64,000 bases of DNA. It comes from Nanobdellota archaeon (lineage in GTDB: Archaea > Nanobdellota > Nanobdellia > Parvarchaeales > Parvarchaeaceae). The position numbers and the translations under genes are program-made. The notes beneath the pieces are model-generated. The model had not been told where the DNA came from. It searched no databases and saw only the letters and a program-made list of their open reading frames with translations. This document shows, piece by piece, positions 1 through 64,000 of the stretch. Each line of letters starts with the position of its first letter. The stretch's first letter is position 1. The stretch is taken from assembly GCA_021802505.1 (NCBI GenBank), contig JAJZXE010000002.1:11770-75769 (forward strand). The letters run 5' to 3'.

Positions 1-261
1 TTTTTTGGTTTCTTTTACGGCACTGGGGGAATAATCAAAGCCGTATACCTCAAAACCATCCCTTGCCAGTAAAACGGTGTGCCTTCCGACTCCGCACCCC
101 AAATCAAGCACCTTTATAACGTTGTGTTTCCTGAAAAAATCAACAGTTTTTGCGTATTTCCTGGATGGTCTGTTGAGTGTATCCGAATAATAACCTGAAA
201 TAAAATAAGCCCTGTCAAAAACTTTATTTTTTACGCCAGGTCTTTTACTCTCGTCTTTCAT
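1..261 (-). CDS. Class I SAM-dependent methyltransferase (partial, runs off window start)
   Basis: Manual translation from ATG at 261: MKDESKRPG...IKVLDLGCGVGRHTVLLARDGFEVYGFDYSPSAV. Contains motif I (VLDLGCGxG). Not in the ORF track. Confidence 0.85.
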   Translation of the reverse strand, partial: MKDESKRPGVKNKVFDRAYFISGYYSDTLNRPSRKYAKTVDFFRKHNVIKVLDLGCGVGRHTVLLARDGFEVYGFDYSPSAVKETKK

Positions 262-317
262 GATATTATTATACAAACATAATTTAAAATTTAAAAGCTA
301 CTAAATAATAATTGTTT

Positions 318-1049
318 ATGGAAGAAATAGACAGTATCATTAAGCATTATGAAGGGAATTGGTATCACCCGTCGGAACAGCAGAAGAAGACCGTGGCTAT
401 GCTGAAAAAGCACGGTAAACCATTAATTAAAGAATTGGGAAGGACCCCGCTGCCGACAGAGTACGGCGGAGTGACATATCTGGTATTCGGGGATTATACC
501 ACCGGAAAAGAGCATGATGCAGTGGTCTTCGGAGATATCCGCCGTAAGAAAAAGACAGTGCCTCTGGTAAGGATACACTCCTCATGCAGGACCAGTGAAT
601 TATTTCATGCGGTGAACTGCGAATGCCGGCAGGAACTGGAACTGGCGATGAAAACCATGGAAAAAGAGAAGGCCGGAATAATCATTTACTTGAATCAGGA
701 AGGGGCAGGGAACGGCACGGCTGCAAAAGCCGCGGCTTACAATAATGTATTTACCTGGAAAAAAGGCAGGATAGTGAGTAAAAAGGACATCTATCAGGGC
801 TACCTAAATCTGGGTTATCCCCTGGAGAACAGGAACTTTGAGGTAGCCGCAGAAATATTGAAGTATCTGGGCTTTACATCCGTAAGGCTAATGACTAACA
901 ATCCAAAGAAGATAAGCGGGTTGGAATCACAGGGTATAACCGTCATACAGAGGGAGATACATGTCAAGCCCCTCAACAGAATTATGAAGAGGCATTTGAA
1001 AGCCAAACAGAAACTTATGAAGCACACTATAACTAAAAAAGATCTATAG
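318..1049 (+). CDS. ribA: GTP cyclohydrolase II (RibA)-like protein
   Basis: PLVRIHSSCRTSELFHAVNCECRQEL (three Zn-binding Cys), QEG, LMTNNPKKI motifs. ATG at 318 preferred over TTG at 312. Confidence 0.8.
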   Translation: MEEIDSIIKHYEGNWYHPSEQQKKTVAMLKKHGKPLIKELGRTPLPTEYGGVTYLVFGDYTTGKEHDAVVFGDIRRKKKTVPLVRIHSSCRTSELFHAVNCECRQELELAMKTMEKEKAGIIIYLNQEGAGNGTAAKAAAYNNVFTWKKGRIVSKKDIYQGYLNLGYPLENRNFEVAAEILKYLGFTSVRLMTNNPKKISGLESQGITVIQREIHVKPLNRIMKRHLKAKQKLMKHTITKKDL

Positions 1050-1285
1050 TCCCTGTTAAAAAACTTTTGTCAATATACTGGAATTTATCCAAGGATCGCA
1101 TTATTTTCCAGTTTTATAAACAACAATGCATTACATGAGTACTTTTTCAATAAAATTCACGGTTTATTGCCTGCAGATTGTTTTCAATGTCTTTATATAC
1201 TTAATATGCCTATATATATTATAAGTGTATGGTTAGTTTGTGTTCTTTAACGTTCCAAAATAATTCAGGCATTTAAGTTTTGATT

Positions 1286-1558
1286 ATGAAAGTTACGCAT
1301 GTTAAAGGAAAGTTTTCTGTTATAACTCCTAACGGGGAATCGGAGCTGCTTTACATAGACAAAAACAACGGCTTTATCAGGATCTACCGTACATTCACAC
1401 CTGAACGGGACAGGGAGAGTGGTGTTGCAGAACAGCTCACACTAGCTGCGTTTAGTTTCGCCAGAAAAAATAAATTAAAGATAAAGCCGGACTGTCCGTT
1501 TATAGTTACATTCCTGGAGAAGAATAAAAAGTTTGAAAAACAGGCAATAAAAAACTAG
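1286..1558 (+). CDS. Small GNAT-family N-acetyltransferase (YjdJ-like)
   Basis: IYRTFTPERDRESGVAEQL...IKPDCPFI pattern, ~90 aa. Confidence 0.75.
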   Translation: MKVTHVKGKFSVITPNGESELLYIDKNNGFIRIYRTFTPERDRESGVAEQLTLAAFSFARKNKLKIKPDCPFIVTFLEKNKKFEKQAIKN

Positions 1559-1603
1559 AAACCGTCAAAAGCCCGTAAAATTTATATAAAAAATTCAGAG
1601 CGC

Positions 1604-2005
1604 TTACCTTGAGTTTTTTCTGAGCTCGTTCAGCATTTCTTCGAATTCTTTCCTTGAGATTTCTCCCTTTGCGTATCTCATCCTTAAAATCTCCTCCGCC
1701 TCACTGTGACTATACAAATCCCAGTTTCCAAGGCGGAAAGTACGTATATAAACCTTAGATCTAAAGGCCCAGCTGAAGACCCATATCAAAAACAGTATTC
1801 CTATCACTATTCCAAATATGCGCCAGAATACATTGGCAAGATATGGGTATGTTCCGAAGGGTATCGTTATTATGGCCACGAGACTGGAGAAAATCGCCGC
1901 TATCATGAATACAAAAAGCAGAAAGATAAAAAATATCCGAAGAGGCGCGCCGAAAAGATCAAACTCTCCGGGATTATTGCTTTTTTGGGATCTTTGGCCT
2001 TTCAT
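1604..2005 (-). CDS. Two-TM membrane protein with C-terminal SHOCT domain
   Basis: Two hydrophobic helices, then EILRMRYAKGEISRKEFEEM. Confidence 0.8.
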   Translation of the reverse strand: MKGQRSQKSNNPGEFDLFGAPLRIFFIFLLFVFMIAAIFSSLVAIITIPFGTYPYLANVFWRIFGIVIGILFLIWVFSWAFRSKVYIRTFRLGNWDLYSHSEAEEILRMRYAKGEISRKEFEEMLNELRKNSR

Positions 2006-2073
2006 AATAATACAGTGGTTTATGTTGCCGGTAGATATAAAGATTTAAGTAAAGTATTTGATAATACTTTATT

Positions 2074-2598
2074 ATGCCCGCAGAAATTTACAGTTACATG
2101 CAAAAATACGGTAAAGATCTGAAAGAGGTGACTCTCTGCTATCTGGTGGATAAGAATAACAAAAAAGTTCTGGTAGCCATGAAGAAGAGAGGATTTGGAG
2201 TGGGAAAGTTAAACGGAGTGGGCGGAAAGCTTAAAGAGGGGGAAACCATAGAGCAGGCCATGCTGAGAGAGACTAAGGAGGAGATAACTGTCGATTTGAA
2301 AGAATATGAAAAGGCGGCCGTAATTGAATTTTACTTTAGGAACAATCCCGCAGATAAAAACATGAATCAGCGGGCTCACGTGTTTTTAGCCTATGACTGG
2401 GAGGGGGAACCACAGGAAACAGAGGAAATGAATCCATTATGGGTGGAATCAGATAAGATTCCGCTTGATAAGATGTGGGAGGATGACAGGTACTGGTTAC
2501 CTGGTATATTAAAAGGCAGAAAGATCAAAGCCGCATTTTTGTTTGATGAAAACCAGAAAATAACCGAAAGAGTCGTAGAAGAAGTAGATTTACTTTAG
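2074..2598 (+). CDS. NUDIX hydrolase, MTH1/8-oxo-dGTPase-like
   Basis: KKRGFGVGKLNGVGGKLKEGETIEQAMLRETKEE Nudix box; ETEEMNPLW...MWEDDRYWLP. Confidence 0.9.
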   Translation: MPAEIYSYMQKYGKDLKEVTLCYLVDKNNKKVLVAMKKRGFGVGKLNGVGGKLKEGETIEQAMLRETKEEITVDLKEYEKAAVIEFYFRNNPADKNMNQRAHVFLAYDWEGEPQETEEMNPLWVESDKIPLDKMWEDDRYWLPGILKGRKIKAAFLFDENQKITERVVEEVDLL

Positions 2599-2785
2599 TG
2601 CATAAATCGCTGCATTTTAAAAGGTTTTAATGATTAACTGCAGAATCGTTCGGCGGTTGAACGGCAAATCCCATTATTTTCGGCAAACTAGCCGGAAACA
2701 CCTTTGTCTGTGCTTTTTTCATTCTTGATTTTAATGAATTTTGACGTGGAAAAGCTTTAATACCGGTTTAAATCATAGACCTTCA

Positions 2786-3514
2786 ATGAACAGGCATACT
2801 ATCAGAAGAACACTGGAGAATGTTTTGATTGCTTTATCCGATGACAACAGAAGCCTGATAAATCAGAGGCCTTACGAAGATTTGCCACCTTTGGATATAG
2901 AGGATGTAAACAGGATATATTCCGCAGTAGCATCCGTCTTTGGGGCAGATAATGTGCTTATATTCGGCGGAGCCGCGCTGCAAAGATACTGCCAGCACAA
3001 ACCGAAGGATGTAGACCTGATAGTTAACGGCGACATAGCTGCAAACATCGAAAACTTAAGCAGCAGGGGTTTTACCGGTGTAAATGAAAAAACGCTTAAA
3101 GTATTTTTTAATTCCAAGGTATATGAATCAGGGTACCCTATAAACGGCAATAAGATTAAAGTCGAGTATTACTCTCCCGAGGGATTATTGGGCAAAAATG
3201 ACGATTTTAGAGATGTGATGAAAATATCAAAGGAAAGCGATTACCGCGGTCTAAAGATACACTATGCGGATCCTTATACGTTAAGCATGCTCAAGTACAG
3301 AGCGTGGAAAAACCGGCTTGCAAACGGCAGGGCGGATAAGGATCTGATAGACTTGGAAAAGGCGGGAATATTCTACAATAAAACCAATGATCCGCAATAT
3401 CAAAAATTATTGGGGGCTTATACCCCTGGCATGTTTTCACGGTTAAAATCCATATTCAGCGAGACGGTTCATATTCTGCATCAGAACTACCTACGGCAGA
3501 AGCAGCGGGTTTGA
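2786..3514 (+). CDS. Putative nucleotidyltransferase (pol-beta superfamily)
   Basis: LIFGGAAL...KPKDVDLIV (GG..DxD) and C-terminal K...R.DKDLIDL. ATG at 2786 follows a TATA-like tttaata. Confidence 0.6.
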   Translation: MNRHTIRRTLENVLIALSDDNRSLINQRPYEDLPPLDIEDVNRIYSAVASVFGADNVLIFGGAALQRYCQHKPKDVDLIVNGDIAANIENLSSRGFTGVNEKTLKVFFNSKVYESGYPINGNKIKVEYYSPEGLLGKNDDFRDVMKISKESDYRGLKIHYADPYTLSMLKYRAWKNRLANGRADKDLIDLEKAGIFYNKTNDPQYQKLLGAYTPGMFSRLKSIFSETVHILHQNYLRQKQRV

Positions 3515-3553
3515 TTGCAAATCGTTTATAAATAATTATGTTCTGGTAATTAA

Positions 3554-4078
3554 ATGCCCAGCGGTAAAAACCTTGAGGATATCATAGACAGTAAGCATGT
3601 TCAAAAAAAGGAAAAAGCCGGTTATAGTCTAAAAGACAGGGTAAAGAGATACTACACGGAGAATATCGGAAAATTCAGGCAGTATATTGCGCCATTAGCA
3701 GCGATTTCCATAGGGGTTGCAAACTGGAGCAAGGATTTTGCGGCTTCAAAAACAGTCAATCTTCCTTTAATCTATGAAAACACCCGAGTAAGCGGCACGA
3801 TGTGGTACCTGGAGGCTTTCCTGCAGGAGCTTGCCACTATGAGTATATTAGTCGCAACTGCAAAGGAGAAGAAAAAGATAGGGCTTTATGCTCTGGCTTA
3901 TGAAGCGGGAAGCATCATTAATTATTGTTTTTACAGTATGGCTATGAACGGCATTTATGCGAATTATTACGGCAGGATATGGAACGACATATTTTACTTT
4001 TTCCAGATACCGGTGTTTCTGCTTTCATTAAGGCACTATTACGGTGCAAAAAAGCGGGAAAAAAGGAAGCCGGTATAA
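3554..4078 (+). CDS. Hypothetical membrane protein
   Basis: 174-aa ORF with basic N-terminus and 3-4 hydrophobic segments. Confidence 0.65.
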   Translation: MPSGKNLEDIIDSKHVQKKEKAGYSLKDRVKRYYTENIGKFRQYIAPLAAISIGVANWSKDFAASKTVNLPLIYENTRVSGTMWYLEAFLQELATMSILVATAKEKKKIGLYALAYEAGSIINYCFYSMAMNGIYANYYGRIWNDIFYFFQIPVFLLSLRHYYGAKKREKRKPV

Positions 4079-4097
4079 AATGATGCTCTTTTGCAGG

Positions 4098-4748
4098 TTA
4101 ATTTAGATTGACTATGAATTCTCCGAGAACACCGGAGCCTATCCCGAGTGAATGATTCGGGCATTTAAGCATGATTCTGTTACCTAGGTAGTATTCGCCG
4201 GCATCAACCGTGATTGAATGCTTCTGTCCGCATAGCCTGCACCTTTCTACTGTAACGGTTATGTTCTTAAACTGAAACAGCTGGTTCAATGCATCGGTTA
4301 CATGCTTTATAGCTTCCAGGGCATGGAAGTCTTCAACCAGAGTGTCTTCATGCGTATAATTCCGAAGTGATTTAAGATACTGGAGGATTTCCTTGTCTTT
4401 TACCGGATTTTCACTGCAGTTTATTAGATCAAAGAGCCTCGCATACTCTAATTTGACCCTTTTGTCGGTGTTCTTTCCGTCTCTGTAGCTTATCTCCCTG
4501 ATCCCTTTTTTTGACATGTACTCTTTCAATCCCCGTTCTAAGCATCTCACCGCCAATGACAGTGCGGCATCTGGGCAGCCGTAAAGAAAAGAATGTATGG
4601 CTTCGGAATACAAACTCTTGAATTCTTTTTTAATGCCTATAAAATCATACGGGTATATAACTCTTGTCTGGATGAGCATGTTTAGTCTGCTGTTGTAATT
4701 GTCTATGTTCACCAGATTCGGCACCGAAGGAAAGGATATCTCTTCCAT
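4098..4748 (-). CDS. HEPN/DUF4145-like protein with C-terminal Zn ribbon
   Basis: YSEAIHSFLYGCPDAALSLAVRCLE helix pattern, LRNYTHE (R..H) motif, CRLC...CPNH. Confidence 0.6.
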   Translation of the reverse strand: MEEISFPSVPNLVNIDNYNSRLNMLIQTRVIYPYDFIGIKKEFKSLYSEAIHSFLYGCPDAALSLAVRCLERGLKEYMSKKGIREISYRDGKNTDKRVKLEYARLFDLINCSENPVKDKEILQYLKSLRNYTHEDTLVEDFHALEAIKHVTDALNQLFQFKNITVTVERCRLCGQKHSITVDAGEYYLGNRIMLKCPNHSLGIGSGVLGEFIVNLN

Positions 4749-4793
4749 TTATCATATTGGTCAGTCCTGTATATTAACTGTTCTCCAGCGGTT

Positions 4794-6149
4794 TCAGCCG
4801 CATTTTATAGTCCTTTGGATGTATAACGTTGAAAGGTTAAACTCATTTTCCGTTTGTGAGGGAAAATCCGCGCCGAATTCAAAACATACAGTAGAATTTT
4901 GGATGTACATGCTCATTGCAGCGGAATAAAAAGGGATGCGGGTGAGATTGAAGAGCTTTTCACTGTCATACACAACTTCTATCCCGACATGATTTGACAT
5001 ATTGATCAGTAGAAGCTGGGACGGAAGGTATCTGCCGACGGTTTTATTATAGGTTGCATTCAACAGCATATATTTAGTTATGTTAATCGGAAAACTAGAA
5101 TTTACAGTGGTTATGTTGAATTTTTTAAGGTATGTTCCCAATTGTGAAGGGGACAGATGGAATATGCTGATATTGCTGGAGGAGTTCAGATGTTCTTTTC
5201 CGGTTATTATAAAGTAGAACTGGTTCAGCTGCGGAAAGTAGCTTTCGAGGTATTTTCTTGCGTTTTCAGAGCTGTTCTGCTCCAGATATTTCGTTATGTT
5301 TATAGATTTTAAGTCGGAGGCAAATTCAGGTGAATTGCCGATTGCAGAGACTAGAAATGAGTTCGGTATCAAAAGATTCAGGCTGGTATTGTCAAGTATC
5401 TTACTTATGTTTTGTGTGCTCATGTTCGAGGAATTACTCAGAGAAAGCAATGAACTCGCGGAGGATAAGATCCCGTTCAGGTTGATATTGATAAGGTAAT
5501 TCGGATAGCTGTAGTTTAAGACTGCAGAACGGAATGTGCTGTGGCCGAAAGAACCGGTGAAAACCGAAAAGATGGACTGCGTCCCGACGCTGGAGAGAGA
5601 AACTGATTGGACGGGAAACAAAGTGTACAGGACTGCAAACAGGATAAATATAAAAAAGCCCGCGGCGAGGAAGGAGCCGACACCCGGTAAGACTTCATCC
5701 AACCCGCCGGTCATATCTTTCCAGCCGATTAAAACGGAAACTATAACGCCGATGTAAAGCAAGACAATGATATAAAAAACGTATCCTATTATCGTCAGGT
5801 TTAACGATATCAGTGCAAGGAAAAGTCCTGCAAGGGAAGAAGTGGCAAGCAGTATCGCCAGTATACCTCCTTTTTTCTCATTATGTTTAAGCCATTTGCC
5901 GCTTGTGTGGAATAATCTGCTTACAACGATCAGTGAAATCCCGGATATCATGCCAAACGCCGATAAGAAAGCTACATCCGACGGCAATAAAACGGAAGAT
6001 ACGGCTTTTGGCAGGAATGCATCGATCACATTGACCCCCAGGAAGATAAGCAGCCCTATGAAAAACAGAATCAGCCCGGCTGCAAGGGACAAAAAACCGA
6101 TTATAGATAAAATAAGACGGGCCGAACCCGCATTCGAACCTGTATCCAT
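4794..6149 (-). CDS. Multi-pass membrane protein with large extracellular domain
   Basis: About 5 TM helices, then an Asn/Ser-rich domain with many N-x-S/T sequons. Confidence 0.75.
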   Translation of the reverse strand: MDTGSNAGSARLILSIIGFLSLAAGLILFFIGLLIFLGVNVIDAFLPKAVSSVLLPSDVAFLSAFGMISGISLIVVSRLFHTSGKWLKHNEKKGGILAILLATSSLAGLFLALISLNLTIIGYVFYIIVLLYIGVIVSVLIGWKDMTGGLDEVLPGVGSFLAAGFFIFILFAVLYTLFPVQSVSLSSVGTQSIFSVFTGSFGHSTFRSAVLNYSYPNYLININLNGILSSASSLLSLSNSSNMSTQNISKILDNTSLNLLIPNSFLVSAIGNSPEFASDLKSINITKYLEQNSSENARKYLESYFPQLNQFYFIITGKEHLNSSSNISIFHLSPSQLGTYLKKFNITTVNSSFPINITKYMLLNATYNKTVGRYLPSQLLLINMSNHVGIEVVYDSEKLFNLTRIPFYSAAMSMYIQNSTVCFEFGADFPSQTENEFNLSTLYIQRTIKCG

Positions 6150-6172
6150 AAAATTATATGTTCTGATTAATA

Positions 6173-6682
6173 TTAATAGCCTGAGATGAGCCGTTTTATC
6201 TCTTTTTGAAGGTAATCATCGCTGTCCAATGCATCTAATCCTTTTATCAGCCTGAGAGCATTGATCTTTTGCAATGCCTCTTTCTCTAGATTTGAATGCA
6301 ATTTTTTATGTTTTCTTCTGCGGTAATCTTTGCTGCTTTCGATTAGATCTCCTCTTTCTATGTGCAGCAGTTCATGCATGATTACGCTTTTAACCAGTTC
6401 TTCTCTTAAATCGGTGTCAGTAACTCTGAGAAAAATGCTGCTTATCCGTATATAGAACTCCTTTTTTACGATTTTTCTGCTTATCTTTGTTGCTTTTCTG
6501 CGTCTGAAAAGGCCGCGGGCTCTGCTTGTTTTTGTTATTTGCAGGTCGGCGTTGACCCTTCCGAGTACGTTTCTTGGAAGATCCGAATAATTTATGCGGA
6601 TGTAGGCGCCCCTGAACGGCTTGAATACCTTCAGACAGTCCTTAAGGAACAATAGGCACTCGTCTTCTCCGCTTATTTCCAT
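6173..6682 (-). CDS. Putative zinc metallopeptidase (HEXXH)
   Basis: VIMHELLHIERG...H, preceded by LGRV and YIRIS strands. Confidence 0.6.
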   Translation of the reverse strand: MEISGEDECLLFLKDCLKVFKPFRGAYIRINYSDLPRNVLGRVNADLQITKTSRARGLFRRRKATKISRKIVKKEFYIRISSIFLRVTDTDLREELVKSVIMHELLHIERGDLIESSKDYRRRKHKKLHSNLEKEALQKINALRLIKGLDALDSDDYLQKEIKRLISGY

Positions 6683-6692
6683 CCAAAATCAG

Positions 6693-7067
6693 CTATGAAT
6701 ACTTACTATTTTCCGAATTTCCGGCATTTATCCTGCTCTTAAATTCTAGAAACTCGCTGCGAAACCCACTCATTTTGCAGGTAGGGTAATAAACAATAGC
6801 GGATCCCGCTATTTTTGTTTCCACATAGTCTTTGTCGATCAGGGATTTTAATCCGAAACTTATTGAATTTGGACTGATGTCACGGCCATATAAATTGCTG
6901 CATTCCTTTTTTATCCGGTACCAGTCAATGCCCTCTTTGCCTTCGGTCTTTGCCGTGTACAAAGTATACGCGATGATATAGCTGACAGCAGTCCGGCCGA
7001 GTTCTTTATTCTTAACCACAAACCCACGTATTATTGATTCCAAATCCGAATTTTTATCGAGCGCCAT
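6693..7067 (-). CDS. Putative winged-helix DNA-binding protein
   Basis: WYRIKKE...ISPNSISFGLKSLIDKDYVETK...IVYY, a PadR/BlaI-like wHTH pattern. Confidence 0.55.
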   Translation of the reverse strand: MALDKNSDLESIIRGFVVKNKELGRTAVSYIIAYTLYTAKTEGKEGIDWYRIKKECSNLYGRDISPNSISFGLKSLIDKDYVETKIAGSAIVYYPTCKMSGFRSEFLEFKSRINAGNSENSKYS

Positions 7068-7156
7068 ACAGTTAATGTACTCGCTGCAAACTTAAATATT
7101 AAGTGAATTAAACGATTGAAGAAAGGATATTTAAGTTATAATTATTAATATATCAA

Positions 7157-7945
7157 ATGGAAAGCGATTCGAACATATTTAAGATCTTTGATTTGAACGG
7201 GAAAACCGCGATAGTGACCGGGGCTTCCAGCGGTCTGGGAATCAGTTTTACCGAGGCCCTTGCGGAAGCGGGCGCGGATGTCGTTATCTGTGCAAGGAGA
7301 GAGGACAAACTCATAGAAAATGCCAACAGGATAAGCGGATACACTAAAAGAAAGATAATCCCGGTTAAGGCGGACCTTAGAAATGAGACTGATATTTTAA
7401 ACGTGGTAAACATAGCAGAGGAGAAATTCGGCAAAATAAATATACTGGTGAACAACGCTGGGTCAGCCATTGCCGGTTCATCCCTAGACCTTAAGAAAGA
7501 AGACTGGCAAAAGGTCCTCGATGTCGATATTTCCGCGGTTTTTCTCCTTTCAAAATACGTTATATCCAGCATGATAAAAAACAATGCAAGCGGAAGCATA
7601 ATAAATATAGCATCGATATACGGTTTGTTCGGAGATATCATACCCGCTGCGCCATATTATGCCAGCAAAGGCGCCGTGGTAAATCTGACGCGTGCGATGG
7701 CGGTTGAATTTGCAAATAAAAAAATACGCATAAATGCCATTGCTCCCGGCTTTTTTCCGAGTGAGATGACCGGAAGCCTGCTGTCAGATGAAGCGGTTCT
7801 TGAGCACATCACTCAGAGAACTCCATTCGGAAGAATAGGAAACCCGAATGAACTTAAGGGCGCCGCTGTCTTCCTGGCTTCGGACGCATCCTCCTATATC
7901 ACCGGGCACATACTCCCGGTAGACGGCGGGTGGAGCGCCGTTTGA
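7157..7945 (+). CDS. Short-chain dehydrogenase/reductase (gluconate 5-dehydrogenase/FabG-like)
   Basis: TGASSGLG, NNAG, YYASK motifs. Confidence 0.95.
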   Translation: MESDSNIFKIFDLNGKTAIVTGASSGLGISFTEALAEAGADVVICARREDKLIENANRISGYTKRKIIPVKADLRNETDILNVVNIAEEKFGKINILVNNAGSAIAGSSLDLKKEDWQKVLDVDISAVFLLSKYVISSMIKNNASGSIINIASIYGLFGDIIPAAPYYASKGAVVNLTRAMAVEFANKKIRINAIAPGFFPSEMTGSLLSDEAVLEHITQRTPFGRIGNPNELKGAAVFLASDASSYITGHILPVDGGWSAV

Positions 7946-8024
7946 TAATTTTTATCTGTAATAAAACAGAAAATAAAAATTCCCGGCGGTATACTCTTCC
8001 GTAAATAAGATTTTTATGGGCTGA

Positions 8025-9131
8025 TTAAGTGAAATCATTTGCCGTTAAATTATTTAAGAACTTATTCAGCGAAGCGTTAACTTCGGTTAAATAACCGGTT
8101 TTGCTCGCCAAAATCGATACCTCATAGAGGGTGCTGTTTGTTACGCCTAAAACCGTTATTACCTTCGATTGATTAACGGTATTAAGTTTAGGTGAAAATT
8201 TTATTTCAGAGCCAAAGGATGATTCGTTTGCTATGGTGTAATTTGTCTCTGCGTTTACTATTACTCCGTAGGATGTGGAATTGCATCTTTCCTCAGGAAA
8301 ACTCAGCACGAATTCACCGTTGGGTTTTACCGCATTTGAAGACGCTTTGAATATAGAACCGTTGCCGGTCATATTAACGGCGGAAGCATGTGCGGCGGTT
8401 ACATCCAGGGTTTCGTTCATCGTGTTGTTAAGTATGAGATGAAAACCTGAGCTATTGCAGTTATAACCGGAGAGATTGAACGTTCCTCTCGCCAGGGAAA
8501 ACGATGCATTTCGAGGAGGTGTAGTGTTCAGTATTGACTCTATTGCCTGCATTCCTCCAAATGAGATATTGTATATTTTGGCGGGAGAACCTGAAAATCC
8601 GTGGTAGTAGTATCCGAGCGTTTCATTGTTTTTAAGCGTCGCAAATAAGATGAGCAGCCCCGGCGTATCCGCCGGATATGTGCCGTTTTCAAACGCTTTT
8701 TCGGATTGACCCGCTCCAAAGACGGAATAATGTTCAAAATTAGCCGAATGTATATCTTTGCTGGCGGAAGCGAAAGCGGAAAAATTTATCTCGTTCAATG
8801 CTGGGAAGTATTCCGACATCAGTGAAACCAGAGCGGAGTTTGCATAACCCGCGGTGGAATTAACGGTGCTATTGCTAGTCGTTTTGACCACTGCCTTATT
8901 AAGTCCTAGGGTGTTTCTTACCAGGCCCCTCACTCCTAAAATATTGTAATGGTACAGTATGTAAGCAATTATAAGAAGCAATATTATTACTGCGGCGGCA
9001 ATCAGCAAGCGTTTATTTATTTTCAGATTCTCCGGATTATCAACGGGCTTATTCTTTAGATTATCTTCCGCGGACAGATTATTTTCTTTAGCAGCATCAG
9101 GTTTACCGCTCTTTTCGGCATCAGAATCCAT
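8025..9131 (-). CDS. Membrane-anchored surface glycoprotein (hypothetical)
   Basis: Single N-terminal TM (LLIAAAVIILLLIIAYILY) and many sequons. Confidence 0.75.
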   Translation of the reverse strand: MDSDAEKSGKPDAAKENNLSAEDNLKNKPVDNPENLKINKRLLIAAAVIILLLIIAYILYHYNILGVRGLVRNTLGLNKAVVKTTSNSTVNSTAGYANSALVSLMSEYFPALNEINFSAFASASKDIHSANFEHYSVFGAGQSEKAFENGTYPADTPGLLILFATLKNNETLGYYYHGFSGSPAKIYNISFGGMQAIESILNTTPPRNASFSLARGTFNLSGYNCNSSGFHLILNNTMNETLDVTAAHASAVNMTGNGSIFKASSNAVKPNGEFVLSFPEERCNSTSYGVIVNAETNYTIANESSFGSEIKFSPKLNTVNQSKVITVLGVTNSTLYEVSILASKTGYLTEVNASLNKFLNNLTANDFT

Positions 9132-9266
9132 TTTTATATTAAATTTCGTTGATATTTAAACTTTAAAAGACTGTATAAACCGGTTTAGATGTGCACAGCA
9201 AAGTACAATAGTTTGCCGGGTTATGCATAGTATTATTAATTCTATAGCCTTAGATATAATAATGAT

Positions 9267-9767
9267 ATGATGGACGAAATAAGGAGGATCAGCGGTCTTG
9301 ATGATCAGTCAATCCTCGGCTTTTTAGACATAAAAAAGGGCTACAGCGTGATCGATATAGGCGGGGGGGACGGGTTCTTCGGTAAAAAGTTTATGCAATT
9401 TACCGACGATGTGACTGTTCTGGATTTTAATGATAGGTATTTTGAGGATCTGAAAAACAGCGGTATAAAAACAATCAAGGAGGATATCTGCCATTACAAC
9501 AAGGGAAAGTATGATCTGGTTTTCATGTCGAATGTGTACCATGATCTTGTATATGAATGCAGGGAAGATGTGCTTAAAAATATACAAAAAATAGCGAAGA
9601 GGTACATAGCCGTCCTGGATTTCAAGCCGGAGGAAACCCCTTTCGGACCGCCATTGAAAATACGGCTTGGTAAATCTCAGGTAATAGAGGACATGGGCAG
9701 TATAGGTTTTAAGCAGTCAAAAGAATTGGAATTAAAATATCATTATCTGCTGCTCTTTGAAAAATAG
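9267..9767 (+). CDS. Class I SAM-dependent methyltransferase
   Basis: VIDIGGGDG, YDLVFMSNVYH, GPP motifs. Confidence 0.85.
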   Translation: MMDEIRRISGLDDQSILGFLDIKKGYSVIDIGGGDGFFGKKFMQFTDDVTVLDFNDRYFEDLKNSGIKTIKEDICHYNKGKYDLVFMSNVYHDLVYECREDVLKNIQKIAKRYIAVLDFKPEETPFGPPLKIRLGKSQVIEDMGSIGFKQSKELELKYHYLLLFEK

Positions 9768-9807
9768 GCTTTAAAATTATTTATATCCGTTCTAGTCATT
9801 GATTCCT

Positions 9808-10440
9808 ATGGTCTTTAGCCAGGTAAATATAAACATCCGGGACGGCAGAAAGGAGATCGTAAAAAAATATAATGGTTTTAATTCTTCCAAATGGTGGCTT
9901 TCCCGGTTACTTCATCCGTTTTATCCGTTTGCTTCCTCGTCAAAGAGCAGACTTGAAAGAGAATTAAACTTTTTAAGATCCGAAAACAAACTGAAAAAAC
10001 CGGAAGTTTATAGTTTTAATATGGATGAGAGGGAGATAAGGCGGCAGTTCATAGAGGGAAAGAATGATTACTGCAACGGCGGCGGAATAGGAAAGTTATT
10101 GTCAGAGGTGCATAAAGAAGGTTATGTTCTTGGGGATTCAAAGCTTGATAATTTCATATGCAATTCCGATTCCGTTTATATAATCGATGCGGAGCAGGCA
10201 ATCCATGCAGATAAAAACAGATACAGGTACTGGGATGTCTCACTGCTTTTGTTGTCCGCCGGTTATTACAATTATTCAAATATAGAGGGGTTTAAGTCGT
10301 TTATTGATGGTTTTTCAAGGGAGTATGCCTACTGGAAAGGATACCGGGAAAGAGTCTTAAAAGGGCCGTATTCCCTGCTTTTTTTGTTAATGCCCGTACA
10401 GCATGTTGCAGCGTTAAGGAAGGCACTGCTTGACCGCTAG
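9808..10440 (+). CDS. Atypical protein kinase-like/phosphotransferase fold protein
   Basis: IVKKY, RLERE, VHKEGYVLGDSKLDNF, IIDAEQA. ATG at 9808 chosen over TTG at 9799. Confidence 0.65.
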   Translation: MVFSQVNINIRDGRKEIVKKYNGFNSSKWWLSRLLHPFYPFASSSKSRLERELNFLRSENKLKKPEVYSFNMDEREIRRQFIEGKNDYCNGGGIGKLLSEVHKEGYVLGDSKLDNFICNSDSVYIIDAEQAIHADKNRYRYWDVSLLLLSAGYYNYSNIEGFKSFIDGFSREYAYWKGYRERVLKGPYSLLFLLMPVQHVAALRKALLDR

Positions 10441-10455
10441 AATCTTTCTGCTGTC

Positions 10456-11136
10456 TTATTCTTTTTCGCTGTTTGTGTTATAGTTTAAGAGTTTCATCAT
10501 CTTATTCTTTATGTGCGCACCGCGCCACAGAGCGGACAATATCATCATATTGATCACAAAGAACATGTCTCCGAGTCCGACAAGAAAGGCGGCGTATTCG
10601 CGCGGCGTTATCAATCCCTCCTTTGCAAGCGGAAGTATTGCAACCGCATTCATCGCTATCCAGAAAGGGTAGATTATCTCGCTTTCCTTCTGATACAACC
10701 CGTTTTTCTTCAGGTATTTCACCTCTGTTTTGTCGAGATAATTCAGAAGGTGCATCTTCGTAAAGCTGTCCTTTGAATTAAACCAGACTGAGTTGTATAT
10801 ATTATATCCGTTTTTCAACAGATCTTTTTCAAACGTGCGGAGAGCGGAGTAGGCGGTGCCGAAATAATATGCACTTTGGTTGAAGCCCTTTACCGCATAT
10901 TTTTTCATGTAATCGGATGCTGCGGAATAATACATGCCGAAAACGTATTTAAACTGGGATGGGTTCTTTACCGATTCTTCCTCCAATCTCCTATACCTCT
11001 TTTCTCCCACCTTATCCTTGAATTCCGACAGAATTGAATGTAGATCATATCTGGATTTATCCTTTATTTTTTTATCAGGATTTATTGAAACATCCAGCAA
11101 AGAAACGAGATCGGTCCCTTCTTTCTGTTCCGCCAT
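10456..11136 (-). CDS. Hypothetical protein with two C-terminal TM helices
   Basis: 226-aa ORF with hydrophobic C-terminus. Confidence 0.65.
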   Translation of the reverse strand: MAEQKEGTDLVSLLDVSINPDKKIKDKSRYDLHSILSEFKDKVGEKRYRRLEEESVKNPSQFKYVFGMYYSAASDYMKKYAVKGFNQSAYYFGTAYSALRTFEKDLLKNGYNIYNSVWFNSKDSFTKMHLLNYLDKTEVKYLKKNGLYQKESEIIYPFWIAMNAVAILPLAKEGLITPREYAAFLVGLGDMFFVINMMILSALWRGAHIKNKMMKLLNYNTNSEKE

Positions 11137-11167
11137 CTGATTTATGGTTTTTTATAGAATTTATACC

Positions 11168-11722
11168 CTATTTTCTGAGCCGTACAGCCCACGCCGCTAA
11201 TTTTTCAACCAGATCCTTTATTAAGGTCACGGTATCCTCATCGATAAACAAGCCCTTTTCCACTTTTTCGCCCGCGCCTCCGATGAAGACCTGCGGTCTC
11301 TCCAGGGGATGAGCATTCAAAAAAGAGAATATCTGCCGTAGATGATATTGTGCAACCGCCGTCCCTATTATGGCGCCGCCGCTCGCACCTATCGTTGCAA
11401 CCGGCTTATCATCAAAGGAATTGTTGCCGTATGGCCTGGAAGCCCAGTCTATCGCATTCTTTAATACTCCAGGAATCGATCTGTTGTATTCCGGTGTTGC
11501 AATCAGTATTGCGTCCGCCCCCGTTAGGGCGTTTTTAAAGTTTCTCACGCTTTCCGGCATGCTGCCCTCTTCGTCCTGGTTGTAGAGAGGTATGCCGTTT
11601 AAATCGAGTACGTTTATTTCTATGTTTTCAGGTGCGTATTTCTTTGCCGTATTTATTATTGCCTTGTTGAAGGAATCCTGTCTCAGGCTGCCGGCAAATG
11701 CAGCTATGACGATTTTTTCCAT
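11168..11722 (-). CDS. NADPH-dependent FMN reductase (ChrR-like)
   Basis: GSLRQDSFN, TPEYNRSIPGVLKNAIDWASRP. Confidence 0.95.
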   Translation of the reverse strand: MEKIVIAAFAGSLRQDSFNKAIINTAKKYAPENIEINVLDLNGIPLYNQDEEGSMPESVRNFKNALTGADAILIATPEYNRSIPGVLKNAIDWASRPYGNNSFDDKPVATIGASGGAIIGTAVAQYHLRQIFSFLNAHPLERPQVFIGGAGEKVEKGLFIDEDTVTLIKDLVEKLAAWAVRLRK

Positions 11723-11778
11723 TCTTTAATTATTTCATTAAGATATATAAACATTTCTATTATATCGTAGGAACGATA

Positions 11779-12831
11779 TTATCTTTTGAACGATAAAATC
11801 CTGGATTTTATGCTGTTAAGCCGGTCTATTGTGATTCCGCGTTCATCCTCAACCGTAAATCCGAAATCCGCGAAAAATCTGGTATAGGATTCAATAAGTT
11901 TTACCGAATGTCCATATGATATATAAGAGGAAGAGGGTATGTGATACTTCAGTTCCAACGGCGAGAATATCAGCTTTCCCCCGCGGTTTATCGCTGAAAG
12001 TATACTTTTAATGAAAAGCAGGTAGGATGGCTGGTATATATATGAGTTTAAGGCGATTATACCGTTGTATTTTCTGTCGGATTTGAATTTTTCGGGAATG
12101 CCGTCTATGAAGCGTATCTTATCCCCGAATTCGCCCTTTAATTTTCCCCTTATTTCAGGGGATAATTCAACCGCATCAACTGTTCCGAATTTTTTAATGA
12201 GAGCGTTCGTTATCCTGCCGTATCCGGGGTTTATCTGCAGTATAGGGGGCTTGATGTTTTCTATTATGTCATTTATCTTGCCCACAGTCTTCATATCCAG
12301 ATAATTTTTATATCTGAAAAACGGATGATTGCTTTTTGATGAGCATGAAAACTGTTCGAAAGAATAATTTGGACGGTTGTCGAATGTATTTTTTATACGT
12401 TTATATTCCCCTTTAAGAACCGGAAAATGCATGGATAGGAAACACATCGCATCTACAACCCTCCAGCTCACATTCAGCAGGTTTTTTATTTCACTTATCT
12501 TTATCCACTTTGCATCTATCGTTTCCTTGTCCACTACGTCAAGAGCATGCGGCTCGCCTGAAAACGAAGTTATCAGGAAAAAACAATCAATTCCGGTGTG
12601 CAGCCAGTGTACCGCCTCATTTTTTTGTCCCAGTGACGTTATACTTTTGGCTGTTATGTCCACCTCTTCCTTTATCTCGCGCTTTACCGCTTCTTCGGGA
12701 GTTTCTCCCTCTTCTATTCCCCCGCCGGGAACCTCCCATATCCTGCCGAGTTTTAATTTTCTCAGGTCTATAAGAATATAATTGCCCTTCTTTATGATCC
12801 CTATCGCGGCTTTATTCCCCACATTATCCAT
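11779..12831 (-). CDS. NUDIX hydrolase fused to a methyltransferase-like domain
   Basis: PGGGIEEGETPEEAVKREIKEE; C-terminal ILQINPGYGR...VDAVELS...GGKLIF. Confidence 0.75.
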   Translation of the reverse strand: MDNVGNKAAIGIIKKGNYILIDLRKLKLGRIWEVPGGGIEEGETPEEAVKREIKEEVDITAKSITSLGQKNEAVHWLHTGIDCFFLITSFSGEPHALDVVDKETIDAKWIKISEIKNLLNVSWRVVDAMCFLSMHFPVLKGEYKRIKNTFDNRPNYSFEQFSCSSKSNHPFFRYKNYLDMKTVGKINDIIENIKPPILQINPGYGRITNALIKKFGTVDAVELSPEIRGKLKGEFGDKIRFIDGIPEKFKSDRKYNGIIALNSYIYQPSYLLFIKSILSAINRGGKLIFSPLELKYHIPSSSYISYGHSVKLIESYTRFFADFGFTVEDERGITIDRLNSIKSRILSFKR

Positions 12832-12903
12832 ATTTTTTTAAACCATCCAAAGATTAAACCCTTTTCATGATAAGCGTATATATTATTATTTCATAATCAG
12901 TTA

Positions 12904-14106
12904 ATGAAAAATACAGACGGGGAGGAAAGGACTTTCAAGTTCTTTTTGATTTCAAGGGCTACGAGAAGCATCTCGCTTATATTTGTCACGCTGGCCCTAC
13001 CACTGTATCTTTTTGCACTGCATTACAATATAATATCCATAGGGATAATATATTTCGTTATAATGTCATTTAACGCGGTGTTATCGCTTCTCTTGGGTGC
13101 ACTGGGTGACAGGGTCGGATACAAAAAATCCCTTATAATCGGAGAATTTTTCCCGCTCACAGCGCTGATTATGCTCGCGCTTTCAACTAATTTTTTCGTG
13201 ATAGTCATCGCCGCAGTGATAGGCGGGATCGCGGGCATTGCGGGGGGGATGCGCGGTACTTTTTCACCGGGATCTACAGCGCTTATAGTAAGCAACTGGG
13301 AAGAGCAGAAAGAGAGGGTAAAAAAACTCGCGCAGACGACTTATGTAGGGTCCGGCTTCGCCATATTCGGAGGCCTGCTGCTTTATCTGCGAAGCTTTCT
13401 TATAAATTCTATCGGAGACATACTCAGTTTCAGGCTATTATTCGGGTTTTCGGCGTTTATGATACTGATATCACTCATATCTTTACTGTTTGTGACTGAG
13501 GTCAGACGACCGAAGAAAACTACAAGGGTGATGAAAAAGGAAAGCGCTAAATACTCTCTGAGGATAATAACCGCGAATCTGTTCAATGGTTTTGGTATGG
13601 GGGTCGCATTGCCCCTGCTCCCGCTGTGGTTTGAACTGAGATTTGGTGTGGATACCGGTCTGATAGGGATAATATATACCATCTCCTATGCGGCCACTGC
13701 AATTGCCGCGTATCTGGCATCCAAACGGGCATATCTCACAAAATTTTCCATAGTGTTTACGGCATCATATACCAGAACACTGCAGGGAGCAATGCTAATC
13801 ATCATTGCCTTTTCTCCTCTTTTTATACTATCCTCTGTTTTCTTCATGATACGTTCCTTCATTGCGGGCTTTGGATCGCCGTCCAGAAGCGCAGTCAACA
13901 TGAGCGGAGTTAATTCCCAGGATTACGGAACGGCGTCAAGCGTGATGGGCGTAGCAAACAGGGTATCGCAGACGAGTTCCGGTCTATCCGGATACCTTAT
14001 GGACATTTCACTTCCTTTCCCGGTTTTATTGGGAGGGCTACTGCAGACCATAGGAGGTTTTGTCTACTATAGAGTGCTCACACCTAAAAGAAAAAAGGGC
14101 TTATAA
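12904..14106 (+). CDS. MFS transporter
   Basis: About 12 TM helices, GALGDRVGYK motif A. Confidence 0.9.
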   Translation: MKNTDGEERTFKFFLISRATRSISLIFVTLALPLYLFALHYNIISIGIIYFVIMSFNAVLSLLLGALGDRVGYKKSLIIGEFFPLTALIMLALSTNFFVIVIAAVIGGIAGIAGGMRGTFSPGSTALIVSNWEEQKERVKKLAQTTYVGSGFAIFGGLLLYLRSFLINSIGDILSFRLLFGFSAFMILISLISLLFVTEVRRPKKTTRVMKKESAKYSLRIITANLFNGFGMGVALPLLPLWFELRFGVDTGLIGIIYTISYAATAIAAYLASKRAYLTKFSIVFTASYTRTLQGAMLIIIAFSPLFILSSVFFMIRSFIAGFGSPSRSAVNMSGVNSQDYGTASSVMGVANRVSQTSSGLSGYLMDISLPFPVLLGGLLQTIGGFVYYRVLTPKRKKGL

Positions 14107-14128
14107 ACCATCAAGTTTTGTAAATGTA

Positions 14129-14689
14129 ATGAGCCTGGACTCCCTGGTAGACGATAAAAGTGAAGCGTTACCGGGCGATAAAAATATCAGATACTATTTT
14201 AGGAAGATTTATCTGGAGATTAAAAATTTTTATAAAACGAATCTTTCGGTTAAATTTAAACTGCTCTACGAAAGCGCTGCAGTATTATCCGACAGGCTGC
14301 TTACTGTTTTCGGCATAGATTACCGGGGCGGGCAGGAGGCGAATCCCATCATGGCTAAACTGTTCAATTACATCGGGATGATACCGACTGCGATAGGCTC
14401 ATACCTGGCTGCAAACATATTTTTTTATGTATTTTCCAAAAAGCTTCACAGCAAGGTAGGGCTGCAGAACAGAGAAATGCTGGGAGGCATTTATTTGGGC
14501 CTGGCGGGAGCCGAGTCCCTTGTATCGCTGCATAATTACCTTACCATTAACAACTACAATGACATAATCGCAAATATGAGTTATACCCAGGTACTTTTAC
14601 CAGTAAGTTTGATAGTGGCTGCACCTTTTCTTTATTATTTTTCAAAAAATTATCTTAGAAATAAGCGTGAGGAAAATACAGTCAACTAA
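14129..14689 (+). CDS. Hypothetical membrane protein (DUF5658-like D..LT....G..EANP motif)
   Basis: SDRLLTVFGIDYRGGQEANPIM. ATG at 14129 avoids overlap with the MFS gene. Confidence 0.6.
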   Translation: MSLDSLVDDKSEALPGDKNIRYYFRKIYLEIKNFYKTNLSVKFKLLYESAAVLSDRLLTVFGIDYRGGQEANPIMAKLFNYIGMIPTAIGSYLAANIFFYVFSKKLHSKVGLQNREMLGGIYLGLAGAESLVSLHNYLTINNYNDIIANMSYTQVLLPVSLIVAAPFLYYFSKNYLRNKREENTVN

Positions 14690-15555
14690 TCTACATAAAA
14701 TTCAAGCGAGAATATCTTCATTCTCTCATTTCTTTCCACAGGTTTCAGTCTCGGCATGTATTTTCTTATTACCTTCACTTCGGGTTCCTTGAATCCGTCA
14801 ACGACTGCAATATATCCTCTGTTATTTACCGCTGAAACTGTTGAAGAATTGCCGCATGATGATAATACCTGCAGATCAAGATTGTTTATGCCGTGTTCTT
14901 TTAATATGCCTGCATCCGCACAGATTTCTACGGAGGTTTTTATCCCGTTAAAATCAATTATCGGGTCTTTCCCGTAGGATAGGGAATAATCCGGATCCTT
15001 CGATGTCTCCGAGGGATAAAGCATTAAACTGCCCTCTAAATTGAACTTGGATCCGAGGCCATCGTTAAATTTATACACTGCCTTAAGCACTTTACCATCT
15101 TTTATTACCGGCATAACATTATAAAGTATCCTGTCCTTGTCATAGAACATGGCTGTACCAGGGTAAATCAACATCCCGGAGTTTTTGCTCGCGCTGGCGA
15201 CAGCTGTTAATATCTTTTCAAATTCTTTTTTTGAGTGCGGAATATACGGATAATCGTTAAATTTATCAGATTCCATATCCGCCTTTTCAATCAGTATCTT
15301 TTTTGCATCCCTGGGTGCATATTCTATATAATCTGGCGCATTGAATAGGATATCAATCACCTTTGAGATCTTTTTGCCTTTTATCATGCCTTTCGAGAAT
15401 ACTCCGGGTGGACAGGTAAGACTCCATTCCGGGCCTATCAGTACATCTATTCCCCTTTCTTTTGCATATTTTATGTTTTCTATGACCTCATACGGACTTC
15501 CGTATTCCTGTGTTTCCAGGTTGGTCATTGCACCTAAAAGCATTTCTAATCTCAT
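14686..15555 (-). CDS. Divergent carbon-nitrogen hydrolase (nitrilase-fold) protein, paralog 1
   Basis: LIGPEW (Glu), YK (Lys), EICAD (Cys) triad; PGT; YNVMPV. Confidence 0.65.
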   Translation of the reverse strand: MRLEMLLGAMTNLETQEYGSPYEVIENIKYAKERGIDVLIGPEWSLTCPPGVFSKGMIKGKKISKVIDILFNAPDYIEYAPRDAKKILIEKADMESDKFNDYPYIPHSKKEFEKILTAVASASKNSGMLIYPGTAMFYDKDRILYNVMPVIKDGKVLKAVYKFNDGLGSKFNLEGSLMLYPSETSKDPDYSLSYGKDPIIDFNGIKTSVEICADAGILKEHGINNLDLQVLSSCGNSSTVSAVNNRGYIAVVDGFKEPEVKVIRKYMPRLKPVERNERMKIFSLEFYVD

Positions 15556-15611
15556 TTTGTTTATTAGAAAGTAGATAATATTAATAGTTTTTCTTTAAAT
15601 CAATGACAGCT

Positions 15612-16253
15612 TTAAGGAGGAGCGGCTAAATGCGCAGGAACTGCAACTCCACCTATATAGGCCGCGAGCAGCGAACCCAGTGTTATAAAGAGAAGGAATA
15701 GGACGATAAATATTATATAATTTCTATTCAGAGGTTTATTGCTCCCATTGCTTCTATATCTGTCCATAATTAATGTAGTAGGATATGCAAATATGCCTGC
15801 TAGACCGAAAGCTGTATAAAGCCCCAACAATGCGAGCGGGGAATTCGTGTAACCTAGGTTATATCCCGACACGCCGTATTCTATCAGAACCAATCCGGCA
15901 AATAACGCCATCAAACCGACATACTGCAGCTTCTGGTTGTATTTGACAGATAAGACAAACCCTAAGGAGATTATTCCCAATAGAATGTACGGATCATAGA
16001 AAAGCAGATTATATGCACCCGGTAAACTCCAGGTAATCTCTCCATAGAAACCCATTACAAGTATGAACACGGTAATAGCGGCAACCATATATATGGAACC
16101 CTGGAGATGAGATTCTATGCTCACTTTTGAATTGGATTTATTTACGTACCTCGCTCTGTAATCCCTGTATATTGCAAGAACCACATAATCCATCAAAAAT
16201 CCTAGAAATGCTACTGTAAACAATTCCAAAGCCAACTCATCTACAAAACCCAT
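15612..16253 (-). CDS. DUF981-family membrane protein
   Basis: FVDELA N-terminus, TWSLPGAYNLLFYDPY, C-terminal AHL. Confidence 0.75.
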   Translation of the reverse strand: MGFVDELALELFTVAFLGFLMDYVVLAIYRDYRARYVNKSNSKVSIESHLQGSIYMVAAITVFILVMGFYGEITWSLPGAYNLLFYDPYILLGIISLGFVLSVKYNQKLQYVGLMALFAGLVLIEYGVSGYNLGYTNSPLALLGLYTAFGLAGIFAYPTTLIMDRYRSNGSNKPLNRNYIIFIVLFLLFITLGSLLAAYIGGVAVPAHLAAPP

Positions 16254-16305
16254 AATTATTACGACTTTTATAACGTTATATAGTTATGCTATCCTTAGGG
16301 TTAGC

Positions 16306-17748
16306 CTATTTCTTTGTCCTGCGCATCTCCGGATTCGTATACCTGTTCCAGAACAATTTATATAATTTAAGTTTATCCGGTAATCTGTTCAGATATGGAA
16401 TGAACGGGAAAAGCAGAAGGACGAAAAACACCAACAAAGCTACGGAACCGTTGTAGAGATCGGTCCACCACGGTATGTTCGCCGTTTCTATTTCAAGCAG
16501 GTTATACGGGATCAGCCAGTACTGTATCGACCATGGCGGAGCCCCGACCCTGAGCATTCCAAACTGTGCGGTCCTCAAGCCATAATGTGTAGCCGCGGTC
16601 GTTAAAGCGCCTGTATCATACAGAAATCTGAGAACATAAGTTTCATCCAGTCCGCTAGCGCTTTCATTCTGTACAACAAACTGGTATTCTCCGGATTCCG
16701 CCATTTGGGTAAGTTCTGCCGTCGCAACTAACAGGGGATTATTGGAATTCATTGCGTTTGCAACGGAGCCGTTGTTTTCAAAATAGGAATACGCCTGTGC
16801 AAAATCAAGTTTCTGCTGCGAGGCGTTTTCAGCGGATAAAACCGCGAGTTCATCCGTTTTGTTTGCGGACTGGATATAAAAGGAATAAGGTACGGAAAAA
16901 TAAACGGATCTCGTGCTGAAAGTATAAGGATCTATGGTGTCCAGGTATGTTGCCGTGCCCGATGAGAAATTGTATTCCTGCAGTAATGTCGCCGCGGTAT
17001 TCGAAGGGTTTGAATCTGCGGCCTGGCTTATCGTAAGCGGCGCTATATACGGAGAGCTGAATACAAATGCGAATACCATTACTATTATAAATATATACAC
17101 CATCCTTCTGTACATTTTTTTATGGTCCGCTTTCACCATCTTATACGGAATGTCTTTTCTATAAGGTTTGCTCAGTCCGTCTTTTTTAACGAGAGAATAA
17201 TGGAGAAAGATAAGCAATAACAGCATAATGGGTATGATCGCTACATGCCATCCTAAAACTGCGCCCTGATTCAACGGATTTACCCAGAAACCCAGGCCGA
17301 ATCCGTTCCACAGGTCAGCGCCCGCCTTGTCATTCCACTGCGAAAGCAGTCCGCCCTGGACTCCCACCCCGAATGCAAATTCAAGAAGAACGAGCATCAA
17401 TAAGACACTGCCTATCATCCAAACCAGTTTTTTCTTTTTAAACGCAGACGTCGAAAAATTCACAAATAAATGTATAAACATCAGGGTCACAAACGCCTCT
17501 GCCGCCCACAGGTGGATACTCCTGAAAAGAGTACCGACAGCGGTTGTATCCCACCAGTACGGGCCAAAGATAAGCATAACCATTCCTGTAAGAGCAAGTA
17601 TCACAAACAATTCCAGAAGATATATCCCTATGGTGAAAAAGAAGCTGTTTCCGTAGGAAGGGACGTATTTTATGTACTGATCCTGCATCAGACCGATAAT
17701 CGGCTTAAAAAACGCCTTTATTCCCTTTTCATCGTCATTCATATTCAT
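16306..17748 (-). CDS. Cytochrome b/b6 N-terminal-domain protein with extracellular insert
   Basis: Four heme-ligand His: RSIHLWAAEAFVTLMFIH and GWHVAIIPIMLLLLIFLH. Confidence 0.85.
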   Translation of the reverse strand: MNMNDDEKGIKAFFKPIIGLMQDQYIKYVPSYGNSFFFTIGIYLLELFVILALTGMVMLIFGPYWWDTTAVGTLFRSIHLWAAEAFVTLMFIHLFVNFSTSAFKKKKLVWMIGSVLLMLVLLEFAFGVGVQGGLLSQWNDKAGADLWNGFGLGFWVNPLNQGAVLGWHVAIIPIMLLLLIFLHYSLVKKDGLSKPYRKDIPYKMVKADHKKMYRRMVYIFIIVMVFAFVFSSPYIAPLTISQAADSNPSNTAATLLQEYNFSSGTATYLDTIDPYTFSTRSVYFSVPYSFYIQSANKTDELAVLSAENASQQKLDFAQAYSYFENNGSVANAMNSNNPLLVATAELTQMAESGEYQFVVQNESASGLDETYVLRFLYDTGALTTAATHYGLRTAQFGMLRVGAPPWSIQYWLIPYNLLEIETANIPWWTDLYNGSVALLVFFVLLLFPFIPYLNRLPDKLKLYKLFWNRYTNPEMRRTKK

Positions 17749-17783
17749 ATCTCTGTTTCATTATTTTTATAAAATACTGTAAC

Positions 17784-18140
17784 TCAATGGTTATTACCAT
17801 TCGGTCCCTGTTCGCATTCCCCGCAGGGCTTGATCTCCGCTACTCTGCCTTTACAATTGGCAGTTTTGAAGGATTCAAATTCTGATAACAGCTTGATTCC
17901 GCTTTCCGTAACGTTGTATTCGCTTCTCTTTAGTTTGCCGTCATAATATATTTTTTTTGTGATAAGCTCTCTCTTTATGAGGTCATTCAGTGCTTTATTC
18001 AGCGTTTTCGGATATATATTGACGTTTAAACCCAGTAACTTATCAAAATTTATGTTCTTATTGTTGTTTATCTCTTCAAGTATGGAAGCGTCCCATTTCT
18101 TTCCGAGCACGTTTAAGAGATCTATAGTGCTGCATGTCAT
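17784..18140 (-). CDS. HxlR-family transcriptional regulator
   Basis: CSTIDLLNVLGKKW...PKTLNKALNDL...RSEYNVTESG; Cys-rich tail. Confidence 0.85.
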   Translation of the reverse strand: MTCSTIDLLNVLGKKWDASILEEINNNKNINFDKLLGLNVNIYPKTLNKALNDLIKRELITKKIYYDGKLKRSEYNVTESGIKLLSEFESFKTANCKGRVAEIKPCGECEQGPNGNNH

Positions 18141-18172
18141 AACTATCCATTGTTCTTTTTATTTTAATGCCT

Positions 18173-19066
18173 TTAATCCGTCTTTTCTTCCTTGAAATTG
18201 TAATTATTTATCTTGTCCTCGCTTTTCTTGTGCTGTTTGGATATGGGCTCGGTGTAATATTTCTCCTCCAGATCAGACAGCAAGGATAGGTCTTCTCTGC
18301 TTAAATCCAAGGCCGCCGCGGCTATATCCTCTTTCATGTGCTCCATATTGCTCGCTTTTGGAATCGGGAATGTATTCTCTTTATGCAGGAGCCAGCTCAA
18401 CGAAACCTGCGCGGGAGTCGCTGAATATCTTTCCGCTACCTTTTTAAGGTCGGAAAGAAGTGCGGTATTGCTGAAAATTTTACCGTGAGACAGCGGGCTG
18501 TAGGCTATTACGGCGATGCCATTGTCTTTACAGTAGTCGAATAATCCGCTTTTTTCAATGTCCCTGGTGATTATGCTGTATTCCACCTGGTTCGAAGAGA
18601 TTTCATACTTGGACATTGCTGCCTGGGCTTCTTTTGTTTCTTCCAGTGAAAAATTACTTATCCCGATGTGCCTTATCTTTCCGTCTTCGACGAGCTTTTC
18701 CATGGCCCGCATTGTTTCTTTTATCGGAATGGACTTGCTCGGCCAATGCAGCTGATAAAGATCAAGGTAATCCGTTCCCAGGTTTTTAAGGCTGTTTTCG
18801 CACGCGTTTATAACATCGTCATATTTGAAATGTGTAGGCCAGACTTTGCTTGCTATAAAAAGTTTCTCCCTATCGTAGCCTTCTATTGATTCCTTAACAA
18901 CCGGTTCGGTACCATACATTTCCGCGGTGTCTATGAAATTAATGCCGTTGTCTACCGCATATCTTATCGCTCTTACGTTTTCTTCCCTGTTGCTGCTGAG
19001 TTCCCACGTGCCTACTCCCATTACGGACAATTGTCTTTTGGTCTTATTGAATTCCTTCATTTCCAT
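18173..19066 (-). CDS. Aldo/keto reductase
   Basis: DTAEMYG, LDLYQLHWP, IGISNF, YSPL, IPKAS. Confidence 0.95.
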   Translation of the reverse strand: MEMKEFNKTKRQLSVMGVGTWELSSNREENVRAIRYAVDNGINFIDTAEMYGTEPVVKESIEGYDREKLFIASKVWPTHFKYDDVINACENSLKNLGTDYLDLYQLHWPSKSIPIKETMRAMEKLVEDGKIRHIGISNFSLEETKEAQAAMSKYEISSNQVEYSIITRDIEKSGLFDYCKDNGIAVIAYSPLSHGKIFSNTALLSDLKKVAERYSATPAQVSLSWLLHKENTFPIPKASNMEHMKEDIAAAALDLSREDLSLLSDLEEKYYTEPISKQHKKSEDKINNYNFKEEKTD

Positions 19067-19113
19067 ATTACCGTTAAAAAGGTGATTATATTTATAAATA
19101 TCAGGCGGGTAAC

Positions 19114-19701
19114 TCAGCCCAAATCGCTTATTATCTCGTCTGTCGTTAAAACATCAAAAAGCTTTTTCATGTTCGCAGTGGATCTTTCATGCGCTTCTTT
19201 ATCGCTTGAAGAAGAGGCATCTGAGGCTACAACTGTATAAAAACCCCTGTTGGAGGAGTCTCTGGCGGTTGATTCGACGCCTACCTCGGTGGCTATTCCC
19301 GCTATGATCAGTGTTTCTATTCCGGCATTCCTTGCCATCAATTCAAAATTCGTGCCGATGAAAATACTTGCCGTATTTTTATTTATCACTATCTCGTTTT
19401 TATCCGGAGGTATTTCGAGTTCAAACATCTCCGCCGGCAGCCGGGAAAGATCGAATTTCAGTTTACCCAAAGAGTATTTTCTGGCCGGAGATTCAAATTC
19501 CTGCGGCAGGGGTGTTATCTTTGTGAAAAATACGGGTATTTTTTTACTCCTTGCGGTGTTGATGAGATTATTCATGTTTTTAAGAAATTCCTCTTTATTG
19601 TATATACTGTTAACAAGCATTTTCTGCACATCCCACACTATCAAGGCGGTGTGCTCTGCTTTCAGTATCTCATTCATTTTGGTGTAGACTTTCCTTTCCA
19701 T
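19114..19701 (-). CDS. Isochorismatase-family hydrolase (YecD-like)
   Basis: ALIVWDVQ, K..ASIF, GIATEVGVESTARD. Confidence 0.9.
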   Translation of the reverse strand: MERKVYTKMNEILKAEHTALIVWDVQKMLVNSIYNKEEFLKNMNNLINTARSKKIPVFFTKITPLPQEFESPARKYSLGKLKFDLSRLPAEMFELEIPPDKNEIVINKNTASIFIGTNFELMARNAGIETLIIAGIATEVGVESTARDSSNRGFYTVVASDASSSSDKEAHERSTANMKKLFDVLTTDEIISDLG

Positions 19702-19785
19702 TTATTGTATACAGAGGCTGGATTTAAAAATTTTTTGGTTAAATCTTCAAAGTTTTATAATAAAGCTTCCATATAATAATATCAG

Positions 19786-22503
19786 ATGGAACCGGATAAG
19801 AACATATTCATAAAGGCAAATCCCGGAACGGGTAAGACGACTTCTCTTGCTGACAGGGTTATAGAACTGATAAAAAGCGGCGTAAGCGAGAGGGAGATAC
19901 TCTGCCTGACGTTTACAAACAAGGCGGTGGATGAAATGTTTGATAAGATAAGCCTTAAACTGAAGGAAAACGGGATGGAGGGTTCAAGAATAAACGGACT
20001 TACAATCTCGACCTTTCACAGTTTTTGCAATCTTTATTTTTCAGAGCAGGGAAAGGAATATGATCTTGTAAGCAACAATTTCATCCGTTTTTCCATCTTC
20101 AAAAGCCTGGAAAACAACAGTGCATTCAACTATGAGAGGGATTACATCATACAGGAACTGATACCGAAAATAGAAAATTCCATAAGATACATAAAAAGTT
20201 TCGGCATAACCCCCGATTCTATAAACATAGAAAGAACAAAGGAGGATCTCATGAACAGATCATTCCTTGAGAATATGGGGGGAATATCGGTAAACGAAAT
20301 CCTCGCGTTTTTGGACTATTTTATAATTGCATTCAAGGACTATGAACGGGAAAAGGGGGAAAAAAGGATAGATTACAACGACCTTCTCAGCAGGTTTATA
20401 ATGGAATACGACCCGTTGAAGAAACATTACAGATATGTACTGGTAGATGAACTGCAGGATCTCAACGATGTGGAAGCAGAGATAGCCCGGCTAGTCGGGG
20501 ATTACCTGTTTCTCGTCGGAGACAGAAAACAGTCCATATTCGGTTTTCAGGGGGGCAGCCTTAAAAATTTCATAGAATTCCAGAAACTCCCCGATCTGGA
20601 AAGCCTGACAAAGGGATTAAACTACCGGAGTTACAGCGAGATTATTAAATATGCAAAGGAGTACTTTTTAAGAAAAACAAAGGATCCGAGTTACAAAGAG
20701 GAGCTAAACGAGTTTAAGGGAAACAAGGGAGAGGGCGGAAAAGTCACGGAGTTTGTCGGCAGCAATACCGACAACATAGCGGTCAAATTGGCCATAGATC
20801 TGACGCTGCAGGGCAGGAAAGCCGCAATAATAACAAGGACGAACGACCAGATAATAAGCATCTCCAGACTGCTTGATTCAAAAAACATAAAATATGCAAC
20901 GACTGCCAGCGCTTCCGTTTCAAAACGGGCGAAGAATGCGGTGATAGACTATCTGAAGGGCATATTTTACAGAGATGAAAAGGACGTGATAAAGGCCATC
21001 TTTACGCCGTTTTCCGGTGTACCGCTTAGAAAGGCCTTCGAAATAGAAGAAAGATACAGGAAAAAAGAGATCGGAATGGAAGAGATCAAGAGGCTTGCAA
21101 AACCTTTTTTTGACAGGATGGAATCCGCACTGGATGTCTACGGCGTTAACCGCCTTTTTAATGAAGTCATACTTCCGATCTCGGTGTCGCTTGACAACGA
21201 TTACTACATAAGCGCGGCGGCGATACTCGAAAACATCAATGATTACTTTGATAATAACGAAATCCCGAATTTCAACGATATACTTGTGTATCTTTATGCT
21301 GCGGAGGACAGTTATGAATCAAACGACCAGAAGGAAAATCTCATACTTACAACGGTGCACAAGTCAAAGGGCCTGGAATTTGACAATGTCGTATACGTAC
21401 CGAAAAAACAGAACAATAAGACGAGTTTTATAGATCTCGTAACCAACTCCATAATAAAACAGGTGAAGGATATAGACGTAAAGGAGGAGCTTCTTGAGGA
21501 GGGGATAAGGGTCGATTTCGTCGCATTTACACGCGCAAAGGAAAGCTTATTTATTGCCGTAAACCCCGCACTCTCGGAGGATTACTATATAGAAGGGCTG
21601 GCGGAAAGGGTTTTTGAAGAGATAGAAGACGAGCCCGCTCCGTACAAGAAAAGATACGAGGAGGCTTATTCCATGTTTGTCAATAAAAAATACGAGGAGG
21701 CCAAAGCATTGCTGACAGACAACGATAAATGGCTTATGGACCGGGTGCGCAGTTACTTTGACGGTAAGTTGAGAACGATATCTTTCTCGCTTCTGGATTC
21801 GCTTTCGGACCCTCTTAATTTCATAAAAAGGGATGTTCTGGGCATAAAAGAAAGAACAAAAAGCACGGAATTCGGATCAAAGGCGCACAAACTGGCAGAG
21901 GAGTACTTTAAGGGGAAGATAAAAGAGGAAGAATTAAACGAGGATGAAAAGAAGGTATTCGGAAACATAAAAAACATAATAGAAGAGATAAATGCAAAGT
22001 ACAATTCGCAGGAGATAGAGGCGGAAAAAACAATAGATATGCCGCTGAGCGCAGTTTTTCCCGAAATAAAGGCAGATTTGAGGATGACGGCAAAACTCGA
22101 CGCCGTGTTCCTTAATAAAGCCAGGAACAGACTGCTGATAATAGACTTTAAGACCGACAGATCGGAGGAACAGGGATCAAAACACAGAAGGCAGCTCGCA
22201 CTCTACAGAAGGATGCTTGCACTCGAAAACAAAACCGATGAAAAGGAAGTCGATACCGCGATAGCCTACATAAACCTGACCGGAAAGATAAACACCGGAA
22301 AATTCACGTATAAACTGGATACGCAGAAGGTAAAGGACTCGCAGATAGAGACGATTGAAAAATACATTTTACAGCTGGTTGAATACATCAATGATCCTTC
22401 CAAACTGGTTGAAAATGCGATAAAGAAGTATTACTATTCAGACAGCTTAAGCGATGAGATATTCAAAAAACTGAAGGAAGAATACGCAAACCACGGTGTA
22501 TGA
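19786..22503 (+). CDS. UvrD/REP-type helicase with C-terminal PD-(D/E)XK nuclease
   Basis: ANPGTGKT, LTFTNKA, VDELQD, GDRKQSIFGF, NYRS, TVHKSKGLEF, VAFTRAK; C-terminal KLDAVF...IIDFKT...QLALY. Confidence 0.92.
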   Translation: MEPDKNIFIKANPGTGKTTSLADRVIELIKSGVSEREILCLTFTNKAVDEMFDKISLKLKENGMEGSRINGLTISTFHSFCNLYFSEQGKEYDLVSNNFIRFSIFKSLENNSAFNYERDYIIQELIPKIENSIRYIKSFGITPDSINIERTKEDLMNRSFLENMGGISVNEILAFLDYFIIAFKDYEREKGEKRIDYNDLLSRFIMEYDPLKKHYRYVLVDELQDLNDVEAEIARLVGDYLFLVGDRKQSIFGFQGGSLKNFIEFQKLPDLESLTKGLNYRSYSEIIKYAKEYFLRKTKDPSYKEELNEFKGNKGEGGKVTEFVGSNTDNIAVKLAIDLTLQGRKAAIITRTNDQIISISRLLDSKNIKYATTASASVSKRAKNAVIDYLKGIFYRDEKDVIKAIFTPFSGVPLRKAFEIEERYRKKEIGMEEIKRLAKPFFDRMESALDVYGVNRLFNEVILPISVSLDNDYYISAAAILENINDYFDNNEIPNFNDILVYLYAAEDSYESNDQKENLILTTVHKSKGLEFDNVVYVPKKQNNKTSFIDLVTNSIIKQVKDIDVKEELLEEGIRVDFVAFTRAKESLFIAVNPALSEDYYIEGLAERVFEEIEDEPAPYKKRYEEAYSMFVNKKYEEAKALLTDNDKWLMDRVRSYFDGKLRTISFSLLDSLSDPLNFIKRDVLGIKERTKSTEFGSKAHKLAEEYFKGKIKEEELNEDEKKVFGNIKNIIEEINAKYNSQEIEAEKTIDMPLSAVFPEIKADLRMTAKLDAVFLNKARNRLLIIDFKTDRSEEQGSKHRRQLALYRRMLALENKTDEKEVDTAIAYINLTGKINTGKFTYKLDTQKVKDSQIETIEKYILQLVEYINDPSKLVENAIKKYYYSDSLSDEIFKKLKEEYANHGV

Positions 22504-22694
22504 TAGGAAAGGAAGACGTTTTCTACGCCTTTTTTGCCGGAATAGCGTCATTTTTAAGCGCGTTTATATTGATATTTCTTGCCGTTCCCTCGTACTTTCA
22601 GAACGACCCGTCAATTTTTTCCATAACGATTGTTATTGTTATGGAGGTTACCGTGTTCTTTTCCCTGTTTTTCATTATGAGGAAAAAGCATTAA
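22500..22694 (+). CDS. Small two-TM membrane protein
   Basis: 64 aa, two hydrophobic helices, ATGA overlap with the helicase stop. Confidence 0.6.
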   Translation: MIGKEDVFYAFFAGIASFLSAFILIFLAVPSYFQNDPSIFSITIVIVMEVTVFFSLFFIMRKKH

Positions 22695-23242
22695 TCTTCA
22701 TTTAGATAGTCTTTTATCCTGTTTATCCCGTATTTTGCGCCATTGACCGTTTTATTTTTTAAACCGCTAAAGTATGTTTTAACCCTGTTATCTCCTTCAT
22801 CATCCATGTATCTCTTGAAATCGCTGCCGGCATCGGATAAATAACCGGAGAGTTTGCCCATCCCAGAGTATGCCTTTTCACCGATGTTATAAAACAGATT
22901 TTTTAATTTGGAGGCATGTCCCGGATCTCCGGAATCAAAGAATTTCTCCATCCCGTATTTTTTAGCGAGGCTGTTCCATGCCGCTTTGTTGTATTCGCTC
23001 AGAAGCTTCTTTTCGCGCTCAGAACTTATCTCGCCAATTTTACTACCGACAAAATAGATAAGATCTGTAGGGGTGTACTGTTTTATGTTTTTTACGAAGT
23101 AATTCGCATACTTTTCAAACTGGTTTTCTTTTATACTGTCAAGGCCTTTTATCCTTTCAAACGTGTTGTACAGTCCGTAAAACCCGCTGTTCCCCACGCT
23201 TTTCGTGCGGTTTTCATTTTTCAAAAGATCATTCAATTTCAT
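22691..23242 (-). CDS. Hypothetical protein (amphipathic helical)
   Basis: 183-aa ORF preceded by strong SD GGAGGT (23249-23254). Confidence 0.75.
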   Translation of the reverse strand: MKLNDLLKNENRTKSVGNSGFYGLYNTFERIKGLDSIKENQFEKYANYFVKNIKQYTPTDLIYFVGSKIGEISSEREKKLLSEYNKAAWNSLAKKYGMEKFFDSGDPGHASKLKNLFYNIGEKAYSGMGKLSGYLSDAGSDFKRYMDDEGDNRVKTYFSGLKNKTVNGAKYGINRIKDYLNED

Positions 23243-23308
23243 ATTTTTACCTCCTTTTGTTTATTAGACTGCAGGTAGTATTTAAACTTTTCTATCACTT
23301 AAAAGTGA

Positions 23309-24754
23309 TTACTTTTTAATATAACTTGCTGCGTTTTCATTTCCTCTAGTAAGTGACAGTAAGGCCGCAATGACAAGCATTGCGATTAAGAATATAAAAG
23401 AAAAATGCATTCCCTTGACAAAACTTGTCGTTACTCCTCCTATCAATTTGGAAGTGCCCACGAATATTTCGAACGCAAGGTAGCGCGGAATGGCCAGAGT
23501 AGCGGTCACTATTACAATAATAAAGCTTCCCATTATCCCTATGCTGCCGAACAAACGCAGTATACCCGAGGCCGTTCCAAATCTTCCGGCCTCGCTGCTT
23601 TTCATCACGGCGCTGTTATTCGCGGGCCAGAACATTGCTCCGCCGAAGCCTGTTATGGCCGAACCTATTAAAACTATATATACAGTGGAATTGGCGGTCA
23701 ATGCAAAGTATACCAGAATTCCGAGGATCATGATAAATAAACCGAGGGTGGCCAACAGTCTCGCACCGTATCTGTCCGAAAATCTGCCCATAAAAGGAGA
23801 AAGCACTCCGCTTAAAACATAACCGGGAAGGAGCAGCAAAGAAGCGGAAAACGGACTCAGCCCTCTTACTCCCTGCAGATACATTATGAGCATGAAGGCC
23901 ACACCCATGAAACCGAGGCCCTGAAACATCGAAGCCAAAACTGAATTTCTAAACACTTTGTTTTTGAACATGCCAAGTTTTATCACGGGATTCGCAAATA
24001 TTTTCTCCCTGAAATAAAACGGCAGCAACAGAAGAAAACCGACTACTAATACCAGGATATTCAGAAGATTCATCCCAACGGATGCTATTCTTACGCCGGA
24101 ATAAAGGATTGCGGACAGGGATACACCCAACAGGAGCATTCCTATTAAGTCTAATTTTTCCTTCTCCCTTGAATTGTCTTTGATGTATTTCAGCGCAAGA
24201 ACAAAAAGGACCAGACCTATCGGTACGTTTATGAAAAATATGTATCTATAGCCTATAAACGTGGTTATCACCCCTCCCAGGACTATACCGAGCATCGCTC
24301 CGACATTCCAGCCCATACCCGTGAAACCATATGCTTTTCCAAGTTTTTCCCTCCGGAAAGTGTCGGCTATTATTGCACCGCTGTTGGATGCCATCATCGC
24401 ACCGCCCAGGGCCTGGAAACCGCGGAATATGATGAGAGTTATGTCTGTAGGAGCGATCCCGCACATAAATGAAAAAACGGTGAATACTGCGATTCCTGAA
24501 TTGAATATTCTGGCTCTTCCAAACAAATCACCTATCCTTCCAAACTGGGTTGCGGCAACCGCAGTTACTAGCATATATATAAGAATCACCCAGATTATCG
24601 TGGAGAGGTTGGAGTGCAGTGCCTGGGTTATGGCCGGGAAAGCCAGAAGAACTATGGTGGAATCGATTGAAGCCATCAGGATTCCGATGACAAGCACTGT
24701 CAGTATGAGGTTTTCATTCTTAAAGCCGCTCCTAACGTAAGCATTTTTTATCAT
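23309..24754 (-). CDS. MFS drug:H+ antiporter (DHA2/EmrB-like)
   Basis: DSTIVLLAFP, GRIGDLFGR, FRGFQALGGA, IFFINVPIG; about 14 TM helices. Confidence 0.93.
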   Translation of the reverse strand: MIKNAYVRSGFKNENLILTVLVIGILMASIDSTIVLLAFPAITQALHSNLSTIIWVILIYMLVTAVAATQFGRIGDLFGRARIFNSGIAVFTVFSFMCGIAPTDITLIIFRGFQALGGAMMASNSGAIIADTFRREKLGKAYGFTGMGWNVGAMLGIVLGGVITTFIGYRYIFFINVPIGLVLFVLALKYIKDNSREKEKLDLIGMLLLGVSLSAILYSGVRIASVGMNLLNILVLVVGFLLLLPFYFREKIFANPVIKLGMFKNKVFRNSVLASMFQGLGFMGVAFMLIMYLQGVRGLSPFSASLLLLPGYVLSGVLSPFMGRFSDRYGARLLATLGLFIMILGILVYFALTANSTVYIVLIGSAITGFGGAMFWPANNSAVMKSSEAGRFGTASGILRLFGSIGIMGSFIIVIVTATLAIPRYLAFEIFVGTSKLIGGVTTSFVKGMHFSFIFLIAMLVIAALLSLTRGNENAASYIKK

Positions 24755-24769
24755 AAGTCTAAGTAAAGC

Positions 24770-24799
24770 ATATCGTTTTTAGATATCTCTTAATGATAT
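24770..24799. promoter_or_regulatory. Double palindromic site ATATC-N7-GATATC-N7-GATAT upstream of the MFS gene
   Basis: ATATC gttttta GATATC tcttaat GATAT, between the minus-strand TATA (~24808-24815) and the ATG. Same architecture at 42218-42247. Confidence 0.7.
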
Positions 24800-24857
24800 A
24801 TTTTATATATAAATATTTCCAACGGACAACCGTAAAATGCACTTTTGGAATAAAATC

Positions 24858-25322
24858 TCATTTAAGCAGGTTTTCCAGGTTATCTATCGTCTGATTGACC
24901 ACGTCATTCACGGCCTGCTGCATGACATCATTTCCGAAAAGTTTCGCCATCTTGCCCAGTTCTATATCTGCTTTCCATGTTACCGCCGTTGAATTGTCCT
25001 GCTTGTCCAGATCTATATATAGGCTTAAAGTGAATTTCAGACCGATTGTAGAGCCGGTTCCCTGTATAAGAACATGCTTGTTTTCCTGTTTTTCCTTTAA
25101 ATCGGCGGAGAATTTTATGTTCAGACTGGAAAGGTAACCTGCTCCCAGGAACTTGGCCGTATATTTCTTTGCATCCGCCTTGAACTGCAGCTGGAAACTA
25201 TCCCCGTTTACTTCCGTTGAAGTTACGTTCGGCAGACACTTTGCGAATTCGTTTGCATCGGACACTATCCCCCATACCTTTTCAACATGGGAATCTATCT
25301 TAAAATTACCGTTCAATTCCAT
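24858..25322 (-). CDS. coxG: CoxG/SRPBCC-family protein
   Basis: MELNGNFKI...EKVWGIVSD...CLPNV. Real start likely ATG 25322, immediately after the glpA stop. Confidence 0.8.
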   Translation of the reverse strand: MELNGNFKIDSHVEKVWGIVSDANEFAKCLPNVTSTEVNGDSFQLQFKADAKKYTAKFLGAGYLSSLNIKFSADLKEKQENKHVLIQGTGSTIGLKFTLSLYIDLDKQDNSTAVTWKADIELGKMAKLFGNDVMQQAVNDVVNQTIDNLENLLK

Positions 25323-25323
25323 G

Positions 25324-26631
25324 TCAGTTAAACAGCTCCCTTGAGTACAGTATATCCAGCGTATTGGAGTAGACATCCGAGTAGGTCTTGCCATTCGATT
25401 CGTTCATCAGCTCTGCAAGCAGATTTTTGTCCAGCCTGAGGGACTTCGACATCTCTTCTATGTTTTCCCTGCTGATCTCGGGCCAAAACAGCTTTATTTT
25501 ATCGGTTTTTGAATCCTGCTTTACATTCATCTTATCCGAAACAAAATCACCTATTTCTTTGGCCATTATCCTGGAGGTGCTCAGCTTGCCGCCTACGATG
25601 CTGATTAAATTATTTATGTTATCGCTATCGGAATGATCAAATATCCTGAAGTCCCTGCTTGCCTTCCTGCTATCCGTATCCTCTCCCGCAGAAATTAAAG
25701 GCCGAACACCCGCATAATACCTGTAAACAGGATAATTTGCAAGCACCGGAATCATCTCGCTGCCGGCCTTGTGCAGAAAGTTTATGTCGTCCTTGTCAAT
25801 TTCAAAGTTTTCCGGGTCATCGACTATAAACGCTGTAGTGCCTATAATAGAATCGTTAAAGAACGGTACGACTATATCTCCGTCGGAAGGGTCCCTTAAC
25901 CGGTTTATTATGTTTTTGGTGAACCGCCTGTTTATTACGGCCATGGTACCCGCTGACAGTATCATATCTATGCTGTTGATACCTAGTTTATCGCCTACAA
26001 GCCGGGATGCCCATGCCCCTCCCGCGTTAATTATCAGGTCTGCCCTGATTTCGCCGGTTTCGCCGGTGGAATTGTTTTTTAATTTAATGCCCTTTACATC
26101 TTTCCCTTCCTTTATAAAATCCGTCACTTCTGTGTTAAGATACACCTTTGCCGTTTCCCTCCTGGCGGTTAAAAGCAGGCTGGTTATAAACCTGAAGGAA
26201 TTGATGGTTTTATCAGGGACCCTGTAGGCAACTTTCACATCCTTGTTTATAAACGGCTCTTCTCTTAATACCGCAGCGGTATCAAGTTTTTCAATTGGTA
26301 TTCCCGCAGAACTGCAGCCTTTTTCGAACTTGCCCTGGAAGGATATATCTTCATCATTTAACGCTACAAACAATCCGCCTGTATTTTCAACGCAAAAAGG
26401 AGCTATCTCGGATATAACTCTGTTGTCTGTTATACTTTCCTGTGCGGCCCTAACGTCGTTCATTGCATACCGCGCGCCGCTGTGCAGCATACCGTGAAAT
26501 CTGCCGCTGGTTCCGCCGATTATGTTGCCTTTTTCAACGACCATGACGTCAAACCCCCTGCTCGCCAGGTCATGGGTTATAAAAGAACCGGTAGAGCCGG
26601 CACCGATCACGATTACCTTATTCTCAGCCAT
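25324..26631 (-). CDS. glpA: FAD-dependent glycerol-3-phosphate dehydrogenase (short GlpA-type)
   Basis: VIGAGSTG, GTSGRFHGMLHSGARY, YAGVRPL, GGKLSTSR. Confidence 0.88.
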   Translation of the reverse strand: MAENKVIVIGAGSTGSFITHDLASRGFDVMVVEKGNIIGGTSGRFHGMLHSGARYAMNDVRAAQESITDNRVISEIAPFCVENTGGLFVALNDEDISFQGKFEKGCSSAGIPIEKLDTAAVLREEPFINKDVKVAYRVPDKTINSFRFITSLLLTARRETAKVYLNTEVTDFIKEGKDVKGIKLKNNSTGETGEIRADLIINAGGAWASRLVGDKLGINSIDMILSAGTMAVINRRFTKNIINRLRDPSDGDIVVPFFNDSIIGTTAFIVDDPENFEIDKDDINFLHKAGSEMIPVLANYPVYRYYAGVRPLISAGEDTDSRKASRDFRIFDHSDSDNINNLISIVGGKLSTSRIMAKEIGDFVSDKMNVKQDSKTDKIKLFWPEISRENIEEMSKSLRLDKNLLAELMNESNGKTYSDVYSNTLDILYSRELFN

Positions 26632-26707
26632 AATCTATACTAAACAAAGGAAAGTTAAATACATTGGTTATTTTGTATTTTACACGGCAAATAAAAAAAG
26701 AAACGGA

Positions 26708-27412
26708 TTACTTGTTTCCACGCTTGTCAGCGAATCTATTCTTAAGGTAGTGCATGCCAAGGTAGACTCCTGTTAATGTGGACAATACGGATGCTCCCGC
26801 ATATCCCAGAGTAGAGAGAGGTGCCCCGTACAATGTACCGTCTATCACAGACAGCAGCGACCCCAAACCGGCATAAGCCCCCGCACCCAAAAAGCCTGCA
26901 GATAAAAGAGCCATCTTGTATCTATTGCCCGCATACTCACCGCTATCATTGACTTTAAAATTCTTCAAATGAATGTAGGATCTGGCGGCGATTCCTCCGA
27001 CTACCAAAGAGCCGGCCGCTGCAAATATACCAAGAGTGTTATTTGGTCCTCCGGATATTCCTAAGCTATACAGTAGATGGGAAACAGTGTGAAAATAAGG
27101 ATTGTTAGTTACGATGTTTAAGATGGATTCATGACTTCCTGTTTTGTACGAAACGCCAGTGGGTGTGTTTACGGCTCCTATGTCATTTAGCCTGTCCAAT
27201 ACATCAGCCTCGGTCATTGCGGCACCGGCACTTAATCCAAGTATACCAAGCAGATGTTTTGTCCTGATAAAACACCCTGTCTTTCTGCAAGGAGTATGCC
27301 CGTTTCCAGAAGTTTTATCGTTCCTCGACGTGGCAGCGTAGTACTCGACGACCTTGTCTATGCTGCTCATGGCATTGTCGTTTGTGTCAACTATCTTATC
27401 GAGCTTTTTCAT
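26708..27412 (-). CDS. Hypothetical membrane protein
   Basis: 234 aa with Gly/Ala-rich hydrophobic helices. Confidence 0.65.
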   Translation of the reverse strand: MKKLDKIVDTNDNAMSSIDKVVEYYAATSRNDKTSGNGHTPCRKTGCFIRTKHLLGILGLSAGAAMTEADVLDRLNDIGAVNTPTGVSYKTGSHESILNIVTNNPYFHTVSHLLYSLGISGGPNNTLGIFAAAGSLVVGGIAARSYIHLKNFKVNDSGEYAGNRYKMALLSAGFLGAGAYAGLGSLLSVIDGTLYGAPLSTLGYAGASVLSTLTGVYLGMHYLKNRFADKRGNK

Positions 27413-27424
27413 ACTTAATATCTT

Positions 27425-27781
27425 TTATTTTTCCTCGTAAATGTGTTCACCCATCTCGGATGGTTTTCCAACATAAAAATGACCCTCGTTTATTTTTTCA
27501 TCGAGCGTAGTGTATTTCGCATCCGAAAATTTCTTCCTATTTGTGGAAGTGACATCCATATTTTTATGTTTATGGGCATAATGCAGTGATAGACATGCAA
27601 ATGCTGTTCCAAATCCCGAGGATACCGCGGAATAAAGCGCGTTATTCTCGAGTATACAGCCTGCTGTCAGCACGTAGTATATCGCGGACATCGAACCCCA
27701 CAGGGCTATATCCTTTAAATAATCGGTTTTTTCCCCTGCTGTAGTGTTGTTAGCAATCTCATCTAATTTTTTCCCGTTCAT
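27425..27781 (-). CDS. Hypothetical two-TM protein
   Basis: 118 aa; SD AGGTGA at 27786-27791. Confidence 0.7.
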   Translation of the reverse strand: MNGKKLDEIANNTTAGEKTDYLKDIALWGSMSAIYYVLTAGCILENNALYSAVSSGFGTAFACLSLHYAHKHKNMDVTSTNRKKFSDAKYTTLDEKINEGHFYVGKPSEMGEHIYEEK

Positions 27782-27981
27782 ATTTTCACCTTTAAATTAT
27801 TGTTTTTATAATAGATTCTATCTGTTTACTTATTGTAAAGTAATGAATATACTAATATTTAAAGCTTTTACATGCCTTCTCACAGAGCTAGCATATTCTG
27901 CACTGATTGGATGACAGGGGCTTTCTACCGGCATTTCCGTAATATAAAATGTATTAATATTCTCTACATTCTTAATAAAAT

Positions 27982-28773
27982 ATGCGAAAAGTATTAAACG
28001 TGGGAGTTATAAATATAAATACTGTCCATCCGGTATATTCAAGTCTTGAAAAAACCCTGGGTATCATAGAAAAAAACAAATACTCTGGTTTAGACATTCT
28101 AATGGGTCCGGAATGGGGATTAATGAACAATAACGTAGCAAATGAAAGACCTCACTCTCCAGCGGAATTCAAAGATATCCTTGCTAAGATAAAGGATGCG
28201 AGCAGATACTCTAATACGCTTATAATCCCGGGCACGGCGGTCATACATACAAAAGAGAACAAAATGTACAATATTCTGCCGGTCTTCTACAAAGGACAGG
28301 TCATTTTCTCGACGATAAAAAAAGCGGACGGCGGCACGTCATTCTTCGATATAAACCACAACTATGAACTGATAGGAAAGGATTACCAGATAAGGAATAC
28401 ATTCTACTGGAAGGGGATGAAGATAGGGATAGAAATATGTGCGGACTCAGACACTTTGCATGAACAGGGGGAAAACAATCTAAATATCCAGATCTTAAGT
28501 TCGAGCGGAGTGCGTAATACTACTCTTGCAATAAAGGAAAACGGCTACCTTATATGCGCGGACGGAAACCGTTCTGCCGGCAGAAAAGTCTATGTAATCA
28601 GAAAAAGCACGGACCAAAGTGATGTGAATGTGTTCACGTATATGGATTTACTTAAATCAAATGACTATACTGCAATCAGCGGTGCTCCATTCGAATTTTT
28701 GCCGGTAGAGAAAAAACATCAGAATATGAATGTATATCGGATAGAGATGGAACTAAACGATGATATTCCTTAG
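27982..28773 (+). CDS. Divergent carbon-nitrogen hydrolase (nitrilase-fold) protein, paralog 2
   Basis: LMGPEW, IKK, EICAD; IPGT; YNILPV; alignable with 14686-15555. Confidence 0.65.
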   Translation: MRKVLNVGVININTVHPVYSSLEKTLGIIEKNKYSGLDILMGPEWGLMNNNVANERPHSPAEFKDILAKIKDASRYSNTLIIPGTAVIHTKENKMYNILPVFYKGQVIFSTIKKADGGTSFFDINHNYELIGKDYQIRNTFYWKGMKIGIEICADSDTLHEQGENNLNIQILSSSGVRNTTLAIKENGYLICADGNRSAGRKVYVIRKSTDQSDVNVFTYMDLLKSNDYTAISGAPFEFLPVEKKHQNMNVYRIEMELNDDIP

Positions 28774-29496
28774 GTCCTTTACCCTGCCAAAATTTAGATT
28801 TTCTTCCTGCGATATGCAGATGGCATTCAATTGATCCACATCGCAGAAATCCCGCAGATATGGTGAAAGCAGATCCTTCTTCTCCGTCTCATTTATGTCG
28901 GTGCCGGTTGCAAAAATGCTTGCGGCGGGTAAAACCAGGAGCTTCTTCTTATTGTACATATCCCCGTACAGGAAGGCCTTCATTTTCTCCTTTGAACCAG
29001 TGTAACGATATATCACGATGCTTGGATGCTCATGTCCTATCAGATAGAAATCCGCATCCAGGACCGGCAGCTCATCGCCGTGCGCGATGTAAAATCCTTT
29101 TTCGCATATGTAATCTTTGAATATCTCCACATTGTAAGTGCTCTTAATCCTGTCCAGATAGTTGTCATGGTTTCCCTTTACAAACGAAAGCCCCAGTCCC
29201 AGCGATTCGCAGAACTTTATCAGCTCCCCTATCTCCTTCCTTTCATACTGCTTTAAATCTGAAAAATCGTTCTTTAAATCCCCGGTTATAATCAACCTAT
29301 CAGCGCCGGTGCTTATGGAAGACTTATTGATGATATTTTTGATAAATTCCAGGTTTTTACTCGGTATCAGCGTGCCTAAAGAGGACATCTGTCCCTCATA
29401 CCCTAAATGCGGGTCGGAAATCACTATGGAATTCAGCGGCCGCACATAAACGACAGGCATGCCCTCCAGAAGATCAATGTATTCATTTATTTTCAT
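28753..29496 (-). CDS. Calcineurin-like metallophosphoesterase (Lhr-associated)
   Basis: SDPHLG, TGD, GNHD, HGD, GHEHP. Confidence 0.9.
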   Translation of the reverse strand: MKINEYIDLLEGMPVVYVRPLNSIVISDPHLGYEGQMSSLGTLIPSKNLEFIKNIINKSSISTGADRLIITGDLKNDFSDLKQYERKEIGELIKFCESLGLGLSFVKGNHDNYLDRIKSTYNVEIFKDYICEKGFYIAHGDELPVLDADFYLIGHEHPSIVIYRYTGSKEKMKAFLYGDMYNKKKLLVLPAASIFATGTDINETEKKDLLSPYLRDFCDVDQLNAICISQEENLNFGRVKDLRNIIV

Positions 29497-32119
29497 TCTG
29501 CCTCTTGTTTATCTTTTCCATCACTAATTTATGCAGTTTCCGCACATAATCCTTCTTGTTTTTGATTGAAACGGTATCCGTTTCTCCGATAGTTATGAGG
29601 TTGTGGGAGAACGGGGAAGGCACCTCTGTGGCTATTATCGGATATTTTATCTTTCCAGTTTTTATGCCTTTGAGGATTCCGGAGGCATGATTTATATCCA
29701 TAACATCCTCCTCTATCTCCCTGTATGCTTCCTTCAGTATCGGAAAGTTCTCGTCCATCTCGCTTATTATCCTTAAAAGAGACTGGGCATTGATCTGCTG
29801 TCTCTCCACCCTTATCCTGTGGCCCTTATAATTCCTTAAGATCATCAATCCTCTAGCAGCTGCGTGCCTGAACCTTCTCCGCAGTATCTCCGTCCGCTTA
29901 ATATTGTCGTCTATTATCTGCTTTATATCCGAGACGCATGCCTTTTTTATGGCGGCTTTTACCTCCTCCTCATCCAGTGAATTGTTTGGGATTAGTGCAA
30001 ATCCGTTGTCATTTATCACGAGCCCGACTTCTTCACCTATTTTATCGCTGATTATGAACGCGAATACCCTCGACAGTGCGTCGTTCACCCTCCTTCCAAA
30101 AAGAGAGTGAAATATTATGTAATTTCTCCGATTGTAGCTCGTTTTCTCGATAAGTATCGACTTATCAGATGGGACTAACTTGGTAAAATAAAGCTGTTCC
30201 CTGATATATTCGTAGATTGAGACCTTTGAATTAGAATCAACCGGAAAAGAGGACAGGTACCTTTTCACTCCTTCCGGCATGTCTTCAGCGGCTTTTTTGT
30301 ACACTATATTTTTATTGTCCGTATTAAAAAGCGAGGAAAATTCCCTTCGAAACCTGCCTATGTCAACGGCCAATTCGTAGCTTAGCGGCAATTGTTCTGA
30401 AAACCATGGCGGTATGTTTGGTTTTTCGCCGTTGGCCGGCAGTACAAAACAATCCGCGGCGCTCGCCCTCTGAAACCTGTACACCCTTCCTCCTAGGACA
30501 AAAACGTCCCCCCTCTTAAGCTTCTCCAAAAACTCCTCTTCTATGTTACCGATTTTTTTCTTTGTATTGAGCAAATAAACGTTTATCGCGACTTCGTCCG
30601 GTATGGTGCCGATATTTGTATAATATATAAGCCTGGTGAGCCTCCCTCTTTTTCCGAATTTCTTTGTGGAGCTATCGAACCATATCTTGCCGTATACCGA
30701 CCTTTCCTGCAGGGATACGTATTCTCCAGCGAGGTATTTCAGTAATCCCAAAAAATCCTTCATATCCAGATCTCTGAAAGGATAGGCTTTCCTAATGAGT
30801 CTGTAGGCTTCATTTACATCCCAGATTTTTTTTAAGGCCATGCCGACGATGTGCTGGGCCAAAACATCAAGGGGATTTTCCGGCATTGTGAATGAGTCAA
30901 GTTTTCTCCGCAGACCGTCATACAGCATCACAGTACACTCCACAAGATCATCGCGGTTGTTTATGATCAGCTGGCCTTTCGCGGTGTCCTTAAAACTATG
31001 CCCGCTTCTGCCGATCCTCTGCAGTGCCCTCGTTATGCTTTTTGGTGAATTTATCTGTATGACATTGTCTATGCTGCCTATGTCTATTCCGAGTTCAAGG
31101 CTCGTAGAGGAGACGACGCATTTAAGACTGCCTTTTTTAAGGTCTTCTTCCACGGAAAACCTCTCTTCCCTCGAAAGAGAACCGTGGTGTGCGGATATTT
31201 CCTCGTCTTTGTATCCAAACCGCCGCTTCAGATTAAAAACCAGTCTTTCGGTACCGCTTCGTGTATTCGTAAATATCAGCGTCGTCCGGTTCTTTTTTAT
31301 TACATCATTTATTATCCTGTACATGCTGTCTTCGATTTTGCTGTCCTTCGTGTAAATCAGGTCTTTTACCGGGGATGTGACGGTGGCGCTGATCTTTTTG
31401 CTCCATGAGGCATCCACTACCGTACAGTCTCTATCCGTACCCGCCAGGAAGCTTGCCGCTTTTTCTAGGGGATGTATAGTGGCGCTCAACCCTATCCTTA
31501 CGAAATCATGCTTTATCGATTCTGCCAGCCGTTCAAGCGACAGGGACAGATGGGAGCCCCTCTTGCTGTTTGCGAGCTCATGCAGCTCGTCTACGATGAC
31601 ATACTCCAGGCTTGTAAATTTCTCGATGAATTTCGGAGAATTCAGCATTATGGCGAGGGATTCCGGCGTGGTTACCAGTATGTTCGGAGGACGGACAAAC
31701 TGCTTTCTGCGCTCGTTCTGCGGCGTATCTCCCGTCCTTACGCCTACGCTGATGTTTTTCTTACCGGAAAGCTCTGTGATTTTGTAAAGGTCGTTCAGTG
31801 GGGATATCAGGTTTTTGTATATATCGTTGTTCAAGGCCCTTAAAGGAGAGATATACAGGCATTTTATCTCGTCCTTCAATTCGCCCTTGATTGAAAGCTC
31901 TGTCAGATTATTTATTATGGGTATAAAAGCCGATAGAGTCTTGCCGCTTCCGGTCGGGGCCGTAATGAGCAGATTTTTTTTCATACTTATCAGCTTAAAT
32001 GAAAACTTTTGGGGAGGAGTTAACTCACTGAATTTGGATACGAACCATTTTCTCACTATAGGATTCAGCGTCTCCAAATTTTTTTTATCAGAAAACTGTT
32101 CCGTTAATATTTTTATCAT
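29483..32119 (-). CDS. lhr: ATP-dependent Lhr-family SF2 helicase
   Basis: APTGSGKT, SPLRAL, VDELHE, SAT, HHGSLS, LELGID, QRIGRSGH, GTIPD. Confidence 0.93.
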   Translation of the reverse strand: MIKILTEQFSDKKNLETLNPIVRKWFVSKFSELTPPQKFSFKLISMKKNLLITAPTGSGKTLSAFIPIINNLTELSIKGELKDEIKCLYISPLRALNNDIYKNLISPLNDLYKITELSGKKNISVGVRTGDTPQNERRKQFVRPPNILVTTPESLAIMLNSPKFIEKFTSLEYVIVDELHELANSKRGSHLSLSLERLAESIKHDFVRIGLSATIHPLEKAASFLAGTDRDCTVVDASWSKKISATVTSPVKDLIYTKDSKIEDSMYRIINDVIKKNRTTLIFTNTRSGTERLVFNLKRRFGYKDEEISAHHGSLSREERFSVEEDLKKGSLKCVVSSTSLELGIDIGSIDNVIQINSPKSITRALQRIGRSGHSFKDTAKGQLIINNRDDLVECTVMLYDGLRRKLDSFTMPENPLDVLAQHIVGMALKKIWDVNEAYRLIRKAYPFRDLDMKDFLGLLKYLAGEYVSLQERSVYGKIWFDSSTKKFGKRGRLTRLIYYTNIGTIPDEVAINVYLLNTKKKIGNIEEEFLEKLKRGDVFVLGGRVYRFQRASAADCFVLPANGEKPNIPPWFSEQLPLSYELAVDIGRFRREFSSLFNTDNKNIVYKKAAEDMPEGVKRYLSSFPVDSNSKVSIYEYIREQLYFTKLVPSDKSILIEKTSYNRRNYIIFHSLFGRRVNDALSRVFAFIISDKIGEEVGLVINDNGFALIPNNSLDEEEVKAAIKKACVSDIKQIIDDNIKRTEILRRRFRHAAARGLMILRNYKGHRIRVERQQINAQSLLRIISEMDENFPILKEAYREIEEDVMDINHASGILKGIKTGKIKYPIIATEVPSPFSHNLITIGETDTVSIKNKKDYVRKLHKLVMEKINKRQNENK

Positions 32120-32163
32120 TGGTTTAATAGATTATGCGAGTATTTAATTTTTACCTGTTAAAT

Positions 32164-32919
32164 TCAATTTCTGCATTTGAATATGATGGTAGGGCCTATC
32201 CTGTTTACCAGGGCTTTTCTATACCCGGTACCCCATACTTTATCTTTAAACCGCAGGGGCTCGACGATTCTTTCCAGCTTTAAGCCGGAAGCAAGTATCG
32301 AATTTACAACAGTACTGATCTTCCGGTCATAATATACAAAGTAATGCACGCTTTTATCCGGCCAGACTTCCTTCTTCTTTTTTACGCCCTCATTAAAATA
32401 ACTCTCTTCTATTTCCATATTATTTGGATTAATCAGCAGATAGAACGGATGTTCCATGCTGAATACGAACACCCCTTTGGGTTTTAGCAGCTTCTTAACC
32501 CGTTTAAACAGCCTGTCCAGATCAGAGCAGTACTGCAGGGCCATAACCGATATGATTATATCGAATTTCCGTTTATTCAGTTTATTGATGGAGGAGAAGG
32601 GTATCTGCATAAAATTCACAGTTACACCGTTTTTTACCGCATTTTTTACCGCCGTGTTTATCTGCTCTGCCGATATGTCTATTGCGGTGCATACTCCCCC
32701 TTTTTTTGCGAGTGCTATCGATGCCTGGCCGCCGCCGCAGCCTATTTCAAGGATGTTTTTGCCCCTTACACTTCCAATAAGCCTTAACTCTTTTTCATCC
32801 GAACCAAACGGGCCGTAATTAACATCCGTCATTCTGTCCCCGGATATCTCTTCTTGATAGTAGGATGAAGCGGAATCCCACCATTTCCTGATGTCATCTT
32901 CATAATTTTTGCCAGACAT
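32164..32919 (-). CDS. Class I SAM-dependent methyltransferase
   Basis: ILEIGCGGG, LKPKGVFVFSMEHP. Start at ATG 32919 avoids overlap with the DEAD-box gene. Confidence 0.9.
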   Translation of the reverse strand: MSGKNYEDDIRKWWDSASSYYQEEISGDRMTDVNYGPFGSDEKELRLIGSVRGKNILEIGCGGGQASIALAKKGGVCTAIDISAEQINTAVKNAVKNGVTVNFMQIPFSSINKLNKRKFDIIISVMALQYCSDLDRLFKRVKKLLKPKGVFVFSMEHPFYLLINPNNMEIEESYFNEGVKKKKEVWPDKSVHYFVYYDRKISTVVNSILASGLKLERIVEPLRFKDKVWGTGYRKALVNRIGPTIIFKCRN

Positions 32920-32960
32920 AGTGTATTTATAGCAGAAGATCAATATAAGAATGTAAATAT

Positions 32961-34265
32961 ATGTTTGATTCGATGAATATAAAAAAGGAAATACTATCTG
33001 CATTACACGAAATGGGCTTCGATGAACCTACCGAAGTACAAAAACAGGCAATTCCTTTGGGATTAGAGGGTAAAGATATAGTCGTAAAATCAAAGACCGG
33101 CAGCGGAAAAACCGCGGCTTTTCTGATTCCCATACTGAATAGCCTTGAAAATTCGGAAAGGCCGGGCGCGATGGTGATAGTACCGACAAGAGAACTGGCT
33201 CTGCAGGTCACGGACGTAGCGGAGAATATAGGGAGAAATCTCAAGATTAAAACGGTAACTGTTTACGGCGGAGCGTCGATAAATTATCAGATAAGGGAGA
33301 TAAGAAACGGCGCGAATATAATAGTAGGGACCCCTGGAAGGGTGATTGACCTAATAAAAAGAGGAGAACTGCCCACTAATTCAATAAGGTTTCTCGTACT
33401 GGATGAGGTTGATATAATGCTGGATATGGGTTTTATTGATGATATAAAGTACATATTGTCCAGATTACCGCAAAAAAGACAGACAATGTTCTTTTCCGCG
33501 ACTATTCCGGAAGAGATAAAACACATTACGCTGAAATATACGAACGATGCGGTGAATGTGAACGTAGGTTCCGGGGAAGTGACTGTTGACACTATAGAGC
33601 ATTTTTACTCCATTGCGAACGGCAGCGATAAATTTTCCGTGCTTCTCGCATATATCGATTCCAAACAGCCTGAAAAGGCGATAATATTCTGCAAAACACA
33701 GAGGAATGCGGAGAGAATTTATTCTATGGCACAAAGCATGAATCTTCCCGCGGTCTTAATGCACGGCGGACTGAGCCAGAACAGGAGGGAGCACTCCCTC
33801 AATTCATTCAGAGAGGGCGTGAAGATGCTAATAGCTACGAATGTGGCTTCGAGAGGACTGGACATAGACAACGTTTCCGATATAATAAACTTTGATGCGG
33901 AGGAAGACCCGAAAGCTTACGTTCACCGGGTGGGCAGAAGCGCGAGGATGGGAAAAAGCGGGAGAGCCTTTACCATATTCACACCCAGGGAAAAATATCT
34001 TGTTTATGAGATTGAAAGCTATGCAAAGATAAAAATGACCGCGTTGGAGTTTGATCTCGCCCAATACAGGGAGAAGGTAAAGGAATTTTACAAGGGTGAC
34101 ACTCGAAACTATGAGGATATGGCGATGAGAAGGCGCGGTTTCAGCCACGGCGGAAATTTCAGCAGAAACAGAAATACGGGAAGGAATTTCAACGGCGGCA
34201 GGAAAAACAGTTTTTCAGGGTTTAACGGCAAAAAATTCAGGCACAGCTATACAAAAGAAGACTAA
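32961..34265 (+). CDS. DEAD-box RNA helicase
   Basis: Q motif, SKTGSGKT, PTRELA, DEVD, SAT, HRVGRSAR; R/G/N-rich tail. Confidence 0.95.
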   Translation: MFDSMNIKKEILSALHEMGFDEPTEVQKQAIPLGLEGKDIVVKSKTGSGKTAAFLIPILNSLENSERPGAMVIVPTRELALQVTDVAENIGRNLKIKTVTVYGGASINYQIREIRNGANIIVGTPGRVIDLIKRGELPTNSIRFLVLDEVDIMLDMGFIDDIKYILSRLPQKRQTMFFSATIPEEIKHITLKYTNDAVNVNVGSGEVTVDTIEHFYSIANGSDKFSVLLAYIDSKQPEKAIIFCKTQRNAERIYSMAQSMNLPAVLMHGGLSQNRREHSLNSFREGVKMLIATNVASRGLDIDNVSDIINFDAEEDPKAYVHRVGRSARMGKSGRAFTIFTPREKYLVYEIESYAKIKMTALEFDLAQYREKVKEFYKGDTRNYEDMAMRRRGFSHGGNFSRNRNTGRNFNGGRKNSFSGFNGKKFRHSYTKED

Positions 34266-34648
34266 TGCTTGTTTTTCAGGAAGTTTATATAATCTATAAA
34301 TGGTTTCGGATTATCAATGCTTGTGAAAGTTATAAAGAATGCCGCGGTGCTGGCCAGCGCGATTATGCTGGTTATTTCCCAGATTATCAATGGATTCATG
34401 AAGAAAATTGAAATAAATGATACTATAAAACCGACTGAAAATGAAAATGCGGCGGTGACCAAAAAAGTAAAGGATAATGTATACCTGAAAGAATTGTTCA
34501 GCATGTAACTGCCGAAGAACTTGTTTGCATCCTGTCTTGAACCATACTTTGATGCCAGGGATAAAAAATACATAAAACTCAGCGCGGATATCAACATCAA
34601 AATCCCGGATATTATACCGGTTATACCAAAAATTTCATTGATTATCAT
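34262..34648 (-). CDS. Small 3-TM membrane protein, partner B of pair 1
   Basis: Three hydrophobic helices; ATGA overlap with the upstream gene. Confidence 0.7.
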   Translation of the reverse strand: MIINEIFGITGIISGILMLISALSFMYFLSLASKYGSRQDANKFFGSYMLNNSFRYTLSFTFLVTAAFSFSVGFIVSFISIFFMNPLIIWEITSIIALASTAAFFITFTSIDNPKPFIDYINFLKNKH

Positions 34649-35010
34649 GCAAACCTCTTAAATCTCAGATACCAGAACCTAATATCTAATATTATGAATA
34701 TGATAGTAAGAACTGCGAAGCCAAAACCCGAGAAGAAAGTGGAATACTGCAATAGTGTAGAAGGATTAAACCCGTTATCCAGATAATCGGATAAAACCAT
34801 TACACCGGCGAGAAAACCGAATATCCCTGCAAATACAAAATAAGGTATCTTAATTGTCTCGGGGTTGAGAAAATAACTGGTTAACGGGGCCTTGTCTTTT
34901 CTGTGTTTTATCAACGCCAGTAATATAATGGTAGAGTAATACATGACAAATACTCCGAGTACGCTTAAAATTCCAAACACTACCCCCTCCATGAGTTTTA
35001 GCTCTACCAT
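34645..35010 (-). CDS. Small 3-TM membrane protein, KHRKDKAPL family (partner A of pair 1)
   Basis: IKHRKDKAPLTSYFLN...FWYLRFKRFA; paralogs at 46352 and 47552. Confidence 0.8.
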   Translation of the reverse strand: MVELKLMEGVVFGILSVLGVFVMYYSTIILLALIKHRKDKAPLTSYFLNPETIKIPYFVFAGIFGFLAGVMVLSDYLDNGFNPSTLLQYSTFFSGFGFAVLTIIFIILDIRFWYLRFKRFA

Positions 35011-35414
35011 CAAACCGCCAGATAGGCAATAAACACTGCCAATAAACTCAATATTAAAGCCGATAAAAACGCATAAAGTACAAGAATATTCGCCCTTTTT
35101 AGATCTAATTCATGAAAACGTTTATTTTTCACATTTCCTTTGCCACCGCCCATGTCTGAAAGGTCGTATATTCCTGCATGGGCATTTACAACGCAGAATT
35201 TAAAAAATCCCTGATAAAACCCTATAAATCCTAGAAACAGAGGTATGATCACGGTTAAAAAGAAAGGATAAGGCTCATTGAGAATAAACAGGGCGATTAA
35301 AAGCAAGGCAGAGATTATAAATCCGACGGCACCGAACAAATATCTTTTTCTTATCTCTTTCGGACCTATATTACAACTGCCCGCAGAGTACTTTACCTTT
35401 TTATTTACCGACAT
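35010..35414 (-). CDS. Conserved hypothetical membrane protein (CNIG..E..KR / FCV motifs)
   Basis: Three TM helices; TGATG overlap with the downstream gene. Confidence 0.7.
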   Translation of the reverse strand: MSVNKKVKYSAGSCNIGPKEIRKRYLFGAVGFIISALLLIALFILNEPYPFFLTVIIPLFLGFIGFYQGFFKFCVVNAHAGIYDLSDMGGGKGNVKNKRFHELDLKRANILVLYAFLSALILSLLAVFIAYLAV

Positions 35415-35499
35415 ATGGATTAAAAGAACCAAGCATTAATAAAACTAATCTTTATGTCTTTAAGATAATAGTTGAAGGGAAAAGGCGTTTAAATAACGA

Positions 35500-36258
35500 A
35501 TGTATCTACAATTTATGGATGAAAATGAAATTAAAAAAGTTATGGGTGTTGTAGACCACACTCTCCTGAAACCTTATGCGGGCGAAAAAGACATAAGAAA
35601 ATTAATAGACGAAGCCGATCAGCTTAAAACATACAGCGTATGCATTCATCCGCTGTTTGCCAAATCCGCAAGAAGATATATAACAAGAAAGGGTTATAAT
35701 TTAAAGATAGCGGTTACGATAGATTTTCCGATGGGGGTTTTTACCACAAACGCGAGGGTAAAGGTGCTTAAATCCCTGTCAAAGGACATAGACGAGGCAG
35801 ATTTTGTCATTCAAATGGGATATATAAAATCAAAAAAATTCAGCCTTGTGCAGAAGGACGTGAATAAGTTGGTGGAAACCGCGCATGAAAACGGCAAAAT
35901 TATAAAATTCATAGTAGAGGATGCTTATACCACAAAAGATGAAAAAGAAAAACTCTACGAGATAGTGTGCAGCTCGCAGGCAGACTTTATAAAAACTAGC
36001 ACCGGGTTCGCAGAGCAGGAGTACACCAACAGCATAGGAAATAAATTGACAGGTGCAAACGCTGACAATGTAAAGCTTATGGCAGAGACAATAAAGAGAC
36101 TAAATTCAAAAACAGGTATAAAAGCCTCCGGCGGGATACACTCCTACCAGCAGATTACAGAACTGTTAAAGGCATCGGAAAAAGAGCTTGACCCCAGACA
36201 GTTCAGATTGGGGATGAGCAGTACCAGAAAAATATACGAAGAAATGCAGAAACTTTGA
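35500..36258 (+). CDS. deoC: Deoxyribose-phosphate aldolase
   Basis: VDHTLLKP, DFPMG, ADFIKTSTGF, IKASGGI. Confidence 0.9.
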   Translation: MYLQFMDENEIKKVMGVVDHTLLKPYAGEKDIRKLIDEADQLKTYSVCIHPLFAKSARRYITRKGYNLKIAVTIDFPMGVFTTNARVKVLKSLSKDIDEADFVIQMGYIKSKKFSLVQKDVNKLVETAHENGKIIKFIVEDAYTTKDEKEKLYEIVCSSQADFIKTSTGFAEQEYTNSIGNKLTGANADNVKLMAETIKRLNSKTGIKASGGIHSYQQITELLKASEKELDPRQFRLGMSSTRKIYEEMQKL

Positions 36259-36277
36259 ATAATCAATATTATAATTT

Positions 36278-37153
36278 ATGGAAATAGACGGTGCGTTGTC
36301 TGAGATATTTGCGGTTTTGGATGGCTCAGGCAACATTGACGTAGAAAGAACCGAAAAATATGTAAAATTTCTAATTAAAAACGGCATAAAGGGATTGTTT
36401 ATCGGGGGGCTTGCCGCCGAAACACTGTCTTTTGATGAAAACGAAAGAATAAACTGGCTTAAAACCGTAAAAAGGGCCTCTGGAAACACACCTATAATAT
36501 TTCAGATAATCCCTTCAAATATGAACAGCATAACAAAAGAGATAAAAAACGCGGAGGAAAACGGCGCGGACGTTATATCTGTGAGCCAACCGTATCCTAT
36601 GCCATTAAGCAATAATGAACTCATGGATTATTTTTCATTTATATGCAAGAACACCAAACTGCCGGTAATGATATACAACGAACCGACTATTGGTAAGCCG
36701 CTGGAAATCACTGTGCTCTCTGAGATAATAAAGAAAAATAACAACATAAAATTTTACAAAGATAGCACTCATAATCTTATAGATCTGCACACATTTTTAA
36801 TGCAAAATACAGGAATATCGGTTCTTGCGGGCAGTGACGGCCTGATATTCGATATAATTAATGCCGGGGGAAAAGGAGTCATTTCATTGGTGGCAAATCC
36901 GTTTCCAAAATTAATAGCAGATGAGGTGGAAGCACTCAGAAGCAATAAACTGGATAAAGCCTTAGAACTGCAGAATTTGATAATTAAGATAAGATCCATT
37001 TTAAAGATGGGCGGATTAACTGCAGGATACAGATATGCAATGAAAATTACCGGCATGGATGTCGGAGAACCAATATTTCCATACGCAAAAATAGATGAAA
37101 ATAGCAAAATTAAGATAAGAAATGGATTAACCAGCTTAAGATTAATTCAATGA
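36278..37153 (+). CDS. DHDPS/KDG-aldolase family protein
   Basis: LPVMIYNEP, YKDS (Schiff-base Lys), GSD, GGKGVIS..AN. Confidence 0.85.
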   Translation: MEIDGALSEIFAVLDGSGNIDVERTEKYVKFLIKNGIKGLFIGGLAAETLSFDENERINWLKTVKRASGNTPIIFQIIPSNMNSITKEIKNAEENGADVISVSQPYPMPLSNNELMDYFSFICKNTKLPVMIYNEPTIGKPLEITVLSEIIKKNNNIKFYKDSTHNLIDLHTFLMQNTGISVLAGSDGLIFDIINAGGKGVISLVANPFPKLIADEVEALRSNKLDKALELQNLIIKIRSILKMGGLTAGYRYAMKITGMDVGEPIFPYAKIDENSKIKIRNGLTSLRLIQ

Positions 37154-37229
37154 CCCTGCAGCGGTTAGCGTCCTAGTTTATAACAACTCCAATGTAATGG
37201 TTTTTCCAGTAATATGGCTTACTAGTTTA

Positions 37230-38639
37230 TCAGCTAAGCTGTGATTCTTCCAAGCTCTTTCTCTTCAATTCCGGTCCGAGAATAATTTCGGCTACTGCAC
37301 CTATAAGGATAACTACGCCAGTTATTACAAATACAGGCAATAAACCCGCGACAGTACCGACATAAGCTGCAAGGGCGAATGGCGCTATTATACCACCAAG
37401 CCTTCCGAAACCTATGGCGGTACCCATAGCAGATCCTCTGTTTTTAGTGGGAAACATCTCTCCTATCTGTGGGTATAATACCCCTGCTGCGGCGTATATA
37501 AAAAAGTATAACAATACTAATAATGCAATGAAAACTGCAAATGGAATTTCTCTAACTATTAATCCGATTATTATGGATAGTATTCCGGCTGCTCCGTATG
37601 ACAGGGTTATAATCGGTCTTCTTCCGACAACGTCCATAAGATAAGACATAACAAATACCCCTAATACGCCTCCGGCGGTCAATAAAAGCAACACAAACGC
37701 GACTTTTGACGGCGAAAAACTAAAGACCTTGACAAATATAACCGCAAACACTGAGAAAGCGGAATAATAAGGCCAGGTCTCAGTAAAATTAAGAGTCCAT
37801 GCCAGAATAAGCCTCTTCCAGTACTTAGTGAACATTCTTTTATACCCGCCGGCCTCCGAACCCCTGAAATCCAGTGTAATAGTCTTAGTAACGGGTAATT
37901 TGCCTTTGACATGTTTTTCAATGGATTTAACAATTGAATCTGCATCTTTGACCCTGCCTTTAGATAACAGATATCTCGGTGATTCAGGCAAACCAAATCT
38001 TGCTATAAGCAGAGTTATTGCCAATGAAACCCCCAATAAGAAGCTTATACCGACTGCTGTCGTCGGCAGAATGAAGCTTAATAACACTAAAACAACCACA
38101 GAGGCTAAAACAGTACCGAAGTCATACAGAACGGCATTGCCAGTACCTGTGAAGAAACCCCTGATCCTGGAGGGTGTAAACTCCTGCAATGCTGCTATAG
38201 ATGCTCCGAACTCGCCGCCGACACCAAAGCCGGTAAGTGCTCTAAGGAACAGTAATGTAGGGTAATTTAACCCTTTAACTAAGAAAAGCACGCCGATTAG
38301 GGTATCTCCGACTATTATTATCGCCATGCTCACTAAGAAAAGCAAACGTCTTCCATGTGTATCTGCCAAGTGACCCAGCCAGGTCGCACCTACTAATTCA
38401 CCTATTAAAAATGCAGGAGTTATTGCCAAAAGTGCTAAACTGGAGAGATTTAAAAGTTTTCCGATAGTGCCAAGCTGCGCGCCGGCTACTGAAAGCGTGA
38501 AGCCTTCCAGAAGAAGACCTCCTCCAAGAATTAAAAGAATTTTAATGTGCCAGCTTGTAATCGGCATCTTGTCCAAACGAGTAGTTACATTTGTTTTAAC
38601 AGAAGAAACCTGCTTTTCAGCTTTCCTGCTCTTTTGCAT
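37230..38639 (-). CDS. MFS sugar/organic acid transporter
   Basis: GHLADTHGRR, GFGVGGE, EFTPSRIRG, PESPRYL, EMFPTKNRG. Confidence 0.93.
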   Translation of the reverse strand: MQKSRKAEKQVSSVKTNVTTRLDKMPITSWHIKILLILGGGLLLEGFTLSVAGAQLGTIGKLLNLSSLALLAITPAFLIGELVGATWLGHLADTHGRRLLFLVSMAIIIVGDTLIGVLFLVKGLNYPTLLFLRALTGFGVGGEFGASIAALQEFTPSRIRGFFTGTGNAVLYDFGTVLASVVVLVLLSFILPTTAVGISFLLGVSLAITLLIARFGLPESPRYLLSKGRVKDADSIVKSIEKHVKGKLPVTKTITLDFRGSEAGGYKRMFTKYWKRLILAWTLNFTETWPYYSAFSVFAVIFVKVFSFSPSKVAFVLLLLTAGGVLGVFVMSYLMDVVGRRPIITLSYGAAGILSIIIGLIVREIPFAVFIALLVLLYFFIYAAAGVLYPQIGEMFPTKNRGSAMGTAIGFGRLGGIIAPFALAAYVGTVAGLLPVFVITGVVILIGAVAEIILGPELKRKSLEESQLS

Positions 38640-38744
38640 AAAATGAAGAGGATAACATTATTTATAAACTTTTTTATTTCAGGTTTTATTTATTAACTAG
38701 TAAAAATAAAACATTAGTTAATTAACATAAAACAAGGATTATGC

Positions 38745-39593
38745 TTATATATTGTGCACCGCTTTGTACAATAACGCAATCGAATCTATTGTCACGTCCG
38801 GTTTGTATCCGCTGCCTTTTAATTCTTTCTCCGGATCTTTCAGATTATTTGTTACCCATATCGAAGAGATTTCATTCTCGTTTGCCATTTTTATATCAGT
38901 ATTCAGCCGGTCTCCGATTATGAGCATATCCTCCCTTTTAAATCCATATTTTTTAATCACATAATCTATAGTTGATACAAACGGCTTCCCGAAACGGTAA
39001 TCCGGTTCTTTTTTTACGGCAAGCGTTATAAGATTTACAATAGAGCCGGCATCGGGTATCTCCCTACCGTTCTTATAAGGACAGAGCGGATCATTGTGCG
39101 TAAGCAAGAATTTCTTGCCGTTGTTTATATGATTTATGATTCTTTTCAATTTCGCGTATGTAAGATCTACATCGAAGCCTATAAGTATTATTTCAGGGTC
39201 GCTTTTATCAAGAATAAAACCTTTTGAGCTGAGTTCTGCAGCGAAATCATCAGATATCAATCCGTCAAATCTGCTTATATGCTTCTTCAGCAGAAAGTCT
39301 TCAACAATATCGTTTGGCAGTAGCAGATTATCCTGCTGAATATCAGTCTTCAGAACCCTGCTTACAAATTTCAGTCTTTTTTCCTTGCTTTGCGAGTCGT
39401 TATTGCTTAATATGACAAAATTCTTTTTCAGTTCTATTAATTTTTTTAGAAGCAATGGCGAGGATTTAAAAGCCTTATCCCACAGGTATAGCGTCCCGTC
39501 ACCGTCAAGCAGGAATAATTTCTTATCTAAAAAAAGTTTTCTTATTCTATCCGTATCCTTTTTATTATACATTGATCTGTATGGTATACCCAT
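38745..39593 (-). CDS. HAD-IIA family phosphatase (NagD-like)
   Basis: LLDGDGTLY, LSNN, GKP, IGDRLNTDI. Confidence 0.9.
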   Translation of the reverse strand: MGIPYRSMYNKKDTDRIRKLFLDKKLFLLDGDGTLYLWDKAFKSSPLLLKKLIELKKNFVILSNNDSQSKEKRLKFVSRVLKTDIQQDNLLLPNDIVEDFLLKKHISRFDGLISDDFAAELSSKGFILDKSDPEIILIGFDVDLTYAKLKRIINHINNGKKFLLTHNDPLCPYKNGREIPDAGSIVNLITLAVKKEPDYRFGKPFVSTIDYVIKKYGFKREDMLIIGDRLNTDIKMANENEISSIWVTNNLKDPEKELKGSGYKPDVTIDSIALLYKAVHNI

Positions 39594-39646
39594 AATTAAA
39601 GCACTTGTCCGTGGATTAAATATCTGATTCTTTTTATTGTGCTAGT

Positions 39647-40846
39647 TTAACCATTCCCTTTTTTAATCAGAAAGACCGGGACGGCTATTACCAGGGAAAC
39701 CGCACCGAATAAGAAAAGGATCAGCATTGAGGGCCAGACAGAACTGAGGGGTGCATTAAACACCACGACCTGGCGGAATGCCTGTACCCCGTAGGTTAAA
39801 GGCAGAGCCCTTGCTATGTCTGCTACCACACCCGGCAGTTCCTGTAGAGGATATATTACACCACTCAGAAAAAGCATAGGGAAAAAGACCAGATTAAGGA
39901 GCAACTGAGAAGTTTCCTGGTCTTTTGTCAAAGCCGTCACCAGTAATCCGAGACCGAGAAAACCAAAGATTCCGAGTATAAGGATAGCGGCCGTAAGCAA
40001 TATGTTCCCGTTAAAGCTCATATGGAACAGCAGTATAACCAAAATGACTACGACGGTAGACTGTATAAGGCTTCTTATAAGCTGCGAAAGCATTTTTCCC
40101 GTCAAAAACGACCCGGTTCTTATTGGCGAAAGCATTACCGCCGTTATGGTACCGTCTTCTTTTTCCCTGCTTAAAGCCGATCCCAGCGCGGTTAACCCTG
40201 CCATCATGCTCAACAGCATAATCAATCCCGGCCCGATAAAATCAAAGTAATTGCCCGAAAGTATCGGCAGGGAACTTACAACTATCGGTGCAATCACAAA
40301 CTGCGGATTTATTTTCGGCAGATTAACAAGTTCGGAATTGGCTTTCAGGATGGTTTTATTCACTAATTCGGCGGATAACACTTTGGATGCTAAAGAGACT
40401 TTTGCGTCTATATATGCCTGCAGGGTAGGAGATGTCGGATTTGTTATGAGACCCATGCTGGTTGGCTGATTTGAAATTGTATTGCTTGTGAAATTGGACG
40501 GAAAATAAAGGACGGAATCTATGGTTCCGCTCCGCAGTGCGGATTCGGCTGCTGACAAAGAAGTATAGTTGTTAAAGATTATAGTCGAATTGTAATGCAC
40601 CAGAGAGATAAATGAACTGCTTAAATAAATCGTCTGGCCGTTTAGAGTAAAACCGCTGTCGTTGTTCACTATGCCTATGTGTACGCCGTTAAAACTGGAG
40701 GAGGATGACGGAAACATGTACCCGAAAAGCATTATTATAAGAATGGGAAAGATAAACATCATTACGAGCCGGAATGGTGTACGGTATAGCTCTAATAAAT
40801 CTCTTTTCGCCACCGTAAACGCATCACTTATGGATTTGAATATCAT
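39647..40846 (-). CDS. ABC-2 type exporter permease
   Basis: REKEDGT, LFLSGVIYPL, PLTY. Confidence 0.92.
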   Translation of the reverse strand: MIFKSISDAFTVAKRDLLELYRTPFRLVMMFIFPILIIMLFGYMFPSSSSSFNGVHIGIVNNDSGFTLNGQTIYLSSSFISLVHYNSTIIFNNYTSLSAAESALRSGTIDSVLYFPSNFTSNTISNQPTSMGLITNPTSPTLQAYIDAKVSLASKVLSAELVNKTILKANSELVNLPKINPQFVIAPIVVSSLPILSGNYFDFIGPGLIMLLSMMAGLTALGSALSREKEDGTITAVMLSPIRTGSFLTGKMLSQLIRSLIQSTVVVILVILLFHMSFNGNILLTAAILILGIFGFLGLGLLVTALTKDQETSQLLLNLVFFPMLFLSGVIYPLQELPGVVADIARALPLTYGVQAFRQVVVFNAPLSSVWPSMLILFLFGAVSLVIAVPVFLIKKGNG

Positions 40847-41628
40847 CAGAATCCTCTCCTCGGAGCCAGGCTCATCCTGCCAGTTTCATCTCTCAGTTCT
40901 TTTCCGGCGTAGTGGATAAAGACCTCCTCCAAGGTGGCTTTTTTGCCGAGTTTTTTCTTAAGCGCGGCAGAAGTGTCGCACGCCATCAGGTTTCCGTGAT
41001 CTATCATAGCTACCCTGTCGGAGAGTTCGTCTGCATCCTGCATTATGTGCGTCGTAAGTATTATCGTACTGCCTTTTTTGTTTATATCCAGTATTTTTTT
41101 CTTTATAAACGAGACCGTTATCGGATCCAGACCAACGGTCGGTTCATCCAGAAAGAATATTTTGGGCTCGTTTAAAAGGACTCTCACCAGATCAAGCCTT
41201 CTTTTCATTCCCAGTGAAAACGTACCGACCGGCCTCTTCTTGAATTTGGAGAGCTGGAATTCCTCCAGACCGCTGTCTATCTTCTCTTTAAGCTGCTTTC
41301 TTTCTATGCCGTACAGCCTTCCGAAAAAGAGCAGGTTTTCTTCTGCGGTCAGCGGCGGATACATAGTCACCTTTTCCGTAATAACTCCTATAGATTTTCT
41401 CACCTCCAACTGCTGTTTTATTATATCTTTTCCCAGCACGGTGGCGTGCCCGCTCGTAGGTCTTATAAGGGTGGTAAGCATGCTTATAAGGGTGGTTTTT
41501 CCCGCCCCATTCGGACCGAGTATCCCGAATATCTCTCCCTCCTTGACTTTCAAAGAAATATCGTTGTCCGCAACGAAATCCCCGAATTTCTTCGTCAGCT
41601 TGTCCGTTATTATCGCGTATTTAACCAT
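40846..41628 (-). CDS. ABC exporter ATP-binding protein (DrrA-like)
   Basis: GPNGAGKTT, FSLGM, LDEPT, TTH. Confidence 0.95.
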   Translation of the reverse strand: MVKYAIITDKLTKKFGDFVADNDISLKVKEGEIFGILGPNGAGKTTLISMLTTLIRPTSGHATVLGKDIIKQQLEVRKSIGVITEKVTMYPPLTAEENLLFFGRLYGIERKQLKEKIDSGLEEFQLSKFKKRPVGTFSLGMKRRLDLVRVLLNEPKIFFLDEPTVGLDPITVSFIKKKILDINKKGSTIILTTHIMQDADELSDRVAMIDHGNLMACDTSAALKKKLGKKATLEEVFIHYAGKELRDETGRMSLAPRRGF

Positions 41629-41688
41629 ACAAATAAAAACTCCTGCTTATAAAATCTACTGAACTGATAATTACTGCCAAAATTTCCA

Positions 41689-42219
41689 TTATTTAATGAT
41701 TTTATGCAGCCTGTCATCCACTTTTTTGAGTATTTTTTTGTTCTCCGGATTAAGGAGCTTTTCTTTCTCTGCTATGAATTCAGAGAGATTATCAATCGTT
41801 TCGATGCTCTCGGCTATGCTCGCATTCTCATCCTTATTCATAAATCCCGAAGCAGATCTCCAAGGGAACCAGGAACTGTCGAGATATTCCTTGCCCTTTT
41901 CTGTTATAGAATAATATTTTTTATTGTCCTTTTCATCTATTTTGACAAGCCCGTTTTCTGACAGGTATTTTAAAATAGTATATATGCTGCCGGGAGAGGG
42001 CCTCCAAAAACCGAAGCTCATCTCATATATCTTATCTATCATCTGGGCGCCGGTCATCTTCTGCTTTGAGACTAACATCAGTATCCAGTACTTTATTCCA
42101 AAGCCCCTGCTTGCACTGTGCACGGAATGCGCAAACCTGTTAAGCACGTTTGGATCAAATGAAAAGCCAAAGTTTTCCTCTTTAAAACCGTCATTCTCAG
42201 ATTTTTTCATATAATTCAT
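41689..42219 (-). CDS. PadR-family transcriptional regulator
   Basis: WRPSPGSIYTIL...KKYYSITEKGK. True start may be ATG 42210. Confidence 0.9.
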   Translation of the reverse strand: MNYMKKSENDGFKEENFGFSFDPNVLNRFAHSVHSASRGFGIKYWILMLVSKQKMTGAQMIDKIYEMSFGFWRPSPGSIYTILKYLSENGLVKIDEKDNKKYYSITEKGKEYLDSSWFPWRSASGFMNKDENASIAESIETIDNLSEFIAEKEKLLNPENKKILKKVDDRLHKIIK

Positions 42220-42247
42220 ATCGTTTTACGATATCTACTTAAGATAT
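42218..42247. promoter_or_regulatory. Double palindromic site ATATC-N7-GATATC-N7-GATAT upstream of padR
   Basis: ATATC gttttac GATATC tacttaa GATAT, between the minus-strand TATA (42260-42267) and the padR start. Confidence 0.72.
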
Positions 42248-42353
42248 TTATTATCATAGTATAAATACTTTTCATGGAAATAACAGATCATAAAGGATAT
42301 GACAGGCACTTACCGAAAGTTTAATATACAAGTGGTTACTATCATAATATATT

Positions 42354-42360
42354 GAGGTGA
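42354..42360 (+). promoter_or_regulatory. Shine-Dalgarno site of sod
   Basis: GAGGTGA 6 nt before ATG 42367. Confidence 0.7.
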
Positions 42361-42366
42361 TATTTT

Positions 42367-42984
42367 ATGACAAACTACGATGACCAGTACGAGGTACAAA
42401 AATTAAATTATAAAGTTCTAGATGGATTTTCTGAAAAGCAGATAAGCTTCCATCATGATATACATTACGCGGGTTACGTAAAGAAAAGGAACGAAGTTAA
42501 TAGCAAGCTTAAGACAGCGGATAAAGCGACTGCCAATGCAAATTACAGCGAATTCAGGTCGCTTAAAAAAGAAGAGACGTTTAATGCGAGCGGCCAGCTT
42601 CTGCACGAATTATACTTTGAGATGTTCGGCGGTGACGGCAAGTATACAGAAGACTTGGATATTGTAAAAAAGATAAATGAGGATTTCGGAAGTTTTGACA
42701 ATTTTAAACTTGATATGATGGCTACCGCAAAGGCAGCAAGAGGATGGGCACTGCTCGCGATAGACCCTACAGACAATAAATTAAGGGTGTTTCTTGCGGA
42801 TGCGCATAATGACGGCGCGGTCTGGGGGTCCATACCACTGATAGCTTTGGATGCCTATGAACATGCTTTCTACGTTGATTACGGGCCTGACAAGGCTAAA
42901 TACCTCGAGCCTTTCTTCAAGAACCTAGATTGGAAGAAACTGAATGAAAGGTATGTAAAATTCAAGGATGTATATAAAAAGTGA
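42367..42984 (+). CDS. sod: Fe/Mn superoxide dismutase
   Basis: HHDIHYAGYV, LHELYF, DAYEHAFYVDY. Confidence 0.95.
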   Translation: MTNYDDQYEVQKLNYKVLDGFSEKQISFHHDIHYAGYVKKRNEVNSKLKTADKATANANYSEFRSLKKEETFNASGQLLHELYFEMFGGDGKYTEDLDIVKKINEDFGSFDNFKLDMMATAKAARGWALLAIDPTDNKLRVFLADAHNDGAVWGSIPLIALDAYEHAFYVDYGPDKAKYLEPFFKNLDWKKLNERYVKFKDVYKK

Positions 42985-43061
42985 ATACTCCGAATTTTGC
43001 ATGAAGCCTGCTTTGTAAAGCAGCAGTATATCTGGTTTACACCAAAGATACGACAATAAAA

Positions 43062-43349
43062 CTAGGAAGAATCGCTGGTTATGCTTATTCTGTAGGCAAG
43101 TCCCAGGGAATACCTTGAAGAAATCTCTTTCAATTTATTTTCTATTTGATATATATTGGATAGGGCATAAAAGTCTATTTCTGCGCTGTTTTTATACTTG
43201 CTGACAAGACTCAGATTAAAATTATTTATCTGGCCGATTTTCTTTATATCCTCCTTGATTTCATTTATCTTTTCAAAATAAAAAAGATCGGATTTTCCAA
43301 TGAAAACGGATTTGCAGTCCAAAAGACTATCCTCTAAACCCTTATACAT
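43062..43349 (-). CDS. Hypothetical protein
   Basis: Likely start ATG 43349 (MYKGLEDSLL), overlapping the upstream stop. Confidence 0.55.
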   Translation of the reverse strand: MYKGLEDSLLDCKSVFIGKSDLFYFEKINEIKEDIKKIGQINNFNLSLVSKYKNSAEIDFYALSNIYQIENKLKEISSRYSLGLAYRISITSDSS

Positions 43350-43734
43350 CTTTTTTGCCGCCATGTCTGCCCTGTACAATCCTGTATACATATGCAATAG
43401 TATATCCGCATATCCCTATTTTAACTTCTTTATTACTCGTAAAATCGATGTCAAAATTGGAGTATTCCATTTTTCCCAGCCCTTTGTGGAATAACAGCTG
43501 CAGATATTCGCTGGTGACCCCTTTCATCTCGGCGGAATTCAACCTATAGGAATAATCAAGCACCTCCGTATAGCCATTGTCGATTATGTATGAAAGCTCT
43601 TTTATAATCCGATTATACTGTCTGCCGAACACCTTCTCTACCGGCTTTTCGTTCTTTATTTTGCAGAGCCTCTCCAATACCGATCCGTATTTTGAGTTAT
43701 ATGAATCATTTTCAACCTTTTTCTTATTTTGCAT
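43342..43734 (-). CDS. Hypothetical protein
   Basis: Likely start ATG 43734 with a TATA-like box ~25 nt upstream. Confidence 0.6.
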   Translation of the reverse strand: MQNKKKVENDSYNSKYGSVLERLCKIKNEKPVEKVFGRQYNRIIKELSYIIDNGYTEVLDYSYRLNSAEMKGVTSEYLQLLFHKGLGKMEYSNFDIDFTSNKEVKIGICGYTIAYVYRIVQGRHGGKKDV

Positions 43735-43775
43735 AGCAGTATTACTGAAAAACAATGTTATAAATACCTTTTTAA

Positions 43776-44504
43776 TCAGAATATAGGTCTCATGCTTTTG
43801 CCTCTGCTTCCAAAGTCTGCCTCGACAGAAGCCAGCAAGTCTGAAAACTCGGTCATTTCTATCGCTCTTCCATAAAAAGCTATGGCGGCACGGGGCGTTC
43901 CAGCCACGGAGAATAGCCCGAAATCCGCGTATATATCGGGATTGTGGCCGCTGTTTAAAGTTTTCCTGTAAAGAATGTGCCTTGCTTTTCTAGGATCCAG
44001 ATCATTGAACTTGTATCCAAATATGTATGAAAAGTTTATATTTACAGAATTGGAGTAATTCAATTCCGGCAGCCTGTCATTAAAATCCGTCTCCTCTCTT
44101 AATATCCTGTTTCTTGTATCAGCTAGCCTCTTGTAGTGTTTACCCCATACCTTACTTGCAATCTGATCTCCATCTGATAAATTAAATAAGCTGTATACCC
44201 TATCTAAATCATCGCTGCCCAGTCTTTGCAGTTCATTATATGCGTTTTCCGTTAGGTTTTTTACACCGTTATGCAGAGAACCAAAATATTTTATGTAGCT
44301 TTTAAAATACGGCCTGCTGCCATGGTTTATCAATTTTTTGTACAATTCCCTGTTATTTCTAACCGCATATACATTAAGAAGAGCCTCGCTCATGACCGGC
44401 CCGAAATCAGACAAAAGATCAGACAGAGACTTTGACCCTTCCAGATCTGTTCTTTTGCCGTATTCTCTGTGGTGATTTTGATCCAAAACAATCCGCATAA
44501 TCAC
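43776..44504 (-). CDS. Hypothetical protein
   Basis: 242-aa ORF overlapping the upstream stop. Confidence 0.65.
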   Translation of the reverse strand: MIMRIVLDQNHHREYGKRTDLEGSKSLSDLLSDFGPVMSEALLNVYAVRNNRELYKKLINHGSRPYFKSYIKYFGSLHNGVKNLTENAYNELQRLGSDDLDRVYSLFNLSDGDQIASKVWGKHYKRLADTRNRILREETDFNDRLPELNYSNSVNINFSYIFGYKFNDLDPRKARHILYRKTLNSGHNPDIYADFGLFSVAGTPRAAIAFYGRAIEMTEFSDLLASVEADFGSRGKSMRPIF

Positions 44505-45409
44505 TTCGATTTAAATCCGGGGTAGACAGATCTGTATTTTTCCGTGTACTTGTTGATGAGCATACTCTGGCTGAATTCTGCGTATCTTAGATGTCTACTG
44601 ATGCTTTTAACTCTGTGTGCATCGGAAGACAGGAAAGAATGTTTTGCATCCTGCTGATTTATCGGGTGTATGATTCCTATCTTTACCTCCTTCTTGTCAT
44701 TCCGGTATATGATTATGTTGTCTAAGTTTAAATTGTTATGATAAAGATTATTTGAATTTACTTCTGAGATAACACTGATAATCTGTTTCCTTAGATCGGC
44801 AAGCTCTGCTTTCCTTTTCTCGTATACTTCCTTTCTTGAAAAATATTCCTTCAGGTGCGCTTCTTCCATTGCAAGCTTCTTTACCCCGTTTTTGGCTATA
44901 AAACTATCAAGCTCATCCTTTGGGATAAGATCCTGCAGGGAAGTTACCCTGCCCATTTTCTCCGATATCAGCCGCTCGTCCCAATCTCCGTAATGGTTAA
45001 GGTAATCCCTGAGAGTTGTCATTCTTGGAGCGTAATTCTTAAATTCCCTGCCATCAAATGAAGCTGTTACATAACCGGTTTTTCTGCCCGCATCATCTAC
45101 CAGCAGTGCGATTGGTTTTGGAAAGTTCTCGGGTTTCAAAGAGTACAGCTCGCTTATAAGTTTATACTGCCTCAAGAAATAACCGTCAAAAAATCCAGTA
45201 TTATAAAGATTGTTAAACTGGTTATACTCTGCAGCATTTACCTTCGGATATGCATCTTTAAAATGCCTCTCATTGACCGACAAACCCAAATCCTCAAAAT
45301 AACCCGCTGCTTTTACTAAATCTCTGCTCAAAGTCGGATTGCCTTCCTTGTCATGTTTGTATGGCAGGCCACTGAGCACCTTTTCGATATCAGATAATTT
45401 CTTTGCCAT
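44501..45409 (-). CDS. Protein kinase-fold protein with degenerate catalytic motifs
   Basis: ENFPKPIAL...GYVT, NNLYHNNLNLDNIII, IGIIHP. ATG at 45409 preferred over TTG at 45433. Confidence 0.55.
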   Translation of the reverse strand: MAKKLSDIEKVLSGLPYKHDKEGNPTLSRDLVKAAGYFEDLGLSVNERHFKDAYPKVNAAEYNQFNNLYNTGFFDGYFLRQYKLISELYSLKPENFPKPIALLVDDAGRKTGYVTASFDGREFKNYAPRMTTLRDYLNHYGDWDERLISEKMGRVTSLQDLIPKDELDSFIAKNGVKKLAMEEAHLKEYFSRKEVYEKRKAELADLRKQIISVISEVNSNNLYHNNLNLDNIIIYRNDKKEVKIGIIHPINQQDAKHSFLSSDAHRVKSISRHLRYAEFSQSMLINKYTEKYRSVYPGFKSK

Positions 45410-45484
45410 ATCTATTGATTCGCTGTTTTTCAATACGAGTTAAGTGTTATTCTGATATAAATAACTTACTACTTAATAATAAAT

Positions 45485-45994
45485 CTAAGCCTTATAATCA
45501 GCGAGTTTCAGGCCCGTAGCAATAACTATCTTTCTCAGAGTATTCTTATCGATATCTTTTATTTTATCATAATCCAAGTAGACTTTGTACTCATTTGAAG
45601 GAGAGTATTTAATACACGCGACGGGGGTGATTGTTATTTTGCCGTGATCCTGGTTGTCTCTCTTTTTAACCCCGAAATATTCCGCTTCGGCCGCGGACCT
45701 GCTCTTGTATACCCCCTTAAGATAGAATAGCTGGGAACTGTCCTGCATTTTATTATCCGCAGGCCTGCCCTTCCGTATTACATAATCGCTGGATTTCGGC
45801 GGAAAACGGCCCTGATCCATCTTTTTCCTCAGGGAATCGTACTTTGCCTCCTTGAAATACCCGGATAAATCACTGTAGGAAAATTCCAGCAGGTCCTGCA
45901 CACTGCTGTTTGATATGTCCAGAAGAACCGATTCCAGACCGGTTCTAACCGCAGTGACTCCATCAAGGTACTTTTTTGCATTTTTCGTGAACAT
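45485..45994 (-). CDS. Hypothetical protein
   Basis: 169-aa ORF with an upstream TATA. Confidence 0.65.
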   Translation of the reverse strand: MFTKNAKKYLDGVTAVRTGLESVLLDISNSSVQDLLEFSYSDLSGYFKEAKYDSLRKKMDQGRFPPKSSDYVIRKGRPADNKMQDSSQLFYLKGVYKSRSAAEAEYFGVKKRDNQDHGKITITPVACIKYSPSNEYKVYLDYDKIKDIDKNTLRKIVIATGLKLADYKA

Positions 45995-46037
45995 GCCTTT
46001 AAAAGAAAGGTAATGATATAAAAGCTTTTTGCTAAAA

Positions 46038-46355
46038 TCACTTGAGTTTATACTTCTTTGAGATGATTCTGGTCAGAGAAGAAAAGAAAAACGCAGTCCC
46101 TATCGCATATATTAATATCGCTATTAAATCCGAGTTATTCACGATATAGACAATCTGAAATATATACCCTAATGTAAATATAAAGTTCATTGAAAGAAAC
46201 AGGATAAATACATACACTGAATTATTATTGAGCCTTATAAGCTGAACCGCACTCGTTGGATTGCGGTAAAAAGCCCGTATGAACCTCAGTACAGAGACGA
46301 TTATCACTACGCCGACAATCGCTATCACCGCCGCCTCATAAAACCCGCTGCTCAT
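46038..46355 (-). CDS. Small 3-TM membrane protein, partner B of pair 2
   Basis: ATG 46355 in ATGA overlap; ...FYRNPTSAV loop. Confidence 0.7.
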   Translation of the reverse strand: MSSGFYEAAVIAIVGVVIIVSVLRFIRAFYRNPTSAVQLIRLNNNSVYVFILFLSMNFIFTLGYIFQIVYIVNNSDLIAILIYAIGTAFFFSSLTRIISKKYKLK

Positions 46356-46699
46356 ATAAACCTCATAAATACCTTGGACCATTTGAAAATAACATAACTT
46401 ACCATCAGATATGTAAAGGTCCCTATAAGATCCGCAAGCATTTTAACCGAATAATTGCTTGAAACGGAGCCGTAGGAATAAACTATAAAAACCACAACGA
46501 ACAGCACCGCAGAAAACAAAAGAATGGAAAAATTGTTTTTTGATTCCTTTGAACTTAATGCCCATTCTACCAACGGAGCCTTGTCTTTTCTGTGCTTAGA
46601 CAGTGCATAAACATCAAGTATAGCGAGCAGAGAAATAACTATACCGTTTATGACTTCAAACAGCGCCCAGTAATAGTGAAACTCATCATATAGAACCAT
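46352..46699 (-). CDS. Small 3-TM membrane protein, KHRKDKAPL family (partner A of pair 2)
   Basis: SKHRKDKAPLVEWALS...FKWSKVFMRFI. Likely start ATG 46699. Confidence 0.8.
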   Translation of the reverse strand: MVLYDEFHYYWALFEVINGIVISLLAILDVYALSKHRKDKAPLVEWALSSKESKNNFSILLFSAVLFVVVFIVYSYGSVSSNYSVKMLADLIGTFTYLMVSYVIFKWSKVFMRFI

Positions 46700-46806
46700 A
46701 TAATCTTGAAATGTTCGGGATATAAAAATATTTTCTTTTGTCAGTGAATAAATGTTCATCAAATTCATGTAGATAATTATTTAAATAGAATTATTCAATA
46801 ATATGA

Positions 46807-47253
46807 ATGAGAAAAAACAACAAAAAAATCAGTTTATTTGAGAGCAATTTAGTGCCGGTAATAGGAAAACACGTATTCGGGAATTTATACGACGTTGACG
46901 ATTCGATATTAAAAAATCTGGACTATCTTGAAGAATCCGTAATAGAGGCCGCAAAGGCAGGGAATCTTCACATAATAGACATAATGAAAAGACAGTTTAA
47001 TACGAAGGATTCTCCGGACATCGGCGGAGTTTCAATAATAGCACTTATTGTTGAAAGCCATATTTCACTGCATACCTGGCCGGAGAGCGGATACGCGACC
47101 TTGGATATATATTCCTGCGGAAATGAAAGCAATCCTGCACTGGCATTTGATTACATAGTATCGACGCTTAAACCCAAAAGCTACAGGGTGTTCAGTGCCG
47201 ACAGAAGCAATCCATCCGAGAATAACGATTCGAAGGTTTTCAACGATTTCTAA
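46807..47253 (+). CDS. speD: Pyruvoyl-dependent decarboxylase proenzyme (SpeD/AdoMetDC family, possibly arginine decarboxylase)
   Basis: IVE-SHISLHTWPE self-cleavage site, LDIYSCG. Confidence 0.88.
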   Translation: MRKNNKKISLFESNLVPVIGKHVFGNLYDVDDSILKNLDYLEESVIEAAKAGNLHIIDIMKRQFNTKDSPDIGGVSIIALIVESHISLHTWPESGYATLDIYSCGNESNPALAFDYIVSTLKPKSYRVFSADRSNPSENNDSKVFNDF

Positions 47254-47555
47254 GAAAAGCACATAAAAAGGAAAAACAGAGTAAGCGCTGTAAACATCAG
47301 CATGTTACCGTATTCCCAGAATAACGTAGAAGGATTATTCAATGATATTACAGTTGTGATCCCGTAGTTGACGGCTAGGATCAAAGTCGTTAAAAAGAAA
47401 AATATGAACGCATACTGCTTGTATTTTTTAATGTAAAAAGAAGAGAGAAAAAGCGTCGGATTTTTATGCAGTTTTTTCCTCAGTATAATCACAAAGGCAA
47501 GCATAGCCGTTCCGAGAATCAGCGAAAATAATCCGTAGAATAAGTCTATATTCAT
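47250..47555 (-). CDS. Small 3-TM membrane protein, partner B of pair 3
   Basis: ATGA overlap; ...LHKNPTLFL loop. Confidence 0.7.
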   Translation of the reverse strand: MNIDLFYGLFSLILGTAMLAFVIILRKKLHKNPTLFLSSFYIKKYKQYAFIFFFLTTLILAVNYGITTVISLNNPSTLFWEYGNMLMFTALTLFFLFMCFS

Positions 47556-47917
47556 ACAAACCTCTTAAACAGCTTAAACCAGCGGAAGGATATGTAGATG
47601 ATTACAAAAAGAGCGACTATTCCAAACAGGTAAGCGAGTAAAAAGAATATATTGTCTACTGGAGAAAGTGCAGTATTGCCGACCAATAACTTTTGCAGGA
47701 AGGTAAATAGACCCGTTAAAAAAAGCAACAGAGAGGGATAAATAAACATATTCAACTCCTTAGTTGCCGAATCTTTATTTAAAAAAAACGCGGTCAACGG
47801 CGCTTTATCCCTTCTATGTTTGAATATAGCAAAAAAAGTTATACCGGAAAAAATGGAGCTGACACCTCCTCCTATAAACAGTATGGCAAATATTACAGTA
47901 TATACCACGTTTAACAT
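47552..47917 (-). CDS. Small 3-TM membrane protein, KHRRDKAPL family (partner A of pair 3)
   Basis: FKHRRDKAPLTAFFLN...FRWFKLFKRFV. Confidence 0.8.
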   Translation of the reverse strand: MLNVVYTVIFAILFIGGGVSSIFSGITFFAIFKHRRDKAPLTAFFLNKDSATKELNMFIYPSLLLFLTGLFTFLQKLLVGNTALSPVDNIFFLLAYLFGIVALFVIIYISFRWFKLFKRFV

Positions 47918-47959
47918 GTTAATAATTTGCTTTTTTGTATTTATATATTTGTGCCGGTG

Positions 47960-48406
47960 TTAAAATCCGGTCTTTACAAGATTCAGAATCTCCTCGGCGT
48001 GCCTGTCCGGCGAGACCTTGGGGTAAATCTTTATTATTTTTCCATTTTCATCGAGGATAAACGTGACCCTTGAAGCGCTTCCCGTGATGGATTTTATCCC
48101 TAATTTTGTGACAAGCTCTTTTTTCGGATCGCTTAACAGCGTAAACGGGATGGCATATTTTTCCTTGAATTTTTTATGCGAGTCTATATCATCAACGCTT
48201 ACACCAAAAACAGGTATATTCAATGACTTAAAGGAATTTATATTGTCCCGGAAACTGCACGCTTCTTTTGTGCATCCTGGAGTATCATCCTTAGGATAAA
48301 AATACAGTATGGTCTTTTTACCCTGTAAATCATACAGTGAAACTTCCTTGCCGTCATCCGATCCGAGTTTAAAATCTGGAAACTTGTCTCCTTCTTTTAC
48401 ATTCAT
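47960..48406 (-). CDS. bcp: Peroxiredoxin BCP/PrxQ
   Basis: YFYPKDDTPGCTKEACSFRD; start ATG 48406. Confidence 0.95.
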   Translation of the reverse strand: MNVKEGDKFPDFKLGSDDGKEVSLYDLQGKKTILYFYPKDDTPGCTKEACSFRDNINSFKSLNIPVFGVSVDDIDSHKKFKEKYAIPFTLLSDPKKELVTKLGIKSITGSASRVTFILDENGKIIKIYPKVSPDRHAEEILNLVKTGF

Positions 48407-48445
48407 AAGATTATTATAAATGGCGTATTTTATATATGTTGTTAT

Positions 48446-49093
48446 ATGGGAACATTTGAACTGCTCCAACGTCAAAAGGCCGTAGAAGCAATAAACACAC
48501 TTGAAGAGAAGTACAGGAACGCAAAATACTATCTGAATTTCGACGGCGCTTTGCAGCTGATGGTTGCCGCGATACTATCGGCGCAGACGAAGGATACTCT
48601 TGTAAATGAAATAACCCCGGGACTGTTTCACAGATATAAAAACGTGGATGACTTTGCGAATGCGGAACCGGCTGAACTTACTGAATATATAAAAAGGGTA
48701 AGTTTCGCCGAAAACAAGGCAAAAAACATCATAAACTGCTGCAGGATCATCAATGAAAAGTATAACGGAAAAGTACCGGATAAAATGGATGATCTGCTTT
48801 CCCTGCCGGGGATAGGAAGAAAAACCGCCAATACCATACTCATAAATGCCTTTGGTATAGTGGAAGGAATACCTGTGGACACGTGGGTCATAAGGCTTTC
48901 CTACCGCATCGGATTGAGCAAAAGCGACAAACCCGATAAAATAGAGGAAGATCTTAAAGCCATTGTGGATAAAAAATACCGGAAGAACATAGCTTATGTA
49001 CTTAAGGAACACGGACACCTGATCTGCCATTCGTCCAAGCCAAAATGCGACAGCTGTCCGATAAAAGGAATTTGTCCGAAGAACGGAGTTTGA
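48446..49093 (+). CDS. nth: Endonuclease III
   Basis: ILSAQTKD, HhH LPGIGRKTAN, VDT, C-x6-C-x2-C-x5-C Fe-S motif. Confidence 0.95.
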   Translation: MGTFELLQRQKAVEAINTLEEKYRNAKYYLNFDGALQLMVAAILSAQTKDTLVNEITPGLFHRYKNVDDFANAEPAELTEYIKRVSFAENKAKNIINCCRIINEKYNGKVPDKMDDLLSLPGIGRKTANTILINAFGIVEGIPVDTWVIRLSYRIGLSKSDKPDKIEEDLKAIVDKKYRKNIAYVLKEHGHLICHSSKPKCDSCPIKGICPKNGV

Positions 49094-49227
49094 TGCCTAA
49101 TTATTTAATTTTAACTTAAATTTACAGTGAATAAATATGAATTAATAATTTCATCATATAAAAGAGAGAAAAAAAGCAAAAGTATTTATTAGAGTTATCA
49201 TCTATAATAGATAAGGGGGATGAAAAT

Positions 49228-49323
49228 ATGTCAAGCATAGTATTGGTGGGTGCAGCGGTTTTATATTTGCTGATACTGGTAGCGATAATACTGAGAAATA
49301 ACTCCCTGGCTTCGAGAGTTTAG
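49228..49323 (+). CDS. Putative 31-aa single-TM microprotein
   Basis: MSSIVLVGAAVLYLLILVAIILRNNSLASRV*, preceded by AAGGGGGATG SD-like sequence and an upstream tatttatta box. Confidence 0.55.
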   Translation: MSSIVLVGAAVLYLLILVAIILRNNSLASRV

Positions 49324-49356
49324 AGAGAATGGCTCAGTACCGCTTAGCGGAAGGTA

Positions 49357-49875
49357 TCAAGGTTTACTCTGATTTGTAAACCTGCCGGAATATTTTGCTT
49401 TTCCTTTCAGTTCTTCCAGCACTATCTGGCAGATTTTTGTTTCAGGCCTTATGGCCAGCGCTATCGGTGACAGATTTGCCATTTCTAAGACTATCTTACC
49501 GGTCGTACCGGGCTGCATAAAACCACTGCTTACATGCGTCAGTAAACCCAGTCTGGCAAATCTTGACCTGCCGTCCACTCTTGCAGAGATATTCTGCGGC
49601 AACGAGATTTTTTCTATGGTTATTGCATGAACCAGCTCCCCTGGTTGAATTAAAAAACTTCCGCCTTTTTTAATCCTGACCTCCTGTGTCAGTTTCCGGT
49701 AATCTGTGGAATCATCGACAGTTACTACTTTGTTTACCTTTTTGAATATCCTGAAAACGTATCCTAACCTAAGATCTACAGACCCCGGGCCTATCTGATT
49801 CCTGTTTAAAGGCGAGATTTTCAGATCTCCGGAATCCAGAAGTTTAATGATTTCATCGTGTGATAATACTGACAT
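49357..49875 (-). CDS. dcd: dCTP deaminase
   Basis: PGSVDLRLG, GRSRFARLGL, LEMAN, ICQ. Confidence 0.93.
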   Translation of the reverse strand: MSVLSHDEIIKLLDSGDLKISPLNRNQIGPGSVDLRLGYVFRIFKKVNKVVTVDDSTDYRKLTQEVRIKKGGSFLIQPGELVHAITIEKISLPQNISARVDGRSRFARLGLLTHVSSGFMQPGTTGKIVLEMANLSPIALAIRPETKICQIVLEELKGKAKYSGRFTNQSKP

Positions 49876-49939
49876 ATTCTAGTAATCATTCTTTACAGTT
49901 AAAAACTTTATATTTTAATTCAAATAAAGAAGATAAAAA

Positions 49940-52900
49940 CTAGGAAACGCTGCTGAAAGTCACGGATGGCATCACTCCTGCTGGAGGATAGGCACGGGTG
50001 CGAACCCAATAGACATTTAGGTTGTAAGAAGTAGAAAACGTTGTTTGTGCAGGGTTAAGATAATAAGACACTGTTACATAAAGAGGCGTAGCAGGAACAT
50101 CGGTTGTTGTACTCCCCCAATTTGTATATCCATATTGAACTGATGTGGAACCGTTGTCAGGATACAATACTCCAAAAATATGATAATTACTATCGCTTGT
50201 TATTTGTGAAGTATCAAAATAGTTAGCAGCTGAAGTAGTCGTAGTTTCGGCTGTTATCGTAGAGTGGGCTTGTACATTTCCCGCCCAACCTACAGCGTTT
50301 TCGTTTTCACCATTGTCAGCGTGCCAAGCAGTATTATTTAAAGCAGTTAATGCGTCGGGCACTATTCTAAAATTAGTAGTGTCGAAAGAATTAGTATTGG
50401 CATAACTTTCCAATATTTGCGCCCCGCTTACAGTATAAGAAGCAGATGAGAGATAAACATAACTTCCTGCAGCTGCATTATAAGGAACCACTTCTGTAAG
50501 TCCATTATCAATGGTCAGTGTTCCGCCGCTATTACCGCTGTTCCATTTAGTCGTGTTAAGGCTTGTCCCTGCGAAGTTGTCATAGAAATTGAATACATTA
50601 GCCCCGTCATCATACTCACCGTAATTGGGAGAAAGTGTGGGGGCTTCTCCTGTGGTCTTGTTGTTGAAAAGATTAGTAGAATTGGAGGCAAATCCTATAT
50701 ATATTGTAATCGATGAAGAAGCAGGTATACTTCCGGTTTTGATCCAATAAAGGGCATTTTTGGAATAAGAGTAGTTCTCAAGCCATGATGGTATTAAAGT
50801 TCCATTGGGATAAAAGAATTCGATATTCTGGAAATTGGGAGCTGCATAACCTTTATACACTGAAGACGTCATATTTATCATCTGCTGGAACGGCTGAGGT
50901 GTAGCTGCAGACTGAGAATTGTTTATTGCGATTTTAGCATAATTTTCTACGGATGCTGGTATAACAGCCTGCCCAAAACTTATGGAAGGCATCACTCCGC
51001 TAGGTGGATAAGCGCGGACGCGAACCCAGTTTGCATGAATTATATTATTCGGGGAGCCCGGCCCGGGATTTCCAAGCGTCAAATAAAAAACAGGATTATT
51101 GTAGTTAGTTTCGGATGCAGTCATATTGTTATCGACGGAATAGGTGGTAGTTAGTATACTGGCGGTGATTGACGAGGTATTTTTTATGATGACTTGTGCT
51201 ATATAGGTTCCATTTGTACTCACGTTCTGTGCACCATTGAGGAGTGCCACCTTTCCATTATAATACCATCCACCTCTGGAATTTGCCCAAGCATTGACAT
51301 CAAATTGGTCACTGGTTGCACTTGGTGTTATGTAATTAGAACCGCCTATCATTACCATATTCGTAGAATTGATAATATCCCCCAGACTTTCAGCAATAAA
51401 AGGCGCACTGAATGTTTGATTGCTGTAAGTTATACCATCGTACGCAAAAGACCCTGCTGTGCCACCAGGTGTAATTGTAACTCCATTATTTACAGCGACA
51501 GTTACCCCACTTGGTCCGCTATTCCATCCGGCCTTTAATGTAGTCCCGGCAAAATTGTCATAGAAATTGAATACGTTGGCACCGTCATCATACTCTGCAT
51601 ATGTTGGAGATAGCTGAGGAGCCTCACCGGTAGTTTTGTTATTGAAAAGATCTGTTGAATTGTGAACCAGGCCGATTACTATGTTTGTTATGGTGGTGTT
51701 GGCTGGTATTCCATCTGGCAATTTAATCCAGAACAAAGCATACTTTGAAGTGTAATTCTCAAGCCATGAGTTTATCTTTTTATCACTGGTTTTGTTGTAA
51801 AACACCACATTCTGGAACTGGTGTCCACTGCTTAAGTTTATGTACTGCTTGTAATTTGAATAGGATAGGTTCACCAGCTCCTGGAATGGTGCTGGAGTGG
51901 CGGTTGACTGTACATTGGTTATATTTATCGGCAGGTAATAATCCAAAAGCGTAGATAAGCTAGGATTAATTACCCTCTTTATAGTTACAGAATTTGAGGT
52001 ATAATTTGCATTTCCACTGGTATTCAGTACAATCGTGTAGTTATTTGCATACTTTCCTAAGTTTATCGTCGTTGTCGTTGTTATTGTTTTATTAAGAACT
52101 CCGTTTATGTATAACGTTGCCGTTACCTGGCTGTTAATAGTAGATATTGCTGCAGTCACAGTAAGATTTGTTCCATTGTATGTGTAGTTTACACCCGGTT
52201 TTGAGGTCAAACTGAGAGAAGGTACCGCTTTGTTTATCGTCTCATAATAAGATATGTTGTTTATACTACTTGAATTTGATCCTCCAATAACTCTAATCTT
52301 GCCGATGGATGGACTGCTGGCATAAGTCGAAATATTCCTGGAAAATGACGTTAAAGACGTAACTGAGTTATTTATTATATCCCATAGTTTTACATAATTG
52401 TTATTGGATTCAACGGTAAAATTGCTTGTTTGACCGTAAATTGCAGTCACATTATTGTTTGAAAGTCCGTTTATAAACAGATTTATCGGATTTGTAACGA
52501 GATTGTTGAATTTTACAGATGGTATTATTCCGTCCGGAGGAGCAGTTGGAGAGTAATAACTTACTGCGTTGTTTGACCACAAAGCGGTATACGCTCCGCC
52601 TCCGTCCTCGTAATAATCCATTTCTATCCTAACGGTTCCTAAACTAGATTCTACCCCGCTGTAGGCTGTAAAAGGCTCTGTATGCCACTGGCTTACAAGA
52701 TTATTCGGATTTGAGGTTCCTCCTAACCAATAAGCGCCGTTTCCCTGTCCTGCCGTTGTAGAGTAACCCAGGGCTATTCCGTCATCGGAGCCGACGTAAA
52801 AAGTAGTTGCCGAATTGACCTCCGCCCATCCTATTGCTTTTATTATCCATGAATTGCCGGTGTTTGATACGGGCGGATTCGGATATGCCGCTCCGCCGCT

Positions 52901-55900
52901 GTATCCTTCCTGATAATTAATTACTACATTTGATTTGGTTGTTCCGTCTACATCCTGAGAGCTGCCCGATAAAGCGGTATAAAATGGTATGGTAGAAGAT
53001 ACCATCGAAGCACATGAACTTATGGTGACACCGTCGTTTAATGTGGCTGAATATACGTTATTCTGATAACTTCCGCTGTCACACGCCCCACCGGAATCAT
53101 AGTAGATCTGATACTGCAATCCGCTGTTCATCACATTACCGATATCATTGTACTGTCCGTAAGTCGATGACAACTGAGGTGCTTCACCCCTTGTTTTATT
53201 GTTGAAAAGATCTGTTGAATTAGAAGCAAAACCCACGGCTATGTCAAATAAAGTCGTATTTGCCTGTATACCGTTTGGCAGCTTAATCCAATAGATAGCA
53301 TAACCTGTGCCGCTGCTGATGTGATAGCTTTCCAGCCATGAATTTATTGGCTTGCCAGTTGTAGTATTAAAGAATTCAAGATTCTGGAGGGAGTGAGCAC
53401 CGCTTTGATTTATGTACTTACTGTTTGCCGAAGTTATGGTCAAATTTATCATCTGCTGGAATGGCTGTGCCGTAGAAATCGTCTCCGGATTCGTTATATT
53501 CAGAACCTGATACTTGTAGACTGAAACAGGTGTGGCTAGGGATTTCTTAGAAAATGATATAGCCAAGGAACCGTTTGATTCCATATATCCTTTGGTAATA
53601 TTAGGAATGTATACTGCCGTAGAAGTCGTTATATTATCCGGTAAAGAAAAGCTGTAGTTGCCTAGTAAATCCGTAAAATGGATAACATTAATATCGGAAG
53701 TATGCGTTTTTCCGTTGTATATAACTTTCCATGCGGTGTTAGAAGGCAGACCGGTTTCATTGAATGACGGAGTGTAATTCCAAAGCGATATGTTTGTGGA
53801 TACTCCCGCCTTAGTCATTCCCAGAGAATAACCTTTTGAAAATCCTGCTTTATAAGAGTAGATGCCTGATCCGGAAGAGAGCGAGGTTATTGAAATGTTT
53901 TTTGGAGTTATATTGCTTCTGTTTACTCCATTATAATCTACCCACCAGGTAATGTTATTTGGCAGGTTGTTCTCAATAAATTTATTTGTACAGTTCCACC
54001 CTATAAAGAAGGATATGGATCCGGCTTGAACATATTTAGACTGTGTTGAGCAGGATGAATTAGTTGACGCGGTAGCAGTGTAATTTCCGAATGGCGTATC
54101 GGGCACTGTTATTGTTCCGTTAGGTAAAATAAATGTTACTTTTGGCATAACCCCGTTGGGATACGAAATAGGCAGTGTTGGTGCCGTTAATATAAATCCA
54201 CCGGGCCCACAGCCACCGCCTCCATTTCCTCTTGAAGTGGCGAGTTTATACTCTCCGGGCGGCAAATAAATCGAGCCGTATGAGCTCAGACAGTATGGTG
54301 TATTAAAGAAGTGATTGTAGTAACCTACTCCGTTTGAAGCACCTGTTATACTTAATCCAGAATAACCTCCGTTACCTCCCGCCATATATATGTTAACATC
54401 TCCACCTCCCCATGAACAAATCATGTTTAGATTTCCGCCATATTCCATATTAAAGAAATTACCACATGAGGTGTAATTTTCACTTAGCTCTGCCGGAAGT
54501 TGAGAGCCGGTTGAAGGTTGAGGGTAAGGACCTAGATCTATAGATGTACTGTTACTAAGCTTAGCTAACACAACCGTTGAATTGGAAGCAAATCCTATGT
54601 AGATATTGGTGGATGAATTAGCGGGTATACTGCCGGGATTAAGCCAGTACACGGAGTATTTACTATAGATATAGTTCGCGAGCCAAGAGGGTATTATAGT
54701 GCCGTTCTGGTAGAAAAACTCAACGTTTTGGAAATTTGAAGCGGCCAGACCTGCGTAGATACTGTGGCTGAGATTTACAACCTGCTGTAAAGGAGAAACT
54801 GTCGAAACACCCTGTGAATTGTGTATCTTTATAACCCTGTAATATTTTATATACGCAGGTACCGCCCCTGGTATAGCAGAACTTACAGAACTTACATTCT
54901 TTCCGTCAAATGAAACAGACCATAATGAGTTTGGCGCTAAACCATTCTGAACAAACGACGTAGTGCAGATATCGGATAGTGAAAAATGAATGTTTATGTT
55001 GGTACCAGCGTTCTCTTCCGCTTGTGTAATATTAGGAGTATAAGTTGACGTACAGTTCAATGTTGAGGATACATTTGAAAGCACAGGAACTGATAAATTA
55101 TAACGTCCTGAAACTGTGCTGAACATTATAGAATTGGATGTCGCTGATTTATTTATTCCATTGAACAATGCGTACCAGTTATATCCTTGAGGAAGACCGG
55201 TTTCATTAAGATAAGTAGTAACGAGGGTTGTATTTATATCAATTGAAGGCATCACTCCTACTGGTGGGTAAGCACGTGTACGAACCCACCTAACATAAAT
55301 TGGATTGGTATATTCATTTGTTAAGGCTAAAAATATCGTTGAACTAAAAGCTGGAATATTAGTTGTTATTGTTTGTCCTGCGTTTGGTGCAGAGGAATAA
55401 GAATTAAGATAATAAATTATTCTAGATTCAGTAGCAGATATGGAATAAATGTTATATGTGTTAGTAGGATATGAACCTATTTTGTTTTGTATGCCGGCAG
55501 AAGAATATGCGTTTGTATACCAATTTCCATCCTTATAAACTTGTATCCCGAAAGCGGGGTTACCACCAAAATATGTACCCGGTACCGTATTCGTCATGCC
55601 CCAGCGAAATGTTGTAGATGCCGATGGGCTGTCTTCGTAAACATCTAAAATTATATTAGAATTCCACTGTATATTTGTATCTGCAATCCATGTTTCATGG
55701 CTTAATCCTCCCGTTCCTCCTCCAGTTAGTGATAGACTATTATTTACTGAAATACCGCTAAGAGAACCAGAGGTTTGATCACTACCGTAGCTATTCCATT
55801 TTGTAGTGTTCAAGCTCGTCCCTGCGAAATTGTCATAGAAGTTGAATACGTTGGCACCGTCATCATACTCTGCATATGTTGCTGATAATTGAGGAGCTTC

Positions 55901-58900
55901 GCCGGTAGTTTTGTTATTGAAGTTATTTGCGTACTGTAGCAATGTCCGGTTGAATATCATGTAGATAGTTATACCGCTTTTTGATGGAATACTCTTTATC
56001 TTAAGCCAATAAACAGTATTATTTGATCTGTTTGAATTCCCGGACTCAAGCCATGAAGGTATAACGCTACCGTTCTGATAAGTGAACATTATATTGGAAA
56101 GCCGGGAATTCTCATATCCGGAATACTTTGAAGAGTTAAAGCTAAGCATCTGCTGGAAAGGCTGAGAAGTCGAAATGTTCTGCGAGTTGTAAAAGGATAC
56201 CGGAAGAACAAACGGCTTTTCATAAGCCGATGTATCATTTGAAAATGCGACCGTTAGATTGCTGCCTGCCGGCAGATATGTCCTGCTTACGTTGGAAACA
56301 AAGCCGGAATTGTATTTAACTACAGGATACACAACAAGGGTGTAATTGCTGCTGTATGAAGTGATGAACTTTAAAGTGTTGTTGACAGACAATCCGTTTT
56401 TACCGCCAAATTCCGCTTCCCATTTATAACCCTGCGGAAGACCCGCTTCCTTGAAATAGCTGTAGCATATGCTTGAAAAGGTTATGTTTACTGATGAACC
56501 GGATGTAAAATTTTCTTTTGTAATCGAGGGCGTAAAAGTGCACTGACCCTGTTTTATGGTGTTTGTGGAGAATGTAAAAGTCCCGTATGTTGTATTAAAT
56601 GACAACACTGTAGTATTTGAGCTGTTTGACTGCGAATTATATTCCGCAGACCATGTTGTTTCCGAAGGCAATCCGGTCTCCCTGAAGGTGGTGATGCAGT
56701 ATGAATGACTGAAAGATACAGAAATGATGGAATCCGCGGAGATATTTCCGCTCTGCGGAGAAGGAGTATAGACGCAACCGTTTACCGTTTGATCCGGCAC
56801 GGTGAATGAATAGGTCCCTTTCGATGAATTTATTGCAATGGTGGAAGTGGTTGATGAATTTGATACGCCTGCAAAGGTGACATTCCATTTTGTAGAAGAA
56901 GGAAGACCGCTCTCCCTGAAGGTGGTGATGCAGTATTTCTCTGTGAACTTCAACTGCGTATAATTACCGGAAACCAGATAGCCGCTGGAGCTGTTTGAGT
57001 AATAGAAACAGTTGCTGTTGTTTACTGCGGGGACTAAAAATGAGTAATTTCCTGGCGGAACATTGAATAGGATAGTAGACTGGGAAGATGAATTGTCTAT
57101 GCCGTCGTATGTAACCTTCCATGTAGTTCCAGAAGGCAGACCTGTCTCTGTAAACCCTGTAAAACAGTTACTGGCAAATGTTATACTCTTGTTGGAACCT
57201 GCCAGTATACTGCCGGATGAAGGCGTGGGATCCAGATAGCAGTTAGCCGAGACCTGTATTGAAGACACTGTAAAGGAAAAATTACTGTAGATAGAGGAGA
57301 TAAGCAGTGATGAGGTGGAGGAGAAGTTAGTTATCCCGTCGTATGTAACCTTCCATGTAGTTCCAGAAGGCAGACCTGTCTCATTGAAATAGGTGTTACA
57401 TAGCGCGGAATAGCCTATTGTAATGGAGGTTCCGGCGGACAGGTGACCAGATAATGGTGAAGGCGTGAAAAGGCAGTTGCCGCTCTTTATCGTGTACGCG
57501 GTGAAGTTAAAGGTCCCGGGAGAAGTGACAAAGGAGATCAGATTACCGGTGCTGTCATTCTCGGTCTTGTTCGCACCGTTATATGACAGGGTAAAATTGA
57601 TGTTTTTTGGCAGTCCAGACTCCTTAAAGTAAGATGTACATCTTGTCTGATTAAATACAAGATATATATTCGAGCCGGCTGCAGCCGTTGAATTCGTAGT
57701 TACCGTGTAAAAACAGTTGTCTATGGTCAGGTTGCTTATAGAATATGCAAATTTACCCGGCGGCGTGATGAAAGAAATTTCGCTGCTATTGGAAGTTTCG
57801 TTTATCCCGTCATAAACAACGTTCCACTTCGAACTTTTAGGCAGGCCATTCTCTATGAAGTTGGTAGTGCAGCCGCCAGAATAATTTATTATCTTGGAAG
57901 AGCCGGCTGCCAAACCGCCCGAAGAAGGAGAAGGCTGGTAATAACATGTGGAATTCCCGACATAGGATGCGGAGAAGACGTACGTGCCGTTTAGCGATGG
58001 AACTTTTATCGAATTTGTATTAGAAGACGTGGCAATTCCATTGTAGGTTATACTCCAGGTCGTATTCAACGGCAAACCGGTTTCATTGAATGTAGTATAA
58101 CACTTTGCGGAAAAATGGATCTTCTGCAACGACCCCGTCACTGTACTGCCACTGCTTGGGGAACTATAATACGTACAACCGCCTATTTTTACGTTTGCAA
58201 CGGACAGCTTAAATATCCCTGCCGGAGTAACCACGGAAACATTCCGTGAAGAAGTAGACAATTGTATCCCGTCATAAGTAAGATTCCATTTCGTCCCAGA
58301 AGGAAGACCGCTCTCAATAAAAGTGGTGTTGCAGGTGTTTTCTGTAAAAGTTATGGCCTCGGAAGACCCTGCTTTCAGGGTGCCGGATGGCGGCGATGGG
58401 AGATAGCTGCAGCCGGAATATATGGAGGAGTATGAAGAGAAGGAATAACTGCTGTTAGAAGTCACAAAGGTTATGTTCTGATTTGATGACTTCTTTGTAA
58501 CGCCGTTATAGGTTATATTCCACAATGCACCTGAAGGAAGAGACTGCTGCATGAATGTAGTGTTGCATTCCAAAGTGTAGGAGATGGCTACGGAACTTCC
58601 TGCAGAAAGCGAACCCTTGGTAGTATCCGGCTGGTAATAGCAGCCGCTGCCGACGCTGACTATGGAAGGATAGTAGGTATGACTGCCGGGAGAAGCCAGT
58701 ATTATTATTTTGCTGCCTGATGAACTGTTTGTGATGCCGTTGAAGTCAACGCTCCATTTTGTAGACGAAGGAAGACCTGTCTCGTTGAAATAGGTGGCGC
58801 AGAAATTATTATAGACTATATTAACCGTACTGCCTATCTTCGCCAGTCCGCTGTTGCTTGTAAGATTAATGTTACAGCCGCTTACAGAGATATTTTTTGG

Positions 58901-61900
58901 AAGGATTAAATAACTGAAGGAGGAGGGGGAAAAGGAAGTATTGAAGCTTATCGAATTTGATGTTGATTTGCTGAAACTGCCGTTGTATGTAACGTTCCAC
59001 GGATAACTCTGCGGAAGATTGTTTTCCTTGAAAGTCGTAATGCAGTAATCCGGAGCAAACTCTATCGTCAAAGACGAGCCCGATCCTACAGTACCACGTG
59101 TCATATTCGGAACATAATTACAGCCGTTGGAAAAAACATTGTAGGATGAAAAGTTATATTGTCCGTTGAGAGCAGTGAACGTAAGTATATTTGATGATGA
59201 AGTTCCGTTCAAGCCATTATATTTTACTGTCCATAATGCACCGGAGGGAAGACCGCTCTCCCTGAATGTGGTAATACAGTCATCCGAGAACGTTATCTTT
59301 AGGTTCTGCCCGGCCGCTATTCCCCCGGAAGAAGGGGCCGGTACAAAAGAACATGAAGAGGTTATAGGTATGCCGGGGACGCTGAACGACCTTGACTCGT
59401 TCTGTGAAATCCATTCGACGTGCGATGAGTTCGTAGACAAATTATTGCCCTGATACACATAATTACCATTTACCAGATAGGGTTTCAGATCGAAGTACCA
59501 TTTCGTCCCAGGAAGGCCTTTTTCAGATATATTGGAATAGCACGTAGCCGAGAAGTGCAAGCCGATGGAACTGCCGGCCTTTACAACGGATGGATAAGAA
59601 GTGGAAAATATACAATTGCTTACATTCACTGCAGGCACGGCAAGAGAAAAATTGCCGGCGTTTGTAACGAAACTGGTCTCGTTTGTACCTGAAGAATTGG
59701 TATAATTGAAAGTGGCGTTCCAATCCTGGTTTTCTGGCAGACCCCTCTCCGTAAGATATGTTGTACATGTGGTAGGTGTGAAGGAAACATTTACGGACGA
59801 GCCGGAAGTTGTGTTTCTGCTTTTAGTCAGGGGGGCGAAATTGCAGTTATGCCCGTGTTCATTGTACAGTTTAAAGGAATAATTACCGGGAATCTGAAGT
59901 ATGCTCAGCTTATTGGAATTGGAGGAAACCGTTGCCCCATTGTATGTCACCGACCATAGAGTACCGGAATAAAGACCGTTTTCCACAAAAGTCGTTGTGC
60001 ATTCCTTTATGAAATTCAGGTTCACCGTAACTCCTGCGGTGTCATTTCCTGAAAGGGGCTGCGGATAATAATGACACGTACCCCCTGCCGGAACCTCTGC
60101 AACGCTGTAGGAATAATTGCCGTAAAGAGACGTAAAAGAAATAGAATTAGAGGAGGAACTTTTATTCTGACCGGCAAAGTATGCAGTCCAATCCATTGAA
60201 GAAGGAAGACCGCTCTCTTTAAAGGCAGTAATGCAGGAGCTACTGAAATTTTCCGATACATTTGCACCCGCCTGCACCGCTCCCGAACCGTTTTCCGGGG
60301 AGAAAACACAGTTTCCGATGGAAAGTTTCGGCACTGAAAAAGAATAGCTGCCTGGGACGGAGGTGAATTGTATTTTATTTGACTGCGAGTCTGTGGTACT
60401 GCCGTTTAAGGCGGCCTGCCATGACGCCCCTGCCGGCAGATCTTTTTCCGTAAAGATTGTATCGCATGACGTCAGACTGAAGGATACGTGCACCGGATGT
60501 CCAACCAGTATAGAACCGGAAGTCACATTCGGTTCATAGAAGCAGTTCTTATAATCCGCGGTAGATATCTGATAGTAATACTTTCCAGGCTGCATCAGGA
60601 ATGAGATATTCTGCGTAACAGAGTTTTTCTTTATCCCGTTGTATGTAACAGACCAGTTGGCGCCCTGCGGCAGACCTGGATCTATAAAAGCAGTGACGCA
60701 CTCATTCACGTACAATATCGACTCGTTCCCGCCGGCCGCTGCACTGCCTGATGACGGCGAAGGGACGTAATAACAGCCGCCGCCGGATAAGACCGACGAA
60801 GCATTGAAAGAATAGGAACCGTTTACAGTGTGGAAAAACATCGTATTTGAAAGTGTTGATCTGGTTTTGCCGTCATAAGTAACGGACCAGTTGTCATTGG
60901 AAGGAAGACCGCTTTCAAAGAATTCTGTGCTGCATGCGCCAGAGAAATGGATGTTCTGCAGTGCCCCCGCAGTTATGCTGCCGTTCGCCGGATAAGGTGT
61001 GTAAGTACAGTTGCCTATTATTATCGTGGAAACGTTATAGCTAAAAACCGTATTCGGATAGTAGGGAAATTCTATCGTAGAATTATACGAACCGTCTCTC
61101 GTCTGGTTGTCATACTCCACCTCCCATGAGATACCCTGCGGCAGACCGGATGACGCAAAATCGGTGTGACAGACCTTGGAAAAGGCAATCGTAGCCGTTG
61201 CACTGGCAGACAGATTACCAGATGAAGGCGCAGGGGAATAGATACAGCCGCCGCGCGTAGAATTGAAGACATTAAAGGAGAAATTTCCCGGAGCAGTACT
61301 GAAGGTTATAGAAGAAGACGCTGAATTTAATATTATACCGTCATAAGCGACGGACCACTCAAGTCCTGCCGGTAATCCTCTCTCATGAAAAGTAGATATA
61401 CATGCAGGGGTAAACACCACTGTGATTCTGGACCCTGATGACAGCGGGGATGATGCATTTGAAGAAGGATAGTATGTACAATTGTTTACCACGACATTAT
61501 TTACGGAGAATGGAAAACTGCCTAAACCAACGAAGAAGGAAATATTGTCAGGGGACTTATTATACAAGGAAGACGAATCGTAATTTACCTGCCATGTTTC
61601 GTTTACCGGCAATCCCTCCTCGTAAAATCCAGTAAGACAAGAAGAGGAAAAATTTATCGGGATTATGCTTCCGGGAGCCGCAGAGCCTGCTGCGGGGTCG
61701 GGAGTAAAAAGACAGTTACCAAGCGATACTTTGCTCACGGTAAAATTGGAAGTGAAGTTTGCCGGAGATGGTATAAAAGAGATACTGCCGGAAGCGGACG
61801 CATTATCCATGTTATCGTATGAAACGTTCCACTCAATACCGGTCGGCAGACCATTTTCCAGGAATACCACCTTATTCGTCTTAACAGTGCAGGGAGTTAT

Positions 61901-62605
61901 GAAAAATATCGTTTTGTTTGTGCCGGCTTGCAGCGAACCGCCCGCTGGGAACGGGCTGGACTTACAAGCGTGATCGGATACATTGCTTACACGAAATGTG
62001 AAAACTCCATAACTTCCGGTAAACTTTAAACTGTTGTTTACGGAATACTTTGTAACACCGCCGTAGGTAACGCTCCAATTCTCATCCGCAGGAAGATACT
62101 GCTCGTTAAAATAAGTAGTACACTCAGACTTGAAGAAAATTTCTACGGTATTACCTGCCCGGACAATGCCGCCGAACTCGCTCGGAATAAAAACGCAACC
62201 GTTCACAGATACATTATTTATCTGGAAACTTATTGATCTGCTGTCCGAGGTGACAAAGTCGGTATTCGTATTGGAGTAAAACTTATTTGAATCGTAGGAA
62301 ACATGCCATAGAATGCCAGTCGGCAGGCCTGACTCCTTAAAAGTAGCGCTGTAAACCGCAGGCGGCGGGATAGTCACGTTTGTCTTGTTTATGGTAAGGT
62401 TTGTTGTATTTATATGCGAGATTACCGGCCGTGAAAGCAGCTTTGTGATTGAAGCGCCAAGTATATTTGTAGATACTGCGAGGTAAAAAAGGATTACTAC
62501 AAGTATGATTAAAAGAATAAAAAAGGCCGTAAGATGCGGCTTAAAGCTCCTTTTTTCTTTATTACTGTGAACTAAACGTTTAGTGTTATTATTACTGTGA
62601 GTCAT
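49940..62605 (-). CDS. Giant (4221 aa) membrane-anchored surface protein/adhesin with ~30 thermopsin-type repeats and five DUF2341-like modules
   Basis: Uninterrupted ORF; N-terminal TM; F.E.GLP.G..W repeats; five copies of NSQ..T..PFQQ...SWLE...YW modules. Confidence 0.9.
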   Translation of the reverse strand: MTHSNNNTKRLVHSNKEKRSFKPHLTAFFILLIILVVILFYLAVSTNILGASITKLLSRPVISHINTTNLTINKTNVTIPPPAVYSATFKESGLPTGILWHVSYDSNKFYSNTNTDFVTSDSRSISFQINNVSVNGCVFIPSEFGGIVRAGNTVEIFFKSECTTYFNEQYLPADENWSVTYGGVTKYSVNNSLKFTGSYGVFTFRVSNVSDHACKSSPFPAGGSLQAGTNKTIFFITPCTVKTNKVVFLENGLPTGIEWNVSYDNMDNASASGSISFIPSPANFTSNFTVSKVSLGNCLFTPDPAAGSAAPGSIIPINFSSSCLTGFYEEGLPVNETWQVNYDSSSLYNKSPDNISFFVGLGSFPFSVNNVVVNNCTYYPSSNASSPLSSGSRITVVFTPACISTFHERGLPAGLEWSVAYDGIILNSASSSITFSTAPGNFSFNVFNSTRGGCIYSPAPSSGNLSASATATIAFSKVCHTDFASSGLPQGISWEVEYDNQTRDGSYNSTIEFPYYPNTVFSYNVSTIIIGNCTYTPYPANGSITAGALQNIHFSGACSTEFFESGLPSNDNWSVTYDGKTRSTLSNTMFFHTVNGSYSFNASSVLSGGGCYYVPSPSSGSAAAGGNESILYVNECVTAFIDPGLPQGANWSVTYNGIKKNSVTQNISFLMQPGKYYYQISTADYKNCFYEPNVTSGSILVGHPVHVSFSLTSCDTIFTEKDLPAGASWQAALNGSTTDSQSNKIQFTSVPGSYSFSVPKLSIGNCVFSPENGSGAVQAGANVSENFSSSCITAFKESGLPSSMDWTAYFAGQNKSSSSNSISFTSLYGNYSYSVAEVPAGGTCHYYPQPLSGNDTAGVTVNLNFIKECTTTFVENGLYSGTLWSVTYNGATVSSNSNKLSILQIPGNYSFKLYNEHGHNCNFAPLTKSRNTTSGSSVNVSFTPTTCTTYLTERGLPENQDWNATFNYTNSSGTNETSFVTNAGNFSLAVPAVNVSNCIFSTSYPSVVKAGSSIGLHFSATCYSNISEKGLPGTKWYFDLKPYLVNGNYVYQGNNLSTNSSHVEWISQNESRSFSVPGIPITSSCSFVPAPSSGGIAAGQNLKITFSDDCITTFRESGLPSGALWTVKYNGLNGTSSSNILTFTALNGQYNFSSYNVFSNGCNYVPNMTRGTVGSGSSLTIEFAPDYCITTFKENNLPQSYPWNVTYNGSFSKSTSNSISFNTSFSPSSFSYLILPKNISVSGCNINLTSNSGLAKIGSTVNIVYNNFCATYFNETGLPSSTKWSVDFNGITNSSSGSKIIILASPGSHTYYPSIVSVGSGCYYQPDTTKGSLSAGSSVAISYTLECNTTFMQQSLPSGALWNITYNGVTKKSSNQNITFVTSNSSYSFSSYSSIYSGCSYLPSPPSGTLKAGSSEAITFTENTCNTTFIESGLPSGTKWNLTYDGIQLSTSSRNVSVVTPAGIFKLSVANVKIGGCTYYSSPSSGSTVTGSLQKIHFSAKCYTTFNETGLPLNTTWSITYNGIATSSNTNSIKVPSLNGTYVFSASYVGNSTCYYQPSPSSGGLAAGSSKIINYSGGCTTNFIENGLPKSSKWNVVYDGINETSNSSEISFITPPGKFAYSISNLTIDNCFYTVTTNSTAAAGSNIYLVFNQTRCTSYFKESGLPKNINFTLSYNGANKTENDSTGNLISFVTSPGTFNFTAYTIKSGNCLFTPSPLSGHLSAGTSITIGYSALCNTYFNETGLPSGTTWKVTYDGITNFSSTSSLLISSIYSNFSFTVSSIQVSANCYLDPTPSSGSILAGSNKSITFASNCFTGFTETGLPSGTTWKVTYDGIDNSSSQSTILFNVPPGNYSFLVPAVNNSNCFYYSNSSSGYLVSGNYTQLKFTEKYCITTFRESGLPSSTKWNVTFAGVSNSSTTSTIAINSSKGTYSFTVPDQTVNGCVYTPSPQSGNISADSIISVSFSHSYCITTFRETGLPSETTWSAEYNSQSNSSNTTVLSFNTTYGTFTFSTNTIKQGQCTFTPSITKENFTSGSSVNITFSSICYSYFKEAGLPQGYKWEAEFGGKNGLSVNNTLKFITSYSSNYTLVVYPVVKYNSGFVSNVSRTYLPAGSNLTVAFSNDTSAYEKPFVLPVSFYNSQNISTSQPFQQMLSFNSSKYSGYENSRLSNIMFTYQNGSVIPSWLESGNSNRSNNTVYWLKIKSIPSKSGITIYMIFNRTLLQYANNFNNKTTGEAPQLSATYAEYDDGANVFNFYDNFAGTSLNTTKWNSYGSDQTSGSLSGISVNNSLSLTGGGTGGLSHETWIADTNIQWNSNIILDVYEDSPSASTTFRWGMTNTVPGTYFGGNPAFGIQVYKDGNWYTNAYSSAGIQNKIGSYPTNTYNIYSISATESRIIYYLNSYSSAPNAGQTITTNIPAFSSTIFLALTNEYTNPIYVRWVRTRAYPPVGVMPSIDINTTLVTTYLNETGLPQGYNWYALFNGINKSATSNSIMFSTVSGRYNLSVPVLSNVSSTLNCTSTYTPNITQAEENAGTNINIHFSLSDICTTSFVQNGLAPNSLWSVSFDGKNVSSVSSAIPGAVPAYIKYYRVIKIHNSQGVSTVSPLQQVVNLSHSIYAGLAASNFQNVEFFYQNGTIIPSWLANYIYSKYSVYWLNPGSIPANSSTNIYIGFASNSTVVLAKLSNSTSIDLGPYPQPSTGSQLPAELSENYTSCGNFFNMEYGGNLNMICSWGGGDVNIYMAGGNGGYSGLSITGASNGVGYYNHFFNTPYCLSSYGSIYLPPGEYKLATSRGNGGGGCGPGGFILTAPTLPISYPNGVMPKVTFILPNGTITVPDTPFGNYTATASTNSSCSTQSKYVQAGSISFFIGWNCTNKFIENNLPNNITWWVDYNGVNRSNITPKNISITSLSSGSGIYSYKAGFSKGYSLGMTKAGVSTNISLWNYTPSFNETGLPSNTAWKVIYNGKTHTSDINVIHFTDLLGNYSFSLPDNITTSTAVYIPNITKGYMESNGSLAISFSKKSLATPVSVYKYQVLNITNPETISTAQPFQQMINLTITSANSKYINQSGAHSLQNLEFFNTTTGKPINSWLESYHISSGTGYAIYWIKLPNGIQANTTLFDIAVGFASNSTDLFNNKTRGEAPQLSSTYGQYNDIGNVMNSGLQYQIYYDSGGACDSGSYQNNVYSATLNDGVTISSCASMVSSTIPFYTALSGSSQDVDGTTKSNVVINYQEGYSGGAAYPNPPVSNTGNSWIIKAIGWAEVNSATTFYVGSDDGIALGYSTTAGQGNGAYWLGGTSNPNNLVSQWHTEPFTAYSGVESSLGTVRIEMDYYEDGGGAYTALWSNNAVSYYSPTAPPDGIIPSVKFNNLVTNPINLFINGLSNNNVTAIYGQTSNFTVESNNNYVKLWDIINNSVTSLTSFSRNISTYASSPSIGKIRVIGGSNSSSINNISYYETINKAVPSLSLTSKPGVNYTYNGTNLTVTAAISTINSQVTATLYINGVLNKTITTTTTINLGKYANNYTIVLNTSGNANYTSNSVTIKRVINPSLSTLLDYYLPINITNVQSTATPAPFQELVNLSYSNYKQYINLSSGHQFQNVVFYNKTSDKKINSWLENYTSKYALFWIKLPDGIPANTTITNIVIGLVHNSTDLFNNKTTGEAPQLSPTYAEYDDGANVFNFYDNFAGTTLKAGWNSGPSGVTVAVNNGVTITPGGTAGSFAYDGITYSNQTFSAPFIAESLGDIINSTNMVMIGGSNYITPSATSDQFDVNAWANSRGGWYYNGKVALLNGAQNVSTNGTYIAQVIIKNTSSITASILTTTYSVDNNMTASETNYNNPVFYLTLGNPGPGSPNNIIHANWVRVRAYPPSGVMPSISFGQAVIPASVENYAKIAINNSQSAATPQPFQQMINMTSSVYKGYAAPNFQNIEFFYPNGTLIPSWLENYSYSKNALYWIKTGSIPASSSITIYIGFASNSTNLFNNKTTGEAPTLSPNYGEYDDGANVFNFYDNFAGTSLNTTKWNSGNSGGTLTIDNGLTEVVPYNAAAGSYVYLSSASYTVSGAQILESYANTNSFDTTNFRIVPDALTALNNTAWHADNGENENAVGWAGNVQAHSTITAETTTTSAANYFDTSQITSDSNYHIFGVLYPDNGSTSVQYGYTNWGSTTTDVPATPLYVTVSYYLNPAQTTFSTSYNLNVYWVRTRAYPPAGVMPSVTFSSVS
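56240..62345 (-). repeat. 26 tandem ~78-aa (~234 nt) repeats forming the stalk
   Basis: Counted 26 consecutive F.E.GLP...W motifs, most units with two Cys; exact 47-nt duplicate at 57102-57148 and 57336-57382. Confidence 0.85.
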
Positions 62606-62835
62606 ATTCCGTCACACTACTTAAAAAGTAAAGAATTTGACATATATATGGTTTATATGGTGCCGGCGTATAAAAATATTTGATTTTATACAGGAATATC
62701 TGTCCATTACTTTTGAAACAATCTAAAATAACCGGGTTATCTTATTCTGCCTGAATCCATAAAAATACAAAATAATAGATTTTAGACAAAACACAAGCAG
62801 TAGTTAATATTTTATGAAGTACAATATCTAATTAT

Positions 62836-63594
62836 ATGAGAATACTGTCGTGGAACGTGAACGGGTTACGAAGCGTTGCGAGAAAGGGAGCTATACAGAG
62901 CATTCTAGACCCTAAATTGTATGCTGCGGTTCTATTGCAGGAAATAAAGGCCGAAAAGATAGACAATGAACTGGAAAAGAAAGGATATACTGCATATTTA
63001 ATGCCCTCTAAGGATAAAAAAGGCTACAGCGGAGTGGCGACACTGTGCAGAGACAAACCCATAAAAGTAATATACGGTATAGACAATGAAAAATTTGATA
63101 AGGAAGGCAGAGTGATAACACTGGAGTTCAGGGATTATTTCCTGATAAACAGTTACTTTCCCAATTCAAGAAGGGATTTGAGCAGGTTAAGTTATAAAAT
63201 TGAATTTAACCGGCGGATTCTTGAATTTATGGAAAAACTAAGAAAAATCAAGCCAATTATAATAGGGGGAGATTTCAACGTCGCGCACACTGCCTTGGAT
63301 ATAGCAAGACCGAGGGAAAACGAGGGAAACGCCGGTTTTACCGGAGAGGAAAGAGGATTTGTAGATTTGATGATTGAAAAAGGGTATGTTGACACGTTCA
63401 GGATGTTCAATAAAGACAAAGGAAATTATACATGGTGGACTTACCTGTACAAAAGTGCGAGAGAAAACAACATCGGCTGGAGGATAGATTATTTTTTTGT
63501 ATCGAACGAACTGAAAAAAAGAGTCAGATCCGCGGGAATACTGAAAAATCAATTAGGCTCCGACCATGTGCCGGTTTATGTGGAAATCGATTAG
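62836..63594 (+). CDS. xth: Exodeoxyribonuclease III / AP endonuclease
   Basis: SWNVNGLR, LQEIK, GDFNVAH, GWRIDY, SDHVP. Confidence 0.96.
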   Translation: MRILSWNVNGLRSVARKGAIQSILDPKLYAAVLLQEIKAEKIDNELEKKGYTAYLMPSKDKKGYSGVATLCRDKPIKVIYGIDNEKFDKEGRVITLEFRDYFLINSYFPNSRRDLSRLSYKIEFNRRILEFMEKLRKIKPIIIGGDFNVAHTALDIARPRENEGNAGFTGEERGFVDLMIEKGYVDTFRMFNKDKGNYTWWTYLYKSARENNIGWRIDYFFVSNELKKRVRSAGILKNQLGSDHVPVYVEID

Positions 63595-64000
63595 AATACC
63601 GGCTGGTCCTGGAATATGCTTATGCCACCGTTTCCTATGTCGAAAGGATGCATGCCTGTGCTGTGTGATGAAAACCGCATCTTCACTATTGCAATCGCCT
63701 TTTGATAAAAGTTCTGGTTAAAGACCATCGAAAGCAGTATGACCATGTCCGACAGATAAATCGGTATGGCTATATCTTCCGAAAGCTCCATTCTGTTTAT
63801 ATCGCCGTATCTTTCTATTGTAACTAATGCTGTACCAAATTTCCTAAGCATGTTAAACGTTTCTGTAAGTACATTTCTCTGCAGTGACGGATCCTTTATC
63901 TCCCATAACAAAGGGGTAAGCGGATCTATCACTATCCTCGCGTGTTTCTCTTTCCTTGTTTCCAGGATCTTCGGCAGTTCTATCGAAAGAAAGTTCTTGA
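63591..64000 (-). CDS. KaiC/RAD55-family ATPase (partial, 5' end outside window)
   Basis: VIDPLTPL Walker-B region, SDMVILL, IVKMRFSSHS...PFDIGNGGI. Confidence 0.8.
   Translation of the reverse strand, partial: KNFLSIELPKILETRKEKHARIVIDPLTPLLWEIKDPSLQRNVLTETFNMLRKFGTALVTIERYGDINRMELSEDIAIPIYLSDMVILLSMVFNQNFYQKAIAIVKMRFSSHSTGMHPFDIGNGGISIFQDQPVF

Follow-up and report, generated by a model that had tools for sequence, protein, structure and literature searches.

A five-residue N-terminal tag on genus-specific proteins of Parvarchaeum and its possible role as an address label

Tagged genes in the window

The window, i.e., the whole stretch of 64,000 nucleotides that was analysed, carries a set of genes whose products begin with a motif of the type L-[DE]-x-[ILV]-[ILV] (referred to as the strict tag when the motif starts at residues 2-12). 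Twelve such N-terminal peptides had been listed in the original prediction, and all of them were found at their coordinates. A motif-blind gene caller selected the same starts for nine of the twelve, and neighbouring in-frame starts for 43349, 45409, and 44504. Six peptides fit the strict pattern (genes starting at 3554, 27412, 14129, 15555, 2786, and 45994), and six were looser. Two further tags, in the genes starting at 7067 (LESII) and 43734 (LERLC), had been missed.

2813..2827, + strand: LENVL, residues 10-14 of gene 2786-3514 (AbiEii-like nucleotidyltransferase superfamily by language-model features)
3572..3586, + strand: LEDII, residues 7-11 of gene 3554-4078 (small hydrophobic orphan)
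7029..7043, - strand: LESII, residues 9-13 of gene 6693-7067 (weak winged-helix match)
11095..11109, - strand: loose tag LVSLL of orphan 10456-11136 (LISIL in one ortholog)
14135..14149, + strand: LDSLV, residues 3-7 of membrane orphan 14129-14689
15535..15549, - strand: LEMLL of nitrilase-like gene 14686-15555 (likely the first β-strand rather than a tag)
23222..23236, - strand: loose tag LNDLL of orphan 22691-23242
27389..27403, - strand: LDKIV, residues 4-8 of Gly/Ala-rich hydrophobic orphan 26708-27412
27752..27766, - strand: loose tag LDEIA, residues 6-10 of orphan 27425-27781
43062..45994, - strand: five-gene run conserved in Parvarchaeum, with a tag or variant in every gene
45923-45937, - strand: LESVL at residue 20 of the gene starting at 45994 (five-gene run)
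45374-45388, - strand: IEKVL of a kinase-fold protein (start 45409) with HNNL in place of HGDL
44412-44426, - strand: LSDLL of the gene starting at 44504 (weakest tag of the five-gene run)
43663-43677, - strand: LERLC of the gene starting at 43734 (LEELC in orthologs)
43323-43337, - strand: LEDSL of the gene starting at 43349 (five-gene run)

No Pfam match was obtained for gene 2786-3514. Among 15 loci related to gene 3554-4078, nine carried the strict tag and four a variant; the remaining two were untagged paralogs that were also devoid of the linker. The strict tag was present in 7/7 members of the family of 14129-14689. Orthologs of 22691-23242 showed L[NS][DEN][IV][LI], within an N-terminus that is conserved generally, and LDEIA of 27425-27781 scored 9.4 bits with the tag profile, though outside the training set. 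For the loose matches at 43349 and 45409, orthologs or paralogs showing the strict form lend support. Small active-type kinases aligned with the window kinase (22-24% identical) were tagged in four of four cases, and Foldseek with the kinase model returned weak kinase matches only. No RNA holder was listed for positions 41600-47300 of the window. The original prediction had also counted 15555 as a tag, which probably does not hold: orthologs of this nitrilase-fold protein read MKIEMLLGAM and MKMRLGG.

Enrichment, specificity, and genus restriction of the tag

In the Parvarchaeum genome containing the window (G000; 816 proteins, 84% complete), the strict tag was found in 36 proteins, compared with 5.6 expected from internal positions (p 1e-17), and shuffling of residues 2-16 (200 shuffles) gave 6.7±2.4 matches with a maximum of 14, bearing out the predicted positional enrichment. 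The excess persisted when the window was excluded (30 vs 5.5 expected) and when first-ATG starts were used instead (33 vs 5.7), and the reversed motif showed none in the N-termini of G000 (3 vs 5.5). The motif occurred at 34 of 410 true starts and behind 12 of 1420 internal Met residues, with the Leu mostly at residues 3-7. No internal excess was found, nor were C-termini enriched (5 vs 7.7); a second LDEKI, which the original prediction had placed at the C-terminus of the protein starting at 27781, is present but is set back 26 residues from the terminus. Chance alone would be expected to yield about 3-6 of the 36 strict matches, and the tag family comprises about 35-45 unrelated Parvarchaeum proteins. 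The tag is real in Parvarchaeum.

The excess was confined to particular residues (35 vs 3.1 expected for the motif in G000). No excess was observed for L[KRQ]x.. (3 vs 3.3) or for the aromatic version L[DE]x[FY][FLIV] (1 vs 1.7), and L[DE]x[polar].. gave 9 vs 4.5; therefore, the tag is not just any amphipathic helix. The I-variant showed a weak enrichment that extended to conserved proteins (8 vs 2.6), and the RibA start MEEIDSII, cited earlier as a housekeeping case, contains this variant (IDSII). The codons of the tag were fully varied, which places the feature at the protein level; tagged genes shared no promoter beyond ordinary BRE/TATA likeness, and no DNA-level reassortment of promoter plus tag was seen. 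Clustering of strict-tag genes gave p 0.07, a stronger value for a hand-extended set being biased. When motif EM was run unconstrained over the full set of N-termini, it slid toward a generic amphipathic helix, and a fixed-core profile was used in its place. By eye, up to 8/36 strict matches resemble first helices, first strands, or pilin starts; the pilin-like matches C28:15093 and C8:13385 are false positives of the pattern.

The bias toward orphans proposed in the original prediction was pronounced: 35 of 477 G000 proteins without a match outside the genus carried the strict tag, and only one of 339 with such a match. At the family level, the tag was present in 38/441 genus-restricted families vs 3/301 others (p 2e-6), and a leave-family-out profile at 9 bits detected 26/410 genus-only proteins, 3/391 others, and 10/1074 internal windows. 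Pfam matches at 1e-8 were obtained for 6/38 tagged proteins vs 38/60 random untagged ones, and a PHROGs search gave three weak matches in 35 queries. The enrichment was replicated in a second species (G012; 15 vs 2.2 expected), in named Parvarchaeum loci (11 vs 0.6, partly orthologs), and in Parvarchaeum families without a G000 member (4 vs 0.5). About one tenth of the genus-specific Parvarchaeum proteins are thus sorted into one class by a common five-residue handle.

Correlated features, cargo, and distribution

Three features not used in selecting the tagged proteins accompanied the tag. K or R occurred within the three preceding positions in 26/33 families vs 45/113 internal matches (p 1e-4), the Tyr content of soluble bodies was 6.8% vs 4.3% (p 4e-8), and an N-terminal hydrophobic segment (h-region, first 38 residues) was found in 1/34 tagged genus-only proteins vs 99/376 (p 0.001). 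The single exception was a pilin, and the tags do not have the character of Sec/Tat signals; nor were class III (type IV pilin) signals, with a [KR]-G-Q site and then a hydrophobic stretch, recognised, polar residues following the tags. Within the untagged proteins, hidden tags could not be predicted from Tyr content (rho 0.11, p 0.10).

Related species retain the tag while the surrounding sequence changes. In four orthologs of a 725-aa phosphoesterase-like protein, 9, 9, 13, and 15 residues separate the tag from the first strand, and SpoVR is tagged in G000 and G004 but untagged in G018, where a stop lies just upstream. For two cargo proteins, AlphaFold predicts one or two turns of helix at the tag, before a polar linker. 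The earlier description of a portable peptide after basic residues on unrelated proteins was upheld by enrichment, replication, variable linkers, and gain/loss.

The tagged cargo includes kinases, the phosphoesterase-like protein, the AbiEii-like protein, SpoVR, PrkA2, and small membrane proteins. The PrkA/SpoVR operon normally functions inside the cell. Of its products, PrkA2 and SpoVR carry the tag, which is not clearly present in their partners: in PrkA1, SLDEFL belongs to its own family, and DUF444 has no N-terminal tag. Among distant PrkA-like proteins, 59/123 contain [LFYI]x[ED][YF][LIMVF] in the first 45 residues; the tag of PrkA2 may, judging from these sequences, be a remodelled native first helix, which weakens this protein as proof of an appended tag. 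A tagless PrkA2 labelled Micrarchaeaceae (P0027) was rejected as a case of tag loss, since its 609-aa cluster mate carries the tag and P0027 is therefore a short start call. The PrkA/SpoVR operon was not detected in two metagenome scans.

Pooled proteins of other Nanoarchaeia (60-200 kb per genome) gave 26 vs 10.2 matches, and this candidate for spread was set aside: free-living Thermoprotei gave 8 vs 3.1, a similar 2.6-fold bump. Archaeal N-termini thus carry a background bump, and spread beyond Parvarchaeum is not established for this reason. The soluble no-hit subset differed (12 vs 4.9 in other Nanoarchaeia, 1 vs 1.5 in Thermoprotei), a contrast that is only suggestive of spread. A tag in PpnP of G039 was also discarded as a sign of spread: the extension is conserved, and the tag is strict in 1/7 homologs and variant in one.

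These counts bear on the explanation that no function is shared, and that N-cap-like L-E-x-L-L helix starts, common in archaea, accumulate in young helical genes. The bumps in Thermoprotei and other Nanoarchaeia agree with it, as do the PrkA2 and nitrilase cases, which are explainable as native elements, and the PpnP start, which is not kept in 5/6 homologs. We regard it as very doubtful, because the 11-fold excess is limited to genus-only proteins with sharp residue specificity, the soluble no-hit proteins of Thermoprotei show no counterpart, and the tag is kept over variable linkers together with the three unselected correlates; for Parvarchaeum, it is already largely refuted.

Possible functions of the tag

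The tag is likely an address label. Type III secretion uses N-terminal export signals and chaperone-binding motifs, with bacterial machines. The tag resembles these signals in being N-terminal, uncleaved as far as can be read from sequence, and carried by unrelated fast-evolving cargo without a Sec signal, including membrane proteins, and differs from them as a defined five-residue consensus. In oomycetes and Plasmodium, the host-targeting motifs RxLR/PEXEL are preceded by a Sec signal peptide and undergo cleavage. They share with the tag a short basic-x-Leu-acidic motif near the N-terminus of many unrelated lineage-specific parasite proteins, whereas the tag has no signal peptide (1/34) and is completed by two aliphatic residues. 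Encapsulation peptides of bacterial microcompartments are short terminal amphipathic helices of 3-4 turns with an L-E-x-L-I-like start and a linker, on unrelated proteins. The tag shares this layout; its helix is shorter, with hydrophobic residues at +7/+8 in 27% and 24% vs 41% and 36% of internal matches, and neither a microcompartment shell gene (PF00936) nor an encapsulin shell gene (PF04454) was found in G000 (84% complete). The PIP box (PCNA-binding; QxxLxxFF) has the same L-x-x-hydrophobic-hydrophobic spacing after basic residues; unlike it, the tag has Gln at -3 in 0/27 families, no enrichment of the aromatic version, and membrane proteins among its cargo.

As in effector export signals, an N-terminal motif was found on unrelated lineage-specific proteins. 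Our preferred but tentative reading, falling somewhat short of an even chance, is that the tag could be the recognition signal of a Sec-independent pathway by which proteins are passed to the attached host. The tag helix would be bound by one reader, a chaperone or ATPase with a hydrophobic groove, the cargo would next cross a cytoplasmic bridge or pilus-type conduit, and the kinases, phosphoesterase, nucleotidyltransferase, and small membrane proteins might then act on the host. The secretion or chaperone-binding signal of host-directed effectors envisaged in the original prediction agrees with the kinds of cargo and with the near absence of signal peptides; the export role itself is what we infer. 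Points against export are the PrkA/SpoVR operon, the matches attributable to chance or to native elements, the background bump of archaeal N-termini, and the lack of a shared promoter.

A docking motif gathering unrelated proteins at one internal hub of the symbiont without export, such as the cytoplasmic face of an attachment structure or an AAA+ adaptor, would account equally for a short helix, a polar linker, and missing signal peptides, and the cargo contains PrkA2/SpoVR, a winged-helix-like protein, and membrane proteins with N-termini that could lie on the cytoplasmic side. We nevertheless consider docking rather unlikely: the strictly N-terminal position, without C-terminal or internal excess, would be more typical of threading signals, forty fast-evolving, genus-restricted, and often gained or lost proteins are many for one hub in a genome of 0.8-0.9 Mb, and neither type of shell gene (PF00936, PF04454) was found in G000 (84% complete). 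An N-terminal degron or unfoldase signal (for the proteasome ATPase, Cdc48, or Lon), keeping toxic or regulatory proteins short-lived, is improbable. The tag is terminal, exposed, and hydrophobic before a polar linker, and the kinases and AbiEii-like protein could be toxic, but conserved regulators and enzymes lack it (1/339), it occurs in membrane proteins and in an operon stretch of five successive genes, and an acidic residue fixed at position two, in a tag whose distance from Met varies, is not known to fit any N-end rule.

Export to the host may be extended to a reading that we hold more loosely, in which Parvarchaeum would inject ~40 effectors (kinases, a pseudokinase operon, a phosphoesterase, a nucleotidyltransferase, an AAA+ remodelling module, and membrane proteins) into its archaeal host by an undescribed Sec-independent machine reading a K/R-x-L-[DE]-x-aliphatic-aliphatic helix, with tag variants playing the same part in other Nanobdellota orders. 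If true, this would constitute the first signal for effector translocation in an archaeon and would give a rule for reading effectors from DPANN dark matter, and host delivery would make the tagged proteins the first candidate effector list for these symbionts. For the study of host control by DPANN symbionts, the tag yields a cargo list and a bait peptide for the reader; if it served only for internal docking or as a degron, it would still represent a sorting code not previously described in archaea. A search of openly accessible papers gave no description of this motif.

Parvarchaeota interact physically with Thermoplasmatales (PMC5864196), cytoplasmic bridges are known in other Nanobdellota (PMC11420986), and tubes between DPANN and host are wide enough for unfolded protein (PMC11329633); bridges and tubes have been imaged, but the proteins building or crossing them are described as unknown (PMC11420986). 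No export machine was identified in G000 (84% complete), and a VirB4/TraG-family ATPase (PF19044) was not found there, which counts against export and for docking. The sole candidate readers seen were a TadA/VirB11 ATPase accompanied by a pair of TadC genes (C1:7235-10695) and a lone HerA-type ATPase (C13:11062-12381); the HerA/DUF87 ATPase of G000 gave a weak CedD match. The Tad locus is flanked by tagged genes in G000, and only partly so in G012.

Enrichment of the N-terminal motif

In the 763-kb assembly of the Parvarchaeum source genome (G000, 84% complete), in which the window spans C5:11770-75769, 830 genes were called, 816 of which encode at least 60 amino acids; the calls, on which all counts depend, used a hexamer coding score and an upstream profile and were blind to the motif. 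All 12 N-terminal peptides of the original prediction were present at their positions: 6 matched L[DE]x[ILV][ILV] exactly (strict), and 6 more loosely. In 36 of these 816, the strict motif started at residues 2-12, where internal positions predict 5.6; this confirms the observation on orphan proteins and extends it to the whole genome. Shuffling of residues 2-16 gave 6.7±2.4 matches (maximum of 14 in 200 shuffles), and the reversed motif was found 3 times (5.5 expected). The excess persisted when the window was left out (30 vs 5.5) and under first-ATG starts (33 vs 5.7), and the motif stood behind 12 of 1420 internal methionines, compared with 34 of 410 true starts. The codons of the tag were fully varied. 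We estimate that this genome encodes 35-45 true tags, including variants backed by orthologs.

The strict motif was concentrated in the 477 proteins without a BLAST match (35 vs 3.1), a class that includes some conserved proteins because the comparison covered only about 1.8 Mb of non-Parvarchaeum DNA; among the 339 proteins with a match, it was found once (2.5 expected). Most of the excess was lost on a single-position change: L[KRQ], L[SNT], and I[DE] in place of L[DE] gave 3 (3.3 expected), 13 (6.5), and 6 (2.0), respectively, and an aromatic residue at +3 gave 1 (1.7). Counted per family, the motif occurred in 38 of 441 families confined to the genus and 3 of 301 others. When a profile built from 41 families was scored leave-family-out, 26 of the 410 genus-only proteins reached at least 9 bits, as did 3 of the 391 others and 10 of the 1074 internal windows. 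The consensus was K/S/E, K/R/S/D/G, L, E/D, E/S/K, L/I/V, L/I/V, followed by polar residues. Pfam matches (threshold of 1e-8) were found in none of 7 tagged window proteins and in 6 of 31 tagged proteins of the examined regions vs 38 of 60 untagged proteins, which were the initial 60 in a draw of 100 from 333.

The interpretation that had been proposed was supported in part. At 15555, the match is likely β-strand 1 of a nitrilase fold. Two diverged nitrilase-fold paralogs with a GPEW motif (14686-15555 and 27982-28773) were conserved in Parvarchaeum and gave little or no Pfam signal.

Retention and correlates of the tag in Parvarchaeum

The excess recurred in a second genome (G012, 310 of about 900 kb examined: 15 vs 2.2), in 13 loci of Parvarchaeum type (11 vs 0.6, with many orthologs of one gene among them), and in 65 families without a member in the source genome (4 vs 0.5). 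Among 15 related loci in the 3554 family, the tag was strict in 9 and variant in 4, and the remaining 2 (paralogs) had neither tag nor linker. A 725-aa phosphoesterase-like protein kept the tag over linkers of 9, 9, 13, and 15 residues, and the 45994 protein has its tag at residue 20 in the window, compared with residue 8 in an ortholog that is shorter. Chance matching with no shared function is improbable, since it leaves both this retention and the residue specificity unexplained. Two gene groups with tagged members were the following:

Window 43062-45994 (-): five consecutive genes, all orphans, each with a tag or variant that is kept in orthologs
L152:6465-13197 (G000:C5:81465-88197): PrkA1-PrkA2-DUF444-SpoVR operon, highly diverged

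The five-gene run was kept in many Parvarchaeum genomes and is centred on the kinase-fold protein 45409, which has a long helical insert and HNNL in place of HGDL (the catalytic Asp is missing) and is likely inactive. Four small kinases that have HGDL and share 22-24% identity with it all carried the strict tag.

Close PrkA2 matches were found in 4 of 201 genomes of the phylum, 3 of them Parvarchaeum. The tag was strict in 22 of 32 PrkA2 homologs and variant in 9 more; apparent loss in the single exception was rejected, as its start had been called too short. SpoVR carried the tag in two genomes (G000 and G004), and lacked it in G018. AlphaFold placed the tag in a short helix in two models (residues 7-13 and 6-11); that of PrkA2 was of low confidence and precedes a loop. 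A similar LxEYL-type element occurred in 59 of 123 distant relatives (strict tag in 3), and the PrkA2 tag may be a remodelled native first helix of the family.

Several correlates played no part in selecting the tagged proteins. In 26 of 33 tagged families, K/R occurred among the three residues preceding the Leu, compared with 45 of the 113 internal matches; five families (nitrilase strand, pilin, HTH, membrane start, and HEPN-like) had been excluded beforehand. The bodies of 30 soluble tagged proteins contained 6.8% Tyr, compared with 4.3% in 248 others, and an N-terminal hydrophobic segment was found in 1 of 34 tagged proteins vs 99 of 376. Promoters of tagged genes were ordinary.

Distribution and candidate function

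Four genomes of free-living Thermoprotei, sampled at 100 kb each, gave 8 matches vs 3.1, three being pilin-like starts by eye, and ten other Nanoarchaeia genomes pooled gave 26 vs 10.2, equal to the 2.6-fold excess of Thermoprotei; soluble no-hit proteins alone gave 12 vs 4.9 and 1 vs 1.5 in Nanoarchaeia and Thermoprotei, respectively. Loci from bacteria (2 vs 2.6) and from TACK archaea (0 vs 1.1) showed no excess. Tag-like starts occurred on kinases, a HAD hydrolase, and PpnP in G053 and G039, and most homologs of the G039 PpnP lacked one. Given this and the equal excess in Thermoprotei, only in Parvarchaeum can the tag be regarded as established. The PpnP nucleoside phosphorylase (L029:12241-12645), of a family detected in 3 of 301 genomes of the phylum, has a conserved N-terminal extension of 35-40 residues. 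An island in G053 (L038:531-19223) encodes a histidine kinase, receiver, AMP-binding enzyme, JAB, and ThiF, several with tag-like starts.

A short terminal helix with a polar linker on unrelated cargo, signal peptides being excluded, would have the layout of a signal that a single receptor recognises. Known systems for comparison are type III signals, RxLR/PEXEL, the PIP box, and encapsulation peptides. We regard the motif as a putative, undescribed N-terminal sorting tag of Parvarchaeum. Tagged cargo would be exported to the host cell, a tentative reading, a little short of even, favoured by the host-bound lifestyle, by how quickly the cargo changes from species to species, and by the cargo classes: kinases, the phosphoesterase-like protein, an AbiEii-like nucleotidyltransferase, a weak PD-(D/E)XK candidate, and small membrane proteins. 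An internal docking label accounts for the same sequence facts and is rather unlikely, while a degradation signal, which does so equally, is improbable. Genes for a BMC shell, encapsulin, or VirB4/TraG-family proteins were not found in the 84% complete source genome; it has a single HerA-type ATPase and a single TadA/TadC locus, linked to the tag only by partial neighbourhood.

No description of the motif was found in the literature, although one may exist in subscription papers or preprint supplements; keyword passages of PMC11329633, PMC5864196, PMC11420986, and bioRxiv 10.64898/2026.05.13.725050 and 10.64898/2026.06.21.733656 mention neither it nor DPANN effectors, and bioRxiv 10.64898/2026.06.04.730037 gave no keyword matches.

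Other features of the window and genome

Among 30 relatives searched, a single one had a partial homolog of a pair of tagged Gly/Ala-rich hydrophobic orphans (26708-27781, -). Three pairs of small membrane proteins (100-138 aa; 34262-35010, 46038-46768, and 47250-47917) share a KHRxDKAPL motif in their first members, and another pair (15612-17748, -) encodes DUF981 and cytochrome b-like proteins. A 4221-aa surface protein with an N-terminal hydrophobic segment and DUF2341 repeats (49940-62605, -) has giant relatives on contigs C8 (2992 aa) and C22 (1380 aa). At G000:C22:6447-8677, a multi-pass membrane protein is separate from a repeat-rich tail (MAQAAREEKARQDALREQAR repeats); in G012 the two form a single 781-aa gene, and the split may reflect a frameshift or a misassembly of the repeat. 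At G000:C18:1224-3569, a KaiC-like gene, a KaiC-like/GTPase fusion, and a roadblock-like gene are adjacent (by eye).

Follow-up and report, generated by a model that had tools for sequence, protein, structure and literature searches.

Diversity-generating retroelements diversify lectin-like surface domains, also in DPANN archaea. The gp38 adhesins of the T4 superfamily are reportedly also the subject of a 1998 article by Tetart. In gp38, the variable parts that determine specificity are framed by conserved motifs and are exchanged when these motifs recombine; they are short hypervariable segments inside one phage-protein domain, according to the section of PMC3157838 that treats them. Replacement of a central variable region via conserved 5′ and 3′ flanks is likewise described for Anaplasma msp2/p44, where one expression site is served by ~100 silent pseudogene donors (PMC11946796, relevant section). 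Proteins with the DUF2341 domain (PF10102, arCOG03508) were predicted to be archaeal type IV pilus adhesins, and an exchangeable head is not among the features given for them in the part of PMC4858521 devoted to them. Our literature search found no published account of such head swapping for DUF2341.

Here we examined the window, a 64,000-nucleotide stretch of DNA from a tiny Parvarchaeum-like archaeon of an acid mine, which carries a giant surface-protein gene (49940..62605, minus strand) encoding 4,221 amino acids with 190 N-glycosylation sequons. Like the arCOG03508 adhesins it places the DUF2341 domain within a large surface protein, but it has no pilin-like start, contains five modules and a 26-repeat stalk, and lies between an exonuclease III-like gene (62836..63594, plus strand) and a dCTP deaminase gene (49357..49875, minus strand), which served as upstream and downstream synteny markers. 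A type IV pilus locus was not seen around it, the neighbours being exonuclease III, dCTP deaminase and endonuclease III genes. Many paralogues start with SQSALEYM..GWAILII, which we take to be a pilin-like signal. In the giant protein, the hydrophobic N-terminal segment read off the sequence (~aa 26-46; 62468..62530, minus strand) is likely a membrane anchor or signal peptide, and the stalk (56231..62353, minus strand) consists of repeats of ~78 amino acids with the pattern F.E.GLP....W.V and two cysteines each.

The first-pass annotation had recognized five DUF2341-like modules with shared start and closing motifs around unrelated inserts; we found these modules, and its insert coordinates were correct to ~30 nt. 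All lie on the minus strand and consist of a DUF2341 frame and a head: module 1 (55238..56215) has a predicted ConA-like head, module 2 (54128..54847) a Cys/Gly-rich head with no fold assigned, module 3 (52511..53518) a head for which a PA14-like fold is weakly supported, module 4 (50975..51943) a beta-rich head that is probably a distant homologue of heads 1 and 5, and module 5 (49943..50947) a beta-rich head with counterparts in the rudivirus SIRV4, the virus contig L341 and Micrarchaeum A_DKE. The PFQQ/SWLE/YW.K blocks lie at aa 2149, 2605, 3048, 3573 and 3905; WVR.RAYPP is present in three of the five, and the strict closing pattern P..G[VI][MI]P in four, module 2 having YPNGVMP. The whole protein scored 98.7 bits against Pfam DUF2341 (curated cut-off 23.4); as isolated modules, 1, 4 and 5 were over the cut-off and 2 and 3 under it, and DUF2341 was matched by 105 of 113 modules at an E value of 0.05. 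Relatives of the Cys/Gly-rich head occur in the giants of G021 and G022 and elsewhere as a free domain, the PA14-like head belongs to a family of 11 within the genus, and head 4 had no close relative among the 163 heads compared. We catalogued at least 91 head clusters in this one genus, the defined unit being a ~200-aa head between two fixed motifs.

Genus-wide, 15 of 22 pairs of modules with near-identical frames bear different heads and 6 retain the same head, while 6 of 12 pairs with near-identical heads sit in unlike frames (53-58%); the uninformative G001/G012 pair (100% throughout) is counted within both the 22 and the 12, and kinship and shared events make the pairs non-independent, with most of the genomes being metagenome bins. 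In JGI metagenome contigs, 33 of 41 frame-alike pairs have heads at 46-54%. One might suppose that the domains were shuffled long ago and have since been inherited vertically with fast point divergence, the flanks staying alike through protein constraint only; the homology of heads 1, 4 and 5, the frame-alike pairs that keep their head, and flank motifs that are structural strands would all fit. However, identities are bimodal (87-100% or ~50%) and not graded, heads that are 99-100% identical occur in frames 53-57% alike, and one short-branched orthologous frame clade bears five head families, PA14-like among them. Mapping the heads onto the frame tree takes 20 changes (minimum 5, shuffled mean 22.9); in 200 bootstrap trees, not one of six head families was ever monophyletic. 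This account is already largely refuted, and we give it almost no credence. Heads are replaced between alleles, paralogues and species, and we are nearly certain that they are exchanged as units, as the first-pass annotation had proposed on the basis of the conserved flanks.

Head 1 with its inner flanks (55262..55903, minus strand) recurs in a second species, as part of a different gene that is pilin-like (G013:C35), with 99.1% DNA identity over 642 bp. That tract ends within the conserved flanks, beginning at the GEAP codon and stopping 15 nt beyond the closing motif, and the surrounding frames are merely 53-57% alike; the orthologue of the G013:C35 gene in the source genome, G000:C8, carries a different head. 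The same exchange pattern was seen for tracts in G041 (97.3% identity, core 100%), G048 (98.4%) and G002/G045 (94.1%). Between the giants of G012 and G048, identity is ~92% in the stalk and modules 1-2 and ~85% in module 3, but it drops to 0.3-0.5 over heads 4 and 5. Swapping is not fast at every socket: among 32 other genomes a match of 90% or more was found for only one head of the giant gene.

We also noted an assembly bubble over head 1 (55256..55794) in the metagenome runs X10, X11 and X12, with allele depths of 21.1/26, 6.7/7.37 (flank 14.2) and 9.41/9.26, respectively; runs X13 and X1 had no bubble at head 1. The inserts are thus not invariant across the population, nor do head families follow the flank tree. 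The second allele is known just as less than 90% alike and might still belong, in diverged form, to the family of head 1; it was not recovered in JGI metagenome contigs, where the exact 26-nt flank pattern had 0 matches. In four runs, among the contigs listed, heads 2, 3 and 4 were near-identical to the reference, as was most of head 5 in X10; joints at head 5 in these runs (sides of 21-39 letters) were left uncounted, a paralogue or another organism being a possible origin. The drop in coverage over inserts that had been predicted was judged from the bubble alone, summed contig depth being no coverage test. Assembly or binning chimeras at repeated flanks could mimic such swaps, all the more as the records are mostly metagenome assemblies with many modules at contig ends, the G013:C35 gene is 99-100% identical to G000:C8 in some stretches and 70-80% in others, mosaic-fashion, and the G041 pair has a completely identical core. 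Yet at the 5′ junction of G013:C35 the parent types share few identical bases, far below an assembly word, and its tract carries several differences from head 1. For the bubble, 30 locus-specific bases provide the anchor, and in X11 the allele depths sum to the flank depth. The same head replacement is found in SIRV4 and SIRV11, which the isolation account in PMC5454432 gives as plaque-purified isolates. Chimerism therefore seems a most improbable source of the pattern.

Tract ends cluster in two conserved blocks, GEAP..FYDNF and WVR..YPP.G.MP. In module 1 these form a 5′ crossover zone (GEAPQLS..YAEYDDGANVFNFYDNFAGT; 55814..55903, minus strand) comprising the linker and the first strand of the head, and a 3′ crossover zone (WVRTRAYPP.GVMPS; 55245..55294, minus strand) comprising its last strand and the closing motif. 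The G041, G048 and G002/G045 comparisons placed tract ends -27 to 0 nt at GEAP and +15 to +37 nt at the closing motif. Several tracts start at or near the GEAP codon (0, 0, -15, -27 nt) and stop no more than 40 nt from the closing motif, as might be expected of a dedicated site-specific or programmed system, be it a recombinase of the shufflon type or a set of silent donors serving a single expression site. Such a system is nonetheless very unlikely, since tract ends are spread over tens of bases, frame-only tracts stop +16 to +87 nt beyond GEAP, and pilin domains are replaced as well; frames and pilin domains are exchanged too, the head being the commonest swapped unit and not the sole one. 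Moreover, the DUF2341 modules of G000 all lie in open frames (nine, with two truncated by contig ends), and just one internal stop was present among the genus matches listed. The first-pass annotation had proposed looking for donor cassettes genome-wide; the candidate donors sit as modules in other, intact genes, and silent cassettes were not seen in the incomplete G000 genome; the archaeon has ~15 sockets in intact genes, in contrast to the single expression site of Anaplasma. Exchange driven by homology, and not by site-specific recombination, is in our view highly probable.

The first-pass annotation also argued from flank conservation at the DNA level, and the exact 40-nt match between module 4 (51567..51606) and module 1 (55842..55881) is real. 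Among 345 within-genome pairs bearing different heads, 6 had exact runs of at least 30 nt in the GEAP block, versus 3 of 2,106 sampled between-genome pairs, and runs of at least 40 nt in 3 versus 0 of the same sets, so exact runs within genomes exceed chance; mean synonymous identity of this block was 0.477 within genomes, slightly above 0.436 between them. Exact repeats as such are not restricted to the flanks. An exact repeat of 47 nt, longer than that in the flanks, lies in the stalk (57102/57336).

Base composition was considered as a general mark of foreign heads, and this is true on average but fails for head 3. The GC counts noted earlier (18/60 and 18/60 in insert lines, 31/60 in a stalk line) were correct, and GC3 is low in heads 1 (0.24) and 5 (0.26), the genome 1st percentile being 0.29; head 3, however, is not AT-rich (GC 0.47, GC3 0.42). 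Of 136 modules, 113 had a head with lower GC3 than its frame, a comparison uncontrolled for amino-acid make-up.

The inserts had been described as mutually dissimilar, which is borne out for the PA14-like and Cys/Gly heads (at most 7 bits in a leave-one-family-out HMM) but not for heads 1, 4 and 5, whose scores of 24-55 bits exceeded the highest values from shuffled sequences (-3 to 8). For the pairwise scores among the latter, 0, 5 and 0 of 300 shuffles were equally high. Because profile-profile comparisons reached just 8-75% probability, their homology rests on the leave-one-out HMM and the shuffled scores; heads 1, 4 and 5 are likely distant homologues, so that three of the five heads would share one fold. 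The predicted model of module 1 (pLDDT 75.4, pTM 0.75) gave ConA-like/GH16 structure matches over residues 122-317 (Foldseek E 2e-8, Z up to 17.8), among them 5mqs, 3i4i, 6t2o, Emp47p and ERGIC-53 (Z 15-17.8, rmsd ~3 Å over 170-190 residues, 10-18% identity). Head 1 is thus predicted to be a ConA-like jelly roll with the conserved blocks as its first and last strands, and heads 4 and 5 are predicted to be ConA-like by homology to it. It shares this predicted fold with ConA-like lectins and GH16 enzymes, from which it differs in that low identity, and the GH16 catalytic motif, ExDxE/ExDxxE, was found in 0 of 150 heads (PA14-like and Cys/Gly heads excluded). A ConA-like fold alone does not prove sugar binding. 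Pfam scans of isolated heads returned no family for any, a PDB sequence search with the 113-row module profile gave 0 matches, and Cleaved_Adhesin matched weakly in just 4 of 113 modules. The PA14-like label proposed for head 3 is weakly supported: its profile matched RsgI3 6qe7 (E 0.014), which we take to be a PA14 domain, and the DD motif was kept in all 8 heads of this type examined. The Foldseek search with module 3 was uninformative, the model being of low confidence (pLDDT 47.9) and showing no fold match at E 0.001 (best 6qe7 row, E 0.0086). In the ESM Atlas, the clusters found for head 5 at 0.93 were largely viral, bore no names and had few features in common with it, and the Cys/Gly head found nothing at 0.9.

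Head 5 is 59% identical to its SIRV4 counterpart, 63% to that in L341 and 64% to that in Micrarchaeum A_DKE, and the SIRV4 module matches module 5 at 55% identity over 95% of its length. The viral module lies in rudivirus ORF564 (SIRV2 CAC87314), which adjoins ORF1070 and has homologues in SIRV1/3/4/9/11, SBRV1 and SMV1/2. It is a homologous module with the same flank motifs and a head replaced between isolates: in the cultured rudiviruses SIRV4 and SIRV11, the sequences to either side of the head are 91-93% alike and the head itself does not align. It differs in being a single module on a viral N-terminal domain, and we claim no virion role for it, nor do we equate it with the diversified capsid protein SIRV1 gp30 (PMC9319562).

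Because related heads occur in these archaeal virus proteins, sugar binding is predicted for the heads, and we consider it fairly likely; whether the target would be the host cell surface is evenly poised. A pressure unrelated to host recognition might instead select the exchanged heads, for example evasion of viruses that attach to these surface domains, binding to biofilm or matrix, or self/non-self adhesion. The module also occurs in records labelled Bathyarchaeia, Marsarchaeota and Thermoplasmatales, none of them known as ectosymbionts, and the giant gene is dispensable in five relatives, where it is absent from the corresponding locus. We regard selection of this kind as unlikely, given that close relatives of the heads occur in the rudivirus protein encoded beside ORF1070, viruses having reason to bind cells, and that the module is present in each of the 24 genus genomes drawn first, compared with 3 weak matches in 16 other families. 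Surface-protein and pilus genes are, in addition, the most diversified in Nanoarchaeota, in the results of PMC6142677 that concern them.

We consider probable an explanation in which swappable, predicted glycan-binding heads set host attachment. The five DUF2341 modules of the stalked protein would act as sockets in which heads are replaced as whole units, likely via RadA-type homologous recombination (a RadA-like gene is present in G000) in the conserved sequence flanking the head. With the first and last strands in conserved blocks, a swap would move one complete domain in frame. The cell's other intact genes would supply modules as donors, as would DNA arriving from relatives, from further DPANN lineages or from viruses; the choice of host cells for attachment would depend on the heads, and selection for new binding specificities may keep the pool diverse. 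As in gp38, conserved motifs bracket what is exchanged, but here a whole ~200-aa domain, sometimes of another fold, moves among the cell's genes, species and viruses, and no homology is claimed. In the replacement of a central variable region through conserved 5′ and 3′ flanks, the system resembles msp2/p44. Compared with diversity-generating retroelements, this is block replacement and not adenine-specific point change, swapped tracts being either near-identical or unalignable; as had been suggested, diversification appears to do without a reverse transcriptase, PF00078 having 0 matches in the 83.9% complete G000 genome (the control matched in 3/14).

Host recognition and host change by DPANN ectosymbionts are an open question with few molecular handles, and here there is a defined unit with direct evidence of its exchange. 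The predictions on binding and host range can be tested already, since related heads occur in systems that are cultured and genetically tractable (SIRV4/SIRV11 with Sulfolobus islandicus; Micrarchaeum A_DKE with its host), and one exchangeable domain family connects symbiont attachment with virus adsorption. More tentatively, DUF2341 might be a universal recombination socket, through which a single pool supplies DPANN ectosymbionts of two phyla and Sulfolobales viruses with whole receptor-binding domains that differ in fold, each swap of a head redirecting its bearer to a new host glycan. If so, host range in acidophilic DPANN archaea would be set mainly by this mechanism, operating with neither reverse transcriptase nor silent donors.

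The module region forms the last third of a single minus-strand open reading frame (49940-62605, 4,221 aa) in G000, the 763-kb, 83.9% complete genome that holds the window. A hydrophobic segment lies at the N-terminus of the encoded giant protein, which also carries 26 stalk repeats, 190 sequons and five modules, in which DUF2341 was identified by Pfam. The module feature is real, and the flank motifs, 40-nt repeat and GC counts of the first-pass annotation were all correct on re-check. Best module matches among named records were mostly to Parvarchaeota, Parvarchaeum or Nanoarchaeota bins, which makes Parvarchaeum the likely source. We also noted an exact 47-nt repeat in adjacent stalk repeats (57102-57148 and 57336-57382), which suggests recent conversion within the stalk.

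Module 1 was modelled by AlphaFold2 from a 113-row alignment (pLDDT 75.4, pTM 0.75) and comprises a small beta domain (residues 2-88), a poorly predicted linker (94-118) and a larger beta domain, with a final strand (324-327) that we infer packs back onto the frame. ConA-like jelly rolls are the structural counterparts of residues 122-317 (Foldseek E 2e-8; Z up to 17.8), with matches to GH16 enzymes, the lectin domain of a sialidase, Emp47p and ERGIC-53. The prediction is therefore that the conserved motifs VFNFYDNF and WVR.RAYP form the head's own first and last strands. The GH16 catalytic motif was found in 0 of 150 heads outside the PA14-like and Cys/Gly-rich types. The inserts had been described as unrelated. 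Heads 2 and 3 are indeed not related to the other three, but heads 1, 4 and 5, at about 24% identity, are distantly homologous (leave-one-family-out scores of 24-55 bits versus at most 8 for shuffles). Head 3 resembles PA14, as proposed, only in its motif and in a weak match to 6qe7 (E 0.014), and its structure model was of low quality. No fold could be assigned to the Cys/Gly-rich head 2, a relative of which stands by itself, with no surrounding frame, at the C-terminus of a 1,395-aa paralogue (G000:C22:33877-38061). The frame has a second insertion point directly after SWLESG, occupied by a domain of about 210 aa, labelled LamG-like from sequence reading (G044:C10:52391-53398, G019:C1:145152-146156 and G018:C20:24348-25367; records L038, L039 and L184/L197), which accounts for split profile hits in many genus modules.

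Exchange of heads between frames is well supported. Pair and tree counts are non-independent because of kin and shared events; read as such, 15 of 22 frame pairs at least 85% alike had unlike heads, at 45-52% identity, the floor of the alignment used, while 6 kept the head and 1 kept the family at low identity. Conversely, frames were only 53-58% alike in 6 of 12 head pairs at least 85% alike (136 modules with full frame). In G012, G047 and G048 one orthologous gene has a different head each time, flanked on either side by sequence 78-93% alike. The G012 and G048 giants are about 92% alike, falling to 0.3-0.5 at heads 4 and 5. On a tree of 63 frames, built from 101 columns only and with some long branches, six head families required 20 changes, against a minimum of 5 and a mean of 22.9 in shuffles (9 of 200 shuffles reached 20 or fewer), and in none of 200 bootstrap trees did any of the six come out as a single group.

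When 32 other genomes were searched at the DNA level, the module region had a single match above 90%, at 98% over 659 bp (55245-55903), on contig C35 of another species, G013. The matching stretch comprises head 1 and its inner flanks and lies in a pilin-like gene of 513 aa; the syntenic orthologue of this gene, on G000:C8, has another head. The tract itself, which begins at the GEAP codon and stops 15 nt beyond the closing motif, is 99.1% identical over 642 bp; similarity between the two genomes at the locus of the window is 72%. The Candidatus Parvarchaeum acidiphilum record L267 contains the same stretch, and both were counted as one case. Relative to the GEAP codon and closing motif, head tracts with the same kind of ends were found in G041 (97.3%, -15/+30), G048 (98.4%, -27/+35) and G002/G045 (94.1%, 0/+37).

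The pilin-like gene of G013 sits with two related 430-aa genes in a 6.5-kb island (L031:4383-10850) otherwise 96-100% shared with G000:C8; outside it the two species are 70-80% alike. A (CT)n run before the gene differs in length between them. Within the island the pilin domain, part of the frame and the head differ, and since their surroundings are so closely shared, these block changes are likely to be recent. Behind a conserved signal peptide, the pilin-like domain and the first half of the frame are replaced as well (L031:7157-7700 versus G000:C8:35140-35700), so that such genes have several exchangeable blocks.

Alternative alleles were seen in metagenomes. Part of the stretch was present in 20 runs, and assembly joints were examined in runs including X1 and X9-X14. 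Runs X10, X11 and X12, all from one study (P4), show a bubble at head 1. One contig has the sequence of head 1 (55226-55835 in X10 and X11); the other shares 30 locus-specific bases (55226-55255), rejoins at 55795 and, as judged from the assembly joints, is less than 90% alike between. Depths of the two were 21.1/26 (X10), 6.7/7.37 with a flank of 14.2 (X11) and 9.41/9.26 (X12). No such joint was among those listed for X1, X9, X13 and X14, and the X10 contigs listed carry near-identical sequence over heads 2-4. Seven clustered differences in X10 within the module 5 frame (50624-50750) are possibly a short conversion tract.

The ends of the tracts cluster in two conserved coding blocks, spread over tens of bases. 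Reciprocal, frame-only tracts also occur (97.6% over 331 bp, modules 2 versus 3 of G012), and extended exact matches in the GEAP block are more frequent within than between genomes. The simplest reading would be homology-driven gene conversion or allelic replacement, with the linker and edge strands of the head serving as recombination anchors; because of where these anchors lie, any crossover pair would give an in-frame, complete domain. G000 has a RadA-like gene, and no silent donors were seen among its modules. Consistent with the suggestion of diversification without a reverse transcriptase, no such gene was found in this 83.9% complete genome.

Every one of the 24 genus genomes drawn first had a module match, as did, weakly, 3 of 16 genomes from other families. 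From 260 loci in 33 genus genomes, themselves part of the matches listed, 215 modules were anchored (15 in G000), of which 163 have closed heads shorter than 300 aa, in 91 clusters at 45% identity. The module is often carried by pilin-like genes about 500 aa long. Two module genes of G000 (C15:11835-13430 and C27:32391-34061) are near-duplicates, 92% alike over 1.6 kb with mosaic differences. In G002, G012, G022 and G048, too, the giant gene is flanked by the exonuclease III and dCTP deaminase genes; in G003 it is split across two contigs and in G001 it is present in part. G011, G023, G041, G044 and G047 lack any such gene at this site, where G013 has a pilin-like module gene of 454 aa. The giant gene is present or absent as a whole among relatives (49876-62835; L033-L036, L045, L048), and giants occur at other loci in G021 and G041. 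Head order varies among giants, head family 6 being in slot 1 (G000), 4 (G012) or 3 (G022), and only the G022 giant has two head families in common with that of G000.

Heads related to these are also present in Micrarchaeota, one of them (64% to head 5) on the complete A_DKE chromosome, and at 28 loci of archaeal viruses. The rudivirus carrier is ORF564, adjoining ORF1070. Eight SIRV-like frames are 71-88% alike and their heads 18-35%, except one pair at 68%; SIRV4 (L340) and SIRV11 (L347) are 91-93% alike either side of an unaligned head. Frame-alike pairs from JGI contigs had unlike heads in 33 of 41 cases. Module 5 matches the SIRV4 module at 55% (E 1e-93; heads alone 59%). Because symbiont and virus heads share 59-63% identity at the protein level, the sharing is evidence of common descent of heads, not of recent transfer. 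A fold search with the whole of module 1 matched proteins of SBRV1 and SEV1 and a DUF2341 protein of the giant virus CroV; TTV1 protein TPX and SPV2 structural proteins were also matched. The module is found on non-rudivirus contigs too, SMV2-like and others (L354, L341, L363, L364, L339, L362). The L341 head is 86% identical to that of SIRV4 with frames only 46% alike, likely reflecting a swap between virus groups.

We found no report of DUF2341 head exchange in the mainly open-access literature searched; supplementary rudivirus gene trees (PMC5454432) may bear on this point. Segment exchange in T4 gp38 (PMC3157838) and msp2/p44 conversion (PMC11946796), as outlined in those sources, work similarly, but the head-swapping modules are not a member of either system. 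DUF2341 proteins have been proposed as pilus adhesins (PMC4858521) and noted among large Patescibacteria proteins (PMC11809585). Parvarchaeales are described as host-dependent (PMC10134863), and surface proteins as the fastest to diversify in Nanoarchaeota (PMC6142677). As to the function of the heads, we infer a putative role in attachment, to which the surface location, the long glycosylatable stalk, ConA-like heads lacking catalytic residues, pilin-like paralogues and viral homologues all point.
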